Source: Dimargaris cristalligena
Taxonomy: Eukaryota
Length of the DNA: 59,150 nucleotides
Reading direction: 5' to 3'
Assembly: GCA_003614675.1 (NCBI GenBank)
Contig: ML002248.1
Span: 1-59,150 of the forward strand
Program-made: the position numbers and the translations under genes
Part shown: in pieces, positions 1 to 59,150 of the stretch
Position numbering within the stretch: position 1 is the first letter of the stretch
Layout: each line of letters begins with the position of its first letter
Notes under the pieces: generated by a model
Told to the model about the DNA's origin: nothing
What the model saw: the letters and a program-made list of their open reading frames with translations, nothing else
Databases searched by the model: none

Positions 1-54
<54 letters not shown>
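1..54. repeat. (TAG)18 microsatellite at the window edge
   Basis: Uninterrupted TAG triplets from base 1 to 54. Confidence 0.97.
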
Positions 55-57
<3 letters not shown>

Positions 58-1071
58 CAGTCGTAGTGGTGGTGGTGGGGACTCAATACCGCTACAATGC
101 CTTCGATAGATATAGATAAGCAGCGACTGGATTGTTTTCCCCTCATATACTAGTTTGTGGCTAGCCATCGGATGTCGTCAGGGTAGAAGGAGAGAGAGAG
201 AGGAGGTAAGGGGGGACCTTAGAAATTAGGCCAAGCTTATCTGCTCAACTTTTAGCCGAAAGACATTCCAGGATTATTAGATAGGGTTGATGAAACGCGG
301 TTATTTGGATGGTGGATTATTTTTGGTCACCCATGCAGCATCGGCCCGCCTTCTCCAGTCTCACTCACCTACAGGTTTTTTTTCGTTCATTGGTGCTTAC
401 CTCACCCACCACTTATATACCACACACACCCTTAGCTCTATCGATTCCTAATAATACTAGTATTATAAGTAGCCCCCGCCCCACCAATTCATTATTGCCC
501 AATTCCCACCAATGGTTTGAGGGGTCGAAACCAGAAGCAGGTGAGGGACGCTTCCAAGCCTGTACCAATCAAGACATGTGTAGTATAGGAGGGGGGATAT
601 AGAGTGAGGAGAGCGCTGGTGTCCTAAAGGGGAATACCGGCTTACCAGGTGATTCGTGCAAGGCGGCTGGGAGGGGGGGCCATTTGGGAGGGAGGGAGAG
701 AGAGAGAGACCTCCACCACATCACCCTTTCACTAAGAAACACGCCTTCATATGATATGTGGATATGATGTGTCAATAGATAATATATATCGAGCAGGTGT
801 TTTATGGAGGTTTGTCCAAAAACGGGATGCGAGGTTGATTGGGCGTGCTTTGGGCGAAACTTTATCTGGCGAGGCAGCCAACGAAGAATAGCGGGCCAGA
901 ACGGAGAAGCTAAGCCCTTTCTCTCTCTATTCCTGATGAGGCGCGTGGCGGGGCGTCCTGGCCGCCAATGAAGGTGCAAACCGTACCAGTTACCCGCGCC
1001 GTCCTCACGGGCCTATCGGCAGCCAGCCCCATCCCTTGCTCATTGGCCCTGGGATTTTCGGTTGCTGGTAT

Positions 1072-1097
1072 AGAGAGAGAGAGAGAGAGAGAGAGAG
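1072..1097. repeat. (AG)13 microsatellite upstream of the H+-ATPase gene
   Basis: Direct reading of the dinucleotide run. Confidence 0.9.
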
Positions 1098-1762
1098 GGA
1101 TGGGGAGATTTACCGCGCTGCTACTATCTCACTATGCTTGCTTGGCAGAGCACATACAACCACTACTTAAGAAAGGGAGAGAGCAGCATGCATACCGTGA
1201 CCCTATCAGTGAGTGAGCGGCCTATCTCTCTATCCCATGCTGTCCAATCCGGTAGTGCACCCTATATGCTATATGCGCCCTTTCCCTCCCCCCGGGTTAA
1301 TATAAAACCCCGTCCCGGCCCCTTCACCGATTTTCTCTCCCTCATTGTTTCAACTCGTCGCATACACACACTTCCCCACTCTGTGTGCTCGCTTTTCTTA
1401 GCTATTCTATAACCATACCCTATTTATTGCCGTCTTTCTCCCCTTTTGTAGCACAGCCCCTGGCTCGTCGCAACTCCCTCTCCCCCCCTTCTCTTGCGCC
1501 CCTTTCCCTTTGCTTTTGCGTGAGGGGGACTTGTTTCGCTAAACCTTCTATATATATATATCAATCATTATTCCTGTCTTTCCTCTTCCTTGGAGGATAA
1601 TCCCCACACACACTCTCTCCCTTTATTTGATTTGTTTAGTGCGCTTTTATTTCCCCTTTTTATTATATCTTTTTTTCTAGATACCAGACTACTCTTCTTT
1701 ACTTACTTACTTCTCTTTTACACCGCTCCCCGTGTGTGTGTCTTTTCTCTCTTTTTTGGGCC

Positions 1763-4700
1763 ATGTCCGACCACGAGGAAAACACCATTAGAGCCGAGAG
1801 CTCTTATGCCGACGACAAGGGTGTCGTTGGCTCGCATGAGGCCATCAAAGTAAACGGTATGAATCTGGCCGTCGAAGACCTCTACGACAAGGAGAAGTAC
1901 GACTTGTCCACCATGGACACCGCCGACGTCTTCACCCTGTTGCAGACTTCGCCCAAGGGTTTGACCGACGCTGAAGTCGCCACCCGTATCGAAAAGTTCG
2001 GCCGTAACCGCCTTGAACAGAAGGAAATTAACCCTATTCTCCAGTTCCTGTCGTTCATGTGGAACCCTTTGTCTTGGTAAGTATAACATAACATATACCT
2101 TTTCTATCTGATTTGTGGTGGTGTAGCCCAATAGAGGTGATGGTGATATGTGTGGGTCATTGTTTGTGTAATACAATCCTGTGGGAGAGGCTGCTATCTC
2201 CGGTGTTATTGCGGTGTTGCACACACCCTCTGTCCCCCCCCCTTCATTTGGTTCATTTTGTGGTGATGTACCGCGCGGGTTCTTAGTATCTCACGCCGGG
2301 TATAGGATCATCCTGTAGTACGGGTGTTGTACCGAAAGGGAACGGGGTATGCACTTGTGTGTATATTGCGCCCCCTTTGGGTTCTATCTACCTGGCTTTA
2401 CTCTTTCTTCTCCCACATACACCCCCACATTATTTTTAAGCTTGAGTTTTTTTCTCGCAGTCTTAAAATTTTCCACGCGGTAATTTTTTCCGGGGTCCCG
2501 TGGCCCTCCTTTGGCTATATTGGAGGAGGCCGGAAGCCCTTAGCTGTATGTATAGTATTCTACTCTATACACTCCATATACCGGCCCTTCCCTCTTTCTT
2601 TCTCAACCTACCAACACGTGGACGGCGTTTCCAATCACACAGGGCCCCAGGGTTGGCTTTGGGGTCCTCTGGTATTGTTTGCCCATAGTGTGCCCTGGCG
2701 CCCCTTGTATAGGGGAGCTACCTTTGATTGGCTTAGTTGGTCAACGCCTTCCGGGGTTGTGACTGGCAATTAAGCATGTCTTCCTGGCCCCAGGATGGTG
2801 TGATTGGTTGGTTACATTCATGTACGCCGTTAGCCTTGCCCTAGTGCCAGTAATATCCGACCATTATTAGCCCTGTAGGGGTAATGTGGTGGCGGGTTTG
2901 GGCAGGATAGGGCAGGGCAGGTGGCACCCGCTTTTTTTACCCGTTGTTTCTCTCTTTCTCTCTCTCCTTCAATGGTGCTGTGTACCGTAGGTTCTCTCTA
3001 CTTGCGCCAACCACACCAACTTCGCATTATTTTGACCATATAAGTGTATATGGGCAATGGGTGTCGTTGCTGTCCATGCAATCCCGCCCCTTTTTTTCAC
3101 TCATGAACTTCCCACCACCGAAGGCCACCACCACTCCTATTGGCCCCTGCGCCGGGTGATCTTTTCTCCCATCCCCGTCTAATCTATTATGCCGGATTTC
3201 TAACCTCTGATTTATTATTGTTCTATACTCCCTCTATTCTGCTCGGGTTATCATCATAACTCCCATGTAATCTCTCCCTTTTCCTAACAGGGTAATGGAA
3301 GCTGCCGCTATCGTCGCTATTGCCCTCAGCAACGGTGAGGGTAAGGCCCCCGATTGGCAGGATTTCGTCGGTATCGTGCTGCTGCTGCTGGCCAACTCGG
3401 CCATTGGCTTTGTTGAAGAACGCCAGGCCGGTAACGCCGTCAAGGCTCTGATGGACGCTTTGGCCCCCCAGGCCAAGGTTAAGCGTAACGGCGAATGGGC
3501 CACTATCGAGGCCTCCGAGCTTGTGCCCGGTGATGTTATTGGTGTCAAACTTGGTGATATTGTCCCCGCCGACGGTCGTATGATCGTAGCCAACAACGTG
3601 TCCATTGATCAGGCCGCCCTAACTGGTGAGAGTCTGCCCGTGGGCAAGGACAAGGGCGACGAGGTCTTCTCCGGTTCCACCGTTAAACAGGGTGAAGCCG
3701 AAGCCGTCGTGATCGGTACCGGTACTAACACTTTCTTCGGGCGTGCCGCCAAGCTGGTGCAGAGCGCCGGTGACGATATTGGCCATCTGCAGACCGTGTT
3801 GGCCAAGATTGGTAACTTCTGTATCTGCAGTATCGCCGTGTTCCTGGTTGCCGAAATCTTCGTCATGTACCCCGGTTTCCGTTTCAGTTACCGTCGTGGT
3901 ATCGACAACTTGCTTGTGCTCTTGATTGGTGGTATTCCCATTGCCATGCCTACTGTGCTGTCCGTGACCCTCGCCATGGGTGCCAAACAGCTGGCTGAAC
4001 ACAAGGCCATCGTCACCCGTATCACTGCCATTGAAGAACTCGCCGGTGTCACTATTCTGTGCTCCGACAAGACTGGTACCCTGACCCTGAACGAACTCAC
4101 CATTGACAAGGGCACCATGAAGCTCTACTCCCACTACAGCGTCGATGACATCATTTTGCTTTCGGCCTACGCCTCCCGCATTGAACACCAGGATGCCATT
4201 GATACCTGTATCGTGGCTTCCCTGCCCGACATTAAATTGGCCCGTGAGGGTATCGAAGAAATGGACTTCCGGCCTTTCAACCCCGTTGACAAGCGTACCG
4301 AAGCTACTTACCGCCGCCTGTCCGATAATACCGTGCACCGTGTGACCAAGGGTATGTCGTCTGTGATTCTCAACCTCTGTACCCGCAACAAGACCGAGGA
4401 ACAAATCAAGCAGATGACCCTCGACGTGGACGAATTCGCCAACCGTGGTCTGCGTGCTCTGGCCGTGGCCTACGAAGAGGTACCCGATGGTACCGCTGAA
4501 GGTGAAGGTACCGGATTCGAACTGATTGCCCTGCTCCCCATTTACGACCCTCCCCGTCACGATACCAAGGAAACCATCGACCGTGCCCAGGAACTCGGTG
4601 TCAAGGTCAAGATGGTGACTGGTGACCAGCTCGCCATCGCCAAGGAAACCGGCCGTCGCCTGGGTATGGGTGACGTTATGTTCAACACCAAGGTGCTCAA

Positions 4701-6084
4701 GACCGGCCCCCCTCCAGGCAGTGGCTGGCAAGACGTGGACCAGATGGTCCTGGAGGCCGACGGTTTCGCCGGTGTGTACCCCGAACATAAGTACGAGATT
4801 GTCGAACGCCTGCAGAACATGGGTCACTTAACCGCTATGACTGGTGATGGTGTGAACGACGCTCCCGCCCTGGCCAAGGCCAACGTGGGTATTGCCGTGG
4901 CCGACGCTTCCGATGCCGCCCGGTCCGCAGCTGATATTGTGCTGACCGAACCCGGTCTGTCTGTGATTATTGATGCCATCAACGGAAGTCGTCAGATTTT
5001 CCAGCGCATGCGCAACTACGCCATCTATACCTGTTCCGTGACAATCCGTATCGTCGTTGGTTTCTCCATCATGGTCTTCGCCTTCAAGTTCGACTTCCCG
5101 CCCTTCATGGTACTGATTCTGGCCATTCTCAACGACGGTACCATCATGACCATCTCCAAGGACCGCGTGAGCCCCTCCCGGCATCCCAACCACTGGAATT
5201 TGTTCGAAATCTTTACCTACGCCATCGTGTACGGTGTCTACCTGGCTCTCAGTACACTCATCTTCTACACGGTGATCCTCAAATCCGACCTTTTCCAGCG
5301 CCTGTTCGGACTTGAGCACTTTGACGATAACAACGACTGGCGCCTCCACTCCATCATCTACCTACAGGTGTCGACTATTTCCCAGGCTCTGATTTTCGTG
5401 ACCCGGTCCCACGGCTTCAGTTACTTCGAGCGTCCCTCTGTGATTTTGATGGTTGCTTTTATCCTTGCTCAGATGGTGGCCACCTTCATTGCTGTCTATG
5501 CCAACTGGGGCTTCACCCACATTGAAGGTTGCGGTTGGCATTGGGCCGGTGTTACCTGGGTCTGGAACATGATCTGGTACGTGCCCCTCGACTTCATCAA
5601 GTTCGGCGTTCGTTTCCTCATCGATAGCCACGTGCGCGACCAACACGCCCATCTGGTCCTGACCGGTGGAGCCGAAGGCGCTGCCCCGGAAGAGGTCAAG
5701 CCTACCGAGCCCAGCCCCATCAGCGGAGAGTACGAGGCCGTGCCCACTATGGCCGCCGCCCACCGCGTTCCTTCTTACCAGCCCACTCGTCGCTCGTCTC
5801 TGGGTTCCGCTACTGGTCTCGAACGCACTGCTACTCTGCAGAGCTACTACGCCCCCCATTTTGCCCAGTACCAGCCTTCGCCCATGCACACCTTCGCTAA
5901 CAAGCTGCGTCAGGGCAAGGCCCTCTTTACCAACAAGGGCAAGCGGCTCACCATGGACGAGAACGAGCTACGCCGTTTCCACTCCGTACAAACGGCCCAG
6001 GCTTCCCAGGTTCTTTCCCGCCAGCCCAACCCCGCTCCCAGCCGTGGTGGAGACTATAACCTGGCCCGTACCACGAGCGTGTAA
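1763..6084 (+). CDS. PMA1: Plasma-membrane P-type (IIIA) H+-ATPase, 2 exons, ~1035 aa
   Basis: Exons 1763-2076 and 3291-6084; the intron 2077-3290 (GTAAGT...CTAACAG) restores MWNPLSWVMEAAA. Motifs TGESLP, CSDKTGTLT (phospho-Asp), DPPRHDT, MVTGD, TGDGVNDAPAL and ILNDGTIMTISKDRV. Strong C/T-ending codon bias. Confidence 0.97.
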
Positions 6085-8566
6085 TATACTCTTAGTACTA
6101 CACCCTTTTAGTGTTTGCGAGTTGTCCACCTACTTACTTATGAACGCACCCATATAACTCTCTCTTCCCTTATGTTGTCTCCCCTCTTTGCCATAATTAA
6201 TTTCTAATTATATTCACATCTCTACACCCCCATCCATTGGTAATCAATTTACTCGATATTTTTTAGCTATGCTAGTTTTGATCTCTAAACTCCATACGTT
6301 GTCGGGTTATTAATTATCAACAATCCCACCCCCCCTCGACCCTTCCTATTATTTAATGCTGTCTCTCTCCCCAATGCATATAATGCATATTACTTTTTTC
6401 CTTAAAAAACATATATATTCACCCATTGAATAGTATAGAGTAATTCCAATTGCTTAAGAGTTGTTTGTGCCTTTTGTTCTTTAGTTATTTTACTTTATGT
6501 TGCAGTTGTTGGCTGTGTCCGCCTATTTATTTTCTATACTACATCATCATAGTACATAGCGTCTCTCTCAGCCTCCGTATGTATTATCTTGTTCTTTCGG
6601 ATTTTGTTTTACAATTTTCAACAACAGTTAATTTTTATTGAGACCAAAAGCGCTCAACTAAATATAACCAATGTAAAATATACTTGATTCAGGTGATAGA
6701 TATTAGAGTGATTCCTCTTGAAAAGGGGCCACCATCATATTGGTTAAATCTGCCAGTTATGGTGAGTGATGGATGATGAACAGACCGTCGCTGTTGTCAC
6801 GTGTACAATAAGGGTCTCTCTTATATAGGGACGGTGGTGGTTGGTCACACCTTTAGAGTTATAGAAGAGAGCAAGCTCGTTAGGTGGTGGTCCTCTAACA
6901 ATGAATGGTATGTCCTATTTAACACTTCATTCCAGGCGCAGATGTTTTGCTTTTGGAATGGAATTGATAATAATTATCGCGAAGGCCACTCCTGTACCAC
7001 CACCAACCTCACCGCCTCTTCTGCCACTGTCACTCGAAAGTCCACTAGCACCCCCCCTTAATACTTTAAGCCCTCAATGTATTTGGGCAATAGCGTCTAC
7101 CTCAACCAGTATATATTTGTGCCCAGCTTTGAAGTTGTTCAATTTATCCCACAAAAACTACCGTTTCCACTTTTGGCCAAAGTTGTAAATAAACCCCCCC
7201 TTTCCTTTCCGAGCATCCACCGACACATTGGGAGAGGCGCGTGTTGGTGGAACCATCTTTTAGGTTATGTTCTAGCCACATTTACCAAAGAATAATAGTT
7301 GGACAATGGTATATAGCCTTGTTTGGGATAAAGACACCCACATGTTTATGGTGTGAAAAAGGCACACATCGACAATTATATTTAATACATCCCCCATCTC
7401 CTTCGCTCTCCCCCTTAATCCATTGCATATATAACCAATAGCTCACCCATTCTTAAATCGTTCTTTGTCGTTAGCCAAGTCTGTTTTTAACCTTAGACTC
7501 ATCGCCACCATAGGTTTAGTTTCGCGAATCTCCGACTATGTATCTTAGGCCGTCTTATTTCACGGCGACCGCGGTGTTAAGTACTGCTGGATTCTATGGT
7601 CACTACTTCTTCACCACTGCCGCAGGCCTATCCCAAACCCCCTCTCTTCAAGACACGGGTGCCACTACAATAATAACCACCATCATCTCAGTAGGTACTT
7701 TCTTTCCCCTTCCCCCAGCCGGTGGAGTCGAAACAAACTAAAACCGATAGAGGGAATGCGGTCCAAAGTAACAAGCGATGGGTGAATGAGGGTGACTGGG
7801 TGGTACAGCAAGGGAAAGGAGTAACCTGCTTGGTCACGAAAGGTACATTTCGTCGGCTATTTTCGATTGGTGGAATTATTAGGACACGCTTCCTGCCAAT
7901 CGGCACATTTTTACGAATACTTCTTGTTAGATGGGGAGGAAGAATAAATATATTTATATATACATTGGGGTTGACCTAATCCGGTGTATTTTAAATACAC
8001 CTGCAATACGTAAACACTTATCCATAAATTTCCACCACTCTCCGTTGGATATATAGATAAAGCACTGTGCAGCTGAGGCATAGTGATCCGAGAGCGTGTG
8101 TGGTTTTTGGGAGTTGACTTACTGTAAAACAGGCCGATCGGTGGTATATTTAATGGTTCTAGGGGTGGTTACGCCGTTGGCCCGAGTCCATGGCCCATTG
8201 GGGGAAGAGTATTTCATTCGGAAAGGAGTGCATCCCGGAAATATACAATTATATACAGACACTTTTACTCTTAGAAACCCACGCCCGCCTCTCCTCGTCA
8301 CATCTACAAATTCCCGATCCCTCCCGTTCCAGCCTATATAAGACCTCGTGTCTGGGGGGAGAGGTGTGACTTATAGGTCTTTTCCCTTACTATCCCTTCT
8401 TATATTATAGTCTAAACCCCTTCGAGTATATTATTGGCTTCGCTAACTGGTGTACTCGGGCGTGTCTATTTTTCTGAGAGAGTTCACTTCAAGGGCCCCC
8501 CTCTTCTACCTGTCCATTGCCATTCTCAAGCAGCTTCGCATTTCTCTTGCATTCCCCCCCCCCCTC

Positions 8567-10322
8567 ATGTCTAGTGCTACTTTTCTGGTCCCCAAGCGGC
8601 CATGGGCGACCAGTCACTTTTTTGGTTCCACCCGGGCTTTCTCGACCCAGCTAGCAGCAGTCACTCCGAGTTTCCGCCGGGGATCCCCTCTAACACCGCC
8701 ACCACCACTACTACTACTACCACTGCGCATGTGCCTCCGTTTTCAGTCCACCGCATCCCCTTCAACGTCCTTGCCCACTGCCGCCTTTACAGCCTTCCAC
8801 CAGGGCCCCAGCGATGTTGGTCAGCAACCCGCCACGACGAAACCCTTGGCGCTGCCGTCGGATCCCCAGTTTCACCATTCCGTTAAACTCCATACCCGCC
8901 AACTGCTGGTTTGCGTCGGGTCGGCCTTGCTCTGGCCGCGCTTCGCGGAATTACTCAATGTGTATACGGGCCGGCTGTCCCATGAGCTGGCCAAGGCGGA
9001 ATGCCGAGTGCCCATGAACTTGACGGATTGGCCCACCGCCACCATTGACCCTACGGCCATTCCCCAGTCCGGCGATCCGGACGATTGTTTCGACTTGTTA
9101 TTGTTCCCGGAATACGTCCGGATTCGCCGGGTCACCTCGGCGCACTTCCCGGCTCTCATTGCCTATCTCAACCACTCCCGTATTGACATCGGGGCCTTAA
9201 GAACCGCCCTGAACCCACCCCCGCTCTACGCTACTACCGACCCGGATCGTCGAGCCGTGGCGAACCTGGTCGTTGATGAGCTGCCCGCCCATTTATTATT
9301 CACGTGTACCCATGGGTCCCGGGACTGCCGCTGTGCAGAAGTGGGGGAGCCGTTCCATTTGGCGTTGACTAAGGAAATTGCCAAACGCCAGTGGCAGGAC
9401 CGGTGGCTAGCGGCGCGCATTTCACATATTGGTGGCCATTCGTAAGTTACTGCTACATTCTGGACCCTTATCGTTGATAACACCAACCCCCTCCCCCCCC
9501 ATTGTATTAATTCTGCAGCTCTAGACTCGATTCCAACGGATTCCACCATCGCTTCCGGTTATTTAGGGGTGATTTGATGACCGAAGCCTGGATCTAGACT
9601 AATAACGATACGAATACCTCTGTCCCTTTGTGTACCCCATTCGGTAACTTGCCCATTCATCGTCGAACCATCCCTGCCGATACTTATGGCTCTTTAGTTA
9701 TGCCGCCAATACCATCCATGCCTCCACGGGGGACTGGTACGGTCTGCTAAAGCCCAACCTGGCCTCTGATTTCCTGGACACGTTAGCCTCCGGTGAAATC
9801 ATGTGGAGTAACTGGCGGGGTCGGCGCGGGGTCAGCCAGCCCGACCAACTCAAACTCTACCTGCAAAACGTCTCCCCCGCGACCCCGGGTAGCGCCGAGC
9901 CGGCTGCTACCACTGCGGTGAATCTGATCTTCGATTTGCCCCAAGGGCTGCAGAAATTCGTGCAGGTGCCCGTTCACCCCGAACCATTATCATCACCATC
10001 ACCATCACCATCACCATCATCACCGACATCGTCGTCACCAGCATCATCGGCATCGGCATCCCCCCCGACGGCCACTCTCATGGAAGTCGCCCAGGCCCAC
10101 GGTATCGAACTGGAGGCCTGCTGCGGAGGTCAGTGCGAGTGTGCGACCTGTCATTTGATTGTGGAAAACATCGACGAATATAAGGATCACCTACCACCCG
10201 TTAGTGAGGCCGAGGAAGACATGTTGGAATACGCGCCCGGATGCGAAGCCCGGTCGCGCCTATCCTGCCAGATTCCCGTCACGGCGGCGTTGGATGGTAT
10301 CCGACTCCGGGTGCCGGTGTAA
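8567..10322 (+). CDS. Apd1/Aim32-like (sucrase/ferredoxin-like) 2Fe-2S protein fused to a C-terminal adrenodoxin-type 2Fe-2S ferredoxin; probably mitochondrial; 2 exons, ~499 aa
   Basis: Exons 8567-9441 and 9698-10322 (intron GTAAGT...TTTAG). The splice gives CTHGSRDCRC...SHIGGHSYAAN...GDWYG...WRGR. After a Ser/Pro linker comes EACCGGQCECATCH...EEDMLEYA...SRLSCQI. The N-terminus is Arg/Ser-rich and acid-free (RAFST, RFQST). Confidence 0.85.
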
Positions 10323-10973
10323 AATCGACCGGTTTCCCGGATTAGTCTGGGTTCGCTGAGTGGGTTAAAGAGGGTTTGGCCAAGTCCTGTTGATGGGTGG
10401 TTTATACCCCAATCCAGGGACTAGCTGACGCATTTTATAGATTCATGGTTAGTTTTTCCGAAGATGTTTTTTTATATTTATATTTATTTTTAGCTGAATA
10501 AATTAATTTCGGTTGTACTAGCATTGTGCCTCGGAGTTTCCCCTGGTGTGGTGGAGAAGGATCGGACAACTGGAGGGGATATACCCTTACCCGATTCCGC
10601 TGGGTTGTGGACCTGCAGGGTGGTGCGGATCGGAGTGAATGATATAAATATCAAGGGGGTTTTGTGAAGAGGGACGGAGTAGAGTAGTTCACCATGGGTT
10701 GTGAAGAATGCACCGGGTCGGCATTGAGGGTATTTATCAAACAAGGCCAACACATGAGAAGGGATTGTGTGTATATTTTCGAGTATTCTAGAGATACCAA
10801 GGATACCAATTAATATTTACCCGGGTGGGTCCAGTGGAGGACAAGTCAAACAGCTAGCGTGGCTTGTCGCCCCACATGGGGTATACGATTATAGTAGTCG
10901 GCTGGACTGAGAGAGATGGCCATTTCATCCAAGTGAAGGGGGGGCTGGGAGGTCAATCACGGGGGAGAATAAC

Positions 10974-11119
10974 TATATGGGAGAAGTTCATCCAAGCCGT
11001 ATAACGAAAAATCCATTAGATTCGGCCAATATTACTAGTTAAAAATACATTTCCCATACATTTTCCCATACACGTATAATGGAAACCCTTATATAGCTGG
11101 GCCGAATTTCACTCATATA
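10974..11119 (+). repeat. ~146-bp dispersed element with imperfect terminal inverted repeats (MITE-like), copy 1
   Basis: Begins TATATGGGAGAAGTTCA and ends GAATTTCACTCATATA. The internal GTATAACGAAAAATCCAT and TTTTCCCATACAC are shared with the copy at 49161, and near-identical versions lie on the opposite strand at 48859. Confidence 0.8.
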
Positions 11120-11686
11120 TTTAATGATGAAGCCCAGGCCAATAATCTATTTTTGGCAGCTTCCTTTTAAAACCCATTGTTCGTTTTTTCGCTGGCCCAT
11201 TCAGGTCCTACCTTGTGCCAAGTAAACTAAAGTAGAGTATAGTACTCTGGCCACTGTGGGTGACGTTGTTCGTGTAGCTCAAGGGGTGAACTGTCGGGTG
11301 GTTTTCCTCATTTCTATCAACTTTCGCCGGCTGTTAATTGTGCAACACTTGTTACTAACTGACTTACTCACTGACGGCCCCTTCCGTTTGCTCCGGCTGC
11401 TTGTCTCTTCTCCCCTTCTTCACCTTTTGCTTTATTCCCTTTTCTGTTTCTATAGTCTCTTCATTGTGTATTTTTATGAACTCTCCATTTCCCCTTGGCC
11501 GCCCGTAAAAGTGTGCCGTCTTCACCTCGTTTGTCCGATATTCTCCGACCGCTCCATGTTACTGGCTCTTCGTTGAACTTATCCCAGCCGTTCTATTCGT
11601 TTGGGTGCAGCTCTGCACTCATGTACTCCGACTAGGCTCCGTCATACAGCGTCTATATCCCGTCCATCCCATCCCTTTACTTTACC

Positions 11687-13274
11687 ATGCCGACCATGTC
11701 CCTCAGTCAGCCCATAATCAAGGTAAGTTCCCCACATTCCCAGTGCCGTCTACACCGTCACTTACCTACTCCGGCGGTCTACCATGTGTCGTCGCTGAAC
11801 AACGCTCGACTGTTGTTGACTCGGATATCTGCGTGTCCGGGACACATTGCTGTCCAGTCCTCCCTAACCCTAAGGTATTATTCAATACTATTGGAGGAGT
11901 ATTGGGCAGCCCGCTCTCCACTTCCTCTTTCCCCCCCCTTCACTAACCCTGCCCTCCCCTCCCCTCCACCCCACCTCTATGGCGGTCGGCCTATCCCCCT
12001 CCCAATCCTGGGCCGCCTCTCTTCTAGAAACGGATTCGGGGCCTCCCTAATTCGTTTTGGGCCCAAATATATCTTCTCTTAGTGATACTCCAGGCCCTGG
12101 TGGTGCTGGTGGTTCAAATTGTCTTGATTGCAGACACCGCCAGTGACAAAGCCTCCGATGCCTGGGCCTCCTCCAAGGTGGTCTCCAGTGCCTCTATTCT
12201 GGTCTACGACTCATTGTTCATTGTCGCCGAGATCTTCTTTCTCATCATTGCGTGGGAGGCGGTAAGTGGCCCAACCCATGTCCTCTCCATCTATTTATAG
12301 ATAATATCCTCTCCTCACATGCCCCTCCTACCCAAAATTAGATTTCTCCAATCCGCCCTTAACCTCCAATGCACTATCGTTAACCCATTCGGAAAGTCGA
12401 CCGCGGTACTAACCCTGGCTCTAACACCCACCCTAACATCACCCTTCTCCTCCCTCGTCAGGTGGCCCACAAGAACACCGTCCAGGTCATTGCCGCTACT
12501 TGTTTCAATTTTCTACTTTTGGTCTATTCGCTTATCCAGTACTTCACCAACCGAAGTGCTGCGACCGTCAACAGCACCGCCTACAATCTCCTGATACTGC
12601 GCCTGTGTTTGATCGTCATTATCGGCGTTTGTACCATCGCCTTCGCTGCAGTGACTTGGGAACTCTTCCTCGATTTCGGCTGGAAGATCTTTAAACAATT
12701 AGGGGCCGACTTGGCCATCCGGCAAATGTACAAACGGCACCAAATCCTGATCACTCTACTCAAGCTCGATGTTTTCTTTCTCATCGGCTATTCCGTCCAG
12801 CTAGCCACGCTGGTTCTTAAAACAACCGACGCCGAAACGTGGGTCCAAATTGGACTGGTCATCCCCGGCAGCGTACTTCTCTTATCCTTAGCCTTTTTTT
12901 CCCTGAGTCGGGAACACGGCCCTAGCATGTTGATCGTCATGGTCATTTTGGGCCTGAGCCCAGCTTATTTTATTTACCGTTTAGTCCGGATGTTCACCGT
13001 CACGCGGTCGAGTGGTACGGACCCGTATTGGGATACCCGGGAGTTTCTACTCTTTTTCATCATTGTTAATATTCTCCTACTCATAGGGACTTTTTACAAC
13101 TCTTACCTGTGTTACCGCGATTTTAACCGCGGATTACGGCAGAGTATCGAAGAATACCAGGGCTGCAAGGGCAAGACCCGTGGTATCATCGCCCTGGAAG
13201 TGCAGCCCCGCCCCTCCTCCGATTTAGACTATGAAGAAAAGGCGGACAATCGCGAACGCTGGCAATTGGAGTAG
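11687..13274 (+). CDS. Multi-pass membrane protein, UPF0658 (fungal Golgi membrane protein)-like; 3 exons, ~360 aa
   Basis: Exons 11687-11722, 12028-12261 and 12462-13274, all phase 0 with GTAAGT donors. About 7-8 hydrophobic segments and the family-like motif FGWKIFKQLGADLAIRQMYKRHQILITLLKLDVFF. Confidence 0.8.
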
Positions 13275-14285
13275 TGTTTTATTTTTGGCTCATCGTATAC
13301 ACATACACCTTTCCCTACCCTCTGTAATTCCCTTCTAAAATAATGGGGAGTGGGGTAATCCTCATCGGAATTTCGCATAATTTATTGACCTGATATGGAG
13401 CCATCATTCATACTTACCTGTTATATTCTCCCCCCCTCTCCCTAGTAATCCATGTAAATGGGCTGATTCAAAGAGTTTACTGGGTTATCTTTGTACTTTC
13501 CCGCTGTTTCCACTGGGTCCTTCACCCATTTCTACTCCCTGGCACTTCATATGAAATAAACACTTAATGCCATGTTAAAGATCCGGAAATCGCTGATTTA
13601 GCTGTCCCCCCCTGGGCACCGGTGGTGATGGGGCGGCCATTCTTGGGCTATGCCGGATTTGTGATGTCCTGCTGGTTTGGGTCTGCCAGTGGCTTATTAG
13701 GGCTGCTGCTCGATTAGTGCAGTTGAAAGTGGAGCAAATAATCATCGTAATTTATAATAAGCCACTGGAATGGAGTACTAGAATGCCGTCAAAAGATTGA
13801 ATGGAGTAAACGATAGGGAGAGCCGAGTGGCGCGGCAAGATGCAGCATAGTTAATCGATGCTGATGCACTCCCTGTGAATGGGTGTCTAGTTTACTATTT
13901 CACTGACTTATCTCCACTCACACATGTGGCTTTCCCTATGTAAATGTTTTAATGAAATAGGCCGCGAAAATAAGATAGGCAGATGGGTTTTTGATAAATT
14001 AACTGGAAATAAAAGGACGCATACTTAAAGATAAGGTACATAGATAATTTGTGTGGCAGGTGATTTTTAAATATAGTGGCGCTTGCCCAACTAGCCACCC
14101 TCCCGGTACTCGTATTTGACCGGAAAAAGGTCCAAAAAAAACCAAAGGAATGTGAGCCCGTCCAGACCAATTCGAACCCGCTGTAAATAGCCCCCCAATT
14201 TGTTCGCCATTGGAAATGGTCAGATGTATTTTGTATATATCCTCAAAACGGGGTCGGACCTATGGCATTATAGTCAATAGCAGAG

Positions 14286-16161
14286 TTATTCCTGTACTAT
14301 CTGGTCGTAGGTGGGTGGTGGGGGTTCACTGTGGTTTCTCAACGGGGCGCCATAAGGCGGAGGTGGTTCGCTGTGGTTGGCAGTGTCTTCCAATGCGTCG
14401 GCCACATCGGCGTACCGTTCGGACTCCTGTGATTGCAGGTGTTTTTTAATGCGGGGCACCACGGGCCAGTAAACCCGGGTCTTAAAGTCGTGGGTCATTT
14501 GGTAGTGGAAGAAATCATTTTGGTAGTAAGGCTGGTAATGGGCGATCAGGCGGGCCTTGTTACCCTCGACGAAGTACCGCCGGTAAACGCTGGTGAGGAA
14601 GGGATTGCCGAGTCGGTAGATCATTCCACTTAAATCGAACTTGCTTTGGTCCAGTAGGACCAGGGTGGTGAGGAGGATGGGATTCGGGCCCTGCCCCGGG
14701 GTGCCGCCCCACCCAAACATCATGGGGTTTCCCTTTGCCGTTAACCATACTTCAGCGTACCGGGGCATGGATGCTAACGTTCGCAGCGCATCCTCCAACG
14801 GCGCAAACCGCCGGCGGGACACGCAATAGGCCGTCACCAACATGGTGAGTGATTTCACCATGGTGTGCTGTGTTTCCATCGAAATTTCCTTCCACCATTC
14901 CGCTGGGCGTAGTGTACCGTGAACAATCTTGCCCATGGGACCCCGGGCCATTCTAAGCTGGTCGTACACGGCCAGGGGGAAACTCTGGCTGGTCCACAGA
15001 GCGACCATGAAGTCGCTGAGCAGGCGATCGCTGGCCAGTTTCACCACGAAAAGGGGGGTAAAGTAACGTACGAGGAGACTCAGGGGAAGGGCATCGACAC
15101 TCACTAGCTTGGTTTCAGCTAAAATCACGGCTTCGATACGGCGCCAGGTGACGCTCGACTTTGGGGAAGTGGAGGCAGATGTTGAGGTGGAGTGCGTGAG
15201 TAGGGCCATGGGATTGGTCCGCAATTCAGTGGAATCATGTGTAGCGTGGTTTCGGGCCGCAATGATGAATAGGGAAGCCAGGAGGGTCTCAAATAGATTT
15301 CCGTAATGATTGATGATTATTCGGGGGGTAAAGCTGGATCGGGTTTCCAAACGAATGGCGTCGGCCAGTGATTTGAGAATCTAAGGTGGTTTGATATGGT
15401 AAATATCCGGGCAAGGAGGAAGGGTGGAGGGGAGGGGGATTCGAATGATCGCATCATCAAAATGAAGGAAGAATAGAAAATGGCTTGACATATATAATTA
15501 GTTATCTTGCAGCGGACTTAAAGTGTTATGCGCGATTAGTAGTATATCTAAGGAATTGGGTCGATTCGAAGACTGCATTAGCGGGTTAAAATGGGTTGCC
15601 TAGTGTATAATCCAAGGGATAGGGTAGAAGAACTCCCAATGTAAGATGGCAGTCCATCCAATGGTTTACCTCTTCTATCACTTCATTCGACATGGAACCT
15701 TGTTCAGCTGTCGCAGCGGGACTGCGGTTGACCGGCGTTGAAGTAGTCACCGGCGGGGACACCGACGCTGCCGAATTCGGCGGCACCAGCGACGACGAGG
15801 ACGACGAAAAGGAAGACACCGTCCTCAGTATGCTCCCCACTGAATTCATTCTTAACCAGGAACGGCGATTACGGCGGGGCGGGGTATCGGCAGAGTCATG
15901 GTGGGATGTATGACTACTGGGTTGATTATTCGGGGAAATGTCCCCTTCGCCCTGAGGGCTAGACCGGTTAGTACCCTCGGCGTTATCTCTCGCGTGGTCA
16001 TCGCGGAATCTCTCCGACTGGGTAGAGATAGGCACATTACTGGTACTATACGTAGACGAACTACTGACGTGCGCTGGGACAATGAAACCAATATGTCCAA
16101 ACATAACTGCGCTAACGGGGCCAGTGCATCCCAACACGAGATAGATTTGCCACTGCTTCAT
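14286..16161 (-). CDS. Orphan protein, possibly secreted; 2 exons, ~528 aa
   Basis: Exons 16161-15670 and 15380-14286 join in frame through a phase-0 GTAAAC...TTAG intron. Weak signal-peptide-like start MKQWQIYLVLGCTGPVSA, a Ser/Pro-rich region, and a C-terminal duplicated NHSEPPPP(T)Y. No family recognised. Confidence 0.65.
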
Positions 16162-19100
16162 GGCGCTAGTGTCCGATGGGGAAGTGTAGATAGATATCCC
16201 GAGTGATAAAAGGTAAATACTAAGGTCCTGAATAGTGGGCGATGAATCGATTCCTGAAGAGGGAGGTTCGATCAGTTTGATGCAGAAAAGGGGAGATGGT
16301 ACCAGCACTCATTGGCGGGTTTAATAGCAAATTATGGGTATACCTACCTAGGCAAGGTATTCACTTTTATACATAAACAATATTTTGTTTTTTTAAATAT
16401 AGGGGAGTATCGGCCCTTGGGTTGGGAATCTTTGCATCCGGAAACCACCGGGCTGGTCACTGTGCGACTATGGTACACTAATAGCTACCATTGTGCAACA
16501 CATAGTAAGGAAGGTTATCAATTTCATTAAAACAATAGTCCTACTTCGCTCATGCTTCCCTGCTTCCTAATATCAGTGCCTAGTGAGTGGATGCTACACC
16601 CGCCACTGCTAGGTCTCTATTGGCCTAAATAATTTACACCCTCACTGTGATCACCTCTACCAATCGCTTATACTAATTTTAGCGAATCCGCCAGCTGTGG
16701 CACATATCGAATATCGATTTGGACTTGTCCCCCTTTTCCATATACATAGACACCGGTAGCACTTGGTCCCCAATTTTTCATCCTGCCCTATCCATTGATC
16801 GGTCAATGGAGGGGGGTGATTCCAAGGCGAAGGTATGGTTTTGAATAAAGTGTATCACAGTGGCCCTAATAGACAATATCGACTTATAGAGGCTAATGCT
16901 CATGTCGTTTAGTATTCGTGATCCAGGCAAAAATTGGATGTATTTAGGGTATTATAAATCCCCTATTTCGTAAATAGTCTTCAATTCTGAACTCGCCCCA
17001 CCTTGTTATTTCGTAATGTCTCTATAACTTATATTATAATTACTATAAAAAACGTCTCTTAAGCGTTGCATTGGACACATTTTTCGTATAATTACCCCAA
17101 GAGTAGGGTTCAAAGTGTATTGGCTATGATAGAAAATGGTGCTATTCGAGGGGTGCTATGGGAGCTAACCTATAATGCAACGTCGGCGGAAGATGAGTAT
17201 GCCTCCGCGGGAAGAAGTACAGGTACATTGGAATTAAATACTGAGGTCCAGGACCAGCCAAAGGAATGTTATTCCTACCGTCGGACTCCTCTGAACAGGG
17301 GGCAGACATCGGTGTACCTACAATTAAGCATTAGTGATTAGGGCTACGAAAATGGCTGCATATCAAACCCAAGAATAGCACCGTGTCGAGGACCACCCCC
17401 TCCCACCCAACTATAGGTGATTGATCTCGACTCGTTTACTTTCCTTTTTTGTATTCACCAATTTCAAGGTGGATCGCGATCGAGTCTGGTGCGTAAATCA
17501 GACCATCGCCCGACCCGTGGCGTATGTGACGATATATGAGTTTAGAGAGAACCTCACTTCGTTCAACGTCAATGTTGGTGTTAAAATGAAGATTTATTCG
17601 AGGTATAGGAAAATAATAGGTAAAAGTAAGGAAACAAGTAGAAAAACTAGAGCGGTGACGGTATGGAATGTTGGGGGTGATGATGATTGTTGTTTTTCAA
17701 TGTCCACCAAGGACGTTCTTTTGTAAGGAATTGATTATGGTTACTGAAAGCGAGACACGGTTATGGCGTGTTGTGGTGGAGCTGGGATACCCCGGAAGAA
17801 TGCAAGGCAGTGATGACTCGAGTGTAACAGGATGCCGAGTGGGGACAGAATAATCAAGTAATACCGAGTGGGGATATTGTGAATAAGACTTGTAATTTAT
17901 AATAAGTATTTTATTGAAACATGAAGATCTTTTGAGTACACAAGTTATTACTTCTTTTATATCTATATTTCTGGTATCTGGGTAGAGTGACTGCCATTCA
18001 CTGCTTGTTCTGAGGGGGCCGCTATGGTGAGGGGGTTAGATGGAGCGTTCTCATTGGTCGAGATAAGGGATCGTTCTAACTCAGGACCGTCCGCCCCCTC
18101 TGAGGGTTGCACAAGCTGCTGAAAGATAGTTAAAGAGACGCGGAGGGACATGTTGATAGTATTATGTGCGTTAGACAAGAGGCGTAAAACGTCACAGTGT
18201 AGACCCAAACTGTAGGAGAGTTGAAGCTACACTTCGCATTACAGTGTTAACCTAGAGAGGAATGGATAGACATGCTGTGCATTGGTCGGATAATGGACTT
18301 ATAGGTCCCCTGCTGTTGCGGATGTTTGTCAATAGTTATCGAATCGGAGGAAGGGGGTGCGCATAAGGCATTGAGTCGATATTTGCCAAAATACAACGAC
18401 TGAATTATAGTTTCAAGGAGAAATGTAGTCATAAATTCAGGTGCCTTTTTTTATGGGGAAAAATCTTAGTGGGGAAATAACTAAGTTTAGCAATATATTT
18501 CTCGCAATCACATCGACTACTATTCGAGTATGCCAGTATCCCCCCATAAAAAACCGCGAAACTCGGTCAAACCAGCAACTGTTTGGAGATTGCCCCATAG
18601 TTCCGGGCGAAGTTGTTTAAATTAGAGGGAGGCATATTCATCCTATAAAAAGGTTTCACCGGAAACCGAAAATGTTCGTCGTTGTCCTTTTTAGATTCCC
18701 GGGGACTCAAGAATTATTTCATGCTCAACAGTCCTTGGGTGCATACCCATTGAATACTACTGATAGCATTGTCGCACCACACATTATCCAATGTATGAGT
18801 GCACTTTATTTCTCATCCCCTGGCTTTTCCAAACCGGTTATTCACTGTTCTTAGTTGCCAAGCATTTTTCTCGTCCTGGTTGGTTTAATAATGACATGCC
18901 TCCGAGTCCGGTTTAAAGCACGGGGTAAGTATTCGATATCCACGACCTAGGCAGGAGAGTTGTTCGATACTACATCCCCTTGATATATATATAGTAAGAA
19001 ATATGCAATGAACTGGTATAGTGAATGGGGGAAGGGGGATGTATAGCCAAGTGGCTTTTCGGCCAGGATACTAAATCATAATTTTATTGATCAAGTATTA

Positions 19101-19386
19101 ATTTGGTTTTGCAGACAGCGTGTGCCCCAGCCTACCGACCTACGAAGGCCTAAACCTAGTTAGGTACGCGTAGTTCCCAACCCAGGCAGTCTATATTTTG
19201 CCTATTTGTGTATATATAATGGTCGGCGAACTGCCAGTTTACGTGGCCTCAATATACCGATCCATTTACTCTGCCTTCAGAGTCGTTAATGTGTAATTAG
19301 GATCTCGTGTATTTCCCAGTTATTTTTATTATTCGCCACCATTCGATCCATTCATATATTTTTCTCTCGCCAACAGTTTATCCGCG

Positions 19387-22300
19387 ATGGTTGCCTTTGC
19401 CTCTGCCCCGATTTCCCACTCCATGGGTTTCCTTTTGCCCGTCGTTCCTATGGAATATCAACCTGACATTGACCTACCCCTCGGCAAGCCCCGTACCAAC
19501 CCACCGGGCTACGCGGCCTGGTGCTATGGTGTATCTTTTCCCGATTTGGATCTGCTCCATCACGACCAGTTCAAACAAGGGTGCCAATTGGCGATGGCTA
19601 CTCTCCTAAGCCGTTACTATCGCCAGCCCGCGGTCGCCTTTGCCCACTGGCAAGGTCCCGTCGGGCCAAATATATTTGTTGACCAGTTTAATGGAGAACT
19701 TGACTTGGTCCTCGCCAGGATGAATCCCGATACCCCTGTTTCCGCTATTAGCCTGCAACACCTTGCGCCTGATTATCTCCCTACCTTGTCAGGCCCAGTG
19801 GTTGAGGTGGTCCTCCATAGCGACGCAGACGGCTCCAGCACGCTTACCCCCATGTCCGAAACCAATATCGGCTACAATCAACCCAAGGAGGTCGAAGCAA
19901 ACTCGCATATTACTGAACTATTGGCCCAAAGCACCGCTCACCTGGTAGTGAGTTGCGCACTTGGCCAAGGTCATTTTCAGATCACTGTAACCTATGCCCG
20001 GGCCTTGTACCGTGATTCAGCCGTGGCGGAATTTACAAGTCAGTTCGGAACGGTCCTTCAGGCAGTTGCCCAGGCCCTACTGGACGATCAACCCACCCTC
20101 GTGCGCGAAATTCCGTGGGTCAGTGACCGCGAACTAGCTCGCCTATCCGACTTCTCGCACTCAGGCCAGCCTACTCGCGCGATTGGCCGCCCGGTCCACC
20201 ATCTATTCGGCGACTGTGCCCAACTTTACCCCGACCATCTAGCCCTGGTTGATGGCTCGAATGAATGGACCTACGCTCAGCTGGACTATGCCAGTTCCGA
20301 ACTGGCCCGGGTTCTTGTGGCTCAATACAGTGCTTGCCCTGAAGTTCGCTTCGCCCTACTCATACCTAAATCAATTGCTTATATGGTGACCATTTTGGCG
20401 GTTTTGAAGTCCGGTGCTGCCTACGTGCCCCTTGATCCCGATTACCCCACCGACCGAATCCAATTCGTTTTAGAGGATAGTGATGCAAGCTTGTTACTTG
20501 TGGACGAGTCCAGTTTTGGTAGGGTAGCTAGCCAGTTTAATGTACCGACAATGACGGTGAATCCGTTTGTGCAACAACCCATATCTGGGGTACTCTCTGA
20601 TTTCCAACCGTTTCTCTCGGCTCCCAGCGATCTGGCCTACGTCATCTATACCTCAGGTACCACTGGCCGTCCCAAAGGAGTTTTGATTGAACATCGCGGT
20701 GTGGCAAATTTTGCCACTGATCCTTACTTACGCAGAGAATACGGTCCAGGCCGTCGGGTCTATCAGGCAGGATCCGTCGCCTTTGACGGCATTCTGGTGA
20801 ATACATTTCGCGCCCTCTGTGCTGGTGGTACGCTTGTTATCCCCACTGACAATATACTAGAAGACTTGCAGAATATACATGTGGGCACACTTACGACTAC
20901 CTTTCTATCTCGTCTGGACCCCAAGGGTTTCACTAATTTGGAAACCCTGGCAATCGGCGGGGAGTCCCTTCTACCTGACCAACAGGCTCGGTGGACACCC
21001 CACTGCATTTTGGCCAACCATTACGGTCCAACTGAAACGACAGTCTACAGCAACTTGGCCGCCATCGGGCGCGACGATGACATCACCATCGGCCGACCAA
21101 TTGGCAACGTCATCAATTTGGTGGTTGACGATGAACTTCAGTTAGTACCTGTCGGGGTTCCCGGTGAACTTCTCATTGGGGGGATCGGAGTGGCTCGGGG
21201 TTACCAGAACCTACCTGAGTTGACCGCCCAAAAGTTTATTCCCAATCCGTACGGGGAGGGCCGGGTGTACCGCACGGGGGATTATGTCCGATGGCTCTCA
21301 AACGGAACAGTGGAATTCCTCGGTCGTATCGATAACCAAATCAAACTACGTGGGTACCGGATTGAGATTGAGGAAATTGAGAATGTGGCGAGTCAATTCC
21401 CCGGACTAAAACAGTGTGTGGCGGCGGTGGTTGAGGACACTTTGGTGCTCTACGCCAGTCCTGAAGACCTCGAGCCAACCAGTCTATTGGACTATTTGAA
21501 GGATCGATTATCCAAGCAAATGGTACCTGAGCTGGTAGTACCCGTGCCCAATTTTAAAACCACCATATTGGGTAAACTGGATCGTAGGTCTCTGCCGTCC
21601 ATTGGTCACTTGCTGTCAAAGAACTCTTTTTTATCCCCTACTGGGTCGGATACCAATGGTCCTCAATCGGAAGCCGAGGAAGACCTTCGACGAGTGTGGG
21701 GCAAGGTTCTACAGCGTGACCCCGGCCGTATTGGTACCACTGACCATTTTTTCAAAGTCGGTGGCGACTCGATTTCGGCCATCCTTCTGGTATCCGAGTG
21801 TCGGCAATTGGGATATCAGCTGACCGTGTCTCTAATTTACCAGTATCCTGAGCTATTCCAGATGGCAGCACAAGTTCAACACCTCTCCTCCATCGACAAT
21901 ATCAACGGGGTACAGTTCAGTCTGTCCGAAATCGAGTTCCAGCAAGTTACGGAGGAGCTAGGTCACCGGGGGATTTCATCATCCGAAGTTGAGGTTCTAC
22001 TCCCTTGTATTGGGGTGCAGGGTGGTCTATTAGTTGGGCTAGGTGTAGATCCCTCTGCGTACACGGTTCAAATATCTTTGAAACTTAATGGCTCTCTGGA
22101 TTACCACCGGCTAACCCAGGCCTGGAACGCCGTCGCCAGCCAACATCCCCCCCTCCGAACTGTGTTTGTGGAATCATCCGCCAAACGGTCGCAAGGTTTT
22201 GTTCAGGCCGTGATTCGCTCGCCTTCGGATGTTTGGACCCTCGGCAATAAGCCCTTAGCCTGTCTTGATAGTTTTTTTACCAACAACTTGCGACGCGGTT

Positions 22301-25300
22301 TCGTTCTACAGGAGCTCATGATCCGTAATTTTGTATTTCCCACCGCTGATAGTCAGGTACATGATGTCGTTATTTCGGCCCACCATTCGCACCTAGACGG
22401 CTGGTCCATGTCGCTTCTTCTCCAGGCCTGGATGGCCGCCTACCACCACCCTGAGATATTGGCACCCTCACCACTAATTAGCTTCCCGACGGTTGTGGAG
22501 TACCTAAGTCAGATGGATAACACTCAAGCAGGTGAGTTTTGGTCAACCTACCTACGCAATGCCCATTCGACACCAGCGCCCATGCTCTTCCCGGGGTCCA
22601 GTGGAGCATCGGGTTCGGCGACCTACTACACCGTTATTGATATTCCCAAGACCCAAATGCAGCAATTTACTCAGAGTGTAGGGATTACGCTGGCCACCTT
22701 GTTTCGGGCTGCCTACGCTTTAGTCCTGAGTCGTTTACTCGATCAAGACGATGTCATATTCGGAGTGATTCTGTCTGGACGAAATTTAGACTTATTGGGT
22801 ATGGACCAGGTCATCGGTCTCTGTATCAACACACTGCCGTTCCGGGCATGCCTAGGCCAGTCGCCTCTCTACTCTTGGTTACAGTCGCTTCACCAAGCCC
22901 AATCGAACATGATCCAATTTGAGCACTCAACGTTGCCCGATGTTACCCGGTGGGCCTCCACTGGCCAATCTGGGCCACTCTTCCACACCCTTTTAGGATT
23001 TGAGAATTACAACGGCTATGCGGCTGAACCGTCACACCACATTACCCTATCCGATCTCCGGGTTCACGAGGCTACGGAGTACCCACTAACCGTCGATTTT
23101 CTTGTCCAATCCACAGATATCCAGGCCAAGGCTCTCTATAGTACATCGACCTACTCGGAGGAAGCTATCCGGCACTTGGTCGGAATGATCCAGACCGCTG
23201 TTGAGCAGATTATATTGGCGCAGCCTGGGACCACTGTGGACCAACTAACACTCATGACTTCGCCATCGAGTCACTCTATTGTATATGACCAAGAAGAATT
23301 CAGTGCTGCATCAGCCTTGCCTGCCCAATCGTTGGCCAAAACCTGGGATACGATCATACTGGAATACTCCGAACATCCGGTTTATATTTCGAAAGGACAC
23401 GTTCTGTTGTATGGTCAGCTGGACCATTTAGCCGATGGCCTTGCGTTGCAATCGGGCCAAATTCTCAAAGTGCCCCGCCCATCAATCATGGCTCTTGTGG
23501 AAAGCGTTGAACAGTACATGGTCTGTTTAGTGAGCGCGGTCAAGATGGGGGCCCGCCTCACACTTCTAGCACCCCCATGTACAATTGACCAATTGGTGGT
23601 GTGCGTCAACTTGACAGCGAGCCAGATAGCATGGCTACCGTCGGCCAAAGCCGAGGAAATTCGACCGTTCCTGAAAGGGGTTGTACCATTGATTACTGTG
23701 CCAAGTGCAATTGATGAGTCCATCAGCCGCACCCTTGCGCCTCGTGGATTCAAGCCCCTCATTGATCGACAGGACCCCAGCCTGACGTTCACTTCCAAAA
23801 AGAATTCGGATGACCTGGTTCTATCTACCATTAACGGTTCGTGTATCCGGTGCACCCTTGCCTCAACGCACCATTACACCTCCGATAAGGCTGGTATTAT
23901 TATCGACCACTCGTTATCCCTTGATACTCCCCAGGCTGCCTGGCTCATTCTCTCGAGCCTGACATCGCATGCGACGGTTCTATCACACACTTCCCCTCTT
24001 GACGAGCATACCAAATCATCCTCGTGCCATGTGATGACTGCTGATGCTCTACACAGTGATTTGGGTGAGAGTAATAGGTTGGTTCTTTGTGACCTGGCCC
24101 AAGCCCACCAGTCCGACTGCATTAGTCTAGTCAAATCCACCGACATCTGCATATCGTTTATTGAGTCCATCTTTCATGGATACCAACAAGTCACTAAGGA
24201 GCAATTGACGTCCCAGTCTTTCCCCACCGCAGACAAGCCATCCAATAATTATTGCCTGGACGTGCTGGACGGTCACGGTCATCCCTGCCCCCCAGGAGCT
24301 GTTGGTCGCTTAACCTTCACCAGTCCGGTGCCCCTTGACCATTCAGCCCCCCAAAAGTACCTGATCCTTGGCTATCGCGCCGACGACAACCGGATCCACA
24401 TGCTAGGCCCTGACTCCCAGAGAGTAGTTGTTAAAGGCCAGCATATACATCTTGGTATACTGACTCGAGCACTAACTGAGGCTGGTGCTCTTTCCCCACA
24501 GTGTATAGTGCTACCCGACGGTCGACCAGTTGCCCTAATAGCCAATACAGCCGAAGTGGACTTGACTCGGCTTAAAGAATTCGCAACCCCACCTGCCATC
24601 CCTCTTGCTCTAGTACCCCATGCCATCATTTCGATCTACGCCTTCCCCCACGTAGCCGGCCTTAGTGACCATCATCTGGCGTTCTTCGTACAGGCTTATC
24701 TCACCACCCTCACTCTTCGCCACTCTGAGTCATTGTTGGAAACAGAGTGGTGGCTCACTGTGGTAGTGAACGAGCTGTGTGCCTCCCCATCTCATTCAAA
24801 CGACTATACTACAACTAGCCTCCTTCGCACCTCATCGGAAGCCACACTGGTCCAGTTGGAAATGTTTCAATATCGCATTCGCATTAAATTCGGTATCAAC
24901 ATGCCCCTGGGTGACCTGGTCAAACACGCTGAACTACGAACACTGGCTTCTACTCTACTGGACCGCATAAACCGGCTCCCATCTGCATATTCCGGTGATT
25001 CGGGTGTCGAAGAGGTCAGCATCAGCGTACCAGTTTCCTCACAATTAAATTTGCGGAGTCAGGCGGTTACCGATCGTCAGCATCAAATATGGTCCCTTAG
25101 CCGGTTGGGGCACACCCCTTCAGATTTCTACCACCAGTGTGTGATAACTTCAGAGGTACCACTCCAGCTGGAGGTTGTCCAGCGGGCCGTCAACAACCTA
25201 TCCGCCACATTTGAATCGCTCCGTTGCCAGTTTATATCAGTCCGAGGTGCACTCACTTGTACTGTCTTACCCCAGGTGCGAACTGGAATCTCTGAGACCC

Positions 25301-28300
25301 AATTGTCGACATCTCAATCACTGTCTATGGACAAGCTGTTTTCGGATGAAGTTAAATTTAACCTGGATCGAGGGGTCCTTAGTCAGGTGAATCTGTATCA
25401 TTTTCCGACGACTACCGAAGGGGGCGCAGCATCGGCTATATGCCTTCGAATTCATGACATTGCCGCTGATTGGCAAATGTTCAGTAAAATGGTTAACCAC
25501 TTGACTATGGGACTATATGGAATTTCTCCGAATAATTCTGAGCCATTGGTAACTAAACTGAACCCCGGTTATCATGCTGTAAAGGGTACTGACACCAGTT
25601 ACTGGACGACACTTCTCAGCGATCCCCCTACCGAGCTTACTCTGCCTCTTGATCATGCCCGACCCCTACTGCCGAGTTTCCGATCTGCCACAGTTCACCT
25701 TACAATTGAACCTAAGTTGGTGTCTTCCCTGGCGAGCCTTAAATCTGCCGGTCCATTTGCCCAGGGCGATATTTGGCTGGCACTCTTCGCCGTCTTCCTA
25801 AGGCGATTGACGGGTCAGGACGATATCGTCATTGATTACTGCGGTTTGGAAGACCCACCCAATGGCCAAGTAGGGGGATCTACCGAACAACCCGCCACTA
25901 ATCTACCTGTTCGCTGTTCTGGAAACTGGCCAGCACACATCCCCCAACTTGCTGAGAACATCAATCTTCAGCGCCACCAATCCATGAGTCATCCGATTCC
26001 ATCGATCGATTTCTATTCTTCGTTTGTGGATCACCTCGGTCTTAACCGACTATCATCCAGCCTTGCTCGGGTTCGGATTTCTCTCCACCAGGGCTCTCAT
26101 GAAAAATCTGGCACTAATGGGTCCCAAATTACTTATCCAGACAACTCCCAGTCGTTGTTTCCGTATGATCTGGAACTGGTTATCCGAGAATCAACATTGG
26201 GGCATAGCTGCCATCTGCTTTTCAATCCGGATATACTGGAAAGTTCGACAGCCAAGCGTTTATTATCCAACTTTCTTCATTACGCTCAGGAATGTCTATG
26301 CTCCGAAATGTCATGGTCAGATGCTTCAACGGTTTCCACCAAAGAATCTCGCGTCTTGCTCCAGGAATTTGCCCTTGGGGGATTACACCCTGATCAAATG
26401 GCTGTAGAGTCGCCCGCTGGGGTTCTGTGCCAGTTTAACCGGATGGCAGCCCTGTATCCCAACTGCTCTGCCACTGAAATATCCGGTCAAGTGTGGACCT
26501 ACCTAGATCTCGTAGACCGTATTCATTTAGTGGCCGCTGGTTTGCGTGATGCCCAGATTCAGCCGGGTGACAAGATTGGAGTTATCGTTACCAACCACCC
26601 AAACACGGTGGCCGGGATGCTGGCGGCTTGGGTTGTGGGGGCCGTATACGTGCCCGTAGACCATAAGCTGCCGGTGAAACGCCAGAAGTATGTTATCGAG
26701 GCAGCTTGTTGTAAAGTTGTACTGAACGCCACTGATTCACCTAGCCAGTTGCCTAATACCTTAGTCCTGTCTGAGCTTCTAGAGGGTAATGGCGATTTTG
26801 GCAACAGGTCCAACATTTACAATAGTCGCCCTGATGACCTGGCCTACGTTATCTTCACTTCGGGATCCACGGGTCTGCCCAAGGGGGTGATGGTGACTCA
26901 TAGCAACCTCGATCACCAGGTTGGCAATCCCGTCTTCCAAGATTTCCAAGTAGCCGGTCAGCGTGTCATGGCGGGAACTGCCCCTGGGTTTGACGTGTTC
27001 ATTCTGAATTCCCTCCTTCCTTTGTGTAACGGCTCGACACTGGTGTTCTACGGGGACAATTTGGCCGAAACGCTGCGTCAGGTAGACCAAACTTGGTTAG
27101 TACCGTCGGTCATCAACCGGCTGAACCCCTCTGACTACCCCAATCTCAAAAAACTGTGCCTAGCGGGCGAGCCACTCAGCCGCGAGTTGGTTGACAAATG
27201 GTCGATCATTCCTGATATTTACAATGGCTATGGGCCCACTGAGACAACCATCATTAGCCATTTTACCCGCGTCCCGCCTACTGGCACAATCCCCATTGGC
27301 CCTCCAATTTTCAATTACGAGTGCTATATCCTGGACAGTCAACTGCAGCTGGTACCTATCGGGGCCATTGGCGAAATACTCATTGGCGGTGTCGGGGTCA
27401 GCTGTGGCTACATTAACCGATCCGATCTTAATCCTACCGCGTTTATTGAAAACACCTTCACTGGCCGGGGTAAACTCTACCGTACCGGTGACCTTGGTCG
27501 CTGGCTAACCAACGGCCAGGTTGAATGTCTGGGGCGTATGGACAGCCAGATCAAACTGCGCGGGTTCCGTATTGAGCTGGACGAAATCCGAAGTGTCTTG
27601 ATGCGTCAGCTCGGAGTCCAGAACTGTGTCGTCTTTGTCCATGGCCAGTTCTTGGTCGGCTATGTCTTCCCTGAATCCGCAGCCAATAGCAATGGACTTC
27701 ATATTGCCCTGGCCGATAGTTTGCCATCATATATGGTGCCCAGTTACTTCATGGGTTTACCGACAGTGCCCCTCACCGCTAACGGCAAGTGCGACACCAA
27801 ATTTCTGCAAAGCCATTTCACCGAATATTTGGCCTCCCAGCGTAAACAGGCACCATCGTCCAACCTAGCTTTGGACTTGTCAAGCCGGCCACTGGGGGCC
27901 TTAACCGAAGCACTGGCCGATGTACTTGGCCTAGCCCTTGCCCAGATTAATATACAATTATCATTTGTTAAACTCGGTGGTGACTCAATTTCGGCTATTC
28001 AAGTTTCGTCAAAGTGTCGTCAACTTGGGTTTACTCTACCTACCTCCATGATACTGGGGTCAAAATCACTGTGTGAATTAGTTGGCAGTATGGAGGTCAT
28101 TAGCCCTACAGTCGGTCAGACAGCTCTCCACCAGCCTATTCAATACCGCACTCCCTTCCCCTTTACCCCAGTCCAGCAGTGGTTTTTTGACCATCCCTGG
28201 CGCAACCCTCACCACTTCAACCAGTCGTTTGCCCTTGAATTGACCCAGACATTATCCGCTCCCCAGATTGAGTCAGCTCTTCTTCGCCTGATTAATCACC

Positions 28301-31300
28301 ACGACATACTGCGCTGTCAGTTCACTCAGGACGTTTCTCATTCTCCCAACCGGTGGTCCCAATGTATACTGCCGCCGTTTGCCAGCCTTCCCATTCCCGT
28401 GGTGGAAGTTACCGCCCCTTTGTCCGATTGCCCCGGTCATTTCCTATCAATCCAGTCATCTCTTGACATCTCCCAGGGCCACCACATGGCTGCGGGCCTT
28501 ATTACTCTCTCGGAGCATAATATCGACTCATCCTCCGATACGGTTTCTCACTTCGCGGTGTCATCCCAGGCATCCCCTCGGCAGTTGTTATACTTGACTA
28601 TCCACCATTTGGTAGTCGATTTGGTATCCTGGTCCATTTTATTAGAAGATTTGGCGCGACTTTTAGATGGACAGTTGCCCGTCCCGCAGCATCTCTCGTT
28701 TGTTACCTGGGCAACTGAGTTGGTCGACTGGGCCAAAGAAACTGCTCATGTCGCTGATTTATCACTTGCCCCAATGATATTGGCATCCTTTTTACCCCTC
28801 AGCAGTCCCGACGCCTTGGCATTCAATACCCAGCGTAATTCGCAATATTTGTCCATCACCTTGGATAAAATTAATTCGGATGCTCTGCTAGGGGCCTATG
28901 ATCTACCTATCCAGCCTTTGGAACTGATGTTTGCTGGCATATTTCAGGCCCTGTACTCTCTGACCCAAGCGTCAGCCCTTTGCGTTTTCAACGAATCCCA
29001 TGGCCGCCATTCCTGGGAATCCAGCCTTGATCCCAGCCATACCGTGGGCTGGTTTACCGCTCTAGTACCCTGCCAGGTTCAGGCTGACGCTGGCACATCG
29101 ACCTCAGATTTCCTTAAACTGGCCAAACAGGCCCTCCGTTCGTCGAATGGCACCAATGGATTGCAATATGGTCTCCAGAGAATAGTAAACTGTTCTAAGG
29201 TTGAAGCCTCTAATGACCGGCCCTATTTGCCGATTGAGGTCGTATTCAACTACCTAGGGCACACAATGGACTACGGCACACTGACCCAACAGGGTCGTGC
29301 CCCCTGGGCCCCTCGCCCCGAATTGACTGCCGGTTTGGCGGTTTGTGATGCCGATGAGCTCCGTACCCAGATATTGGAAATTATTGGTTATCCAACTTCC
29401 GAGGGTCTGGTATTCATGGTCCGATATTGTCCCCAGGTCATAGCAACAGGCATTATTGAGTCACTATTGGGCTGCTTCCGAGACTCCCTTGTCGGTATGG
29501 TGCAGGCCATCCAACAGTCCCCTAGTCCCCCACTTTGGACTCCAACGGACTTCCCTGACCTACAGGCCACTCTGCCAGAACTAACCAAACTTGAATCTGA
29601 GCTTGCCACCATTGGCCTTACTCCACACGATGTTGAAGATCTCTACCCCATGTTACCCATGCAGCAGGGCATGTGGACAGCCACGGCCAAGGATCCCTCT
29701 GAATACCTGGTCCAACTGGCCTTTACCGTTACTGGAGTATCAAACGTCGACCGACTTGAGGCGGCCACTCAGGCAGTTGTGAGTGACTACACCGTTTTGC
29801 GCACAATGTTTGTAACCACCTGGAGTAATTTCCATTGCCAAGGTGTCCAAGTAGTGACCCGAGAACCACGATTTGGTTGGCAGATCATTAATGAGTGGTC
29901 AGACGTAGATTCCATTTGTGAGGCTGATTTCATGCAGTCCAACAAAAGGCGCGGTTTCGGGCCCAACGAACCCCTTCTCCGAGTCCTTGTTAATCAGCTG
30001 TCGGCCAACGTAATCCGTTACTTATTATCCATCCACCATGCACTAATTGACGGGTGGTCCATCGGGATTCTGATTAGTCGGCTCCGGGCTCATCTTCAAA
30101 ACAATGCAGGAATCCAGCTGGTGCGACCCCCTGTATTCCGCGACTATGTAGCACATCTGCAAAAGTCTAGCAAAGAAGACGCGAAATTGTTTTGGTCGGA
30201 GTACCTACGAGGTATAGAGCAGCCAACGGATTTGGAACTCCCCAAGCCTGCTCGCAAATGTAATTCACCAATAGCTGAACTAAAAATGACACTCTTCCAG
30301 AATGTTTCCCCAATTACTCAGCTCGCTCACCGTATGGGGATCACTCCCTATGTCCTTGTAAAATCCGCCTGGGCTCTTCTCTTGAGCCGCTATACTGGTC
30401 AGCCTGATGTCATTTTCGGCAATACTGTGTCTGGTAGAGCACTGCCCCTTGCCGACATCGAGTCCCATCTAGGGTGTCTTATCAATACGGTTCCATTCCG
30501 GGTTCATGCTGACGAGTCCATGTCGGTGGCTCAATGGGTCACTGCTATACATGACAACTCCCAACAGGTTATTTCATTCGAGCACCACCATATATCGGAG
30601 ATCAACACATGGGTCGAAGGAGAAATTCGGCCAAGTGACCTGTTCAATACGCTCGTTGTGTACGAAAGCTACCCTGAAACGGAGATAAATGACCGAGATC
30701 ATTCAGTTATTTTTACTGATACCGAGTTTCTCGAATCTAGTGACTATCCCCTTACACTAGTAGTCCTGATGGAGAAGGGCCAACTTAACGCTTGCTTGAA
30801 ATGGAACTCGCAACAATTTGGCTCGACTTATATTGATGTCATGGCAAGACACTTGTTCACTCTATTCAATGGGCTGGTCTCCGCCTTATCCGACACCGAT
30901 GGCCAAGTCCGCGTACAGGATTTGCCCATGCTTTCGCCCAACGAGCGAGCCGTTGTAATCGAGAAATTTGCTAGTCGTCACCTCACCATCGACCCCGGTG
31001 CTTGTGTGCCAGACTTGTTTACTAGATCGGCTCAGATCAGACCAAATGTTATTGCCGTGGAGTACGAGGACACTAAATGGACCTATGCTTATTTACACAG
31101 CCAGGCGCTCAATCTAGCCCAGCGACTGCTAGTCCGAGGGGTCCCGCGTGAAACACCCATTGGCCTGCTTATTGACCGGATTCCCAGTACAATTGCGGCC
31201 TTTATGGGCTTACAGTTGTCAGGGGCAGTTTTGGTTCCCCTGGACCCTACTTTCCCCATTGAGCGTATCAGGTATATTGTGGAAGACTGCAACATTGGCC

Positions 31301-34300
31301 TAGTTCTTACCAACATGGCGGACCAGTCCAAACTGGACACCATTCACCTAGCCCTCACCCAAGTTGAAATCCAACCGATCGACCCGTTGCTTTTGCCCCT
31401 TCAACTAGCCCAGGACCAACTACCTATCCTCCCACACATTCACTCCTCTGACCTTTCCTATATAGTGTATACATCAGGAACTACGGGCCGGCCCAAGGGT
31501 GTCCAAATCGAACATTGCCTCATGGGCAACTTTGTCCAACAATTGGAATCGACAGTTGGTATTTCCGCTGGCCTGCGCTTGATGCAAAATATGGCGATGA
31601 CCTTTGACGGTGCCCTACTTGAGATATTTACCAGCCTATGCAAGGGGGCCACCCTTGTTCTTAGGACGGATCTGTTGGACACACTACCCAAGGTGAATGG
31701 TTTATTCGCCACCCCTACTGTACTGGCTTCTCTTGATCCGACCAAATATCCTAATCTACAAATGGTCATTTCCGGTGGAGAGGCCCTTCCTCAAGAAGTA
31801 GCCAAACGCTGGGCCCATCACTGTCGAGTGTTCAACATGTACGGGCCCACCGAGGTTCTGGCCTCACACACAGTCGAGTACAGACTCGGTGACGTCATGA
31901 CTATTGGTTACCCGGTACCTAATACCCAGGGCTATATCCTCGACCGCTTTTTGCACCCCGTTCCGATCGGGGTGCGTGGTGAAATCTACGTGGGTGGCGC
32001 ACAAGTCACACGGGGCTATGTCAACTTACCCGGCCTCAATGCCGCGAGATTAATCCCCAATCCTTTTAGTGGGTCGGGTAATATGTACCGGACAGGGGAC
32101 TCTGCTCGCTGGCTACCCAATGGTACGGTTGAGTACTTTTCACGGCATGACGACCAGGTGAAAATTCGTGGTCATCGAATTGAACCCCGGGAAATCGAGG
32201 CGGTCCTTCTCAGCCACCCGGATGTACAGAGTGCCGCTGTGGTCATTATTAGCCAAAGTATCTATGGCTTTGTCTGCCCTGCTTCCGTTTCCATTGGATC
32301 CATCAAATTGCACATTGGTCGGATTCTACCAGCCTATATGAACCCCAAAACCATATTTATTATTGAGATGCTACCCTGCAACACCAACGGCAAGACCGAT
32401 AAGCACGCCTTAGCTACCCGAATCGCCGAGTTAACCGTAATGACTACTGGACGTGCCATCACGGCCCCGCTTAATTCAGTCCAGGCCCTAGTTGTAGAGG
32501 CCCTCAGCCAGACCTTGGATATACCCAGTGTTGAGATTGACATTTACGACTCCTTTTTCCAGCACGGCGGTGACTCGATTTCGGCCATCCGCCTGTCCTC
32601 CCTTTGTCGAGACCGCGGTCTATACTTATCCATCGCCCAGGTATTCAAGTGTAGTAATATCATCGAGCTGGCCGAGTGTGCTTCTGATCACGCCATGTCT
32701 GACAATCTACCAGAAGCCCACAACTTTGCCCACTATGAGCCCTATAGCCTACTTGGAGAAGTGGGTGATCCTTCTTCGGTCGTGAAATATCTCCTGCACG
32801 AGGCATCCTCCCAGCTGAAGATGGATTTGGACAATATTACTGATATTCTACCGGCTTCTGGGCTTCAATTGGGCTTTCTCATCAGTACCCTGAAAGACCC
32901 GAGTGCGTATATGGTACAGGAATCTTTCACCATTTCCGGGGACTTAGACTTGGATCGCCTCCAGCAAGCCTGGTACCTGTTGGCTGAGCACCATGATATC
33001 TTGCGAACAAAATTCTTCCGACCTGAATCTCTATCAAGTCACTCCTTCCTCCAGGTCATCACTAAGCGGTGCGACATTGAATGGTCAGTCCATACAGATA
33101 TAGTCGACGACTGGTCCACACTGGAGAAGACTTATTTTGAAATTGACCGTCGTCGTGGGTTTACTTTCGACGGACCACTATTACGGATGGGCTTCTTCAC
33201 CTCACCGGCCACTGGCGATCTCCGGCACTTGTGTTTCTTGACCTTCCACCATGCCCTACTCGATGCCTGGTCTCAGAATATTGTGTTGACCCAACTGGTT
33301 GACCTATACCACGGTACTAAGCCTACCCCCTCTACCCAGTTTAGTAGTTACATTTCCCACCTCCAAAGCACCAACCCATCACAGCTCCAAAAGTTCTGGC
33401 AAACGACACTAGAGAATGCCCAATCCACCCCACCTATACATTTTCCTGTTCACCTCCCCGAACCCCTGGATTGCAATTATGGAATATATCGAACCACACT
33501 GTCGTTAAATCTGTCTAGCCTGCACGCATTCTGTCGCCAGCAAAGCATTACCCTCAATTCCCTCCTGCGTAGTGTCTGGGCTCTTACCCTGTCCCGCTAC
33601 CTTGGCTTGTCCAGTGAAGTATCCTTCGGGGTTCTTACTTCCGGTCGCAATGTTCCTGTACCAGGTGTCCAGGAAATGGTGGGCATGTGTATTAATACTA
33701 TCCCGTTCCGAGCGTCACTTGACCAATCGACCTCTGTTACCAATTTTGTCCAGCGTTTGCATCGCCAATCCGGTGAACTGACGGCATCTGAGCAGTGTGG
33801 TCTTGTAGATATATACAAATGGGGCCAAATCAACTCCGAAACCAAGCTCTTCAACTCCCTGATGATTTATGATAACTTCCCGCCCTCCGCACCCAGCACC
33901 TCTAACCCCGATATCACCCTCGAGCTTAGTGATGTACAAAATTTTACCGAATACGCCTACACCGTCAGTTTTTTTGATAACAGCGATAATCTGGACTGTC
34001 ACTTGGTTTACGATATGACCCACTGTGACGATACCTATGCTTGCCATTTGATTCGGTTTATCGACCATTGCTTGTCAATGATGGTACATGCCCCGTGTCT
34101 AAGTCTGGGTGAGCTCATGATCCTTCCAATTGATGAGGCCCAGCTCGTACACGGCTGGGCCCAAGGGCCTGTGCGTGAATTCCCCCAGAAACAATGGCTG
34201 GCCTATCGGCTGTTCAGTCAGCATGTCTCCTCCAGATCCGAAGCCGTCGCCCTTGAGACCTCAAATCACCGATTTACCTATGCCGAGGTTTACCATCGGT

Positions 34301-37300
34301 CGTGTTGTATTGCCCTGACCCTCCAGCAACGCGGATTCAGCCCCGGTAACCTTGCCGCCCTGATCTTTACCAAGTCAGCTGATTTTATATTCAGCTATCT
34401 GGGAGTCCTTTTGGCCGGTGGCGTGTGTATCCCAATGGATGCAGGCAATGCCCTTGACCGCCTACAATACATGTTTGGGTTGTTAGACAGCCCGTGGCTT
34501 ATGACCACTGTTAGCCATTATAAAAACTGCAGCGATCACATTTCGGTGATGGACAGTCAGTGCTGCTTTGTCGATACCATGGACTACAGTAAGATTGTTG
34601 TCGATTTGTTCCGGCCGGATACCTCTCGCACGTCCTCGGACTTGGCCTACATTGTGTTCACGTCAGGGACCACCGGCCGGCCCAAGGGAATTCCCGTGCG
34701 GCATGAGTCACTCGTCAACTTTACCGTATCAAATTGCGAAACCATCCAGCTTGACACTGAGTGCCGTTTCCTACAATTGCTGAATATTTCATTTGACGGG
34801 TGCCTCCTCGAAATCTTTGGTGCATTCCATTGTGGAGGTACGCTAGTACTCCAGGATGGGAATCTTCTCGACACCCTAACTCGGGTTGACACCTGCTTCC
34901 TCATTCCATCAATGCTGTCAGCCATTGATATCGAGACGTATCCCAATCTAAAAACAGTATTCATTGGTGGCGAACCTGTTCCACTTAATATCGCCTACCA
35001 GTGGTGTGAACGTGTCCGCTTATTCAATATTTACGGACCAACGGAAATCACAATCGTGTGTCACACTGACCAAGTATATAGCAGTGAGCCGCTCTCCATC
35101 GGCCGTTCACTAGCCAATACCCAAGGGTATGTCCTTGATGACCAGCTCCAACCCGTGCCTGTAGGTGTCCCCGGAGAACTTTGCATTGGTGGGGTTGGGG
35201 TCAGTTCAGGCTATTGGAAGCAACCTGAACTCGCTGCCAAATCCTTTGTTCCTAATCCATTCGGACCAGGTTGCCTGTATCGTTCTGGGGATATGGTTTG
35301 TTGGCTTTCCAGTGGCAAGATTCAGTTCATTTCGCGTAAAGACTTCCAAGTCAAACTGCGCGGTTATCGTATCGAACTGGGCGAAATCGAAAACGTCGCC
35401 TCGTCAGTGGATGGAGTTACCAATGCGATAGCCTGCGTATCCCAACAGCAACTCATTCTCTATATAGCCCCCGGGTCGGTTGACACAGGGGCCCTCAGGA
35501 CTCAGCTTACCGTCAAACTCCCGCAGTACATGGTGCCTAATTTCATCATTCCACTGGATTCCATTCCCATGACCACTGTAGGTAAGGCTGATCGCAAGAC
35601 TCTACAGGCACGGGCATTACCAGAAGATACCACTGATGAAGCCATTGATATTGACTCGTTGTCTTCGATTTTTCAACTTATGCGAGCGGCCTTGGTCGAC
35701 ACCCTCAAGATTGATCCTCAACGGGCCACTCCATCAGCCTCGTTCCTCCGACTTGGTGGGGACTCTATTTCAGCCATTCAGTTTTCCAACCGCTGTAAGC
35801 GACTGGGCCTCCGACTTTCAGTAGCCGATATTCTTAAATACCCCCAGTTATCCGTTATGGAACAGCGCGCCCATATGGTTGACACCAATAATCTACCGAG
35901 TGCCCAGTTTATAGATCCCGCCGGGCCGATTCCGTTTACTGCCGTGCAGCGATACGCCTTGAAGCAATATCGGTTTATCAACCAATTCAACCAGTCCATG
36001 CTTCTCAAGTGCCGCCAGACCCTAACTCGCACCACTCTTGCCCAGACTCTGACTACGTTGATGGCTCATCACGATATTCTTCGGGTCCAACTTGAGCATT
36101 CCAATGGACAGTGGCAGCAACGGGTGATATCTATACCCGCCGGCTCATCTACTTGGTCAAACAGGTTCTTATCCATTGAGGAAGCCACGCTCACCCTCGA
36201 TGAATACCCTGCCTGGGTGAGTCAAATACAGCGGAATATTTCCATTGAGCACGGGCCGATAATGGCCTGCGGCCTATTAATGTTGGATGGTGAGCAGCAT
36301 ATTTACCTGACTATTCACCATTTTGCGGTCGATTTTGTCTCCTGGCGGATTATTCTCGAAGACTTGGAAGCCCTGTTGACAAACCAGGATTTGCCCGCCA
36401 AGACTATGCCGTTCCGAGACTGGGCCACCCAGGTCCATACTTTTGCGCAGACTCTGTCCGAATCAATCTGGCCAGTGGAATTCACACCAGCTGACTCCAT
36501 CCCCCTGGACTATCCATTTTCATCTGCGAGTGACCTAGGTACCCCTCTCGCAATAACCTACCATTCGTTCGAAGTCCAACAAGCATCACTTGGCCTCGAT
36601 TTGTCCGACACTCTATATACCGAGGTTTCCCCTACCGTAGGGGCTTCACCTCAAGAATTTCTGATAGCTTCTCTTCTTCTCTCTCTACAAAAAACCTTTG
36701 GACTTTCCGTAATCGAGTTAGAACTGGAAGGCCATGGTCGTCGGACCTGGGACTCTGCCATCGACATCAGCCGTACGGTAGGCTGGTTTACCTCCATCTA
36801 CCCAGCTTTATTCCACCTGAACCAGGCGGAAACCCATCATGCTTTTGGACACACCTTGGGTTCCTTGGCCCTAGTCAAACAGCGCATGCGTTCGATTCCC
36901 GACCATGGCTTCCCGTATAGTCTCCAGCGCTACCTCAAGGGCACCTCCCCTTTGTCGGCTCCGGCTATCAATAGGGCGGCACCAGAAGCGGGCATGGTAC
37001 CTTCAGATGACTGGAACCGTATAACGTTCAACTACTCAGGACGGTTCGAACAGCTGGAGGCCCAGAATGCATTCTGGCGCCCCCACCACATCGAAATGGG
37101 TTGGACCGACGATTGGAGCAAGGACGAGGTTTTCAGTCGCGCACTTAGCGTGGCCTGTGACTATACGGTTGGTGAAGGCCTCGTACTTAGTGTAATGTAT
37201 TCTAACAAACTTCACCATAACATAACAATCCAGCGATTGGTCGATCAGTGGCGTACCTCTCTCGAAGAGCTCATTCTCGAATGCAAGGTTGTTCCTGCAC

Positions 37301-40300
37301 CATCCATTGTGACAGCTAGCGATTTTTCTTCGGCTCAACTTACTGAATCGGATTTTGCCAAGATGGTTCAGGATGACTTACCCTTATTGGACTTGATATT
37401 GGCCGATATTGAGGACATCTACCCCTGCCTACCAGTTCAAGAAGGTCTACTGTTTGCCACCCTCCAGGACCCGGCCGCTTACATGGTCCAGCTAGGGTTC
37501 AATATCAGTGGCCAGCTTAATGTCGGTCGCTTTTATCAGGCGTGGAACCAAACTGCGCGAGATCACCCAATCCTTCGTACGCGCTTCTTAACCGCCAGTG
37601 GGTGTGATGCCAGTAAGAACCTCCAGGTTGTGGCTAGGGATTTTAATGCCCATTGGCTTATTCGAAGCTGGGAGAAGGACTGCGCTGATACTATGCGAGA
37701 CCAATTCTTCCTTCAAGAGCGGACTACTGGATTCAACCCCGACCAGCCTTGGATCCGGTTTGGTCTTTTCCGGACGGCCCCTAATTCATTTAAACTATTG
37801 GTTTCGGTGCACCACGCCCTGATCGATGGCTGGTCCGTCGGGTTGCTACTCCATAGTGTCTGCTGTAACTACTTCGAGGACCCTTTGCCTAAGGCAGTAC
37901 ATTACCGTGATTTCGTTGACTATATTGGGAACCAAGATAATGCCGTGGCCAAGCGGTTCTGGTCCGATAAATTTTCTGGAGTTGGAGAGCCAAGTTTATT
38001 AGTACAAGCGAATCATCATCCCGCCTTCCCAGCCCTGCGACCCAGTGACACTGCATTTTATGGAACCGTCGAAAGGTCGGTACCGATTTTGGAGAAGATT
38101 AATAAGCTGATTAGTACCAATGGAGTTACCCTTTCGACCCTTTTACGAGTAGCAATGGCGGCGACTCTTCACCGCCACACCGGATCTACTGACCCAGTAT
38201 TTGGTGTGGTGGTCTCGGGCCGGAATGTCCCTGTGGAAGGTGTCGAGAACATCATTGGGGCGTGTATCAATACCATTCCCTGCCGAGTGGCCCTGGGTAA
38301 CAATCCGTCAGTCCGGGATATTCTACAGGCCGTGTACGCGACGAGCACCCAGACCCACGGTTTCGAACACTGTCGGCTTACGGATATCCATCGCTGGAGT
38401 GGCCTTAGTCAAGATCGTCCGTTATTCAACACCCTCCTGGTACTGGAGAACTACCCGGAAACTTCAGCGAATCCGAATCTTCCGTTTCAATTGGAACTTG
38501 ACAGTTACTGGGATCCCACGGACTTCCCACTTGCTGTCATTGTCCATACCCAAGGAGATCAGCTCCAATTTCGAGTAACCTACCGGACATTGGATTTTAG
38601 CCCCGAGTTCATTCACTTATTTGCTGACCATTTCATTACCACATTATCGTGTCTACTGTCTGCCGACGCCAGTAGCCCACTTTCAGATATTCAGATTCTA
38701 AGTCCACTCGAACGCGAACAACTGCTGGTAAGCTGGGCTACCAATCCTCAGGATTTCCCCCCAGTCTTGGCTCATGATCTCTTCAGCCAACAGTGTCAGA
38801 GTGAACCACACGCCGTGGCTCTCATCCATAACGGCCAAAAATACACCTACACGCAACTGGATATGGCTGCTAATCGACTAGCCCACTCACTGGTCCTATT
38901 GATACCCTGTGGTTCCGACCGTATAGTGGCTTTAGTTGCCGACAACTGCCCGGAACTCATTATAGGGCAACTGGCCATTTGGAAGACGGGCTGTGCATTT
39001 GTTATTTTGGCGCCTGACTATCCCCTCGAGCGACATCAATTAATCTTGAAAGACACCCAAGCGATCGCCATTATGGGCAAACCCTCCTGTCTCTCCGCTA
39101 TAGACGACCTCGGACTAAATGTACCTATGATACCGATAAACAGTGATTCCCTTTTTACAGATGGGACAACGAACGTATATCTATCGCCGGCCATTGACCC
39201 CTCCCATTTGGCGGCTATCATCTACACATCGGGCTCGACTGGTATCCCCAAGGGTGTCATGCATGAACACCACGCACTAGCCAACCACTGGCAGGGTATG
39301 GGTAGTATTACTAACATGACACTCGGTGCCATCACTCCAACCCTCGTTACCCCCACCTTTGATGTGTCCCTATCCGAGATATGGTCCACATTGTCCTTTG
39401 GCGGTACCCTTCTAGTAAGCCAAGGGGATTACGAAAGTGCCCTTTCTCAGGCCACTCGAGCCTGCTGCACTCCTTCCCTACTGTCCAGCTTTGAACCGGC
39501 CAATTTCCCCAACTTACGCCAAGTTACTATTACGGGTGAGCCAGCCAACCAAGGAATAGTAAATAGATGGGCCGACTCGGTTGACCTCATCAACTGGTAC
39601 GGCCCTACCGAAGTGGCCTGCGGATCCCACTGGTTCCGACTCCAGGCCAACAAGAAAATAATCCCCATCGGTGCTCCACTGCCCAATGCCACTGGCATTA
39701 TCCTAGACACCTACCTGCGTCCGGTCCCTGTCGGTGCTGTCGGCCAGCTCTACTTAGGCGGCCGTGGTGTGGCCCGTGGCTACCTCAACCGCCCCGAACT
39801 TACCCAGGAGAAATTTATTTTGAGTCCATTCACTAGTGAGCGCATTTACCAGTCGGGTGATTTGGCCCGCTGGCTACCCAATGGCCAGATTGAATGTCTC
39901 GGCCGGATTGATAATCAAGTCAAATTGCGGGGGTTCCGGATTGAACTAGGCGAGATTGAGAGCGCCCTGGAACATCACGCCGCCGTGGCCCAAGCCTGTG
40001 TTGTTATCCAGGACGACACCCACTTGGTCGGCTACATCGTTCCCCCTTCTGGCCAATCAACCGCTATTCTGGACTCTTTAAGATCCCGGCTACCCTACTA
40101 CATGGTGCCCTCTGTCCTGGTGGAACTTGCCGAATTACCACTGACCCGGGTGGGTAAAGTGGATCGTAGGACCCTGCCCAAACATGACTTTGCGGCCATT
40201 AGTAACAGCCACAAGGCCGCCCAAGTCAGTCCAGCCGAAGCCCAACTCATTGGCCTAGTCGCTGAAACCCTTCGGATTGATCCGAGTGTTATTTCACCAG

Positions 40301-41787
40301 CGGCCACCTTTTTCCAAGTCGGTGGCAACTCCCTGTCGGCAATCCAATTAGTATCCCGCTGCCGTCGCCTGAACCTTCAGCTGGCCCTAATGGATATCAA
40401 CCGATCCAATACGATTACCTACCTTGCCGAATTAACCTCCGCTACGTCCGATTCCATCGAAGTATTTGATAGGGATGCCCCTGTTCCCGCTGATTCGGAA
40501 TCACGAGCGGTACGACTCACCCCACCCCAGGTGGAGTTGTTCGACCTTCAACTAGCTGACCCTCACTTCTTCCCGCTAGCCACCATGTTTGAATCCAGTG
40601 CTCGATTTAGCCCTGAGCAGTGGCAAGCCGCCTGGACTAAGGTGGTTCAGCGCCACGATATGCTCCGGGCCCGTTTCCTGTCCATCGACGGGAAAACAGT
40701 GACCAAGTTTGCCGATTTGGATGATCTATCGTCCACCTGTTTTAAATATCACCAAATGACGGATATCCGCGATGCGCTGGCCCAACTCAACAGTATTAAC
40801 CACCTGATTAATTTTGAGACCGGTCCAATCTCCCAGATTCGAGTATTCGATATCAATGGCGTTCAATACGTCTACATTGCTGTCCACCACCTGGTCTTTG
40901 ACTATCTGTCAGTCCAGATTGTCCGGGAAGACCTTTCGGCCTTTGTAACAGACCAGACTGTGGAACCTCTGACCCATTCATACAGGGCGTGGGCAGACCA
41001 CCTCTGGTCCCTGGCCCAGTCCGTGGACCCAATGAGTATCGACTTACTTCCATCCGTCTGTATTCTGTCTTCTGAATTATCGGTGGATGGCACTCCAATG
41101 ACCAACGAAACCCGGGAACGTGTGGTGGTCCTAATCGATCAGAATGCGACCCATCGCCTCATGACCACTGTGGCGCAACAGCTCGGCGCTACGCCCATTG
41201 AATTAATTTTAACGACCCTGGTTTGTGCCTACTACCGCCAGTTCGGACTATCCCAGATGGACATGGCATACGTAGGTCATGGTCGCAGAGATCCCCGTGG
41301 CCAGTGCGATGTCTCTCGGACTGTCGGGTTCTTTGCCTGTCAGCTTCCACTAGTTTTCCAGGGAGCAACGAATGGCAATCTGATGGACACACTGCGTGCC
41401 GTTCAAAGCACGTTAAGCACGGGCGTAGATAACGGGTTCTTATATACAGTAGTCAAGAATTTACATTGCTTCACCAAGGATCAGGTCGAACTACAACAGC
41501 AGTTTGATGTACAACCCCAATTCGGCTTCACGTATTTAGACGACATGGCTGTTCGTGATTCGTCAGATGCCGATATTATCTTGGTTGAACGGTCAGCGAT
41601 GCTTAACGACTTGCGCACTGCAAAAAGCCAAAACAAGTACCCGTATTTACTCGACTTTGGGGTGTGGAACACCACAGAGGGGTTGGAAATTATTACCAAT
41701 TTCAACTCGAGGCAGTTCCGAATGGATACCATGAGGGCGTTTAACTCGCATTGGAAAGAATGTCTTCTCGAAGTGTCCCAACTTTAA
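19387..41787 (+). CDS. Multimodular nonribosomal peptide synthetase, 7466 aa, intronless
   Basis: Five intact A domains (SG[T/S]TGxPKG, YGPTE, [T/S]GD and a terminal GK-x-D lysine) at about 20190-21600, 26410-27810, 31000-32420, 34200-35610 and 38770-40180. T domains with GGDS at ~21760, 27976, 32566, 35755 and GGNS at 40321. C domains HHSHLDGWS (22381), HHALIDGWS (30034), HHALLDAWS (33247) and HHALIDGWS (37810). E domains HHLVVDLVSW/ESHGR/TVGWFT/FNYLG (~28150-29520) and HHFAVDFVSW/EGHGR/RTVGWFT (~35930-37290). Degenerate A-T-C at ~23330-26310. E-like terminal domain at ~40510-41780. Confidence 0.98.
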   Translation: MVAFASAPISHSMGFLLPVVPMEYQPDIDLPLGKPRTNPPGYAAWCYGVSFPDLDLLHHDQFKQGCQLAMATLLSRYYRQPAVAFAHWQGPVGPNIFVDQFNGELDLVLARMNPDTPVSAISLQHLAPDYLPTLSGPVVEVVLHSDADGSSTLTPMSETNIGYNQPKEVEANSHITELLAQSTAHLVVSCALGQGHFQITVTYARALYRDSAVAEFTSQFGTVLQAVAQALLDDQPTLVREIPWVSDRELARLSDFSHSGQPTRAIGRPVHHLFGDCAQLYPDHLALVDGSNEWTYAQLDYASSELARVLVAQYSACPEVRFALLIPKSIAYMVTILAVLKSGAAYVPLDPDYPTDRIQFVLEDSDASLLLVDESSFGRVASQFNVPTMTVNPFVQQPISGVLSDFQPFLSAPSDLAYVIYTSGTTGRPKGVLIEHRGVANFATDPYLRREYGPGRRVYQAGSVAFDGILVNTFRALCAGGTLVIPTDNILEDLQNIHVGTLTTTFLSRLDPKGFTNLETLAIGGESLLPDQQARWTPHCILANHYGPTETTVYSNLAAIGRDDDITIGRPIGNVINLVVDDELQLVPVGVPGELLIGGIGVARGYQNLPELTAQKFIPNPYGEGRVYRTGDYVRWLSNGTVEFLGRIDNQIKLRGYRIEIEEIENVASQFPGLKQCVAAVVEDTLVLYASPEDLEPTSLLDYLKDRLSKQMVPELVVPVPNFKTTILGKLDRRSLPSIGHLLSKNSFLSPTGSDTNGPQSEAEEDLRRVWGKVLQRDPGRIGTTDHFFKVGGDSISAILLVSECRQLGYQLTVSLIYQYPELFQMAAQVQHLSSIDNINGVQFSLSEIEFQQVTEELGHRGISSSEVEVLLPCIGVQGGLLVGLGVDPSAYTVQISLKLNGSLDYHRLTQAWNAVASQHPPLRTVFVESSAKRSQGFVQAVIRSPSDVWTLGNKPLACLDSFFTNNLRRGFVLQELMIRNFVFPTADSQVHDVVISAHHSHLDGWSMSLLLQAWMAAYHHPEILAPSPLISFPTVVEYLSQMDNTQAGEFWSTYLRNAHSTPAPMLFPGSSGASGSATYYTVIDIPKTQMQQFTQSVGITLATLFRAAYALVLSRLLDQDDVIFGVILSGRNLDLLGMDQVIGLCINTLPFRACLGQSPLYSWLQSLHQAQSNMIQFEHSTLPDVTRWASTGQSGPLFHTLLGFENYNGYAAEPSHHITLSDLRVHEATEYPLTVDFLVQSTDIQAKALYSTSTYSEEAIRHLVGMIQTAVEQIILAQPGTTVDQLTLMTSPSSHSIVYDQEEFSAASALPAQSLAKTWDTIILEYSEHPVYISKGHVLLYGQLDHLADGLALQSGQILKVPRPSIMALVESVEQYMVCLVSAVKMGARLTLLAPPCTIDQLVVCVNLTASQIAWLPSAKAEEIRPFLKGVVPLITVPSAIDESISRTLAPRGFKPLIDRQDPSLTFTSKKNSDDLVLSTINGSCIRCTLASTHHYTSDKAGIIIDHSLSLDTPQAAWLILSSLTSHATVLSHTSPLDEHTKSSSCHVMTADALHSDLGESNRLVLCDLAQAHQSDCISLVKSTDICISFIESIFHGYQQVTKEQLTSQSFPTADKPSNNYCLDVLDGHGHPCPPGAVGRLTFTSPVPLDHSAPQKYLILGYRADDNRIHMLGPDSQRVVVKGQHIHLGILTRALTEAGALSPQCIVLPDGRPVALIANTAEVDLTRLKEFATPPAIPLALVPHAIISIYAFPHVAGLSDHHLAFFVQAYLTTLTLRHSESLLETEWWLTVVVNELCASPSHSNDYTTTSLLRTSSEATLVQLEMFQYRIRIKFGINMPLGDLVKHAELRTLASTLLDRINRLPSAYSGDSGVEEVSISVPVSSQLNLRSQAVTDRQHQIWSLSRLGHTPSDFYHQCVITSEVPLQLEVVQRAVNNLSATFESLRCQFISVRGALTCTVLPQVRTGISETQLSTSQSLSMDKLFSDEVKFNLDRGVLSQVNLYHFPTTTEGGAASAICLRIHDIAADWQMFSKMVNHLTMGLYGISPNNSEPLVTKLNPGYHAVKGTDTSYWTTLLSDPPTELTLPLDHARPLLPSFRSATVHLTIEPKLVSSLASLKSAGPFAQGDIWLALFAVFLRRLTGQDDIVIDYCGLEDPPNGQVGGSTEQPATNLPVRCSGNWPAHIPQLAENINLQRHQSMSHPIPSIDFYSSFVDHLGLNRLSSSLARVRISLHQGSHEKSGTNGSQITYPDNSQSLFPYDLELVIRESTLGHSCHLLFNPDILESSTAKRLLSNFLHYAQECLCSEMSWSDASTVSTKESRVLLQEFALGGLHPDQMAVESPAGVLCQFNRMAALYPNCSATEISGQVWTYLDLVDRIHLVAAGLRDAQIQPGDKIGVIVTNHPNTVAGMLAAWVVGAVYVPVDHKLPVKRQKYVIEAACCKVVLNATDSPSQLPNTLVLSELLEGNGDFGNRSNIYNSRPDDLAYVIFTSGSTGLPKGVMVTHSNLDHQVGNPVFQDFQVAGQRVMAGTAPGFDVFILNSLLPLCNGSTLVFYGDNLAETLRQVDQTWLVPSVINRLNPSDYPNLKKLCLAGEPLSRELVDKWSIIPDIYNGYGPTETTIISHFTRVPPTGTIPIGPPIFNYECYILDSQLQLVPIGAIGEILIGGVGVSCGYINRSDLNPTAFIENTFTGRGKLYRTGDLGRWLTNGQVECLGRMDSQIKLRGFRIELDEIRSVLMRQLGVQNCVVFVHGQFLVGYVFPESAANSNGLHIALADSLPSYMVPSYFMGLPTVPLTANGKCDTKFLQSHFTEYLASQRKQAPSSNLALDLSSRPLGALTEALADVLGLALAQINIQLSFVKLGGDSISAIQVSSKCRQLGFTLPTSMILGSKSLCELVGSMEVISPTVGQTALHQPIQYRTPFPFTPVQQWFFDHPWRNPHHFNQSFALELTQTLSAPQIESALLRLINHHDILRCQFTQDVSHSPNRWSQCILPPFASLPIPVVEVTAPLSDCPGHFLSIQSSLDISQGHHMAAGLITLSEHNIDSSSDTVSHFAVSSQASPRQLLYLTIHHLVVDLVSWSILLEDLARLLDGQLPVPQHLSFVTWATELVDWAKETAHVADLSLAPMILASFLPLSSPDALAFNTQRNSQYLSITLDKINSDALLGAYDLPIQPLELMFAGIFQALYSLTQASALCVFNESHGRHSWESSLDPSHTVGWFTALVPCQVQADAGTSTSDFLKLAKQALRSSNGTNGLQYGLQRIVNCSKVEASNDRPYLPIEVVFNYLGHTMDYGTLTQQGRAPWAPRPELTAGLAVCDADELRTQILEIIGYPTSEGLVFMVRYCPQVIATGIIESLLGCFRDSLVGMVQAIQQSPSPPLWTPTDFPDLQATLPELTKLESELATIGLTPHDVEDLYPMLPMQQGMWTATAKDPSEYLVQLAFTVTGVSNVDRLEAATQAVVSDYTVLRTMFVTTWSNFHCQGVQVVTREPRFGWQIINEWSDVDSICEADFMQSNKRRGFGPNEPLLRVLVNQLSANVIRYLLSIHHALIDGWSIGILISRLRAHLQNNAGIQLVRPPVFRDYVAHLQKSSKEDAKLFWSEYLRGIEQPTDLELPKPARKCNSPIAELKMTLFQNVSPITQLAHRMGITPYVLVKSAWALLLSRYTGQPDVIFGNTVSGRALPLADIESHLGCLINTVPFRVHADESMSVAQWVTAIHDNSQQVISFEHHHISEINTWVEGEIRPSDLFNTLVVYESYPETEINDRDHSVIFTDTEFLESSDYPLTLVVLMEKGQLNACLKWNSQQFGSTYIDVMARHLFTLFNGLVSALSDTDGQVRVQDLPMLSPNERAVVIEKFASRHLTIDPGACVPDLFTRSAQIRPNVIAVEYEDTKWTYAYLHSQALNLAQRLLVRGVPRETPIGLLIDRIPSTIAAFMGLQLSGAVLVPLDPTFPIERIRYIVEDCNIGLVLTNMADQSKLDTIHLALTQVEIQPIDPLLLPLQLAQDQLPILPHIHSSDLSYIVYTSGTTGRPKGVQIEHCLMGNFVQQLESTVGISAGLRLMQNMAMTFDGALLEIFTSLCKGATLVLRTDLLDTLPKVNGLFATPTVLASLDPTKYPNLQMVISGGEALPQEVAKRWAHHCRVFNMYGPTEVLASHTVEYRLGDVMTIGYPVPNTQGYILDRFLHPVPIGVRGEIYVGGAQVTRGYVNLPGLNAARLIPNPFSGSGNMYRTGDSARWLPNGTVEYFSRHDDQVKIRGHRIEPREIEAVLLSHPDVQSAAVVIISQSIYGFVCPASVSIGSIKLHIGRILPAYMNPKTIFIIEMLPCNTNGKTDKHALATRIAELTVMTTGRAITAPLNSVQALVVEALSQTLDIPSVEIDIYDSFFQHGGDSISAIRLSSLCRDRGLYLSIAQVFKCSNIIELAECASDHAMSDNLPEAHNFAHYEPYSLLGEVGDPSSVVKYLLHEASSQLKMDLDNITDILPASGLQLGFLISTLKDPSAYMVQESFTISGDLDLDRLQQAWYLLAEHHDILRTKFFRPESLSSHSFLQVITKRCDIEWSVHTDIVDDWSTLEKTYFEIDRRRGFTFDGPLLRMGFFTSPATGDLRHLCFLTFHHALLDAWSQNIVLTQLVDLYHGTKPTPSTQFSSYISHLQSTNPSQLQKFWQTTLENAQSTPPIHFPVHLPEPLDCNYGIYRTTLSLNLSSLHAFCRQQSITLNSLLRSVWALTLSRYLGLSSEVSFGVLTSGRNVPVPGVQEMVGMCINTIPFRASLDQSTSVTNFVQRLHRQSGELTASEQCGLVDIYKWGQINSETKLFNSLMIYDNFPPSAPSTSNPDITLELSDVQNFTEYAYTVSFFDNSDNLDCHLVYDMTHCDDTYACHLIRFIDHCLSMMVHAPCLSLGELMILPIDEAQLVHGWAQGPVREFPQKQWLAYRLFSQHVSSRSEAVALETSNHRFTYAEVYHRSCCIALTLQQRGFSPGNLAALIFTKSADFIFSYLGVLLAGGVCIPMDAGNALDRLQYMFGLLDSPWLMTTVSHYKNCSDHISVMDSQCCFVDTMDYSKIVVDLFRPDTSRTSSDLAYIVFTSGTTGRPKGIPVRHESLVNFTVSNCETIQLDTECRFLQLLNISFDGCLLEIFGAFHCGGTLVLQDGNLLDTLTRVDTCFLIPSMLSAIDIETYPNLKTVFIGGEPVPLNIAYQWCERVRLFNIYGPTEITIVCHTDQVYSSEPLSIGRSLANTQGYVLDDQLQPVPVGVPGELCIGGVGVSSGYWKQPELAAKSFVPNPFGPGCLYRSGDMVCWLSSGKIQFISRKDFQVKLRGYRIELGEIENVASSVDGVTNAIACVSQQQLILYIAPGSVDTGALRTQLTVKLPQYMVPNFIIPLDSIPMTTVGKADRKTLQARALPEDTTDEAIDIDSLSSIFQLMRAALVDTLKIDPQRATPSASFLRLGGDSISAIQFSNRCKRLGLRLSVADILKYPQLSVMEQRAHMVDTNNLPSAQFIDPAGPIPFTAVQRYALKQYRFINQFNQSMLLKCRQTLTRTTLAQTLTTLMAHHDILRVQLEHSNGQWQQRVISIPAGSSTWSNRFLSIEEATLTLDEYPAWVSQIQRNISIEHGPIMACGLLMLDGEQHIYLTIHHFAVDFVSWRIILEDLEALLTNQDLPAKTMPFRDWATQVHTFAQTLSESIWPVEFTPADSIPLDYPFSSASDLGTPLAITYHSFEVQQASLGLDLSDTLYTEVSPTVGASPQEFLIASLLLSLQKTFGLSVIELELEGHGRRTWDSAIDISRTVGWFTSIYPALFHLNQAETHHAFGHTLGSLALVKQRMRSIPDHGFPYSLQRYLKGTSPLSAPAINRAAPEAGMVPSDDWNRITFNYSGRFEQLEAQNAFWRPHHIEMGWTDDWSKDEVFSRALSVACDYTVGEGLVLSVMYSNKLHHNITIQRLVDQWRTSLEELILECKVVPAPSIVTASDFSSAQLTESDFAKMVQDDLPLLDLILADIEDIYPCLPVQEGLLFATLQDPAAYMVQLGFNISGQLNVGRFYQAWNQTARDHPILRTRFLTASGCDASKNLQVVARDFNAHWLIRSWEKDCADTMRDQFFLQERTTGFNPDQPWIRFGLFRTAPNSFKLLVSVHHALIDGWSVGLLLHSVCCNYFEDPLPKAVHYRDFVDYIGNQDNAVAKRFWSDKFSGVGEPSLLVQANHHPAFPALRPSDTAFYGTVERSVPILEKINKLISTNGVTLSTLLRVAMAATLHRHTGSTDPVFGVVVSGRNVPVEGVENIIGACINTIPCRVALGNNPSVRDILQAVYATSTQTHGFEHCRLTDIHRWSGLSQDRPLFNTLLVLENYPETSANPNLPFQLELDSYWDPTDFPLAVIVHTQGDQLQFRVTYRTLDFSPEFIHLFADHFITTLSCLLSADASSPLSDIQILSPLEREQLLVSWATNPQDFPPVLAHDLFSQQCQSEPHAVALIHNGQKYTYTQLDMAANRLAHSLVLLIPCGSDRIVALVADNCPELIIGQLAIWKTGCAFVILAPDYPLERHQLILKDTQAIAIMGKPSCLSAIDDLGLNVPMIPINSDSLFTDGTTNVYLSPAIDPSHLAAIIYTSGSTGIPKGVMHEHHALANHWQGMGSITNMTLGAITPTLVTPTFDVSLSEIWSTLSFGGTLLVSQGDYESALSQATRACCTPSLLSSFEPANFPNLRQVTITGEPANQGIVNRWADSVDLINWYGPTEVACGSHWFRLQANKKIIPIGAPLPNATGIILDTYLRPVPVGAVGQLYLGGRGVARGYLNRPELTQEKFILSPFTSERIYQSGDLARWLPNGQIECLGRIDNQVKLRGFRIELGEIESALEHHAAVAQACVVIQDDTHLVGYIVPPSGQSTAILDSLRSRLPYYMVPSVLVELAELPLTRVGKVDRRTLPKHDFAAISNSHKAAQVSPAEAQLIGLVAETLRIDPSVISPAATFFQVGGNSLSAIQLVSRCRRLNLQLALMDINRSNTITYLAELTSATSDSIEVFDRDAPVPADSESRAVRLTPPQVELFDLQLADPHFFPLATMFESSARFSPEQWQAAWTKVVQRHDMLRARFLSIDGKTVTKFADLDDLSSTCFKYHQMTDIRDALAQLNSINHLINFETGPISQIRVFDINGVQYVYIAVHHLVFDYLSVQIVREDLSAFVTDQTVEPLTHSYRAWADHLWSLAQSVDPMSIDLLPSVCILSSELSVDGTPMTNETRERVVVLIDQNATHRLMTTVAQQLGATPIELILTTLVCAYYRQFGLSQMDMAYVGHGRRDPRGQCDVSRTVGFFACQLPLVFQGATNGNLMDTLRAVQSTLSTGVDNGFLYTVVKNLHCFTKDQVELQQQFDVQPQFGFTYLDDMAVRDSSDADIILVERSAMLNDLRTAKSQNKYPYLLDFGVWNTTEGLEIITNFNSRQFRMDTMRAFNSHWKECLLEVSQL

Positions 41788-42982
41788 ATACCTCTTGCTT
41801 AATTTAATCGTATAGTACGCTGCACTTGACTATTTTTTTGACCAGCGACACCCTCTAATTATGTGTTGTCACTAAACGCAAATACGAGCCAGTACGGTTA
41901 ATCAATATACTATACTTGGTATGATGCTGCCCAAACACGCCCTTTTTATGTACTATAACCAAGTCCCATTAATTCCTAAAGCTTTTTACGTGATTTGATT
42001 TTGCCGATTATTATATTATTGCCTGCACGACAATTTATTAACTAATTTCGATACATAATAGGGGAGATCAGTAAACTGGTCGCGGAGATATGGCTAAAAG
42101 AGAAACTGATTTAAAAAGAAAGAAGAGAAAAGATAAGGGAAAAGAGGGTGGTCTGCAAGGCCGACTGGCCCTATATTGTTCTATTGTCGTTGGTCAATAA
42201 AGGCGGGGTCCCCTCTACAAAAGGGGGACACCGTCTCATTCTGGCATACCTTTCCCCATCACCTGATTTATATTCTACAGCGAAAAGGACTCGCCACTTA
42301 TTATTACATTCCCGAGCCCCTTTTTTGCACCTCCTGGTCTTACTCCAATCTATACTATCAGCTATATTCCTTCATTTGGGGAGATGTCGTCGTATCCCCA
42401 GCATATATCTTTGATTTCTATTTTGCCTCTTTTCTAGCTATTTTTTGACGTTTTACCGTCGAATTGTATTCTCCATTTGAAATAAAGTGTTGTTACGCTC
42501 CTATCTTTATTCGAACAAGGTACGCTTGTCTGCCTGTCCTCGCTAGCACAATACAACAACCGTACCCATCATTGAAACTCTCTCTCTCTCTCTTTTTTTC
42601 GCTCTTTAAACTCGGCAAACACGCCAGCATTTACCATTAGGAAGCCGGCCTTGACGATATTAGCCTGAATGATATTGCCCTCTGGCTATAATAGAAGATT
42701 TCTTTAGTTTATTAACGAATACAGGGCGAAATTGGGGATGATCAATGGGCACTATTCAATAAGAATCAAATCCCTTTATTGACAACGATCCCATTAACCA
42801 CCCTAAATTATTTAAAATGCGATAGCCATCTCTCCTCTGGCTCGCATGGTCCATTAGAATATTGTGTAATATAAATATAAACTGGGTGGTCCAGATGAAA
42901 TGCAAAATAATGCAGACAAATTATCGCTGGATAAAGGCAACCAATGCGTAGAATATGCCTGTTGATGGTACCATTAGGAGAG

Positions 42983-44513
42983 CTAAGTTCCAGCCTCTAG
43001 TGATGCACGAGGGGTCTCGCTGGTTTGATCCACTTTAATATCGGCCGGCACTTTCAGGGAGTCGGAGAATCGGGAGCTGACGTTGGGTTCGGGGGCCGGC
43101 CTTAAATTATACACAATGATGCCGATGATGATTCCCACGAATGCGAACGGATAGAGCACGTGGATCTATTTGAAATGTCGGAAATGTAGCCCACGGGACG
43201 AACGGACATGGTCGGAGAGGCATTGCAAGGGATGTCAACAAAGACATACCACCACACACGTATCAAATAGTGGATAAGAGGCGGTATCGATGTTAGTACG
43301 GGTGACCGGAGATTAAAGGTCATCTTTCGGATCAGTCTGGAGCCTAAATATGGCCAGTAAGCCCAACACTTAGGTATATTCGTTTTAAGAATAAATCGAA
43401 GGAAGGGCCAATTATGGATTTTAAACTTACCCGGTAATGGAACAGGAAGAGGCCAAACAGGAGCCCGTAGAAATCCGAGGTTAGGAGGGAGATGTTAAAG
43501 AACGTGGCGGAACTCAGGCGGAATAGGTAGGGAGTGACCGAATACATGGTAAATAAACTGAGATCAAAGAGAACCACGTAAAGCACGGCGGGGCGGGTCC
43601 ATTTGGTATTCGCGATTTCATTACGTTCTAAAATGGCCAATTGAATCCCGTTGACAATAGTCCCAAAGAACCCCAAATGGCCAATGACTTCGTAAATAGG
43701 GAACTGCCGCACGGAAAATTCCTCGAGAATATTGGAGACACCGTAGAGGGTAGCACCCAATAAACAAAAGAGGTCGCCTTTGAGGGGGTTGGAGCCGGCG
43801 TAGTCCCGGTCGGTGATGGAGTCGGCCACGACTAGCAGAGCCATACCGACGAGGCATACGAAAACCCCGAGGTACTGGGTAATATGAAAGCGCACTTTAA
43901 GCAGTAAATAACTAAGGACCACCACCACGGGGATCGCCCACGTGTCCAGCAACATGGCGCTCAGCAGGGAGGTGTATTGGTAGGCCTTGACCACAAAGTA
44001 GTTGCCCTCCACGTCGACAATGGCCAAGCCCAAATACATCCAGCCCCGCCGCCGGAGAATGCGCATCCAAGTCCGCCACCCTCGCCGATAAATAGTGTAG
44101 GGGAGGTAGACGAGGGTTAACAGGACGTAGTTGAGGAAACTCTGGGTGGTGGGGATACTCACCCCATGCTCCTGCGCCAATTGATTGCATACGGAGGTGC
44201 TGGTAATGCAGAGGGACAGCAGCTGGCCAATGGCGAGAATGCGAAGGGTGTGCCGCCAGTCTTGGGGACAGAGGCGGGACTTGACCCAGGCCCAGCGGGT
44301 CAGGGGTTTCTTGGGTTGCTGGAATCCGGCCAGGTCCGGGTCGTTGCTCGCGGAATGGGTGGAAGAGTCGCCGTCACCAGTAGCCTGGGTTTCCCCACTG
44401 GGCCGGCCGGGACCAATGGACAGTACTTCGCACGATTCAACTGTAACTCCAGGAAATGCACTAAGGGTGCCCTTTTTGGTGTCCAACGAAGGTGGGTCGG
44501 GTTCAACTGCCAT
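42983..44513 (-). CDS. SLC35F1/F2-family (DMT superfamily) solute transporter; 2 exons, ~421 aa
   Basis: Exons 44513-43431 and 43165-42983 (GTAAGT...AATAG). Motifs GQLLSLCIT, PTTQSFLNY, DVEGNYFVVKAYQYTSLLSAMLLD and SSATFFNISLLTSDFYGL. Exon 2 supplies the last TM helix (IHVLYPFAFVGIIIGIIVYN). Confidence 0.92.
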
Positions 44514-46421
44514 TCTAATAAAGTCGAAGGAATGGGCCGGGCGAGGAGTAAAACGAATAGGAGTGAGAGAAAGAGAATATGGTAGAAGTAAAATACCCCG
44601 CGACCTGGGGAATAAAATCAAGGGACTGTGGCTAATAAAAGGGACCCTGGAATAAATAGACAGGAGTATATATATTTCTAAGAATAATAGTAAAGTTTAC
44701 GCCCAACTAGGACTAACTAAACAATCGGGCTGATAGCGGACAGCAGTTTAAATACAGGCGGGATTATTAAAAGTGGGGAAGTAAGAATCAATTAAAAGCC
44801 AGGAGAAAAGCGGAAAGGGGATGCCGACTCCTTCTCATGTCCTAGTAACCAGCGATGGAGGAAAACCATGGACCCCCAGCCACCCGAGAATAGTTTATAA
44901 CCATAGTTGGACTGCAGCAGAAAGCTGTGATTATTATGAAATACGTCAATTAAGGGCAGATTAAGAGTAAACAGCGACATGTAGGCCCAAACCGACCAAA
45001 TGAAACGACGGGCAGGGGGAGAATACGAAGCACATAGTGCGGCCCCTTCTTCTCTCTCCCGGCCAGGTGGCACAAAAGCTGAACTGCCAGTGGCGTGAAA
45101 CCTTCGTGCAGCCGTACGATGTAGAGGGGAGAATGGCCCAGCGATATCGGATAGATTAGGCCTCGATGAGGCTGTAGCCAGGCGAATCTGTTCAACTGTG
45201 TGTATGTTGGGAGGTAAGACGGGGAGTTTGGAGAGTGAATAGACCAGATAACCCCAAGCCTATGCCACTGAAACCTCCCCACCATCCTCGCACTGGGCCA
45301 CTTGAGCGTATATGAGGGGATTGGCCAATGCTAGGTTTTATATTTCCATGGTGTTGTATTAGTGTTCTTTCTCAGCAACGACTCAGCGCAATTCTGGGTG
45401 GGTTTTACCTAATAATTAATCATTCGCGTGTCGGGGTTGGTTTAGATGCCAGTTAGGATAGCCAATGTAGTCTGGGGTGTTATTTAACGACGGGAAAACA
45501 GTTTGCCGTATCTAATAGGTTATCACAGAAAGTGGGTTGGAAGCGGGCAAATGAAGCCCGCATAGCAATTAATACTCATTGGTGAGTGGCTTAAGACACT
45601 GGCCATTCCGGTTTAGCATGGTTACCCCATCTAATAATTACGGATACCGAGAGCGCGAATTAAAAATGCGAATAGCATTAAATTTATTTAAAGTCAAATA
45701 CTGGCCGTTGGACTGGAGGAGGAGGGGGGGGTGATACTTGGCTGGACAAAGTGCCCGAATCTTGGTCAAGGCAGTGTGCCTATGGGGACCTTTCCTGCGC
45801 CTAGTTGAGTTTAGTAGACCAATACACTATGGCCACTATCATTTCCGAGATCAAAAGCTAGCCCTATGCAAAGGCCAACCAGGTCACCAATATACCCTTA
45901 ATAGACATTGGGATCCATGGTTTTGGCTAACTAGAATAACATAGCGCAGCTGTCTCAGTAGCCGCCTTGCCAAAACCACACTTTTAATTGGGTCGCCGCA
46001 ATAATGCTTAAGAGGAGTTGCAGTTTCACTTTAAGCTAGCATTAGTGCACCAAAAGTAATCACCGCCGCAATTACCAACATCATTGCTTCTTTGCCAAGT
46101 CGGCAAAAGCACTAGTCGCCTGAAGACGAAATATTTCCAATCATACGATGCCGAATTTTGGGGTTGGTTTGGGCAATGGACACGTGGCTCATTAAACTGA
46201 CAAGACCCTAATAGCCAGGCCCAGATACACAAAAAGGTGGGGCACCACTGGGGAAACAGATATAGTTTACGATGGTATTTATTGTTACATTGAGCTAGTC
46301 ACCCAGGAATTGGAGAGCGGTGTGGGTCAGGAGCAAACACAAAACTCAATCATAAAGGTTATACAAAATAGAAGGTGCGAAGAATTGGTAAAGATGCACA
46401 TTTCGGGACAAGGAAAAGGTA

Positions 46422-46670
46422 TCAGGTTGCTTTACCAGCGAATTTCGCCGCCAGCCTACCCGTATTTCCTTTAGTAATTACTTCCTTCGCATTGGCGACG
46501 TTTTTGTTAACTGGTCGAGGCATGCCCTTGACGGGACTACGGCGGACCAGGAGACCATGGTGGGCAAGAGCATGAAGGCCCGGCAGCGAGTGAGCCACTA
46601 TAGTTGAATAAGTAAGGCCGATGAGAGCGATGACCAGAAACGCCAGAAACTTCAGAGTAGTCAAATGCAT
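46422..46670 (-). CDS. Small secreted prepro-peptide (82 aa) with a Kex2-like RR site and a cationic mature part
   Basis: ATG start with a hydrophobic signal (KFLAFLVIALIGLTYSTIVA), then LVRR|SP and a Lys/Arg-rich 38-aa remainder. TATATAA lies about 150 nt upstream on the minus strand (~46822-46828). Confidence 0.7.
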   Translation of the reverse strand: MHLTTLKFLAFLVIALIGLTYSTIVAHSLPGLHALAHHGLLVRRSPVKGMPRPVNKNVANAKEVITKGNTGRLAAKFAGKAT

Positions 46671-48858
46671 AGCGGGGCTAAGGGTGTTTGTTTAATAAAA
46701 AAAAAGTCAATAAAGCAGAGTGGATGCGTATATGGCAATGGGCCAGGGAGTGGGGAAGTGGAGGGCGGTTATAATGTAATGGTGGTTGGCATAGCAATAG
46801 AGTTAATGATACCGGGGGGGCTTATATATCCGTTTTCGAGATGATGCAACGGGCGGTATGGTCACTTCCATAAGACTGCCGCTGTCCAGTCAAGTTTACC
46901 GGTCTACAATAACTCAGTGCACAGTGCGGTTCTTGCACTATTTCTCTCAAATATCTGGCAAGGCTCTTTGTCAAACTAATTAGAAATATGGGTAATGGGA
47001 CCCCATTGCTCAGAGCTAACCTCCCTCTTTCTTTAGTCGACCATTAGCGAACTTTGGGTAGGTTTGGCTAGGTTATTGCACGCCTTTCCATGCCAACACT
47101 GACAATTCTCCTGTGTAATACCCGCTGGCTTCTGCCTACATGGCCGTGGCATTAGTGTCGATAATAAGGTCTGTCGTTTGGCCAATAAAACCCCTCAGCC
47201 ACTCCCGCCACCATGGTTTAAGTCGGAGTTGTTTCATCATAGTTGACTGTAACAGAGCGGCTTGATTAATGTAGCGGACATTCTATTACTCCATCTACCC
47301 TTCTTAGCATTCGGGTATGAATACTGGCAAATCCTCTATAATGACGAATTAATCCCCTTTCCTTCCCGCCCGTTCTTTCCCTGGGGTTTTAATTAATTTA
47401 AACCATACCCTCCATCTCTCCGGTATAGTTGCCCCCTTCGCTATTTTTTGTTTTTACCTGATAATTTTCCAGAGTCTTTGTCGCGGTTATATTGTTTAAT
47501 TAGTGGGGCTACAGGTCGCCAGGGGGTTGATCCCAATTTACACCATTGCAATGGCTGCTATTCTACCCCTCCCCCTCTTTTTAAATAGCACATTGCGCAT
47601 TGCCACCCTGGCCGCTATGGGGTAGGGTTTCTAAAATATGTAGCCCGCCATAGATCGTGCAGGATTGATACCCCCCGATTTTCGTTAATAATAAGGGATT
47701 CGCCCCCCCTCCATAATAATTATTCGTGACCCACCTGCCAATCCGCCCACACCTAATGCAAAAATGGCATGTTGAACCTCCGCTGAAATACCCTCAACCA
47801 AGCCAATAAAATGGCATACCGGGCGTATATCTGGACAGTAGGACTAGTACTGCCTTAGATTACATGGCTTGTGGAAGAATCCACGACAGCTACGGTACCA
47901 CCCCCGCTTCTCTTCTCTTCTGTTCACTTCTCTTCGATACCAAAGGCATGCCTGACTAAAGGTAATTTGAACTGTACCCCTATGAGCAATTCGCCTGAGG
48001 ATGAGTCTTCCCAAACCGCCGTAACTTCTTCCACCCGGTAGGTCGAGAATCGGCTTAAAATTGCGTTACTCGACTTTACCTCATCTTCCCTGTTTAATTG
48101 CCCATACACTTGGCCCCTTCTCCATCGCATGACACTATGCTTCACTCCTACACACATCACTTAAATGTCGAGGTATCCACCTATTCTTATATTACGTGAC
48201 AGAGCTATAGCTTACACCTTGGTAGTTGAAACATTTTACCACGTCTAGGAGACATTTCATGTATTTTACACTGTTATGTATTCAGTGCCACAACCTATAC
48301 GTAGGTAGTGAAGCAATGACCGATTTTCCATATATGCGAGTCTCCTAAAATATTTTACATAGAGTAATGCCAAATCCAATGTTACGCCTATGGTCTCTGT
48401 AGCGTCGTCACTACTCAGAAAAGGCCGGACATAGACGTTACCAATAACGAAGGATAGTGTGAAATTGTGAATGATACATTGACCGGAGAGATTGGCTATA
48501 CGTTGATGTTAGTCGCGGTGGACCAGTTAGCCACATATGTAATCAGTTGACCGGCTCTTACTGCTGCATCTTCGAAAGTCGGTATATGAGACCACAATGT
48601 TGATTATGCGGCGAATTCAGCCATCTGATGTAATGTAAACTATAGTTTTCTGGGTTGGTGGGCTATAATTTTTTTTTTGAAGAATACAGAGGCAAGCCCT
48701 GGCAATGATCGGTATAACTAAACTGCATTATTACACTAGTATAATATGGGGCCTCGCTCGCAGACCAGTAACTGCAGTATGCGTTGCAAAAATCAAATAT
48801 ACTCTATTAACTATAGATAGGCGTCACAACCAATGCATGCAACAGGGCCTTTGAAGTT

Positions 48859-49004
48859 CATATGGGTAAAATTCAAACCAGCTGTATAAGGTTGTACATA
48901 ATATATGTATGGGTGAATATATGTGAGAATAGCTTTTAACCAGTAATCTTGGCCGCATCCAATGGATTTTTCATTATACAGCCTGAATGAACTTCTCCCA
49001 TATG
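48859..49004 (-). repeat. ~146-bp MITE-like element, copy 2 (inverted)
   Basis: The reverse complement reads CATATGGGAGAAGTTCATTCAGGCTGTATAATGAAAAATCCATTGGATGCGGCCAAGATTACTGGTTAAAA...GAATTTTACCCATATG, colinear with copy 1. Confidence 0.8.
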
Positions 49005-49160
49005 AAGATAATGAATCAGGGTGTATACCTAAATCGTCTATTACACTATAAGATCTTAGTGGTCCGCTGGGCCATATACATGTATCTCAAATTTGTCTAG
49101 TACGTTCGCCCTTTTAGGGTATCAATTGGGAAGCAACGGATACAATACCCGCCTCCAATA

Positions 49161-49307
49161 GATATGGGGAGTAGTTCAACAAGGCTGTATAACGAAAAAT
49201 CCATTTGATGAGGCAAGTACTACTGGTTGGAAATAAACATCCCACTAATTTTCCCATACACATATTGGCTAAAACCTTATACAACCAAGCTGAACTTCAC
49301 CCATATC
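49161..49307 (+). repeat. ~147-bp MITE-like element, copy 3
   Basis: GATATGGGGAGTAGTTCAACAAGGCTGTATAACGAAAAATCCATT...TGAACTTCACCCATATC, colinear with copies 1 and 2. Confidence 0.8.
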
Positions 49308-49942
49308 ATGAGGAAGCAGCGTGCCGTAAAATAAACCAATCGGTACCAAATACACAAAACCTCCCCCAGCCAAGTAATGTCGTAATAAAGGTCGCATATC
49401 GCCAGCATAAAAAATGCAGTTTTGCCCTTTTTTACGCCTGGGTTTAACAATAGGCATTATAAAAAAATCGATATCTTAACTCCCAAGAGTGTGAATTACT
49501 ATCACAAAATTGACGCCTATTCGGCCATCGTGCCCTTATATTTCAATCCAGTAAAATACGTTAAACATAAATGTCAGGTTGTACGGTTTATTGTATCCAA
49601 TCTGGCAGCCTCTCCTTCAGTACGTTAATGAGCTCAATACGAAAGAGGTTGGCTGCACTGTACGGGCAAAATACATGACTTAGGTAAATTAAGAGCAAAG
49701 TGATTCGCTTTGCCCCAACAAAGGTGAATAACGAAAAGAAAAATGACTATTTATAATAGAAATGCTCTACTATATTGGCAATAAGAATAGACGACATTAA
49801 TGTCAGAGCAAACCGAAAAATCAAGTAAATAATTTCCAATAATGACGGCCCAATTTCCCCTGATTAACTCAGTAGCACCCGTTTGCATACAAATGACAAG
49901 TATATGACAAAGGGGTAACCAACTGGGGTGGAAAAACAATCA

Positions 49943-51415
49943 TTAGGGCGTCACTTCGGACTTGGCCGATACAAAACTGTCATGGGAAAGACTTGAATCA
50001 GCCGATTTCCGATTTGCCGCGGCGGCAGCGGAACGGGCAGCCAAGTTAGTGTCGCTGGGATCGGCGGGCTTCTGAATAGTATCTTCGTTATGGTGGGTCG
50101 CTTCGTCGTTATTCTCGGGATCGGACGACGAGCTGGACAATTTACGGAGGCGGTTAACCAAACGCAATTTATGAACCGCCCGCTGGAAGGTCCGCCGGGC
50201 CTTGGACTGTTCAATGACGTCGGGCAGCAGATCGTTGTCGAGGGCGGTGTGGCCCTCGAGCCAGTGGTGGTGAAGGGCCTGGTCGGCCGTTAACCGCTGT
50301 TGGGGATCGGGGTGGAGCAGGGCGCGGATGAACTCTTTGGCGCCCTCGGAGATACCCCACCAGTAGCGCTTGTCGAAGTTCACTTCGTGCCGCTCCATCA
50401 CCACTAGCATTTCCTGGGCGTTTTCGCAGAAATAGTACGGCGAGTAACCGCACAGAATGGTGAAGGTAATGATACCCAGACTCCACATGTCCACGGGCTT
50501 CCCGTAGCCCTTGCGCCGGATAATTTCGGGGGCCACGTAACCGTAGGAACCGCACACGGTGGTGAGTACGTCGTCGTCGCCGCGCATTGTCTTGGCGATA
50601 CCGAAATCGGCGATTACCAGGGGGGAATCCGCGCTGGTATCCTTGTATAACAGATTCTCGGGCTTCAAGTCACGGTGCACCACCTGGTGGTCGTGCAGGA
50701 ATTTCACCGCGGTAAAGACGGTACGCATTACCGAGACGGCATCCTGCTCGGAGAAACGGCCCTGTTGGCTGATCCGCTCAAAGAGCTCACCTCCCGTGGC
50801 CAGGGAGAAGACCAGGTAGTAGTTGTCGTTGCTTTCAAAATAATCATAGAGCTCGACGATATTTTCGTTATGGAGATTCCGCATGACGTTTATTTCCTTA
50901 TTGACCATGGTGGGGTCGCCATTGAGCAGTGACTTCCGGATGACCTTGATGGCCACGTGGACCTTGTCTTTGCGCCGGACACATTCGTATACTTCGCCAA
51001 AGGTGCCGCTGCCTAAGTCAGGGAGGGGAGTAAGCCAGCGTCGATACAGAAAGGAGGGGGGTTCAAATTAGCAGAGTGGAATGGAGGGACTTTAGCATCT
51101 CCCTTGGTAGCAAAGAAAGGTTGGATAGACGGGAAGCCAAAACAGCTGGGCCAGCCGGGAGGTGCTGCTGGGGGGTAATGAGAGGACCGCCCCTGGCCCA
51201 TAACGCCGAGGACGGGGGTGCTATTCGGGTACCAATGCCCAAGTCTTTTACAGCACCCTTCTGGTAGAATGGTTCTGTTGGTAATACCTTTTCTTCGTTT
51301 GAGTCAACGTCAAAGGGGAGGGGTACTTACCGAGTATCTTGCCGAAGGTGTATTCCTTCTTTCTGTAGTAAGTAGGAGGTTGGGGGGTCTTTTTCATTAG
51401 ATCAAGGAGGCCCAT
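49943..51415 (-). CDS. Ca2+/calmodulin-dependent protein kinase (fungal CMK1/2-like); 2 exons, ~384 aa
   Basis: Exons 51415-51331 and 51012-49943 give KKEYTFGKILGSGTFGEV. Motifs VAIK, GGELFERI, HRDLKPENLL, IADFG, TVCGSYGYVAPE and GKPVDMWSLG, plus a basic CaM-binding helix ARRTFQRAVHKLRLVNRLRKL. Confidence 0.95.
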
Positions 51416-52498
51416 GGTTACAATAGATTAGCGAGGCGCTGGGCGAAATAGGGGGTAGGAATGGCTGAAGCGGATGGGGAAAAGGGGGGAAAAGGCAATA
51501 TAAACTGAACGAAGAGTAGAGTAGAGGAAGAGAAGCGTGGGGAGGGAGGGTATCCAAAAGGGTATGTTACAATAGCAGTGGAAAATCGAAGCTCAGAAGA
51601 CCGAGGCAACACTCGGTTAACAATGATAATGAACGATGGGTCCCATCTTCTCTATTATATATAGCAGGTGTAGGCAGAATGAATGCATGCATACAGGGAT
51701 TGGCATTATCCTAGCTAGGAGTTTGGCTGTATTACTCTACTACTGGTCCGTTTATTGCCATTAAGCTCTTTTGTATGGGCCCAGTCATAATAGTGTGTGG
51801 AAAATCCGAAGCACTTCCCTTTCCTTCCCTCCGTTAGGAACCACCCGACCTTGCTTGGGCGGTGGGAATGACGACAGTCCTGCCGAAAACGAAGTCCTCT
51901 AGCCCAGCACCTAAAGGACATGTGGGCTGTACTTCGTCGAATACAGCGACGGGCCAATCAATAGCGCTAGTGGGCATGCTCTATGGAACCTTCGGTTTCC
52001 AATTCGCCACTTGGACTGTTCTAGCAATCCCCCTATTCTGTTACACACACCACCTATCTTCACCAGGCTCCTTTTCAACAATAACCCTTTCTCGCCAATG
52101 GTACCGTTCTAGTTCGCTAGGCCGCTTTTGGGAAACACTATAAGCGGTCGGAGGATCCCGCTGTAAAGCTAGGCGCAGCAACAATCGCGCACCCTGTCGG
52201 GAAAACCGAACCAGTTAGTAATATTCGATGGGGTTCAGGAGCTTAAAGGTACCGGGACAATCTACAGACCTAACCGCTTCAGTGGGTTATTACGTCGAGA
52301 GAAATAGGGGTTTTAATTAAATGCAAATGTATTGTGTGATTATGTGATTATATTGGGGCAAAGGTGCCAAGACGTGCTCCGTCATAAAGCGGGCTAGTCT
52401 TGGCAGTTCAATCGAGGGTGATAAATGTAGGTGTAGGTATAGGGAGAGCAGTCCACAATACTCATTAGAGGTGGTTCCGAAGGTCCTCCCCATCGGGA

Positions 52499-54388
52499 CT
52501 AACGGAGTGGCCGGGACCCGCGGAATTCCTGCACCACCTGCTCGTAGAAGGGGTCGTCCGTTAGGACCTTGAGGGCAATCATCGACAGAACCACCCCCGC
52601 CTTCCAAGTCTGCTCGTGGGCAATGGCCGACTGACAGGCAGTCCGGAACTCGTCGGTGTGTAAATTACACGTGGTTCCCACACCGATGCGGTACATGGGG
52701 TGGATGCTCGGCTTCACAAACGACACATTGCCCATGTCAGTGCTGGCGCGGGCCAACCGCATTTGCTCGTCACGTGGCATGAACGAGGTCTGGTACAATC
52801 GTTCCATGTAGGACTGGTACAGACCCGCCAAGGCCCCGTTGAGATTCATTTCCATGTACATGGGGTCCCAGCTCTGGGTCAGCTGACAGCCTGTGGACCG
52901 CACCACGCCCTCCAGAATATCCGTCACGCGACCCTTGAGGGTATGGGTCAGCGTCCGGGCCGTCTCGGAACGTAGCACGTAGTTGGCGCTGGCGTGCTTC
53001 GGAATCACATTGTTCGCCCGACCCCCGCCGTCGCTAATAATACCATGGATCTGAGTGCCCGGGGGCAGTTGCTGGCGGTACATGGCGATAGCCGTATACG
53101 ACTGGACCACCGCATCCAGCGCGTTGAGCCCCTCCCAGGGTGAAATGGCCGCATGGGCCGATTTGCCGTGGTAGTGGACCGATACACCTTGCAAAGCTAG
53201 GGTACGCATAAATGCCAAATCCTGGTTGCCCGGGTGCGCGATAAGGCATACATCGGGGTATTTGAGGTAGCCTCCCTCAATGAGTTCAATTTTACCCCCC
53301 AGATTTTCCTCGTCGGGGGACCCAAACACATTAATTTGCCCGTCGATGCCGAACTGGTCCATAGCCACCTTTGTAGCTAGTGTTTTTTCATAATTATATG
53401 TAGATAGATCGATATAAGCACCAGCACATGAATATCGAAAATACTGCACACATCCTACCAAGCCCATGTATCGAGCTTCATTATCCAGAAATGGCACGCG
53501 CAATCTGGAGACTCTCGCCAAGTCCAATAATGTATTCCTTGAACCTACCTATGGCTGAGGCAACCGTTCCAACTGCTATTAAATTATGCCCACAGGCATG
53601 GCCGATATCCGGTAGAGCGTCATATCTGGAAATGGAATACAAAGTACATTACAACATACAAAATTTTCCACCAAATTGTTGATGATTAGTCGAGATGGTC
53701 GCGATGGTCATATAATCATGTGGCGCAGTACGGCTGAATTTTTTAGTCAAGGAATCCACCCGCCAATACACATTTATCCATTGTCATGGCGATGGGGCGT
53801 AGAGCTTACTCGGTGAAGAAGCCAATGATCCGGGAGTGTTCGTTGAAGCCGGCCGACTCGTATGTGGCCACAAAGGCGGTGTCCATGTTGGCCGCCTGGT
53901 ACTCAATTTGGAATCCGTGTCGTTCGAGGAACTCGGTCAACAACCGACAGGCTACGATTTCTTGGCCACCCACCTCGGGGTTCTCGAAAATCTGGCATAC
54001 GCGATAACAAAAATACCAGTAGCCAGTAGGAGTGTAAATAGACCCAGTCAGTATCCCAAATATCCGTCCGTACGCACGGTATCACTAGTCCGTGTATTGG
54101 CTGTATCAGCCTATGGCAGAGATTCGCCTTGTAATATCGACTCTGCTTCAATTAAGCAATGTTGGTTTTGCGTCTTACCTGTAGGCTAATCTGACGTAGG
54201 TCGGGGGCAAGTCGGACGATTTCTTCGCGAATAGTATGGTACCAGTCATCCTCAGCTGGATCTAGTTGATCATTTGATATCCGTGGCTCTGGCTCCTCGA
54301 AATCTAGTAAGTCAGACCCGGTTGAGCCGTGATCAGTATCGGCCAACATGGGCGTCGGAATATCGAGCTTGCTGGGTAACGAGGACAT
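52499..54388 (-). CDS. Peptidase M20D / Acy1L2 (PM20D2-like) amidohydrolase; 4 exons, ~448 aa
   Basis: Exons 54388-54179, 53991-53810, 53625-53549 and 53376-52499 join in frame. Motifs ENPE, EYDALPDIGHACGHNLIA, PDEE, HPG, GKSAHAAISPWEGLNALDA and STDMGNVS. Confidence 0.92.
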
Positions 54389-54733
54389 GGCTATTATGGG
54401 TAGAATGTATATAAATGAATGTAGCTAGAAAAAGAATAACTCGGGCGTTCAATGATAAGATATTTTATAGGGAAACCGGAAAGGAAGAGGAGGTATACGG
54501 CTCAGGGCTTTGGTCAAGTATTAAAATATACCAGGGCAAAGTGGTTTGGCCAGGCGAATTCAGCCAGACTGGAGTATGTCGATTACGTATGCTAGACAGT
54601 TAGGCTCATAAGCAAGAAAGTCAGTCGGGTTCGATTGAGGTTAATCCAGGGATATACTGAAAAGTAGTAGTGTATAGGAGTGGTACTGAGAATAGAGCGA
54701 GTGAATTAATGTTAATGCAAGTGCAACGTATGA

Positions 54734-54769
54734 GGGGGGGGATAGGTATTGAAAGGGATAATGGTAATT
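54734..54769. repeat. 36-bp exact direct repeat; second copy at 59115-59150
   Basis: GGGGGGGGATAGGTATTGAAAGGGATAATGGTAATT occurs identically at both positions. Confidence 0.9.
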
Positions 54770-56383
54770 ATTAAGGTAGTAAGTAATACTAAAATGGGCG
54801 TAGGCGGCACCGCTACCTAACTTGTAAGAAGGGATAGAGAGAAGACGTGTCGATTCGATAGGTGTTAGCTTCTTGACCCGCCCGATAGATTGGCCCGACT
54901 ATTTAGCATAGTGCTGCGCGCAATTACCGCCACGCCTCTCCATCTTTCTCTTGTTGACTTCCTCTCACCCTCTCGTCTGGGACTGCTAATAATGCTAAGC
55001 GAGAGGCATAGTAAATCTTGAAAGGAAGGGTTCATTGTAGGGAGGGGAATGAGGAGGGAGGGCTTGATCCCGAAGTTAAATTTGTTGGGCGACGTACATT
55101 TCCCGACTGAGGAACTCCACCTTCTGCGGATACATGCAAACCCGAATTTCGGGTAAACCCCTTCTCCCCCACTGTCGGCCGATTTAAACAATTCTCGGGT
55201 TTCAGGTGCATCCAGCTAATACTCCACGGTGCTCCTCTCTCAGCATTACCTCCCTTTACATCGGAGGAGGTGCCTTTGAATTCTTCCATTGCGCTCCTGG
55301 TAGGTTTCACCTATCAGTGAGACGGGGCGATGTGAAACATGGCCGTTATGACTTACATATATATAGCTCTTGTTTACTGAGCCCGTCTGCCAGTATAGCC
55401 TCAACTATCGACGTGCTGCTGCAGGGGTCTCTTGGCCTTTGCTGTTTCCCGTATTGCTCTGATGGCTTCAATTACCAGTTTATACCCAAATGCATTTGCA
55501 TTATACTCTACTGATAGATCTGGCTCGACTGTAGTTAAATATCATACCGAATTAATGGGGAATTTTCTAGCTGAGTATTTAGCCAATGATCTGACTTGGG
55601 TCTAGGCCCAAAGATCCCCCTGCCACCCTGACCAAGTCCTAGAATAGTAGCAGCACACAATGTACGTAACCCTTTTTCTAGGCAGAGCCAGCCCAAAGGA
55701 TTCCGCCCATTAGGTTAATAGTGGTCTGTCCCAAACAGTCCTGGCTTAGCTGGCTACCCCAGGTGTGGAGGATTCCATTTATCTCACTGGGTCAATCGCC
55801 TGGCTATACTGTGTACCCTGTAGTTATTATGTGACCAAAGAGCCCGCCTCATCACCTTCGGATTTAGCCGAGTTGTTTTTTGATACCGCACTTGGGTAAC
55901 GCTGGTTATCGAGGCTTACGAACCTTCCTGAGAATTGGGAGAGCTATGACATGTCCCTAATGGGCCCAGCCGCTGCCGGGTGGGTTACACATGACCGTTG
56001 CCACTCTCGCCTTATAAAGCGGGGGGAAGGAGATAAGCCGGCACTGTTTATGTGTGTATTGCTACTGCCTCCCCCGTCCCCACATGATCTGCGTGATAGA
56101 GCGCCTATGTGTTGTCACGGACCTGCCTCACTCCTTAGTTCCCAAGAGAAGGTTCCACTATCTGCGCTTTCGCTGGTCGCGGTCAAGCGCTCAGCGCTGC
56201 TACCTCTTGGCACAACGCTGATAGTCCTTCAGCTTAGTCCGCCTTTATGACTATTCCATCTAGCTATTATTCCCTTCTTATTCAATTGCACCCGAATACA
56301 TCCCCCATTCGACTCCGTCCCCTTACCTTATTGATTATCGTTTACCTTATAGCCCCGTCCGGACCAATTCATAAGCCGGTACC

Positions 56384-57235
56384 ATGCATTTCCCCTCGCT
56401 ACCAGCTGGCCAGACCCTGGCCGCTTCTTTACTCCTAGCGCTTTCCGCCACCCCACGCGCCACCGCCCACGACGAGGCCCACCAATGCACCCTCAAAGAC
56501 CCTAATTCCGAAAACTACTACAATTTGCGCGCCCTGCGCCACGCCACTTCCGGGGAGGATGACTGGGAGGTCGAGCCCTTTAATTCCGGCTACCAGTTCC
56601 GTCTCAATGTCTGCCATGCCCTGACGGGTGACACATCCAAACTGCGCAACGCCCGACAGACGGCCGCCCTGGCCATGCGGGATGACCAAGTGTGGTCGCT
56701 TGGGCAAGCCAGCCACGACCTCCGCGTGCGCGGCGACCGTCTGGTGCTCAAATACGCCGACGGGGACCGTTGTGAAGTGCCCGGTGGGGCCGGGACTAAA
56801 TCCGATTATTACCGTACTTCGGTCCTGTCCCTGGTGTGTGACAAGAATGTCCGCGGATTGGGCAAACCCGAGTTTGTGGATCAAGTGGACTCGTGCGCCT
56901 ATTTCTTCGAGTGGCGGACCCCCGTGGCTTGTCCCACCTCCGAGCCGAGCGACAGTAGTGCCGGGGGGACCTTCTTCGTGGCCATCTTCATTCTAGTGGC
57001 CATTTATATGTTCTTCGGCGTCCTCTATAACCGTCTCACCAAACAGGCCCGGGGTCTCGAACAAATCCCCCACTACCACTTGTGGAAAGGCGGGTTTGAG
57101 TTCGTTAAGGATATGACCCAGATCATCTTGGCTAGTATCATCGGCTACTTCCAGAACCGTCGCACCGCTCGTAATAGCCGCTATCAACACATTGGGGAGA
57201 GCGACGCCAACACCCTGATAGATGACGACTTTTAA
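56384..57235 (+). CDS. Mannose-6-phosphate-receptor-like type I membrane protein (single MRH domain; CD-MPR/Mrl1/Atg27 family)
   Basis: Signal peptide, then an MRH-type Cys pattern (CTLKDP..YYNL, FRLNVC, LKYADGDRC, LVCD, CAYFFEWRTPVAC), one TM helix, GLEQIPHYHLW, and an acidic tail (LIDDDF). Confidence 0.9.
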   Translation: MHFPSLPAGQTLAASLLLALSATPRATAHDEAHQCTLKDPNSENYYNLRALRHATSGEDDWEVEPFNSGYQFRLNVCHALTGDTSKLRNARQTAALAMRDDQVWSLGQASHDLRVRGDRLVLKYADGDRCEVPGGAGTKSDYYRTSVLSLVCDKNVRGLGKPEFVDQVDSCAYFFEWRTPVACPTSEPSDSSAGGTFFVAIFILVAIYMFFGVLYNRLTKQARGLEQIPHYHLWKGGFEFVKDMTQIILASIIGYFQNRRTARNSRYQHIGESDANTLIDDDF

Positions 57236-57650
57236 ATCATTAAATACAATGGGTCAATACGGTTCATATAGGAAGTTCGCCTGATTATCTTGATTTTATA
57301 GGGGGGGAGGGGGTGGACTATTTGGCGGGTCGACGATAGGTGGCTGTGCTCTCCAACCCTGCCTATCATCCCCCCGCCCTTATTACTATCGTACTTGTGT
57401 GATTTTCTTCATTCGCACTCGCTTGGACAGATTTGTTAAAGAAATCCCTCTTCATCGGTTATCGGATTTTTAATAACATGACTAAATCACCTGCCTAGGC
57501 CAGGACTGTATCTATTTCTTTATTTTCTTCTCATGCCACATTTTTCAACATCTGCCTCCGCTCTTATATATTCATTACAAAACTTTTGAAAAATAATATA
57601 TACCATTTTTTTTGCGCGATAATAATAGTAGTTAGATCAGCCGATGGTCA

Positions 57651-59109
57651 TTAACGTTTGGATCGGAATTCGTCACTCAAGTGTTCCAGCGAAGTCTTGG
57701 GCTTGGTGCCGCTGGCATAGCGAATGGTCCGGAAAGTCGATAGCGAGTCGGTTATTTCAGTTGAGTTGAAATAAGCAATTGACTCCGCTAGTGGCAGATC
57801 CTCGGCGGACAGAATGCTGATGACTAGCACATGAAATACAAGCATCCAGGGGGTACCCACCCAAATTGTAAATAGAATCAACCCAAACAAAAAATTAAGT
57901 TAATGATACTGAGCATTCGCATAGAAATCGCAATAATATACCAGGGCCGACGTGCTATCACCTAAAGGGCTCATCATGCCACTCCAAAAAAAAAACAGCT
58001 CAAGTATAAAAAAAAAGCAACTTACCTTCACCCTTTTGGCCTGCGCGGCCCGTACGACCAGCTGAGTGAATGTATTCGTGGGCCGTACGAACAAAGTCCG
58101 CTAAAATCACCTGAGCCACATGGGGGAGATCCATTCCCCGGTGCAGGCTATCCGATGTAAATACCAGGTTGATCGGGCCCGATCCCGTCGTCGTAGAAGA
58201 AGGGGCAGTCGTTGTGTTGATTGGTGTAGTGATTTCGCGAAGTAACTCAGCCCGCTCGGACTCGTCCAGTTCCCGGCTGTACAAGCGAGGTTGGACATTG
58301 GCCCACACTGTCGCTAGTGATGTAGCCCCTACTTCCTCTTCTTCTTCTTTACCCGTCTGCACAGTCATCGGGGACCTCAAATTAATCCGGGCCATGGCTC
58401 GGTTGTAGTACATTTGGGCAGCAAGAGGATCCCGACAGAACACCATAACCAACGGCGGGTGGGCCGGACCTGGAGTAGCAGATTCGCCTTTGGAGATGGC
58501 ATCCCGGAGTCGGGCCATACTGTGGGCAATCACCTCGGCCACAAACTGGGCCTTCGTGGTGCGGGGGGCGGTCAAGGGATGATCCCACTGCAGCATCATT
58601 TCACTAGTATTAGCATTAATAACGAACGCCTGGGATTCCTTCAGGTAAAGGGCCTTGGGGAAACCCCGGGCCAGATAGGCCCGCACCGACTTCTTGTTGA
58701 ACCGCGGACAAAGGGTGGCTCCACTAAAGATAAACTGGCGCGACGGCAACGGATCTAAGGGCGCCGGGAGTGGCACCGGGGCGGAGGAGTCGCTGCTAGA
58801 GGGATCGTCGTTACGTTGGTGGTCCGATCCGCGGGACTGGCCCAGTTTCTCCAGGCGCTTGAGATAGGCGTGGTGGTTCCAGGTTACGGGGGCCACCGGA
58901 TGATCCTTCAAATCCCGGGTAAGTAGCCATAATAGACGGGTGGTTAGGCGGGCTTCGGATCCGCCCAGGGCCACATCCATCTCGTCAATCACGACAAACC
59001 GAGTATCGGCCAATTTGGTCCGTAAGCGCTTGGTCGCGGCGTTGGTCTTTTGCGAGCTTAGGGCACCGAGACCCAGGGCGGATGGGGTGGTCACTAGAAT
59101 ATAGGGGTG
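57651..59109 (-). CDS. DEAD-box RNA helicase, 3' part only (possibly mitochondrial Mrh4/DDX28-like); the 5' part lies outside the window
   Basis: ILVTTP (motif Ib-like), VVIDEMD (II), FSGAT (III), MVFC (IV), HRGMDLP (V) and HSAGRTGR (VI). Intron 58025-57824; last exon 57823-57651. The upstream boundary is uncertain (candidate acceptor ACCAG ending at 59110). Confidence 0.85.
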
Positions 59110-59150
59110 CTGGTGGGGGGGGATAGGTATTGAAAGGGATAATGGTAATT

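Follow-up and report, generated by a model that had tools for sequence, protein, structure and literature searches.

We found a single stop-free open reading frame of 22.4 kb on the forward strand at 19387..41787 (7466 codons plus stop) of the window, by which we mean the whole stretch of 59,150 nucleotides from Dimargaris cristalligena that was analysed. No second open reading frame of at least 300 amino acids lies within positions 18000-43000, and a frame of 7466 codons cannot arise by chance, at (61/64)^7466. Protein search gave a 100% match to the deposited hypothetical protein BJ085DRAFT_36903, whose gene model contains two introns. Both are probably spurious, because their removal would delete the T2 core and part of A4. 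The preliminary description of a single-exon, 22.4-kb NRPS gene is confirmed in the DNA, where the frame is uninterrupted; the term intronless applies to this reading of the DNA, the deposited model splitting off its two introns. The features of the gene, all on the forward (+) strand, are:

19387..41787 (+), complete NRPS gene, equal to BJ085DRAFT_36903 minus the two predicted introns of the deposited model
19387..20181 (+), N-terminal region, aa 1-265, remnant comprising the C-terminal half of a condensation domain, lacking HHxxxDG
20185..21606 (+), A1, aa 267-740, intact (Pfam E 1.8e-66; motifs), 10-residue code DGVTAGHVYK
21664..21888 (+), T1, aa 760-834, Ser795 in GGDSI (Pfam E 4.8e-11)
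21970..23271 (+), C1, aa 862-1295, HHxxxDG intact (Pfam E 8.1e-48)
23284..24876 (+), adenylation-like domain, dead, aa 1300-1830, without motifs A3, A4, A5, A7, A8 and A10
24877..25038 (+), carrier remnant, aa 1831-1884, GGxS serine missing
25039..26376 (+), dead condensation-like domain, aa 1885-2330, HDIAAD at aa 2023 with Asp for the second His
26419..27819 (+), A2, aa 2345-2811, intact (Pfam E 3.1e-65; motifs), code DVLWCAGIIK
27880..28104 (+), T2, aa 2832-2906, Ser2867 (Pfam E 1.5e-9)
27922..28176 (+), first intron predicted in BJ085DRAFT_36903, 255 nt, GT..AG, stop-free and in frame; would remove the T2 core
28126..29556 (+), epimerization domain E1, aa 2914-3390, HH 3073-3074, Glu3203 (Pfam, structural relatives, trees)
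29614..30936 (+), C3, aa 3410-3850, after E1 (Pfam E 1.5e-58; tree)
30997..32424 (+), A3, aa 3871-4346, intact (Pfam E 5.9e-68), code DGLFIGMLAK
32470..32694 (+), T3, aa 4362-4436, Ser4397 (Pfam E 6.6e-10)
32818..34092 (+), C4, aa 4478-4902, motif HHALLDA (Pfam E 4.3e-54)
34192..35616 (+), A4, aa 4936-5410, intact (Pfam E 2.1e-63), code DGLFFGIIVK
35128..35313 (+), second intron predicted in BJ085DRAFT_36903, 186 nt, GT..AG, stop-free and in frame; would remove motifs A6-A7 of A4
35659..35883 (+), T4, aa 5425-5499, Ser5460 (Pfam E 3.4e-10)
35899..37329 (+), epimerization domain E2, aa 5505-5981, HH 5644-5645, Glu5781 (Pfam, trees)
37390..38676 (+), C5, aa 6002-6430, after E2 (Pfam E 2.1e-57)
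38761..40188 (+), A5, aa 6459-6934, intact (Pfam E 2.5e-59), code DVSCTTWCGK, conserved in relatives
40225..40449 (+), T5, aa 6947-7021, GGNSL, Ser6982 (Pfam E 2.9e-10)
40489..41784 (+), terminal E-derived domain, aa 7035-7466, HH 7167-7168, Val7296 at the catalytic Glu site, Trp of the 'SW' motif lost; candidate release domain

The domain order reads [half-C remnant]-A1-T1-C1-[a-t-c]-A2-T2-E-C-A3-T3-C-A4-T4-E-C-A5-T5-E', where lower case marks the degenerate unit and E' the terminal domain. A Pfam search, run on 15 slices of the 7466-residue protein, found five AMP-binding domains (E 2.5e-59 to 5.9e-68), five PP-binding domains (E 4.8e-11 to 1.5e-9) and eight Condensation-family domains (E 2.6e-19 to 1.5e-58), and no thioesterase or reductase family, in keeping with the absence of a TE or R domain first described. 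Motif scans gave five copies each of adenylation motifs A3, A5, A7, A8 and A10 and five GGxS carrier motifs (serines at aa 795, 2867, 4397, 5460 and 6982), and the C domains read HHxxxDG (C1, C3 and C5) or HHxxxDA (C4); catalytic motifs are kept in 5/5 A, 5/5 T, 4/4 C and 2/2 E domains. The core A motifs, the GGxS carriers and the HHxxxD(G) C domains between modules identify a modular (type I) NRPS by sequence. The full motif sets and Pfam matches bear out the claim of five intact A-T units; by their motifs, these five modules are able to load and carry amino acids, and the frame is a complete and probably functional fungal-type NRPS.

Both integrated E domains lie in T-E-C position and retain HHxxxD together with the catalytic Glu (His3074/Glu3203 in E1, His5645/Glu5781 in E2). 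Their closest solved relatives in a structure-database search are the E domains of TycA, GrsA and PvdL, and they fall within the E clade in two trees, which upholds the E assignment of the domains behind the second and fourth intact units. NCBIfam TIGR01720, a bacterial model with a curated cut-off of 74.2, scored them at 33 and 62 bits. As judged by these motifs, the second and fourth residues each meet an intact E domain. The amino acids themselves are not predictable from the A-domain codes. GrsA (1amu) ranks eighth among the solved relatives of A1, and most pocket residues in modules 2-4 are hydrophobic. To our knowledge, the codes of A1-A5 match no known code. They were read at motif offsets after Stachelhaus et al. 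(1999).

The frame belongs to a family of its order. Among the matches listed in the protein search were 23 Dimargaritales relatives of at least 4106 aa, and a further 19 proteins made up a second set. Its members come from three genera, Dimargaris, Tieghemiomyces and Dispira, and share a positionally orthologous module order; the layout comprises a half-C remnant, A-T-(E)-C, the degenerate a-t-c unit, further modules and an E-derived end, all of which the D. cristalligena gene has. The N-terminal remnant matches the Pfam family weakly (E 0.041), while in hhalign its aa 25-233 align with columns 202-427 of the C profile at 97.3% probability; our own HMM detected the region in most relatives, so that it is conserved. 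The NRPS expansion in D. cristalligena, missed by the preliminary description, had already been reported (Ahrendt et al., 2018, PMC6784888, from the available part of that source). The 7466-residue NRPS of this mycoparasite is real, complete and one of a known lineage-specific family, which probably expanded inside the order Dimargaritales by whole-gene duplication.

Two paralogues from the same species, BJ085DRAFT_40295 (P0004) and BJ085DRAFT_38103 (P0005), share the N-terminal remnant, the degenerate module and the module order, with A domains 74-86% identical; both are cut by contig ends. P0005 retains an E domain after module 1 and the present gene does not. Identity to the two paralogues switches sharply at domain borders, which lie near aa 840, 1320, 3480 and 3840; e.g. 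C1 and C3 are 44-60% identical to P0005 and 68-82% identical to P0004, so the close paralogues appear as mosaics. Module shuffling, which had been proposed, is in this respect partly supported, although module order is orthologous across three genera and a self-comparison of the gene gave only core-motif matches of 56-66 nt at 66-79% identity. Such short matches leave no case for a recent duplication within the gene, which would have been a mark of shuffling. Module 1 has lost an E domain that 16/19 relatives keep. C1 clusters with C domains that follow an E domain in P0003, P0005, P0009 and P0011 (support 100); by position it is orthologous to a C domain which in those 16/19 relatives is supplied with an epimerized donor. 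Module 1 may be poorly coupled, because this post-E-type C1 has no E in front of it.

Between C1 and A2 lies a degenerate A-T-C unit, whose age and conservation the preliminary description had missed. The adenylation-like domain scores 16.7 bits in Pfam, under the cut-off, and matches the A profile over its full length in hhalign (98.3%); the carrier remnant matches only the last 27 columns of the T profile (80%); and the condensation-like domain gives 69.7 bits in Pfam and 98.9% against the C profile. Lacking ATP and substrate motifs, carrier serine and second catalytic His, the unit is, on its motifs, catalytically dead. These losses are shared. All six core A motifs are missing in 7/7 Dimargaris copies, which retain conserved residues of their own, GGxS is missing in 17/17 aligned relatives, and the second His is replaced by D, E, Q or P in 14/14 family copies. 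The adenylation- and condensation-like domains were found together in 19/23 Dimargaritales relatives from three genera, a count that leaves out the deposited duplicate P0002; two of the remaining four are N-terminally cut, beginning at the condensation-like domain. Identity to the close paralogues is 54-59% for these two domains and 74-86% for the A domains. The degenerate module is ancient and conserved, and ancestral to the Dimargaritales family.

An AlphaFold model of the unit (mean pLDDT 62.5) matched the A-PCP-C cross-module fragment of DhbF as well as LgrA (E 1e-35 to 1e-33, approximately 1120-1170 alignment columns), and its predicted fold is that of an A-PCP-C unit. The condensation-like part of the model also matched the teicoplanin X-domain (4tx3, E 7.5e-19) among many ordinary C domains; in trees it stands beside the E clade (support 88 and 99) but on a long branch, and in hhalign it is nearer the C profile. 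We know of no comparable conserved dead module in the NRPS lines of Dikarya. Modules present but outside chain extension occur in thalassospiramide biosynthesis (PMC10510592) and, from the available part of the source, in peptaibol synthetases; such skipped modules are usually intact, whereas in the Dimargaritales family the whole A-T-C unit is dead in all members across three genera. The X-domain of glycopeptide NRPSs is likewise present without a role in chain extension, but the Dimargaris unit shows no sign of recruiting a P450 or any other partner.

The terminal domain, motif HHLVFD, is an unusual end for an assembly line. Its closest solved relatives are E domains (E 1.7e-26 to 6e-23, ordinary C domains at about 2e-3), hhalign prefers the E profile (E 1.6e-56) to the C profile (8e-20), and in two trees it is nested among Dimargaritales E domains (support 96 and 91) in a terminal clade with support 100. 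In 7/10 bacterial E domains the catalytic Glu column falls 139 residues past the second His, equal to the spacing of TycA H743/E882 and GrsA H753/E892 (PMC8905534, available part). That column holds Val in the Dimargaris gene, is non-acidic in 11/15 terminal domains and keeps Glu in 4/15; HH is retained in 14/15, and E-domain hallmarks are missing in 11 to 15 of 15. On this evidence the domain derives from a fungal E domain and the catalytic Glu has been lost. It could still epimerize, as GrsA E892A retained about one-sixth of its activity (PMC8905534, available part), or it may be inert, as the terminal E domain of LgrA is (PMC10510592).

No TE or R Pfam family, PF00975 included, was found in any of the 42 Dimargaritales NRPS proteins (23 + 19), and an E-derived end was seen in seven proteins of the large-relative set (including duplicate P0002) and 11/19 of the second. 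Like a Dikarya CT domain, the Dimargaris domain is the last one, behind the final T of a line that has neither TE nor R. Multi-modular Dikarya NRPSs with E domains in line and a macrocyclising TqaA-type CT at the end also resemble the Dimargaris line in their A-first start, separate E then C, lack of TE and condensation-fold end, and C and E domains of the two fall in shared clades. But Dikarya CT domains are described with SHxxxD (PMC10510592) and two sampled Dikarya terminal domains were placed among C domains in the tree, whereas the Dimargaris domain has HHxxxD and lies in the E clade, not with CT or C domains; no TqaA chain was among the 21 solved-structure matches. By sequence it is E-type or E-derived, which the preliminary description had missed, and neither C-type nor a Dikarya-type CT domain. 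With no canonical release domain present, it is the sole in-cis release candidate. The earlier proposal of release by the terminal domain keeps this much of its ground; the domain is not C-type, and release itself is predicted.

The flanks of the gene encode a P-type ATPase, a sucrase/ferredoxin-like protein, an SLC35F/EamA transporter, a protein kinase, an M20 peptidase, an ATG27/M6P-receptor protein and a helicase. Four flanking ORFs had no Pfam family at E<=0.001 and only sub-threshold DUF matches at E<=1, and the ORF at 14289-15380 had no usable match in the protein atlas. Recognisable tailoring genes, of which the preliminary description had seen none in the window, were likewise absent among the flanking ORFs with a Pfam assignment. 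Eight NRPS domain HMMs gave no match at E<=10 in six frames of both flanks, which rules out extra NRPS exons or the missing N-terminal C half upstream.

The account we favour, with moderate confidence, is that of a Dimargaritales-type NRPS with five active modules, a skipped, scaffold-like dead unit, a co-linear L-D-L-D-(L) pentapeptide and release by the E-derived end domain. Intact C1 would couple the T1-bound residue to the T2-bound residue across the 1030-residue dead module, which would serve as structural spacer or scaffold and be skipped during synthesis, and from there the chain would grow co-linearly into an L-D-L-D-(L) pentapeptide. The terminal domain, its His kept, would take one carrier-bound substrate and set the peptide free, with head-to-tail cyclisation, as by Dikarya CT domains, the most plausible route and hydrolysis the alternative. 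Most likely the product is a peptide of five residues, so far uncharacterised, whose second and fourth residues are D: domain order and the intact E1 and E2 agree with the D-configuring positions first proposed, and the product was rightly taken to be uncharacterised, the best match outside Dimargaritales being 26% identical. The papers found on Dimargaris and Dimargaritales NRPSs give no product and no domain architecture, part of which may stand in the supplements of Ahrendt et al. (2018) and Tabima et al. (2020). More tentatively, Dimargaritales NRPSs might release their peptides via a recruited E domain, possibly macrocyclising and independent of the Dikarya CT, and might need the dead A-T-C pseudo-module as a structural element, maybe bridging modules 1 and 2 or recruiting a partner like the X-domain.

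The line may instead be split at the dead module, which we think unlikely: modules 2-5, with the condensation-like domain as an inert cap, would make a tetrapeptide, and module 1 with C1 would act separately, e.g. with its residue added in trans or onto another acceptor. The carrier remnant is unable to carry substrate and the condensation-like domain unable to condense; in ordinary modules a C stands directly before the A whose T it serves, the place occupied here by the condensation-like domain; module 1 lost its E while the post-E-type C1 was kept; and the Tieghemiomyces model P0127, not flagged partial, begins with the condensation-like domain and A-T, although gene models of low-coverage genomes are unreliable. 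Yet C1 keeps HHxxxDG and is 78% identical to P0004 (76% for A1), and conservation equal to that of active domains argues for a C1 substrate pair; module 1 and the dead module are moreover fused to modules 2-5 in 19/23 relatives. There is an equally small chance that the NRPS does not stand alone, its terminal domain being a weak epimerase or inert docking domain and the chain being passed to another NRPS or freed by a separate hydrolase encoded elsewhere. The terminal E domains of TycA, GrsA and LgrA share its position behind the last T and are among its closest solved relatives, and these bacterial domains epimerize or merely pass the product to the next subunit (PMC10510592). HHxxxD is retained, with Glu in 4/15 terminal domains, and D. 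cristalligena has some 21-27 NRPS genes. No next subunit is evident, however. Barring contig-end cuts, no Dimargaritales NRPS examined begins with a complete C domain, the usual N-terminus being a half-C remnant without catalytic motif, no hydrolase-type gene adjoins the NRPS, and Glu has become Val here in a domain class short of E hallmarks. That the gene is a decaying, non-functional paralogue, with the dead module and lost E as steps of erosion, seems very improbable. GC3 reaches its minimum in the dead module (0.508), and among the matches listed the second D. cristalligena assembly has no near-identical copy (best full-length identity 53%, fragments 74-76%); by contrast NRPS P0016/P0010 is 100% identical between both assemblies over the 1200 residues compared. 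But the 22.4-kb frame is stop-free, catalytic motifs are intact in the A and T domains of all five units, in the four C domains and in both E domains, and the dead module goes back to the ancestor of the family and is no peculiarity of one copy.

The origin first proposed, in which a bacterial NRPS came in by horizontal transfer and its modules were shuffled afterwards, we regard as improbable. Trees were built from 24 chosen proteins with fast methods. One clade of 62 rows (SH-like support 99) unites the C domains of Dimargaritales, Dikarya and a chytrid, and no bacterial or Mortierella C domain falls inside it; E and terminal domains lie in a fungal E clade (support 95 and 98, two trees) with no bacterial member; and the A domains cluster with those of chytrid, outside the clade of bacterial and Mortierella domains, although only a short branch separates the two groups. 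Mortierella and Benniella domains nest among bacterial ones in the same trees, which are thus able to detect a bacterial origin; those of Dimargaris do not. Mortierellomycotina bacterial-like NRPSs, e.g. Mortierella alpina P0026, are similar as large NRPSs of an early-diverging fungus, but the A and C domains of Mortierella and Benniella stand beside a Mycetohabitans NRPS and TE families are listed for them, and Dimargaris has neither this nesting nor a bacterial-type TE. The malpinin and malpicyclin synthetases are such bacterial-like Mortierellomycotina NRPSs. In favour of transfer, the top non-Dimargaritales match by summed score is bacterial (Chitinophaga, 26% identity), our own A profile matched sampled Dikarya A domains as two pieces and bacterial ones as one, identity to P0004 and P0005 changes at domain borders, and GC3 is below that of the flanks (0.544, with 0.62-0.72 in seven flanking ORFs). 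We read the low GC3 as low expression or relaxed bias, not decisive on foreign origin; RSCU correlates with the flanking genes (r 0.83). Against transfer stand also the same module order in Dimargaris, Tieghemiomyces and Dispira and, in the available part of Ahrendt et al. (2018, PMC6784888), the placement of A domains nearest a fungal toxin clade. Descent from horizontal transfer is therefore not supported, and the trees point to fungal ancestry.

The interest of the gene rests on its conserved dead module and unusual end domain, not on bacterial origin. Within Kickxellomycotina no known lineage is richer in NRPSs than the Dimargaritales, which are obligate mycoparasites, and no peptide of their NRPSs has so far been identified in the literature on the order. 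The contig that carries this copy is long enough to show it standing alone, and the full frame is correctable from the DNA, which makes the gene a practical candidate for heterologous expression. The present result separates the Dimargaritales expansion from Mortierella, where the bacterial-transfer account holds, and from Basidiobolus, where it has been proposed. Should the E-derived end domain prove to release or cyclise the chain, it would be a new solution to NRPS termination, and if the dead module is needed, it would be a natural non-catalytic scaffold within an assembly line, relevant to NRPS engineering.

The only open reading frame (ORF) of at least 300 aa between 18000 and 43000 is the nonribosomal peptide synthetase (NRPS) gene itself (19387-41787, forward strand, 7466 aa). 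Its product is 100% identical to hypothetical protein BJ085DRAFT_36903 (P0002) of Dimargaris cristalligena, from the same 59150 bp contig; the deposited product, at 7319 aa, is this ORF without two in-frame stretches:

27922-28176, forward strand: deposited intron 1, GT..AG, 85 codons, stop-free, holding the T2 core including GGDSIS
35128-35313, forward strand: deposited intron 2, GT..AG, 62 codons, stop-free, holding motifs A6-A7 of A4

Because both are in frame and stop-free, and remove the core of a carrier (T) domain or motifs of an adenylation (A) domain, they are read as artefacts; judged from sequence, the gene is probably one exon. In the deposited models, the T2 carrier domain is missing at the same place from this gene and from its paralogue P0004 (BJ085DRAFT_40295). 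The shared loss suggests a systematic gene-prediction artefact, in-frame "introns" inside NRPS domains, that would distort automated domain counts for the D. cristalligena genome. An NRPS represented by P0010/P0016 is 100% identical between two D. cristalligena assemblies over the 1200 residues compared. No near-identical copy of the present gene was among the second-assembly matches listed (best full-length identity 53%, fragments 74-76%; P0001/P0003/P0122), which may reflect a strain difference or an incomplete assembly.

By motif scan, adenylation motifs A3, A5, A7, A8 and A10 each occur five times in the 7466-aa product, as does the GGxS carrier motif. Pfam search on 15 protein slices, with at most one domain of any kind per slice, placed condensation (C), epimerization (E) and other domains as follows, including those of a dead module whose remnants we call dead-A, dead-T and dead-C:

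aa 278-606: A1
aa 766-828: T1
aa 888-1295: C1
aa 1327-1428: dead-A, weak AMP-binding remnant (16.7 bits, below cut-off)
aa 1892-2324: dead-C, weak Condensation domain (69.7 bits)
aa 2924-3303: Condensation-family domain (E1), after A2 and T2
aa 3417-3840: C3
aa 4486-4878: C4, after A3 and T3
aa 5515-5960: Condensation-family domain (E2), after A4 and T4
aa 6009-6425: C5
aa 7042-7464: last Condensation-family domain (terminal domain), after A5 and T5

The 15 slices contained no thioesterase (TE) or reductase (R) family. The preliminary description was thus correct by both motif scan and Pfam: the intact A-T units number five, intact units 2 and 4 are each followed by an extra condensation-family domain, and TE and R domains are missing. 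The Asp and Lys responsible for binding the amino and carboxyl groups of an alpha-amino acid are retained in all five A domains. Their codes, with positions mapped via motif offsets, match none known to us, and no substrate is therefore assigned; the pockets of modules 2-4 have a mostly hydrophobic lining, and the A5 code is near-identical in relatives from other species. The NRPS likely makes a peptide of five residues, uncharacterised to date, with residues 2 and 4 in the D configuration.

HMMs from the NRPS's own domains were run over 121 proteins, and 23 Dimargaritales relatives were counted, excluding the duplicate P0002. The order half-C remnant, A-T-(E)-C, dead-A, dead-C, A-T... is common to 19 of them, from Dimargaris, Tieghemiomyces and Dispira. 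Of the remaining four, two are truncated at the N-terminus and start at dead-C. Dead-A aligns with the family A profile at full length (hhalign 98.3%); it has lost A3, A4, A5, A7, A8 and A10 in 7/7 Dimargaris copies, which nonetheless keep conserved residues of their own. For dead-T the T-profile match is confined to the final 27 columns (hhalign 80%), and GGxS is absent from 17/17 copies. Dead-C matches the C profile (hhalign 98.9%), its second, catalytic His being replaced by D, E, Q or P in 14/14 copies and its motif Asp retained in three. The AlphaFold prediction for aa 1300-2330, which drew on 17 relatives, has a mean pLDDT of 62.5 (confidence lowest in mid dead-A); its structural matches include LgrA and the DhbF A-PCP-C cross-module fragment, with about 1120-1170 columns aligned (E 1e-35 to 1e-33). 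Identity to close paralogues is 54-59% for the dead unit versus 74-86% for A domains, and between genera 27-31% versus 40-57% for active domains. Taken together, profiles, motifs, model and identities indicate that the dead unit is old, still open and folded, and the identities that it evolves faster than the active domains, yet not freely. The model of P0127 (Tieghemiomyces parasiticus), not flagged partial, starts at dead-C and continues A-T-C-A-T-E-C-A; if it is right, dead-C can head a separate protein, a point relevant to the alternative of a functionally split line. For the conserved dead module we infer a non-catalytic, structural role.

An E domain lies between T1 and C1 in 16 of the 19 relatives, and is absent from the present gene, P0004 and one Tieghemiomyces protein. 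C1 groups with the post-E C domains of P0003, P0005, P0009 and P0011 (FastTree, support 100). This kinship and the E domain of the relatives indicate that the NRPS gene lost its module-1 E, cleanly and in frame. On this sequence-based reading residue 1 should be L, and residues 2 and 4 epimerized.

The solved structures related to E1, E2 and the terminal domain are in each case the E domains of TycA, GrsA, TycB3, BacC and PvdL. The terminal domain matches solved E domains at E 1.7e-26 to 6e-23, and ordinary C domains (LgrA, TycC) at only about 2e-3; the 21 solved-structure matches listed for it include no fungal CT chain. Profile comparison gave E 1.6e-56 against E and 8e-20 against C, and on NCBIfam PRK05691 E1, E2 and the terminal domain occupy positions 2792-3234, C1 and C3 3230-3707. 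In a FastTree phylogeny of 163 condensation-family domains from 24 proteins (matches under 300 aa dropped) the E clade has support 100; within it the E domains of Dimargaritales and Dikarya group with the Dimargaritales terminal domains at 95, and the terminal domains, five in number, are a clade of their own (100) placed among E domains of Dimargaritales (96). The same four groupings received 99, 98, 100 and 91 in a 50-row IQ-TREE (LG+G4, SH-aLRT; ten C domains as outgroup, one degenerate long-branched row excluded).

E domains rely on two catalytic residues, the second His of HHxxxD together with a Glu (H743 and E882 in TycA, H753 and E892 in GrsA; PMC8905534). Our alignment has a conserved Glu column 139 residues past the second His in 7/10 bacterial E domains, a spacing that identifies it as the catalytic column. 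It holds Glu in 13/15 in-line Dimargaritales, 7/7 Dikarya and 10/10 bacterial E domains, and in only 4 of the 15 informative terminal domains (17 were collected, two too short); in the NRPS's own terminal domain it is Val7296. Of these 15 terminal domains, 14 keep HH and none has the Trp that follows the motif. No TE or R family occurs in the 42 Dimargaritales NRPS proteins listed (23 + 19), and the E-derived domain is the C-terminus of seven proteins in the first set (including the duplicate P0002) and 11/19 in the second. Proteins of the family thus normally end in an E-derived domain, from which E hallmarks have disappeared in most lineages. No other release candidate occurs in cis, and we infer that this domain would release or cyclise the chain.

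Horizontal transfer from bacteria, followed by module shuffling, had been proposed. The 24 proteins sampled for the trees were chosen across groups (8/24 Dimargaritales, 8/43 named bacterial, 5/10 Dikarya, both Mortierellomycotina and the one chytrid protein). Dimargaritales, Dikarya and chytrid C domains form one 62-row clade (support 99), with no bacterial or Mortierellomycotina C domain inside it in the FastTree phylogeny. The A-domain tree (135 rows, same proteins) splits three ways, into Dikarya (30 rows, support 100), Dimargaritales with chytrid (38 and 5 rows, 91), and bacteria with Mortierellomycotina (49 and 13 rows, 98). Domains of Mortierella and Benniella fall inside bacterial clades, adjoining a Mycetohabitans NRPS, so the trees can reveal transfer where present. 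With its C domains in the fungal clade and its A domains beside the chytrid's, the Dimargaris gene gives no support to a bacterial origin of its family in this sample, drawn without ETP-type reference domains; an ancient transfer predating the divergence of the fungal lineages may nevertheless have occurred. The A and C domains of P0026 (Mortierella alpina) and P0112 (Benniella) nest with P0101 (Mycetohabitans rhizoxinica) at 96-100 in both trees, which fits a bacterial, possibly endosymbiont-related, origin of these fungal NRPSs; P0112, from a metagenome-assembled genome, could itself be bacterial contamination.

Identity to P0004 and to the paralogue P0005 (BJ085DRAFT_38103) breaks at domain borders:

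aa 841-1320, C1: P0004 68-78%, P0005 44-60%
aa 1321-2400, dead module: P0004 47-60%, P0005 51-67%
aa 3481-3840, C3: P0004 75-82%, P0005 51-56%
aa 3841-4320, A3: P0004 75-90%, P0005 79-88%

These breaks would be accounted for by C-domain units swapped between paralogues, or by strong shifts in rate; there are no long DNA repeats between the NRPS modules. A1-A5 each cluster with the same-position A domain of relatives from other genera, and the five-module order is therefore older than the genera. Shuffling accordingly survives only as paralogue mosaicism at domain borders, the module order being kept across genera.

Flanking ORFs and their Pfam families (E<=0.001) are:

1640-6084: P-type ATPase, several ORF pieces
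9648-10322, forward strand: no Pfam family
12384-13274, forward strand: no Pfam family
14286-15380, reverse strand: no Pfam family, 364 aa
15586-16308, reverse strand: no Pfam family
43344-44696, reverse strand: SLC35F/EamA-type transporter (Pfam SLC35F, E 4.2e-105)
Other flanking ORFs: sucrase/ferredoxin-like protein, protein kinase, M20 peptidase, ATG27/M6P-receptor protein, helicase

The four upstream ORFs without a family encode 224-364 aa, and the longest had no usable match in the protein atlas. The transporter gene, 1.5 kb downstream of the NRPS stop and on the opposite strand, could export the product, proximity being the only link; SLC35F/EamA is not a usual cluster transporter family. 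Eight own-domain HMMs gave no match at E<=10 in any frame of either flank, so the NRPS gene stands by itself for 19 kb on its upstream side and 17 kb on its downstream side. GC3 is 0.544 for the NRPS, 0.508 for the dead module and 0.62-0.72 for seven flanking ORFs; in overall GC and codon preference the gene resembles its flanks (RSCU r 0.83).

According to Ahrendt et al. (2018; PMC6784888), D. cristalligena has 27 NRPS genes in two lineage-specific expansions with "modular synteny", most of them alone on short contigs, and their A domains lie nearest a fungal toxin (ETP) clade. Tabima et al. (2020; PMC7466969) counted 21 NRPS and 7 NRPS-like genes, and Reynolds et al. (2023; PMC9866270) described NRPS richness in all Dimargaritales and scarcely any matches to known clusters. 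In the literature, supplements aside, we found no product name or domain architecture for Dimargaritales NRPSs. The NRPS gene is real, stand-alone and fungal-type, a member of a published lineage-specific expansion, and what merits follow-up is its dead module, which is conserved, together with its E-derived terminus.

Follow-up and report, generated by a model that had tools for sequence, protein, structure and literature searches.

The NRPS gene and its surroundings

The window, that is the whole 59,150-nucleotide stretch of contig ML002248.1 (GCA_003614675.1) analysed here, comes from Dimargaris cristalligena, a mycoparasitic fungus of the order Dimargaritales. Its forward strand carries an NRPS ORF (19387..41787) that encodes 7466 aa in a single uninterrupted frame. 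The protein is ordered as an N-terminal region, A1-T1-C1, a degenerate unit (dA-dT-C2*), A2-T2-E, C3-A3-T3, C4-A4-T4-E, C5-A5-T5 and a terminal C-like domain. The N-terminal 275 aa give no significant match to C domains (hhalign probability 6%, E 0.006), and the 10 neighbouring ORFs that were scanned belong to housekeeping families, with no tailoring gene and no P450 among them.

Upstream of the degenerate unit, active module 1 (20194..21906, forward strand) comprises A1 at aa ~270-760 and T1, whose GGDS lies at aa 792-795 (Pfam and motif scan). It is followed by C1 (22024..23271, forward strand), an intact condensation domain with HHSHLDG at aa 999-1005 (nt 22381-22401); the HHxxxDG motif is preserved in this NRPS and in its paralogues, which read HHSLCDGWS. 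Downstream, the next active module, A2-T2 (26419..28116, forward strand), has its P-loop at aa 2491 and its GGDS at aa 2864; C1 presumably finds its acceptor on this T2.

A complete module without its catalytic signatures

Between C1 and A2 lies an A-T-C pseudo-module (aa ~1296-2330, nt 23272-26376, ~1035 codons) that is collinear with a complete module and from which all catalytic signatures are gone. The first-pass annotation had placed a dead module at 23330-26310, which is the right region with the wrong boundaries, and had held that the active sites of A, T and C are all lost, on which the motif scan, the alignments and Pfam agree. Indeed, the scan finds five copies each of the P-loop, YGPTE, Y[RKQ][ST]GD, [GS]RxDxQ[VI]K, GKxD and GG[DN]S in the 7466-aa protein, and the same six patterns return zero canonical A/T motifs within aa 1296-2330. 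A search of the pseudo-module for alternative intact catalytic motifs found none, and an NCBIfam scan of its three parts gave insignificant matches only. The further claim that no stop or frameshift occurs in these 3 kb holds as well: the segment is one open frame, and four public DNA runs from two studies cover it with no indel or joint, the differences being two SNPs. No frame disruption was thus seen where the DNA could be checked, and the public gene model retains the pseudo-module at 100% identity and coverage.

The first part, dA (23272..24756, forward strand, aa ~1296-1790), is a full-length degenerate adenylation-like domain, and in MAFFT alignments dA and dT together are fully collinear with the five active A-T didomains of the protein. 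The A-domain cores concerned are known as A3 (P-loop), A5 (YGPTE), A7 (Y(R/K)TGD), A8 (GRxDxQVK) and A10, with its lysine. In the alignment with the five active A-T didomains, the P-loop counterpart reads SDDLVLSTINGSCIRCT; the loss of this motif had been correctly noticed, but the stretch taken for its replacement, LTFTSKKNSDDL (aa 1466-1477), lies ~10 residues upstream of the true counterpart. YGPTE, reported as absent, is replaced by FHGYQQ at aa 1596. The stretch corresponding to YRTGD...GRxDxQVKxRGxRIE reads YRADD...LGPDSQRVVVKGQHIHLG (aa 1661-1690), so that the A7 and A8 cores are eroded and the description of this stretch as a ghost is apt, and the GKxDR counterpart is GLSDHH at aa 1758, where the A10 lysine is gone.

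Against Pfam PF00501, dA scores 16.2 bits, below the gathering threshold of 29.9 (E 0.0048), and the match covers the N-terminal 100 residues only. The dA-dT family nevertheless aligns with active A-T didomains over 498 columns (hhalign, E 1.3e-5, probability 81%), the clusters nearest to dA in the ESM Atlas are AMP-binding in 30 cases out of 30, and a profile search of the PDB with the dA-dT family returns A domains and ANL (AMP-binding) enzymes only, all of them weak (best E 0.0062). dA is thus homologous to A domains at the level of the fold, yet it stays below the adenylation-domain threshold and has none of the cores; judged from these profile matches, the homology is not due to chance.

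The region that follows (24757..25038, forward strand, aa ~1791-1884) is carrier-like, includes a linker and has no GG[DH]S. It matches no Pfam family, PF00550 included, at E<=10, in line with the earlier description of a T-shaped region devoid of GGxS. The counterpart of GGDS is TSSEA (aa 1815-1819, MAFFT), in which Ala1819 aligns with the phosphopantetheine serine, within an alignment that is uncertain by ~3 residues at this column and contains a 4-residue insertion. Close to the aligned serine position, at most 3 residues away, are Ser1816, Ser1817 and Thr1820. The Dimargaris paralogues carry A, V or I in the same column, and two Tieghemiomyces sequences carry Ser.

The third part, C2* (25039..26376, forward strand, aa ~1885-2330), keeps a full-length condensation fold: it scores 70 bits against Pfam Condensation PF00668 (threshold 30.6) over profile positions 6-455 of 456, and its family aligns with active C domains over 395 columns (hhalign, E 3.2e-5). 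Its PDB matches are ordinary C domains; the X-domain chain 4tx2 is among them but is weaker. The HHxxxDG counterpart at aa 2023-2029 (nt 25453-25473) is HDIAADW, and the first-pass annotation had its position (~25453) exactly right. The first histidine, H2023, is invariant in all C2* sequences aligned from three genera. At the position of the second histidine, the 10 aligned sequences (10/10) read D, D, E, D, Q, Q, Q, P, E and E, the six from Dimargaris (6/6) all having D or E there; the C5 core is eroded, and so are the motif's Asp and Gly. AlphaFold2 models of dA-dT (mean pLDDT 37.7, pTM 0.22) and of C2* (mean pLDDT 38.1, pTM 0.40) are unusable; both were built from alignments of whole multi-module proteins, in which the NRPS's own active domains were largely misaligned.

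Distribution and conservation of the pseudo-module

The dead module is present in related NRPSs, namely in at least six further gene models of D. cristalligena and in NRPSs of two other genera, represented by Tieghemiomyces parasiticus and Dispira parvispora. Of the 1.84 billion representatives searched with dA-dT, only 21 proteins match at E<=1e-3, and the ten best matches all come from these three species of Dimargaritales. The P-loop, YGPTE, A7 and A8 are absent inside the matched stretch in each of the nine matches scanned (9/9). As the dead module is found in paralogues and in three genera, it is older than the expansion of NRPSs in this order. In gene models P0106 and P0111, some 350-380 residues are missing from the start of dA, and in P0104 parts of the domain are missing; these gaps may be annotation artefacts. 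Most relatives also have an E domain between T1 and C1, which is missing in the NRPS described here and in P0103. This shows that in-frame losses of the size of a domain do occur, and it makes the persistence of the pseudo-module notable. We found no description of this pseudo-module in the literature; the supplement of PMC6784888, with its NRPS phylogeny and module synteny, may bear on it.

Within Dimargaris, dA aligns with its counterparts in P0003 and P0004 at 58% and 48% identity with 0 gaps in 495 aa, and 0-1 indel events in 473 aa separate the sequence from three paralogues at 49-60% identity. Between genera, dA shows 10-15 indel events. The median window identity is 50-67% for the bodies of dA and dT and 37-60% for that of C2*, against 28-34% for the C1-dA and dT-C2* linkers, so that conservation is about twofold higher in the domain bodies than in the sequence that joins them. 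Across the three genera, 57 of 969 columns are invariant; most of these residues are L, G, P, W and C, and they include CPPG at aa 1634-1637. The active domains are more conserved still. Against the closest paralogue, P0103, identity is 54% for dA and 57% for C2* versus 75% for A1 and 78% for C1, and between genera it is 25% for dA and 22-26% for C2* versus 47-48% for A1 and 36-40% for C1. The bodies of the pseudo-module thus evolve about 1.5-2 times faster than the active domains, while BLAST still detects them between genera (dA E 3.6e-28, C2* E 9e-37). Selection on the downstream modules would by itself purge stops and frameshifts from the pseudo-module. The best reading of the conservation pattern is that the bodies of dA, dT and C2* are under relaxed yet real purifying selection.

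A probably skipped module whose fold appears to be constrained

The explanation that we favour, at somewhat better than even chances, is that aa ~1296-2330 are a translated, dead A-T-C pseudo-module that is skipped by the assembly line and whose fold is under some constraint. On this view there would once have been a sixth module, which lost its activity prior to the expansion of the NRPS family in the Dimargaritales, and the pseudo-module would be what is left of it. As the P-loop that binds ATP, cores A5, A7 and A8 and the lysine of A10 are lost, dA would be unable to adenylate; dT offers no canonical phosphopantetheine site, and C2* is without the second histidine of HHxxxDG. Since A1, T1, C1, A2 and T2 are intact, the dead unit is most likely passed over during synthesis. 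This skipping would most likely go through C1, which would draw its donor from T1 and accept the aminoacyl group on T2, because C1, T1 and T2 are intact while dT and C2* are not. The predicted product is a five-residue peptide made by six module-sized units. The pseudo-module is probably retained for a structural role, in which dA would be a packing partner for C1 and C2* one for A2, and it may also act as a spacer. P0106 and P0111 are without most of the dA core, which weakens any strict scaffold requirement; if one goes by the shortened gene models, the dA core is not indispensable everywhere. The first-pass annotation had proposed a structural spacer or scaffold bridged by the upstream C domain, and it is partly borne out: motif loss, the kept frame, real DNA and retention in relatives all stand.

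A bolder version, which we put forward tentatively, is that selection has made the dead A-T-C an architectural element of an NRPS family found throughout the Dimargaritales. It would be a folded adaptor of ~1000 residues by which an upstream C domain would reach the carrier domain two modules further on, or one that has become a docking platform.

The faster evolution of the pseudo-module, the partial losses in P0104, P0106 and P0111 and the many dA indels between genera would all fit a pure relic, that is, a skipped module whose sequence has no role of its own and which persists only because precise removal in frame seldom happens and the downstream modules would be lost with every stop or frameshift. 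We consider this unlikely. A sequence of this kind is not expected to have bodies twice as conserved as the adjoining linkers or next to no indels within Dimargaris at identities of 49-60%, nor to stay collinear and detectable by BLAST between genera with invariant residues of the fold-determining type.

It is rather improbable that the unit has instead been neofunctionalised, with C2* or the whole pseudo-module docking a trans-acting enzyme or partner in the manner of the glycopeptide X-domain, or with C2* condensing by means of the first histidine and an acidic or polar residue. The invariance of H2023, the acidic residue next to it in Dimargaris, the full-length C fold at 70 bits and the presence of the X-domain chain among the PDB matches are what one would look for in this case. 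However, the second motif position varies between D, E, Q and P from genus to genus, the Asp, the Gly and the C5 core are eroded, the canonical donor is missing since the upstream carrier dT is dead, and the ORFs scanned around the gene include no tailoring enzyme to be docked.

The missing canonical route from T1 to T2, together with the loss in this NRPS of the E domain that commonly follows T1 in relatives, could also mean, as the first-pass annotation had offered as its alternative, that module 1 is disconnected, A1-T1-C1 working independently (for instance with a soluble acceptor for C1), the peptide starting at A2 and the pseudo-module being an inert tether. This is likewise rather improbable, given that few domains of the family are as well conserved as A1 (56-87% identity) and that both parts stay fused in every full-length relative examined. 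Finally, removal of the 3-kb segment from the mRNA as an intron is scarcely credible for an open frame of ~1035 codons that is collinear with A-T-C, whose protein sequence is conserved with no change of frame in paralogues and in other genera, and which is kept whole in the public gene model.

Significance

Single degenerate domains and occasional skipped modules are already known. Less usual is a complete module in which all three active sites are erased, and this one has been kept at full length, with no loss of frame, in many paralogues across three genera. To our knowledge, the Dimargaritales are an NRPS-rich and chemically unexplored order of mycoparasites. As dA falls below the Pfam threshold, genome mining based on A domains misses the unit and misstates module spacing, and product-size predictions for these enzymes should count five residues rather than six. 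The family also allows a natural test of the distance over which a C domain can reach its acceptor carrier, and of what in a module is needed purely for structure, two questions of NRPS engineering. If the adaptor or docking version were true, long-range module skipping would be a design feature fixed by evolution and not an accident, and engineered assembly lines could follow this natural template wherever modules are to be inserted or bypassed.

Comparison with known systems

In the fungal siderophore synthetases SidD/Nps6 and Sib1 of S. pombe, a degenerate A domain (also called dA) is presented as a vestige with a structural role (PMC8162485, PMC2644324). The resemblance is that an A-like domain without core motifs is kept in frame within a working fungal NRPS, and the N-terminally shortened dA described for SidD/Nps6 recalls the P0106 and P0111 forms. 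In those accounts, however, the T and C domains are active, T is loaded by another A domain and the domains are used iteratively, whereas in Dimargaris dT and C2* are degenerate as well, which leaves nothing to reuse and sets the unit apart from the siderophore type.

The X-domain of glycopeptide NRPSs (Tcp12, PDB 4TX2) is described as catalytically inactive and as recruiting oxygenases (PMC10510592). Like C2*, it is a condensation-fold domain with a mutated HHxxxDG, and it serves a non-catalytic purpose. It sits after the last carrier and before the TE, where it recruits P450s; C2* has a dead carrier before it and the next A domain after it, with no P450 in the 10 ORFs scanned, so that its position is not that of an X-domain. 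LgrA, for its part, ends in an E-like domain that is inactive (PMC10510592). There too a dead domain of the C superfamily stays in frame, but it is a single terminal domain and not an internal unit of three.

Module skipping was reportedly described by Wenzel et al. in 2006 for the myxochromide S synthetase. It has also been proposed for PlmJ in penilumamide biosynthesis (PMC10549243). As in both of these, a whole module would add no residue in Dimargaris, where skipping is our most likely reading. As far as these descriptions go, the skipped modules of the myxochromide S synthetase and PlmJ keep most of their domain motifs, T1 of PlmJ retaining its serine, and skipping appears in them as the trait of a single enzyme. 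In the Dimargaritales, by contrast, all three domains are eroded, and this state is fixed across a gene family and three genera.

The NRPS gene and its integrity

The NRPS of Dimargaris cristalligena, a mycoparasitic zoopagomycete, is encoded by a single very long ORF of 7466 aa on the forward strand (19387..41787), in which Pfam and motif scans recover an N-terminal region, A1-T1-C1, a 1035-residue stretch, A2-T2-E, C3-A3-T3, C4-A4-T4-E, C5-A5-T5 and a terminal C-like domain. The motif scan found exactly five copies each of P-loop, YGPTE, Y[RKQ][ST]GD, [GS]RxDxQ[VI]K, GKxD and GG[DN]S, and none of these six signatures within aa 1296-2330 (nt 23272-26376), the pseudo-module, whose degenerate A-like, carrier-like and C-like domains we call dA, dT and C2*. 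Over this stretch, the ORF is 100% identical in protein to the public D. cristalligena gene model. That model counts 7319 aa, and its sole difference from the continuous ORF is that two in-frame segments are taken out as introns: 27922-28176 (85 aa, GT...AG ends), which holds the T2 core with its GGDS, and 35128-35313 (62 aa), which holds the A6-A7 cores of A4. Both are probably false introns, since each codes for conserved core motifs, and the paralogue P0003 likewise has the first of them. Ahead of A1 lies a region of about 270 residues (aa 1-269, 19387-20190) with 41-52% identity to paralogues; it may be the leftover of an N-terminal C domain, to whose C-terminal lobe its resemblance is insignificant (hhalign probability 6%, E 0.006). 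The neighbouring ORFs belong to housekeeping families (P-type ATPase, SLC35F transporter, kinase, M20 peptidase, helicase), and no tailoring enzyme is evident among those scanned.

The region 22900-26600 is covered by contigs from four public DNA runs of two studies, and two of these runs may themselves be the assembly's source. No indel or joint shows up there, and the sequences differ at just two single bases. Both fall inside the pseudo-module: C>T at 23492 in run X2, which by our own count is a second codon position and would thus change the residue, and G>T at 24679 in run X5.

Loss of motifs and homology of the fold

Aligned with the five active A-T didomains of the same protein, aa 1296-1900 is collinear from end to end, with every core replaced. 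The P-loop position reads SDDLVLSTINGSCIRCT; the counterparts of YGPTE, A7/A8 and GKxDR are FHGYQQ (aa 1596), YRADD...LGPDSQRVVVKGQHIHLG (aa 1661-1690) and GLSDHH (aa 1758), the last of which means that the A10 lysine is lost. The GGDS counterpart in dT is TSSEA (aa 1815-1819), but the serine position is uncertain by about 3 residues, since this part aligns only with a four-residue insertion. Ser1816, Ser1817 and Thr1820 are close by, and two Tieghemiomyces sequences have Ser at the aligned column, but none of the aligned sequences shows the GG(D/H)S context. The first-pass annotation had described a dead A-T-C module inside the NRPS, and this is borne out by the replaced cores, the collinearity and the family scores. 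Its HDIAADW in the C-like domain lies exactly at nt 25453, whereas LTFTSKKNSDDL, which it had taken as the P-loop replacement, sits about 10 residues upstream of the true counterpart, the rest of that description being accurate.

The A-like part scores 16.2 bits for Pfam AMP-binding, against a cut-off of 29.9, the carrier-like part matches no Pfam family at E<=10, and C2* reaches 70 bits for Condensation over profile positions 6-455 of 456. Profile-profile comparison (hhalign) aligns the dA-dT family with active A-T over 498 columns (E 1.3e-5) and the C2* family with active C domains over 395 columns (E 3.2e-5), which confirms, at the level of sequence profiles, that the likeness is homology and not chance. 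With language-model features, all 30 of the nearest clusters to dA are AMP-binding, and the solved chains nearest to C2* are ordinary C domains.

Relatives and age of the dead state

By word-indexed searches, five more D. cristalligena gene models, drawn from two assemblies, contain the stretch. When 1.84 billion representatives were searched exhaustively with dA-dT (phmmer), no more than 21 proteins came back at E<=1e-3, of which 8 passed <=1e-10 and 5 passed <=1e-30; for an ordinary A-T didomain one would expect far more. The best ten all belong to the order Dimargaritales: D. cristalligena (P0101, P0103, P0104, P0105, P0106), Tieghemiomyces parasiticus (P0107, P0108, P0110, P0111) and Dispira parvispora (P0109). 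From P0112 onward the matches are short and cover the A8-to-T region; the only one of them looked up by name, P0112, is a bacterial NRPS. Outside the order, the best matches to the NRPS stretch are bacterial NRPSs (e.g. Dyella, Rhizobium, myxobacteria) at about 22-26% identity, not dikaryan fungal enzymes, two Mortierella alpina proteins being the sole other fungal matches among those listed.

In all nine proteins scanned, an intact C domain precedes the stretch and the next intact A domain follows it, and no P-loop, YGPTE, A7 or A8 match falls inside the aligned part; a nine-sequence alignment is collinear over the whole pseudo-module across the three genera. Since the motif loss is common to the aligned relatives, the common ancestor of the three genera and of the NRPS family expansion, judging from the alignment, already had the module in its dead state. 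This expansion is in print, with 27 NRPS genes showing modular synteny (PMC6784888) and high NRPS counts throughout Dimargaritales (PMC9866270), and the portions of these accounts consulted make no mention of the dead module.

The family also varies elsewhere. Most relatives (P0003, P0004, P0005, P0101, P0104, P0106, P0107, P0109) carry an E domain between T1 and C1, while the window's gene, P0103 and P0111 join T1 directly to C1 (junction ~21900-22020, aa ~840-880), which on this comparison is a clean in-frame loss of the whole domain. Between P0001 and its paralogue P0003, identity is mosaic (A3 86%, adjacent C3 57%, A1 73%; ~29600-32470), which suggests recombination or gene conversion among paralogous NRPS genes.

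Constraint on the dead module

Constraint was judged from protein-level measures. The absence of stops and frameshifts proves nothing about the pseudo-module, since the frame has to stay open for the modules downstream; the signals that count are the absence of in-frame indels and the contrast between domain bodies and linkers. dA aligns with P0003 and P0004 without a gap in 495 aa and, compared over 473 aa with three paralogues to which it is 49-60% identical, shows 0-1 indel events. Median windowed identity is 50-67% in the bodies of dA and dT and 37-60% in C2*, against only 28-34% in the two linkers. Of 969 columns compared between the three genera, 57 are invariant, mainly Leu, Gly, Pro, Trp and Cys, including CPPG (aa 1634-1637) and the C-fold motifs YW..LL..P..L.LP and P.R. 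This pattern fits selection for fold rather than catalysis.

The pseudo-module nevertheless evolves about 1.5-2 times as fast as the active domains, judged from protein identities. Within Dimargaris, pairwise identity is 44-72% for dA against 56-87% for A1 and 54-83% for C1; with the closest paralogue, P0103, it is 54% for dA and 57% for C2* against 75%, 78% and 68% for A1, C1 and A2; between genera, 25% for dA and 22-26% for C2* against 47-48% for A1 and 36-40% for C1. In the gene models of P0106 (Dimargaris) and P0111 (Tieghemiomyces), dA is missing roughly its first 350-380 residues, and the P0104 model lacks parts of the pseudo-module. Such gaps could reflect genuine deletions, decayed sequence that gene callers have spliced out, or faulty annotation. 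Were they genuine, some members would do without the dA core, as might be expected of a pure relic, an alternative against which the scarcity of indels and the conserved domain bodies weigh.

A proposed route and its alternatives

A1, T1, A2, T2 and C1 (HHSHLDG, aa 999; HHSLCDGWS in paralogues) are intact in the window. To pass from T1 to T2 in the canonical way, the line would have to load dT through dA and condense through C2*, and neither step looks possible. In the simplest working scheme, T1 would serve C1 as donor, and the aminoacyl group carried by T2 would be the acceptor. Skipping through C1 is favoured over skipping through the downstream C, the path reportedly followed in myxochromide S, because the C1 active site is kept and that of C2* lost in all relatives. 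The C domain and the A core pack into a stable platform in solved NRPS modules; by analogy, C1 could pack against dA and A2 against C2*, and exact removal of the dead parts would create a non-native C1-A2 junction. Of the earlier interpretation, the death and retention of the module thus hold as observations, while the scaffold role and the skipping are what we infer from them.

C2* might instead have a docking or non-canonical catalytic role. Its first His, invariant in the aligned sequences of three genera, speaks for this; its second motif position, which in the ten sequences aligned reads D, D, E, D, Q, Q, Q, P, E, E, varies between genera and speaks against it. Module 1 could also be disconnected, since T1 lacks a canonical path to T2, although A1 is among the best conserved domains of the family. 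Removal of the pseudo-module as an intron is the weakest alternative, the public gene model keeping the stretch.

Comparison with known systems

Skipped NRPS modules are known. Fungal siderophore synthetases are established carriers of degenerate A domains, but in them the T and C of the degenerate-A module are active and reused (PMC8162485, PMC2644324), whereas here T and C are eroded too. The N-terminally truncated dA described for SidD/Nps6 (PMC8162485) resembles the shortened dA of P0106 and P0111, if those gaps are real. Inactive C-fold domains are likewise described, as the X-domain and the E-like domain of LgrA (PMC10510592). What sets the present case apart is the joint erosion of all three domains in a single internal module, with the eroded unit still kept at full length across a large gene family and in three genera.

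Follow-up and report, generated by a model that had tools for sequence, protein, structure and literature searches.

A lineage-wide terminal domain derived from NRPS epimerization domains in Dimargaritales, with a possible role in chain release

Results

Architecture of the locus

The window analysed here is a 59,150-nucleotide stretch of contig ML002248.1 from Dimargaris cristalligena, a species of a mycoparasitic fungal genus. A stop-free ORF on the forward strand encodes one NRPS of 7466 aa (protein P0001), whose terminal domain, named E* below, shows 100% identity to D. cristalligena BJ085DRAFT_36903. The main features are as follows.

19387..41787, +: NRPS ORF P0001, (C remnant)-A1-T1-C1-[degenerate A and C]-A2-T2-E1-C3-A3-T3-C4-A4-T4-E2-C5-A5-T5-E*
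28114..29535, +: E1, canonical E domain at an internal position (HHLVVD, ESHGR, FNYLG); a C domain comes next
35872..37314, +: E2, canonical E domain at an internal position (HHFAVD, EGHGR, FNYSG); a C domain comes next
38824..40221, +: A5, the termination module's adenylation domain (about residues 6480-6945), with a Pfam AMP-binding match and its A3 motif at nt 39223
40234..40431, +: T5, final carrier domain; GGNSL starts at nt 40321, Ser codon 40330-40332
40432..41784, +: E*, terminal epimerase-derived domain, residues 7016-7466
41785..41787, +: stop codon immediately after E*, without a COM-type tail, TE or R domain
41788..43343, no strand: intergenic stretch between the NRPS and a transporter gene; the domain search found none
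43344-44621, -: SLC35F-type transporter gene, the neighbour of the NRPS across the intergenic stretch

The protein ends at most 5 residues after the E* core, and E-domain alignments extend to query residue 450-452 of 455. Downstream of the NRPS, 9 stop-to-stop ORFs of 52-130 aa, picked from the 21 that overlap 41788-43340 and measure 40 aa or more, gave no Pfam match better than E 0.07, and therefore no TE or R domain follows, as an earlier note on this DNA had claimed. Among the flanking ORFs scanned, neither a hydrolase nor a PBP-type enzyme nor a second NRPS turned up.

The terminal domain carries these motifs.

nt 40516, +: LTPPQ motif, found by motif scan
40885..40902, +: HHLVFD, E2-type (HHxxxD) motif, with H7167, H7168 and D7172, retained in every examined E* sequence
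41272..41286, +: VGHGR, E4 motif, with V7296 where canonical E domains have Glu in 29/29; H-G-R retained
41308..41334, +: DVSRTVGFF, E5 core; against canonical RTVGWFT, Trp is Phe and the following Thr is Ala
41527..41541, +: FTYLD, E7 motif; against FNYLG, Asn is Thr and Gly is Asp

Motif scan and ORF translation bear out the positions that the earlier note gave for HHLVFD and VGHGR, and the DVSRTVGFF and FTYLD motifs that it named. Its reading that the Glu of the internal ESHGR and EGHGR motifs is Val in the last domain, with the HH..D histidines kept, also held in the motif scan (E1: HHLVVD at residue 3073, ESHGR at 3203; E2: HHFAVD at 5644, EGHGR at 5781), as did GGNS in the preceding carrier.

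The terminal domain lies in the E clade

The terminal domain matches Pfam Condensation (2.5e-32), and 10 of its 11 PDB sequence matches are E-domain-containing chains (best 1.6e-26), the remaining one being CmnI. The E-specific NCBIfam profile TIGR01720 matches it together with both internal E domains, all three below the curated cut-off, and is absent from the two C domains tested. For the AF2 model (pLDDT 78.5, pTM 0.78), Foldseek ranks 1-13 are exclusively E domains with TMq of 0.75-0.81, the remaining C-type domains listed score 0.62-0.68, and VIA-align gives Z of 31.6-38.9 for E domains against at most 30.8 for all others. The split between E and C is supported at 100 in a 99-domain tree and at 100/100 in a 53-domain tree. 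Sequence, profile, fold and phylogeny thus support placing the domain inside the E clade, in line with the E-derived origin first suggested for it, and the E-family assignment is far above chance.

E* is a lineage-wide terminal family

In the tree, the 17 terminal domains all group as a single clade (support 100/99) and represent four Dimargaritales species: D. cristalligena, D. verticillata, Tieghemiomyces parasiticus and Dispira parvispora. When 1.84 billion representatives were scanned, only these Dimargaritales terminal domains scored above about 125 bits per domain. The E* profile scores 528-732 bits in Dimargaritales only, the next best being 235 (D. verticillata) and at most 213 (bacterial E proteins); E* was detected in this order alone.

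Relatives were retrieved through their resemblance to E* or to the A domain of the last module, which biases the sampling, and many are partial gene models or near-duplicates; within this sample E* lies at most 80 residues from the C-terminus in 12/12 Dimargaritales proteins found through E*. Among further Dimargaritales fragments found through the A domain (A5 shares 55-81% identity with its last-module counterparts in other Dimargaritales NRPSs), 7 of 9 extend beyond the last T, and all 7 run into E*. Wherever the protein end is intact, E* is the final domain, and the precomputed Pfam lists contain no TE or R domain. Near-full-length proteins begin with A-T and therefore look like complete assembly lines. 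The terminal domain is thus a conserved, lineage-wide family of Dimargaritales, newly recognized here, and not a one-off.

Coordinated losses and gains of residues

We compared 42 columns conserved at 85% or more in 29 canonical E domains with 16 E* sequences. E* retains 29 of these columns, including HHLxxD, HGR and W7202 (16/16 each), and keeps the E5 core; the other 13 are substituted. The canonical residue is left at Glu7296 in 1/16, at Asn7382 (the Asn of FNYLG) in 2/16, at Trp7176 (the Trp after HHxxxD) in 0/16 and at NQS 7063-65 in 0-2/16, and W7315, T7317, K7340, G7385 and others are substituted as well. Several replacements are themselves conserved (Pro7065, Ala7317 and Gln7340, 13/16 each), and W7079, V7153, Y7161 and P7059 are private to E* and invariant (16/16 each). 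The catalytic Glu persists in 2 of the 17 tree domains; the clade is not uniform, since both D. verticillata members retain this residue.

Between the paralogues P0001 and P0003, E* is 72% identical, inside the 57-81% range of the pair's catalytic domains and hence comparable to working domains. The coordinated loss of epimerase residues, the domain's own conserved residues and this paralogue identity together point to changed function rather than decay.

The carrier preceding E* differs too: it reads GGNS[LI] in 23/25 cases, against GGDSI in 17/17 carriers preceding canonical E and GGDS[IL] in 13/13 preceding C. By these motifs, the T5-type carrier is apparently a co-evolved partner of E*.

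Discussion

What was observed is that E* descends from E domains, sits at the terminus, is conserved throughout its clade and has lost and gained a set of residues. Our best reading, drawn from position and analogy, is that it acts in release or cyclisation; we give this a probability of roughly 0.45. The lineage-wide terminal family and the coordinated loss of epimerase residues make such a role more plausible. On this reading the E* family, which descends from an epimerization domain of a fungal NRPS, would have changed function to become chain-terminating. Tethered to T5, the specialised final carrier (GGNS), the full-length peptidyl thioester would reach E* through its donor side, as happens in a PCP-E didomain, and H7168, the retained second His of HHLVFD, could serve as general base on a nucleophile and not on the C-alpha proton. 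With the opposing acid/base Glu (V7296) and the Asn (T7382) lost, the two-base epimerase apparatus would be gone and the pocket more hydrophobic. The likeliest nucleophile would be the peptide N-terminal amine, with water or a small acceptor possible, and the released chain would be either a macrolactam or a peptide in linear or capped form. We know of no E-clade domain shown to release a chain.

A serious rival is that E* is a residual epimerase whose chain, like those of bacterial T-E lines, is unloaded in trans by a release enzyme that may be encoded elsewhere in the D. cristalligena genome. Some bacterial T-E lines are unloaded by self-cyclising residues. Others are unloaded by PBP-type TEs that require a C-terminal D-residue (PMC11735501), a known precedent for release in trans. 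E* also keeps the His, and the D. verticillata members keep the Glu; in GrsA, H753A is reported to be dead and E892A to be only about 6-fold less active (PMC8905534), and therefore Glu to Val alone does not exclude epimerisation.

Grouping with Dikarya CT domains is rejected: forcing these and the Dimargaritales terminal domains into a joint clade costs 173 lnL units (p-AU 3.4e-6), so the terminal domain does not group with canonical CT domains, and the separate origin suggested in the earlier note is supported.

If a release role is correct, E* may be a novel means, evolved independently, by which NRPSs complete and release their peptides. Terminal-position matches outside Dimargaritales, all bacterial where named, retain xE[GAS]HGR[ED] in 53/54, whereas Dimargaritales E* has mostly lost the Glu. 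In the tree, the four Dikarya terminal domains fall in the C superclade, adjoining the Dikarya DCL domains, whereas E* lies in the E clade. With a release role, E* would be the functional counterpart of the Dikarya CT domain while stemming from another branch of the condensation superfamily.

An NRPS of 7466 residues ends in an epimerization-type domain

P0001, the NRPS of the window, is open in one uninterrupted frame from 19387 to 41787 and comprises 7466 residues on a contig of 59,150 bp (Kickxellomycotina, Dimargaritales). According to Pfam, a scan for motifs and a C-superfamily HMM of our own making, its domains follow the order C remnant, A1-T1-C1, degenerate stretch, A2-T2-E1-C3-A3-T3-C4-A4-T4-E2-C5-A5-T5 and a terminal domain that we call E* (residues 7016-7466). 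Over its last 455 residues P0001 matches the public protein BJ085DRAFT_36903 with 100% identity. The motif scan finds the motifs from which the earlier note had read this end of the protein exactly where it placed them: GGNSL of the last carrier at 40321, HHLVFD at 40885, VGHGR at 41272 and FTYLD at 41527. Its reading of the Glu site is borne out as well, since both internal E domains carry Glu (ESHGR and EGHGR) and the terminal domain has V7296 at that site.

The earlier note had further stated that no release domain follows. The stop codon indeed lies directly behind the terminal domain, and the downstream ORFs scanned encode no TE or R domain. Alignments with E domains reach residue 450-452 of the 455-residue query, placing the stop codon 4-5 residues past the E core, and a COM-type tail is absent from the C-terminus. 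Nine ORFs of 52-130 aa each, taken from the 21 stop-to-stop ORFs of at least 40 aa that overlap 41788-43340, were scanned for downstream domains, and none gave a match better than Pfam E 0.07. The flanking ORFs scanned in the 59-kb window encode no release enzyme of the PBP-type/beta-lactamase type or hydrolase type, and the window holds no second NRPS. The neighbours of P0001 (1-19000 and 43344-59150) are ordinary cellular genes, and no classical secondary-metabolite cluster is visible.

Genes neighbouring P0001 in the window (coordinates, strand, product)
3295-6084, strand n/a, P-type ATPase gene
8450-9445, strand n/a, Suc_Fer-like gene
43344-44621, minus strand, SLC35F transporter gene
49943-50956, strand n/a, kinase gene
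52499-53527, strand n/a, M20 peptidase gene
56384-57235, strand n/a, ATG27 gene
contig end, strand n/a, helicase gene

The N-terminal part of P0001 shows several irregularities. Ahead of A1, residues 1-270 (19387-20196) give a sub-threshold match (E 0.044) to the C-terminal end of the Condensation domain and may be the remnant of a starter C domain. Between C1 and A2 lies a degenerate module (window 23275-26500, residues about 1297-2371) in which the AMP-binding match is weak (E 0.0058) and precedes a Condensation match (3e-19) with the active-site motif IHDIAAD. This module seems to be conserved, because two related proteins, P0003 from D. cristalligena and P0124 from Tieghemiomyces parasiticus, have a comparable gap of ~900 residues without recognised domains. 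Module 1 has no E domain; C1 (21943-23274, residues 853-1296) clusters with the DCL-type domains placed after E in P0003 and P0124 (sister P0003_DCL_1315, support 100), and both of these proteins read A-T-E-C at this place. P0001 appears to have lost ~480 residues of a module-1 E domain in frame. The deposited gene model, P0002, is 7319 aa long, 147 residues short of the uninterrupted ORF, and misses the GGDSI of T2; the introns predicted in it are probably spurious. Gene models also cut domains in several relatives, for example in P0003 around residues 5890-6360.

Sequence, profile, fold and trees place the terminal domain among E domains

The view that the terminal domain derives from an E domain, put forward in the earlier note, is upheld by sequence, profile, fold and trees alike. 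In the PDB, 10 of the 11 chains matched by the domain at E <= 0.001 bear an E domain (BacC, TycA, GrsA, TycB3 and PvdL; best 1.6e-26), the last of the 11 being CmnI. The domain matches TIGR01720 and the E region of PRK05691 (positions 2791-3167), the same as E1 and E2, and the TIGR01720 match is absent from both C domains tested; at 34 bits it lies under the curated cut-off of 74.2, as do the matches of E1 and E2.

An AlphaFold2 model of E* (pLDDT 78.5, pTM 0.78) was predicted with a 12-row alignment of 9589 columns, built from full-length proteins. Among the Foldseek matches listed, ranks 1-13 are all E domains (TMq 0.75-0.81), and other C-type domains, an X-domain and a CT entry lie at 0.62-0.68. 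Among the VIA-align matches listed, E domains fill ranks 1-11 with Z 31.6-38.9 and rmsd 2.5-3.1 over 405-417 residues, and non-E domains reach at most 30.8, including the CT domain of HtmB2 (28.6) and the X-domain (26.5). The CT domain of TqaA is absent from the sequence matches and from the matches listed in the two fold searches, which means that it ranks lower and no more.

We ran the phylogeny proposed in the earlier note on 99 C-type domains from 12 Dimargaritales, 4 Dikarya, 1 chytrid and 3 bacterial NRPSs (LG+G4, SH-aLRT). E and C domains split with support 100, and all 12 Dimargaritales terminal domains form one clade (99) within fungal E (97). The terminal condensation-like (CT) domains of the Dikarya NRPSs, of the TqaA type and taken from P0004, P0039, P0065 and P0108 (the last named malformin synthetase), form a separate clade (100) that adjoins the Dikarya DCL domains. 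Forcing E* and Dikarya CT into one clade costs 173 lnL units and is rejected by the AU test (p-AU 3.4e-6); this test was done after the tree had been seen, and the grouping tested is the one that the earlier note had set as its refutation criterion. The origin apart from Dikarya CT that the note had thought possible is thus what the trees return. A more careful tree of 53 rows, with five terminal domains added (LG+G4, UFBoot/SH-aLRT), gives 100/99 to the E* clade, 98/96 to fungal E and 100/100 to the split of E from the C outgroup, the outgroup join being flagged as a meeting of long branches. An internal E domain of T. parasiticus, which the first tree had offered as sister of E* (95 SH-aLRT), falls into a polytomy in the careful tree.

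E* is a family of terminal domains across Dimargaritales

The main addition made here is that the terminal domain is a family and not a single case. A phmmer search over 1.84 billion representatives returned 13,153 matches at E <= 0.001, which were re-scored per domain. All relatives above ~125 bits per domain are C-terminal domains and Dimargaritales by name; canonical E domains stay below 100 bits.

Members of the E* family found with phmmer
D. cristalligena: P0003, P0122, P0123/P0267 (P0123 being another gene from the strain of the window)
D. verticillata: P0005
T. parasiticus: P0124, P0268, P0125, P0127/P0271, P0128, P0146 and relatives, P0149, P0186/P0275

A search with an E* profile, which covered proteins of 987-2815 aa, gave 528-732 bits in Dimargaritales only; the next match was P0395 of D. 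verticillata at 235 bits, and bacterial E proteins reached at most 213. The census made with the last adenylation domain consisted mostly of multi-module bacterial proteins and added nine Dimargaritales fragments, two of them from Dispira parvispora. Seven of these nine run beyond the last T, and all seven continue as T(GGNS)-E*; the other two end earlier. Because the query was A5, these fragments are skewed to last modules, and the family as a whole was retrieved through similarity to E* or to the last-module A domain, a biased route, and partial or near-duplicate gene models make up many of the entries. P0001, P0003, P0124 and P0268, which are close to full length, all start with A-T and end in E*, and the precomputed Pfam lists of the near-full-length proteins contain no TE or R domain. 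Wherever the contig runs on, E* is free of stop codons and truncation. A T. parasiticus protein of 1349 aa, P0394, carries the name '26S proteasome subunit yta6' and joins a T(GGNSL)-E* fragment to an AAA ATPase, most likely two adjacent genes merged by annotation.

The richness of Dimargaritales in NRPSs is on record: D. cristalligena has been credited with 27 NRPS genes that fall into two lineage-specific expansions and stand mostly alone on short contigs (Ahrendt et al. 2018, PMC6784888), or with 21 NRPS (Tabima et al. 2020, PMC7466969), and T. parasiticus with 89 NRPS and NRPS-like proteins (Reynolds et al. 2023, PMC9866270). We found no description of the terminal domain of these NRPSs in passages of PMC6784888, PMC9866270, PMC7466969 and PMC10478498, and a search of the full-text literature found none of an E-derived terminal domain in these fungi. 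We therefore take E* for a new subtype within the condensation/epimerization superfamily, specific to this lineage and placed as a terminator, and its proposed function is set out below.

E* has lost the residues of a two-base epimerase and keeps the His-Asp motif

We compared 16 E* sequences with 29 canonical E domains (Dimargaritales internal, Dikarya, chytrid and bacterial). Of 42 columns that are at least 85% conserved in the canonical set, E* retains 29 and replaces 13. Among the columns retained are HHLxxD (16/16; HHLVFD at residues 7167-7172 of P0001), the H-G-R of E4 (16/16), D..RT.G.F of E5, F.Y of E7 and W7202. The Glu of EGHGRE, present in 29/29 canonical E domains, is found in one of the 16 E* sequences (two of 17 when P0395 is counted). 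The Asn of FNYLG, in 28/29 canonical E domains, is kept by two of 16; P0001 reads FTYLD, and the Tyr of this motif is retained in 14/16. A mutational study of GrsA is said to have established the catalytic importance of this Asn. The Trp after HHxxxDxxS occurs in none of the 16, the NQS motif (7063-65) in 0-2, and the other replaced columns are L7068 (to Phe), W7104, V7174, W7315 (mostly to Phe), T7317 (to Ala), K7340 (to Gln) and G7385. Several of the replacements are conserved in their own right, and W7079, V7153, Y7161 and P7059 are private to E* and invariant (each 16/16).

The Glu site itself is variable and mostly hydrophobic (V, M, L and others). In the careful tree P0124 branches first, followed by P0294 of Dispira, the D. 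verticillata pair and a derived subclade of 13 (100/99), and the site reads Gln in P0124, Thr in P0294, Glu in the D. verticillata pair and no Glu in the derived 13. This distribution means either three losses or one loss with a regain, and under both scenarios constraint on the site has been relaxed from the time the domain turned terminal. P0124 retains FNYLG, GWFT and a GGDSL carrier. P0395 reads ESNGRS, with Glu present and Asn in place of the HGR His, a residue that every other E and E* domain keeps.

The E* domains of P0001 and P0003 share 72% identity, above E1 (57%), C3 (57%), C4 (64%) and A2-A4 (61-70%) and below E2 (75%), C5 (78%), A5 (81%) and T5 (88%), a pattern of identity that does not look like that of a decaying relic. 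Identity between the two proteins climbs toward the C-terminus, from ~57% (E1, C3) to 81-88% (A5, T5), for which recombination or gene conversion between paralogous termination modules may be responsible.

A specialised carrier and last adenylation domain precede E*

Carriers ahead of E* read GGNS[LI] in 23 of 25 cases, the exceptions being P0124 and P0268, and carriers read GGDSI before canonical E (17/17) and GGDS[IL] before C domains (13/13). Judged from these motifs, the carrier has co-evolved with E*. The derived subclade and Dispira also share a single conserved kind of last A domain. This A5 type (38824-40221; FDVSxSEIW ... NWYGPTEVAxGSH) is found in D. cristalligena and in the majority of the E*-ending proteins of T. 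parasiticus that were compared; Dispira has a close variant of it, and the basal lines P0005, P0124 and P0395 lack it. The final residue on which the derived terminator acts may thus be the same in every case. With a GGNS carrier and a single type of last A domain, C-A-T(GGNS)-E* therefore behaves as a termination module.

A release function is the leading reading of E*

By inference from its position and from comparison with CT domains, we propose that E* is a His-dependent release or cyclisation domain, a reading to which we give a probability of about 0.45. Peptidyl-S-T5 would enter E* from the donor side, as in PCP-E didomains, and H7168 would activate a nucleophile, most likely the N-terminal amine of the peptide, for attack on the thioester. 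CT domains use their His in this way (PMC10510592, PMC11546977). E domains are a plausible starting point for release, because they already bind a single carrier and need no acceptor.

The strongest rival, though one that we consider rather improbable, holds that E* continues to epimerise, either through its His alone or with the help of a different base, and sets a D C-terminal residue, and that the chain is removed by a SurE-like PBP-type cyclase or hydrolase encoded elsewhere or leaves spontaneously. E* retains HHxxxD, HGR, the E5 core and the E7 Tyr, Glu is present in two D. verticillata members, and the E892A mutant of GrsA keeps about one sixth of its activity (about 6-fold down) where H753A is dead (PMC8905534). 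Bacterial lines that end in T-E with release in trans are established, PBP-type TEs require a C-terminal D-residue, and the absence of E from module 1 of P0001 would pair an L N-terminus with a D C-terminus, a heterochiral ring-closing pair (PMC11735501). Against this stand the loss of Glu in 15/16 and of Asn in 14/16 E* sequences, the replacement of 11 further E-conserved columns, and the near-universality of both residues in canonical E domains (29/29 and 28/29). Glu is also present in 53 of the 54 non-Dimargaritales matches of the set in terminal position, and the variable, mostly hydrophobic replacements at its site are unlike a substitute base. Moreover, module 1 of P0003 and of P0124 includes an E domain, so that the rule of heterochiral ring closure would call for an L C-terminus there, and the ORFs scanned in the 59-kb window include no PBP-type or hydrolase gene.

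It is less probable still that E* is catalytically silent and serves as a scaffold that recruits a tailoring or release enzyme to the last carrier, as the X-domain of glycopeptide NRPSs does. That X-domain is the precedent for a C/E-like domain turned docking surface (PMC10510592, PMC11546977), and the replacement of many E-specific residues together with a specialised upstream T would fit such a role. A scaffold sits poorly with the HHxxxD triad, intact in 16/16 E* sequences and in P0395; the X-domain motif has degenerated to HRxxxDG (PMC11546977). The E* model matches E domains better (Z 31.6-38.9) than it does the X-domain (Z 26.5), and the flanking ORFs scanned yielded no partner gene.

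A hand-off of the chain to another NRPS subunit, with P0001 as one part of a line like the subunits of TycA, GrsA or SrfA that end in E, is very unlikely: D. cristalligena has 27 NRPS genes (PMC6784888), and the terminal E domains of bacterial subunits as a rule deliver to a DCL domain of the following protein (PMC11546977), but P0001 ends 4-5 residues beyond the E core with no COM-type tail, the near-full-length Dimargaritales proteins open with A-T initiation modules rather than C, E* has lost the epimerase residues that a hand-off requires, and the window has no second NRPS. Equally improbable is a functionless, decaying relic with uncatalysed release, which would account for a catalytic Glu that is lost and variable among members but not for one clade spanning four species and many paralogues, with 29 of 42 E-conserved columns retained beside private invariant residues, an identity between P0001 and P0003 above that of E1, C3, C4 and A2-A4, and no stop or truncation where the contig continues.

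We hold the release reading in its widest form with slightly less assurance than its core: Dimargaritales would possess a fourth built-in NRPS terminator beside TE, R and CT, namely an E domain turned His-dependent macrocyclase or release catalyst, working with a GGNS carrier and, in the derived subclade, a conserved last A domain, and this module would then have spread through the NRPS expansion of these mycoparasites.

Implications of an E-derived terminator

Release in fungal NRPSs has been thought of as the task of CT, R or TE domains. How the chain exits an NRPS decides the shape of the product and is a main engineering handle too. If E* does release the chain, the condensation superfamily would have reached chain release twice, from different branches, and E* would be a natural experiment on the residues that turn a C-alpha base into a nucleophile-activating base. 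Should E* prove to have remained an epimerase, the finding would nonetheless define a separate subtype of E and point to a trans-acting release enzyme in early-diverging fungi. Current domain predictors would call E* 'E' and would therefore predict the wrong stereochemistry and release mode. The finding flags a whole set of uncharacterised Dimargaritales peptides.

Comparison with known systems

E* shares clade, fold and the motif order E1-E7 with canonical E domains (TycA 2XHG, GrsA 5ISW/5ISX, TycB3 6TA8, PvdL E2, BacC 9RDE). Like them it stands directly behind a carrier domain and keeps HHxxxD, the HGR of E4, RTxGxF of E5 and FxY of E7. Unlike them, it lacks the Glu of EGHGRE, the Asn of FNYLG, the Trp after HHxxxDxxS and the NQS motif, and its upstream T reads GGNS instead of GGDSI. 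A functional E domain is followed by a DCL domain or a COM tail (PMC11546977), and E* has neither behind it.

Bacterial T-E lines with off-loading in trans (surugamide, SurE-type PBP thioesterases) likewise end in T-E without TE, R or CT. Their terminal E domains, however, keep the full EGHGRE and GGDSI (Glu in 53/54 of the non-Dimargaritales terminal matches), whereas E* lacks the Glu and Asn of a canonical active terminal E. The SurE-type cyclase requires a C-terminal D-residue (PMC11735501), whereas the epimerase residues of E* are lost and the flanking ORFs scanned in the window include no such partner.

Like E*, the X-domain (Tcp12, 4TX2) belongs to the C/E superfamily, stands at the end of a line and has departed from the chemistry of its ancestors. 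It has a degenerate motif and is followed by a TE, whereas E* has an intact HHxxxD and is the very last domain (Z 26.5 between the two).

Dikarya CT domains resemble E* in standing last in a fungal NRPS, after the final T and without an acceptor module, and in keeping the His of an HHxxxD-type motif. They differ in descent: CT belongs with Dikarya DCL in the C superclade and E* in the E clade, a joint clade being rejected, and the E* model scores Z 28.6 against the solved HtmB2-CT compared with 31.6-38.9 against E domains. By analogy of position and retained His, we propose the Dikarya CT domain as the functional analogue of E*.
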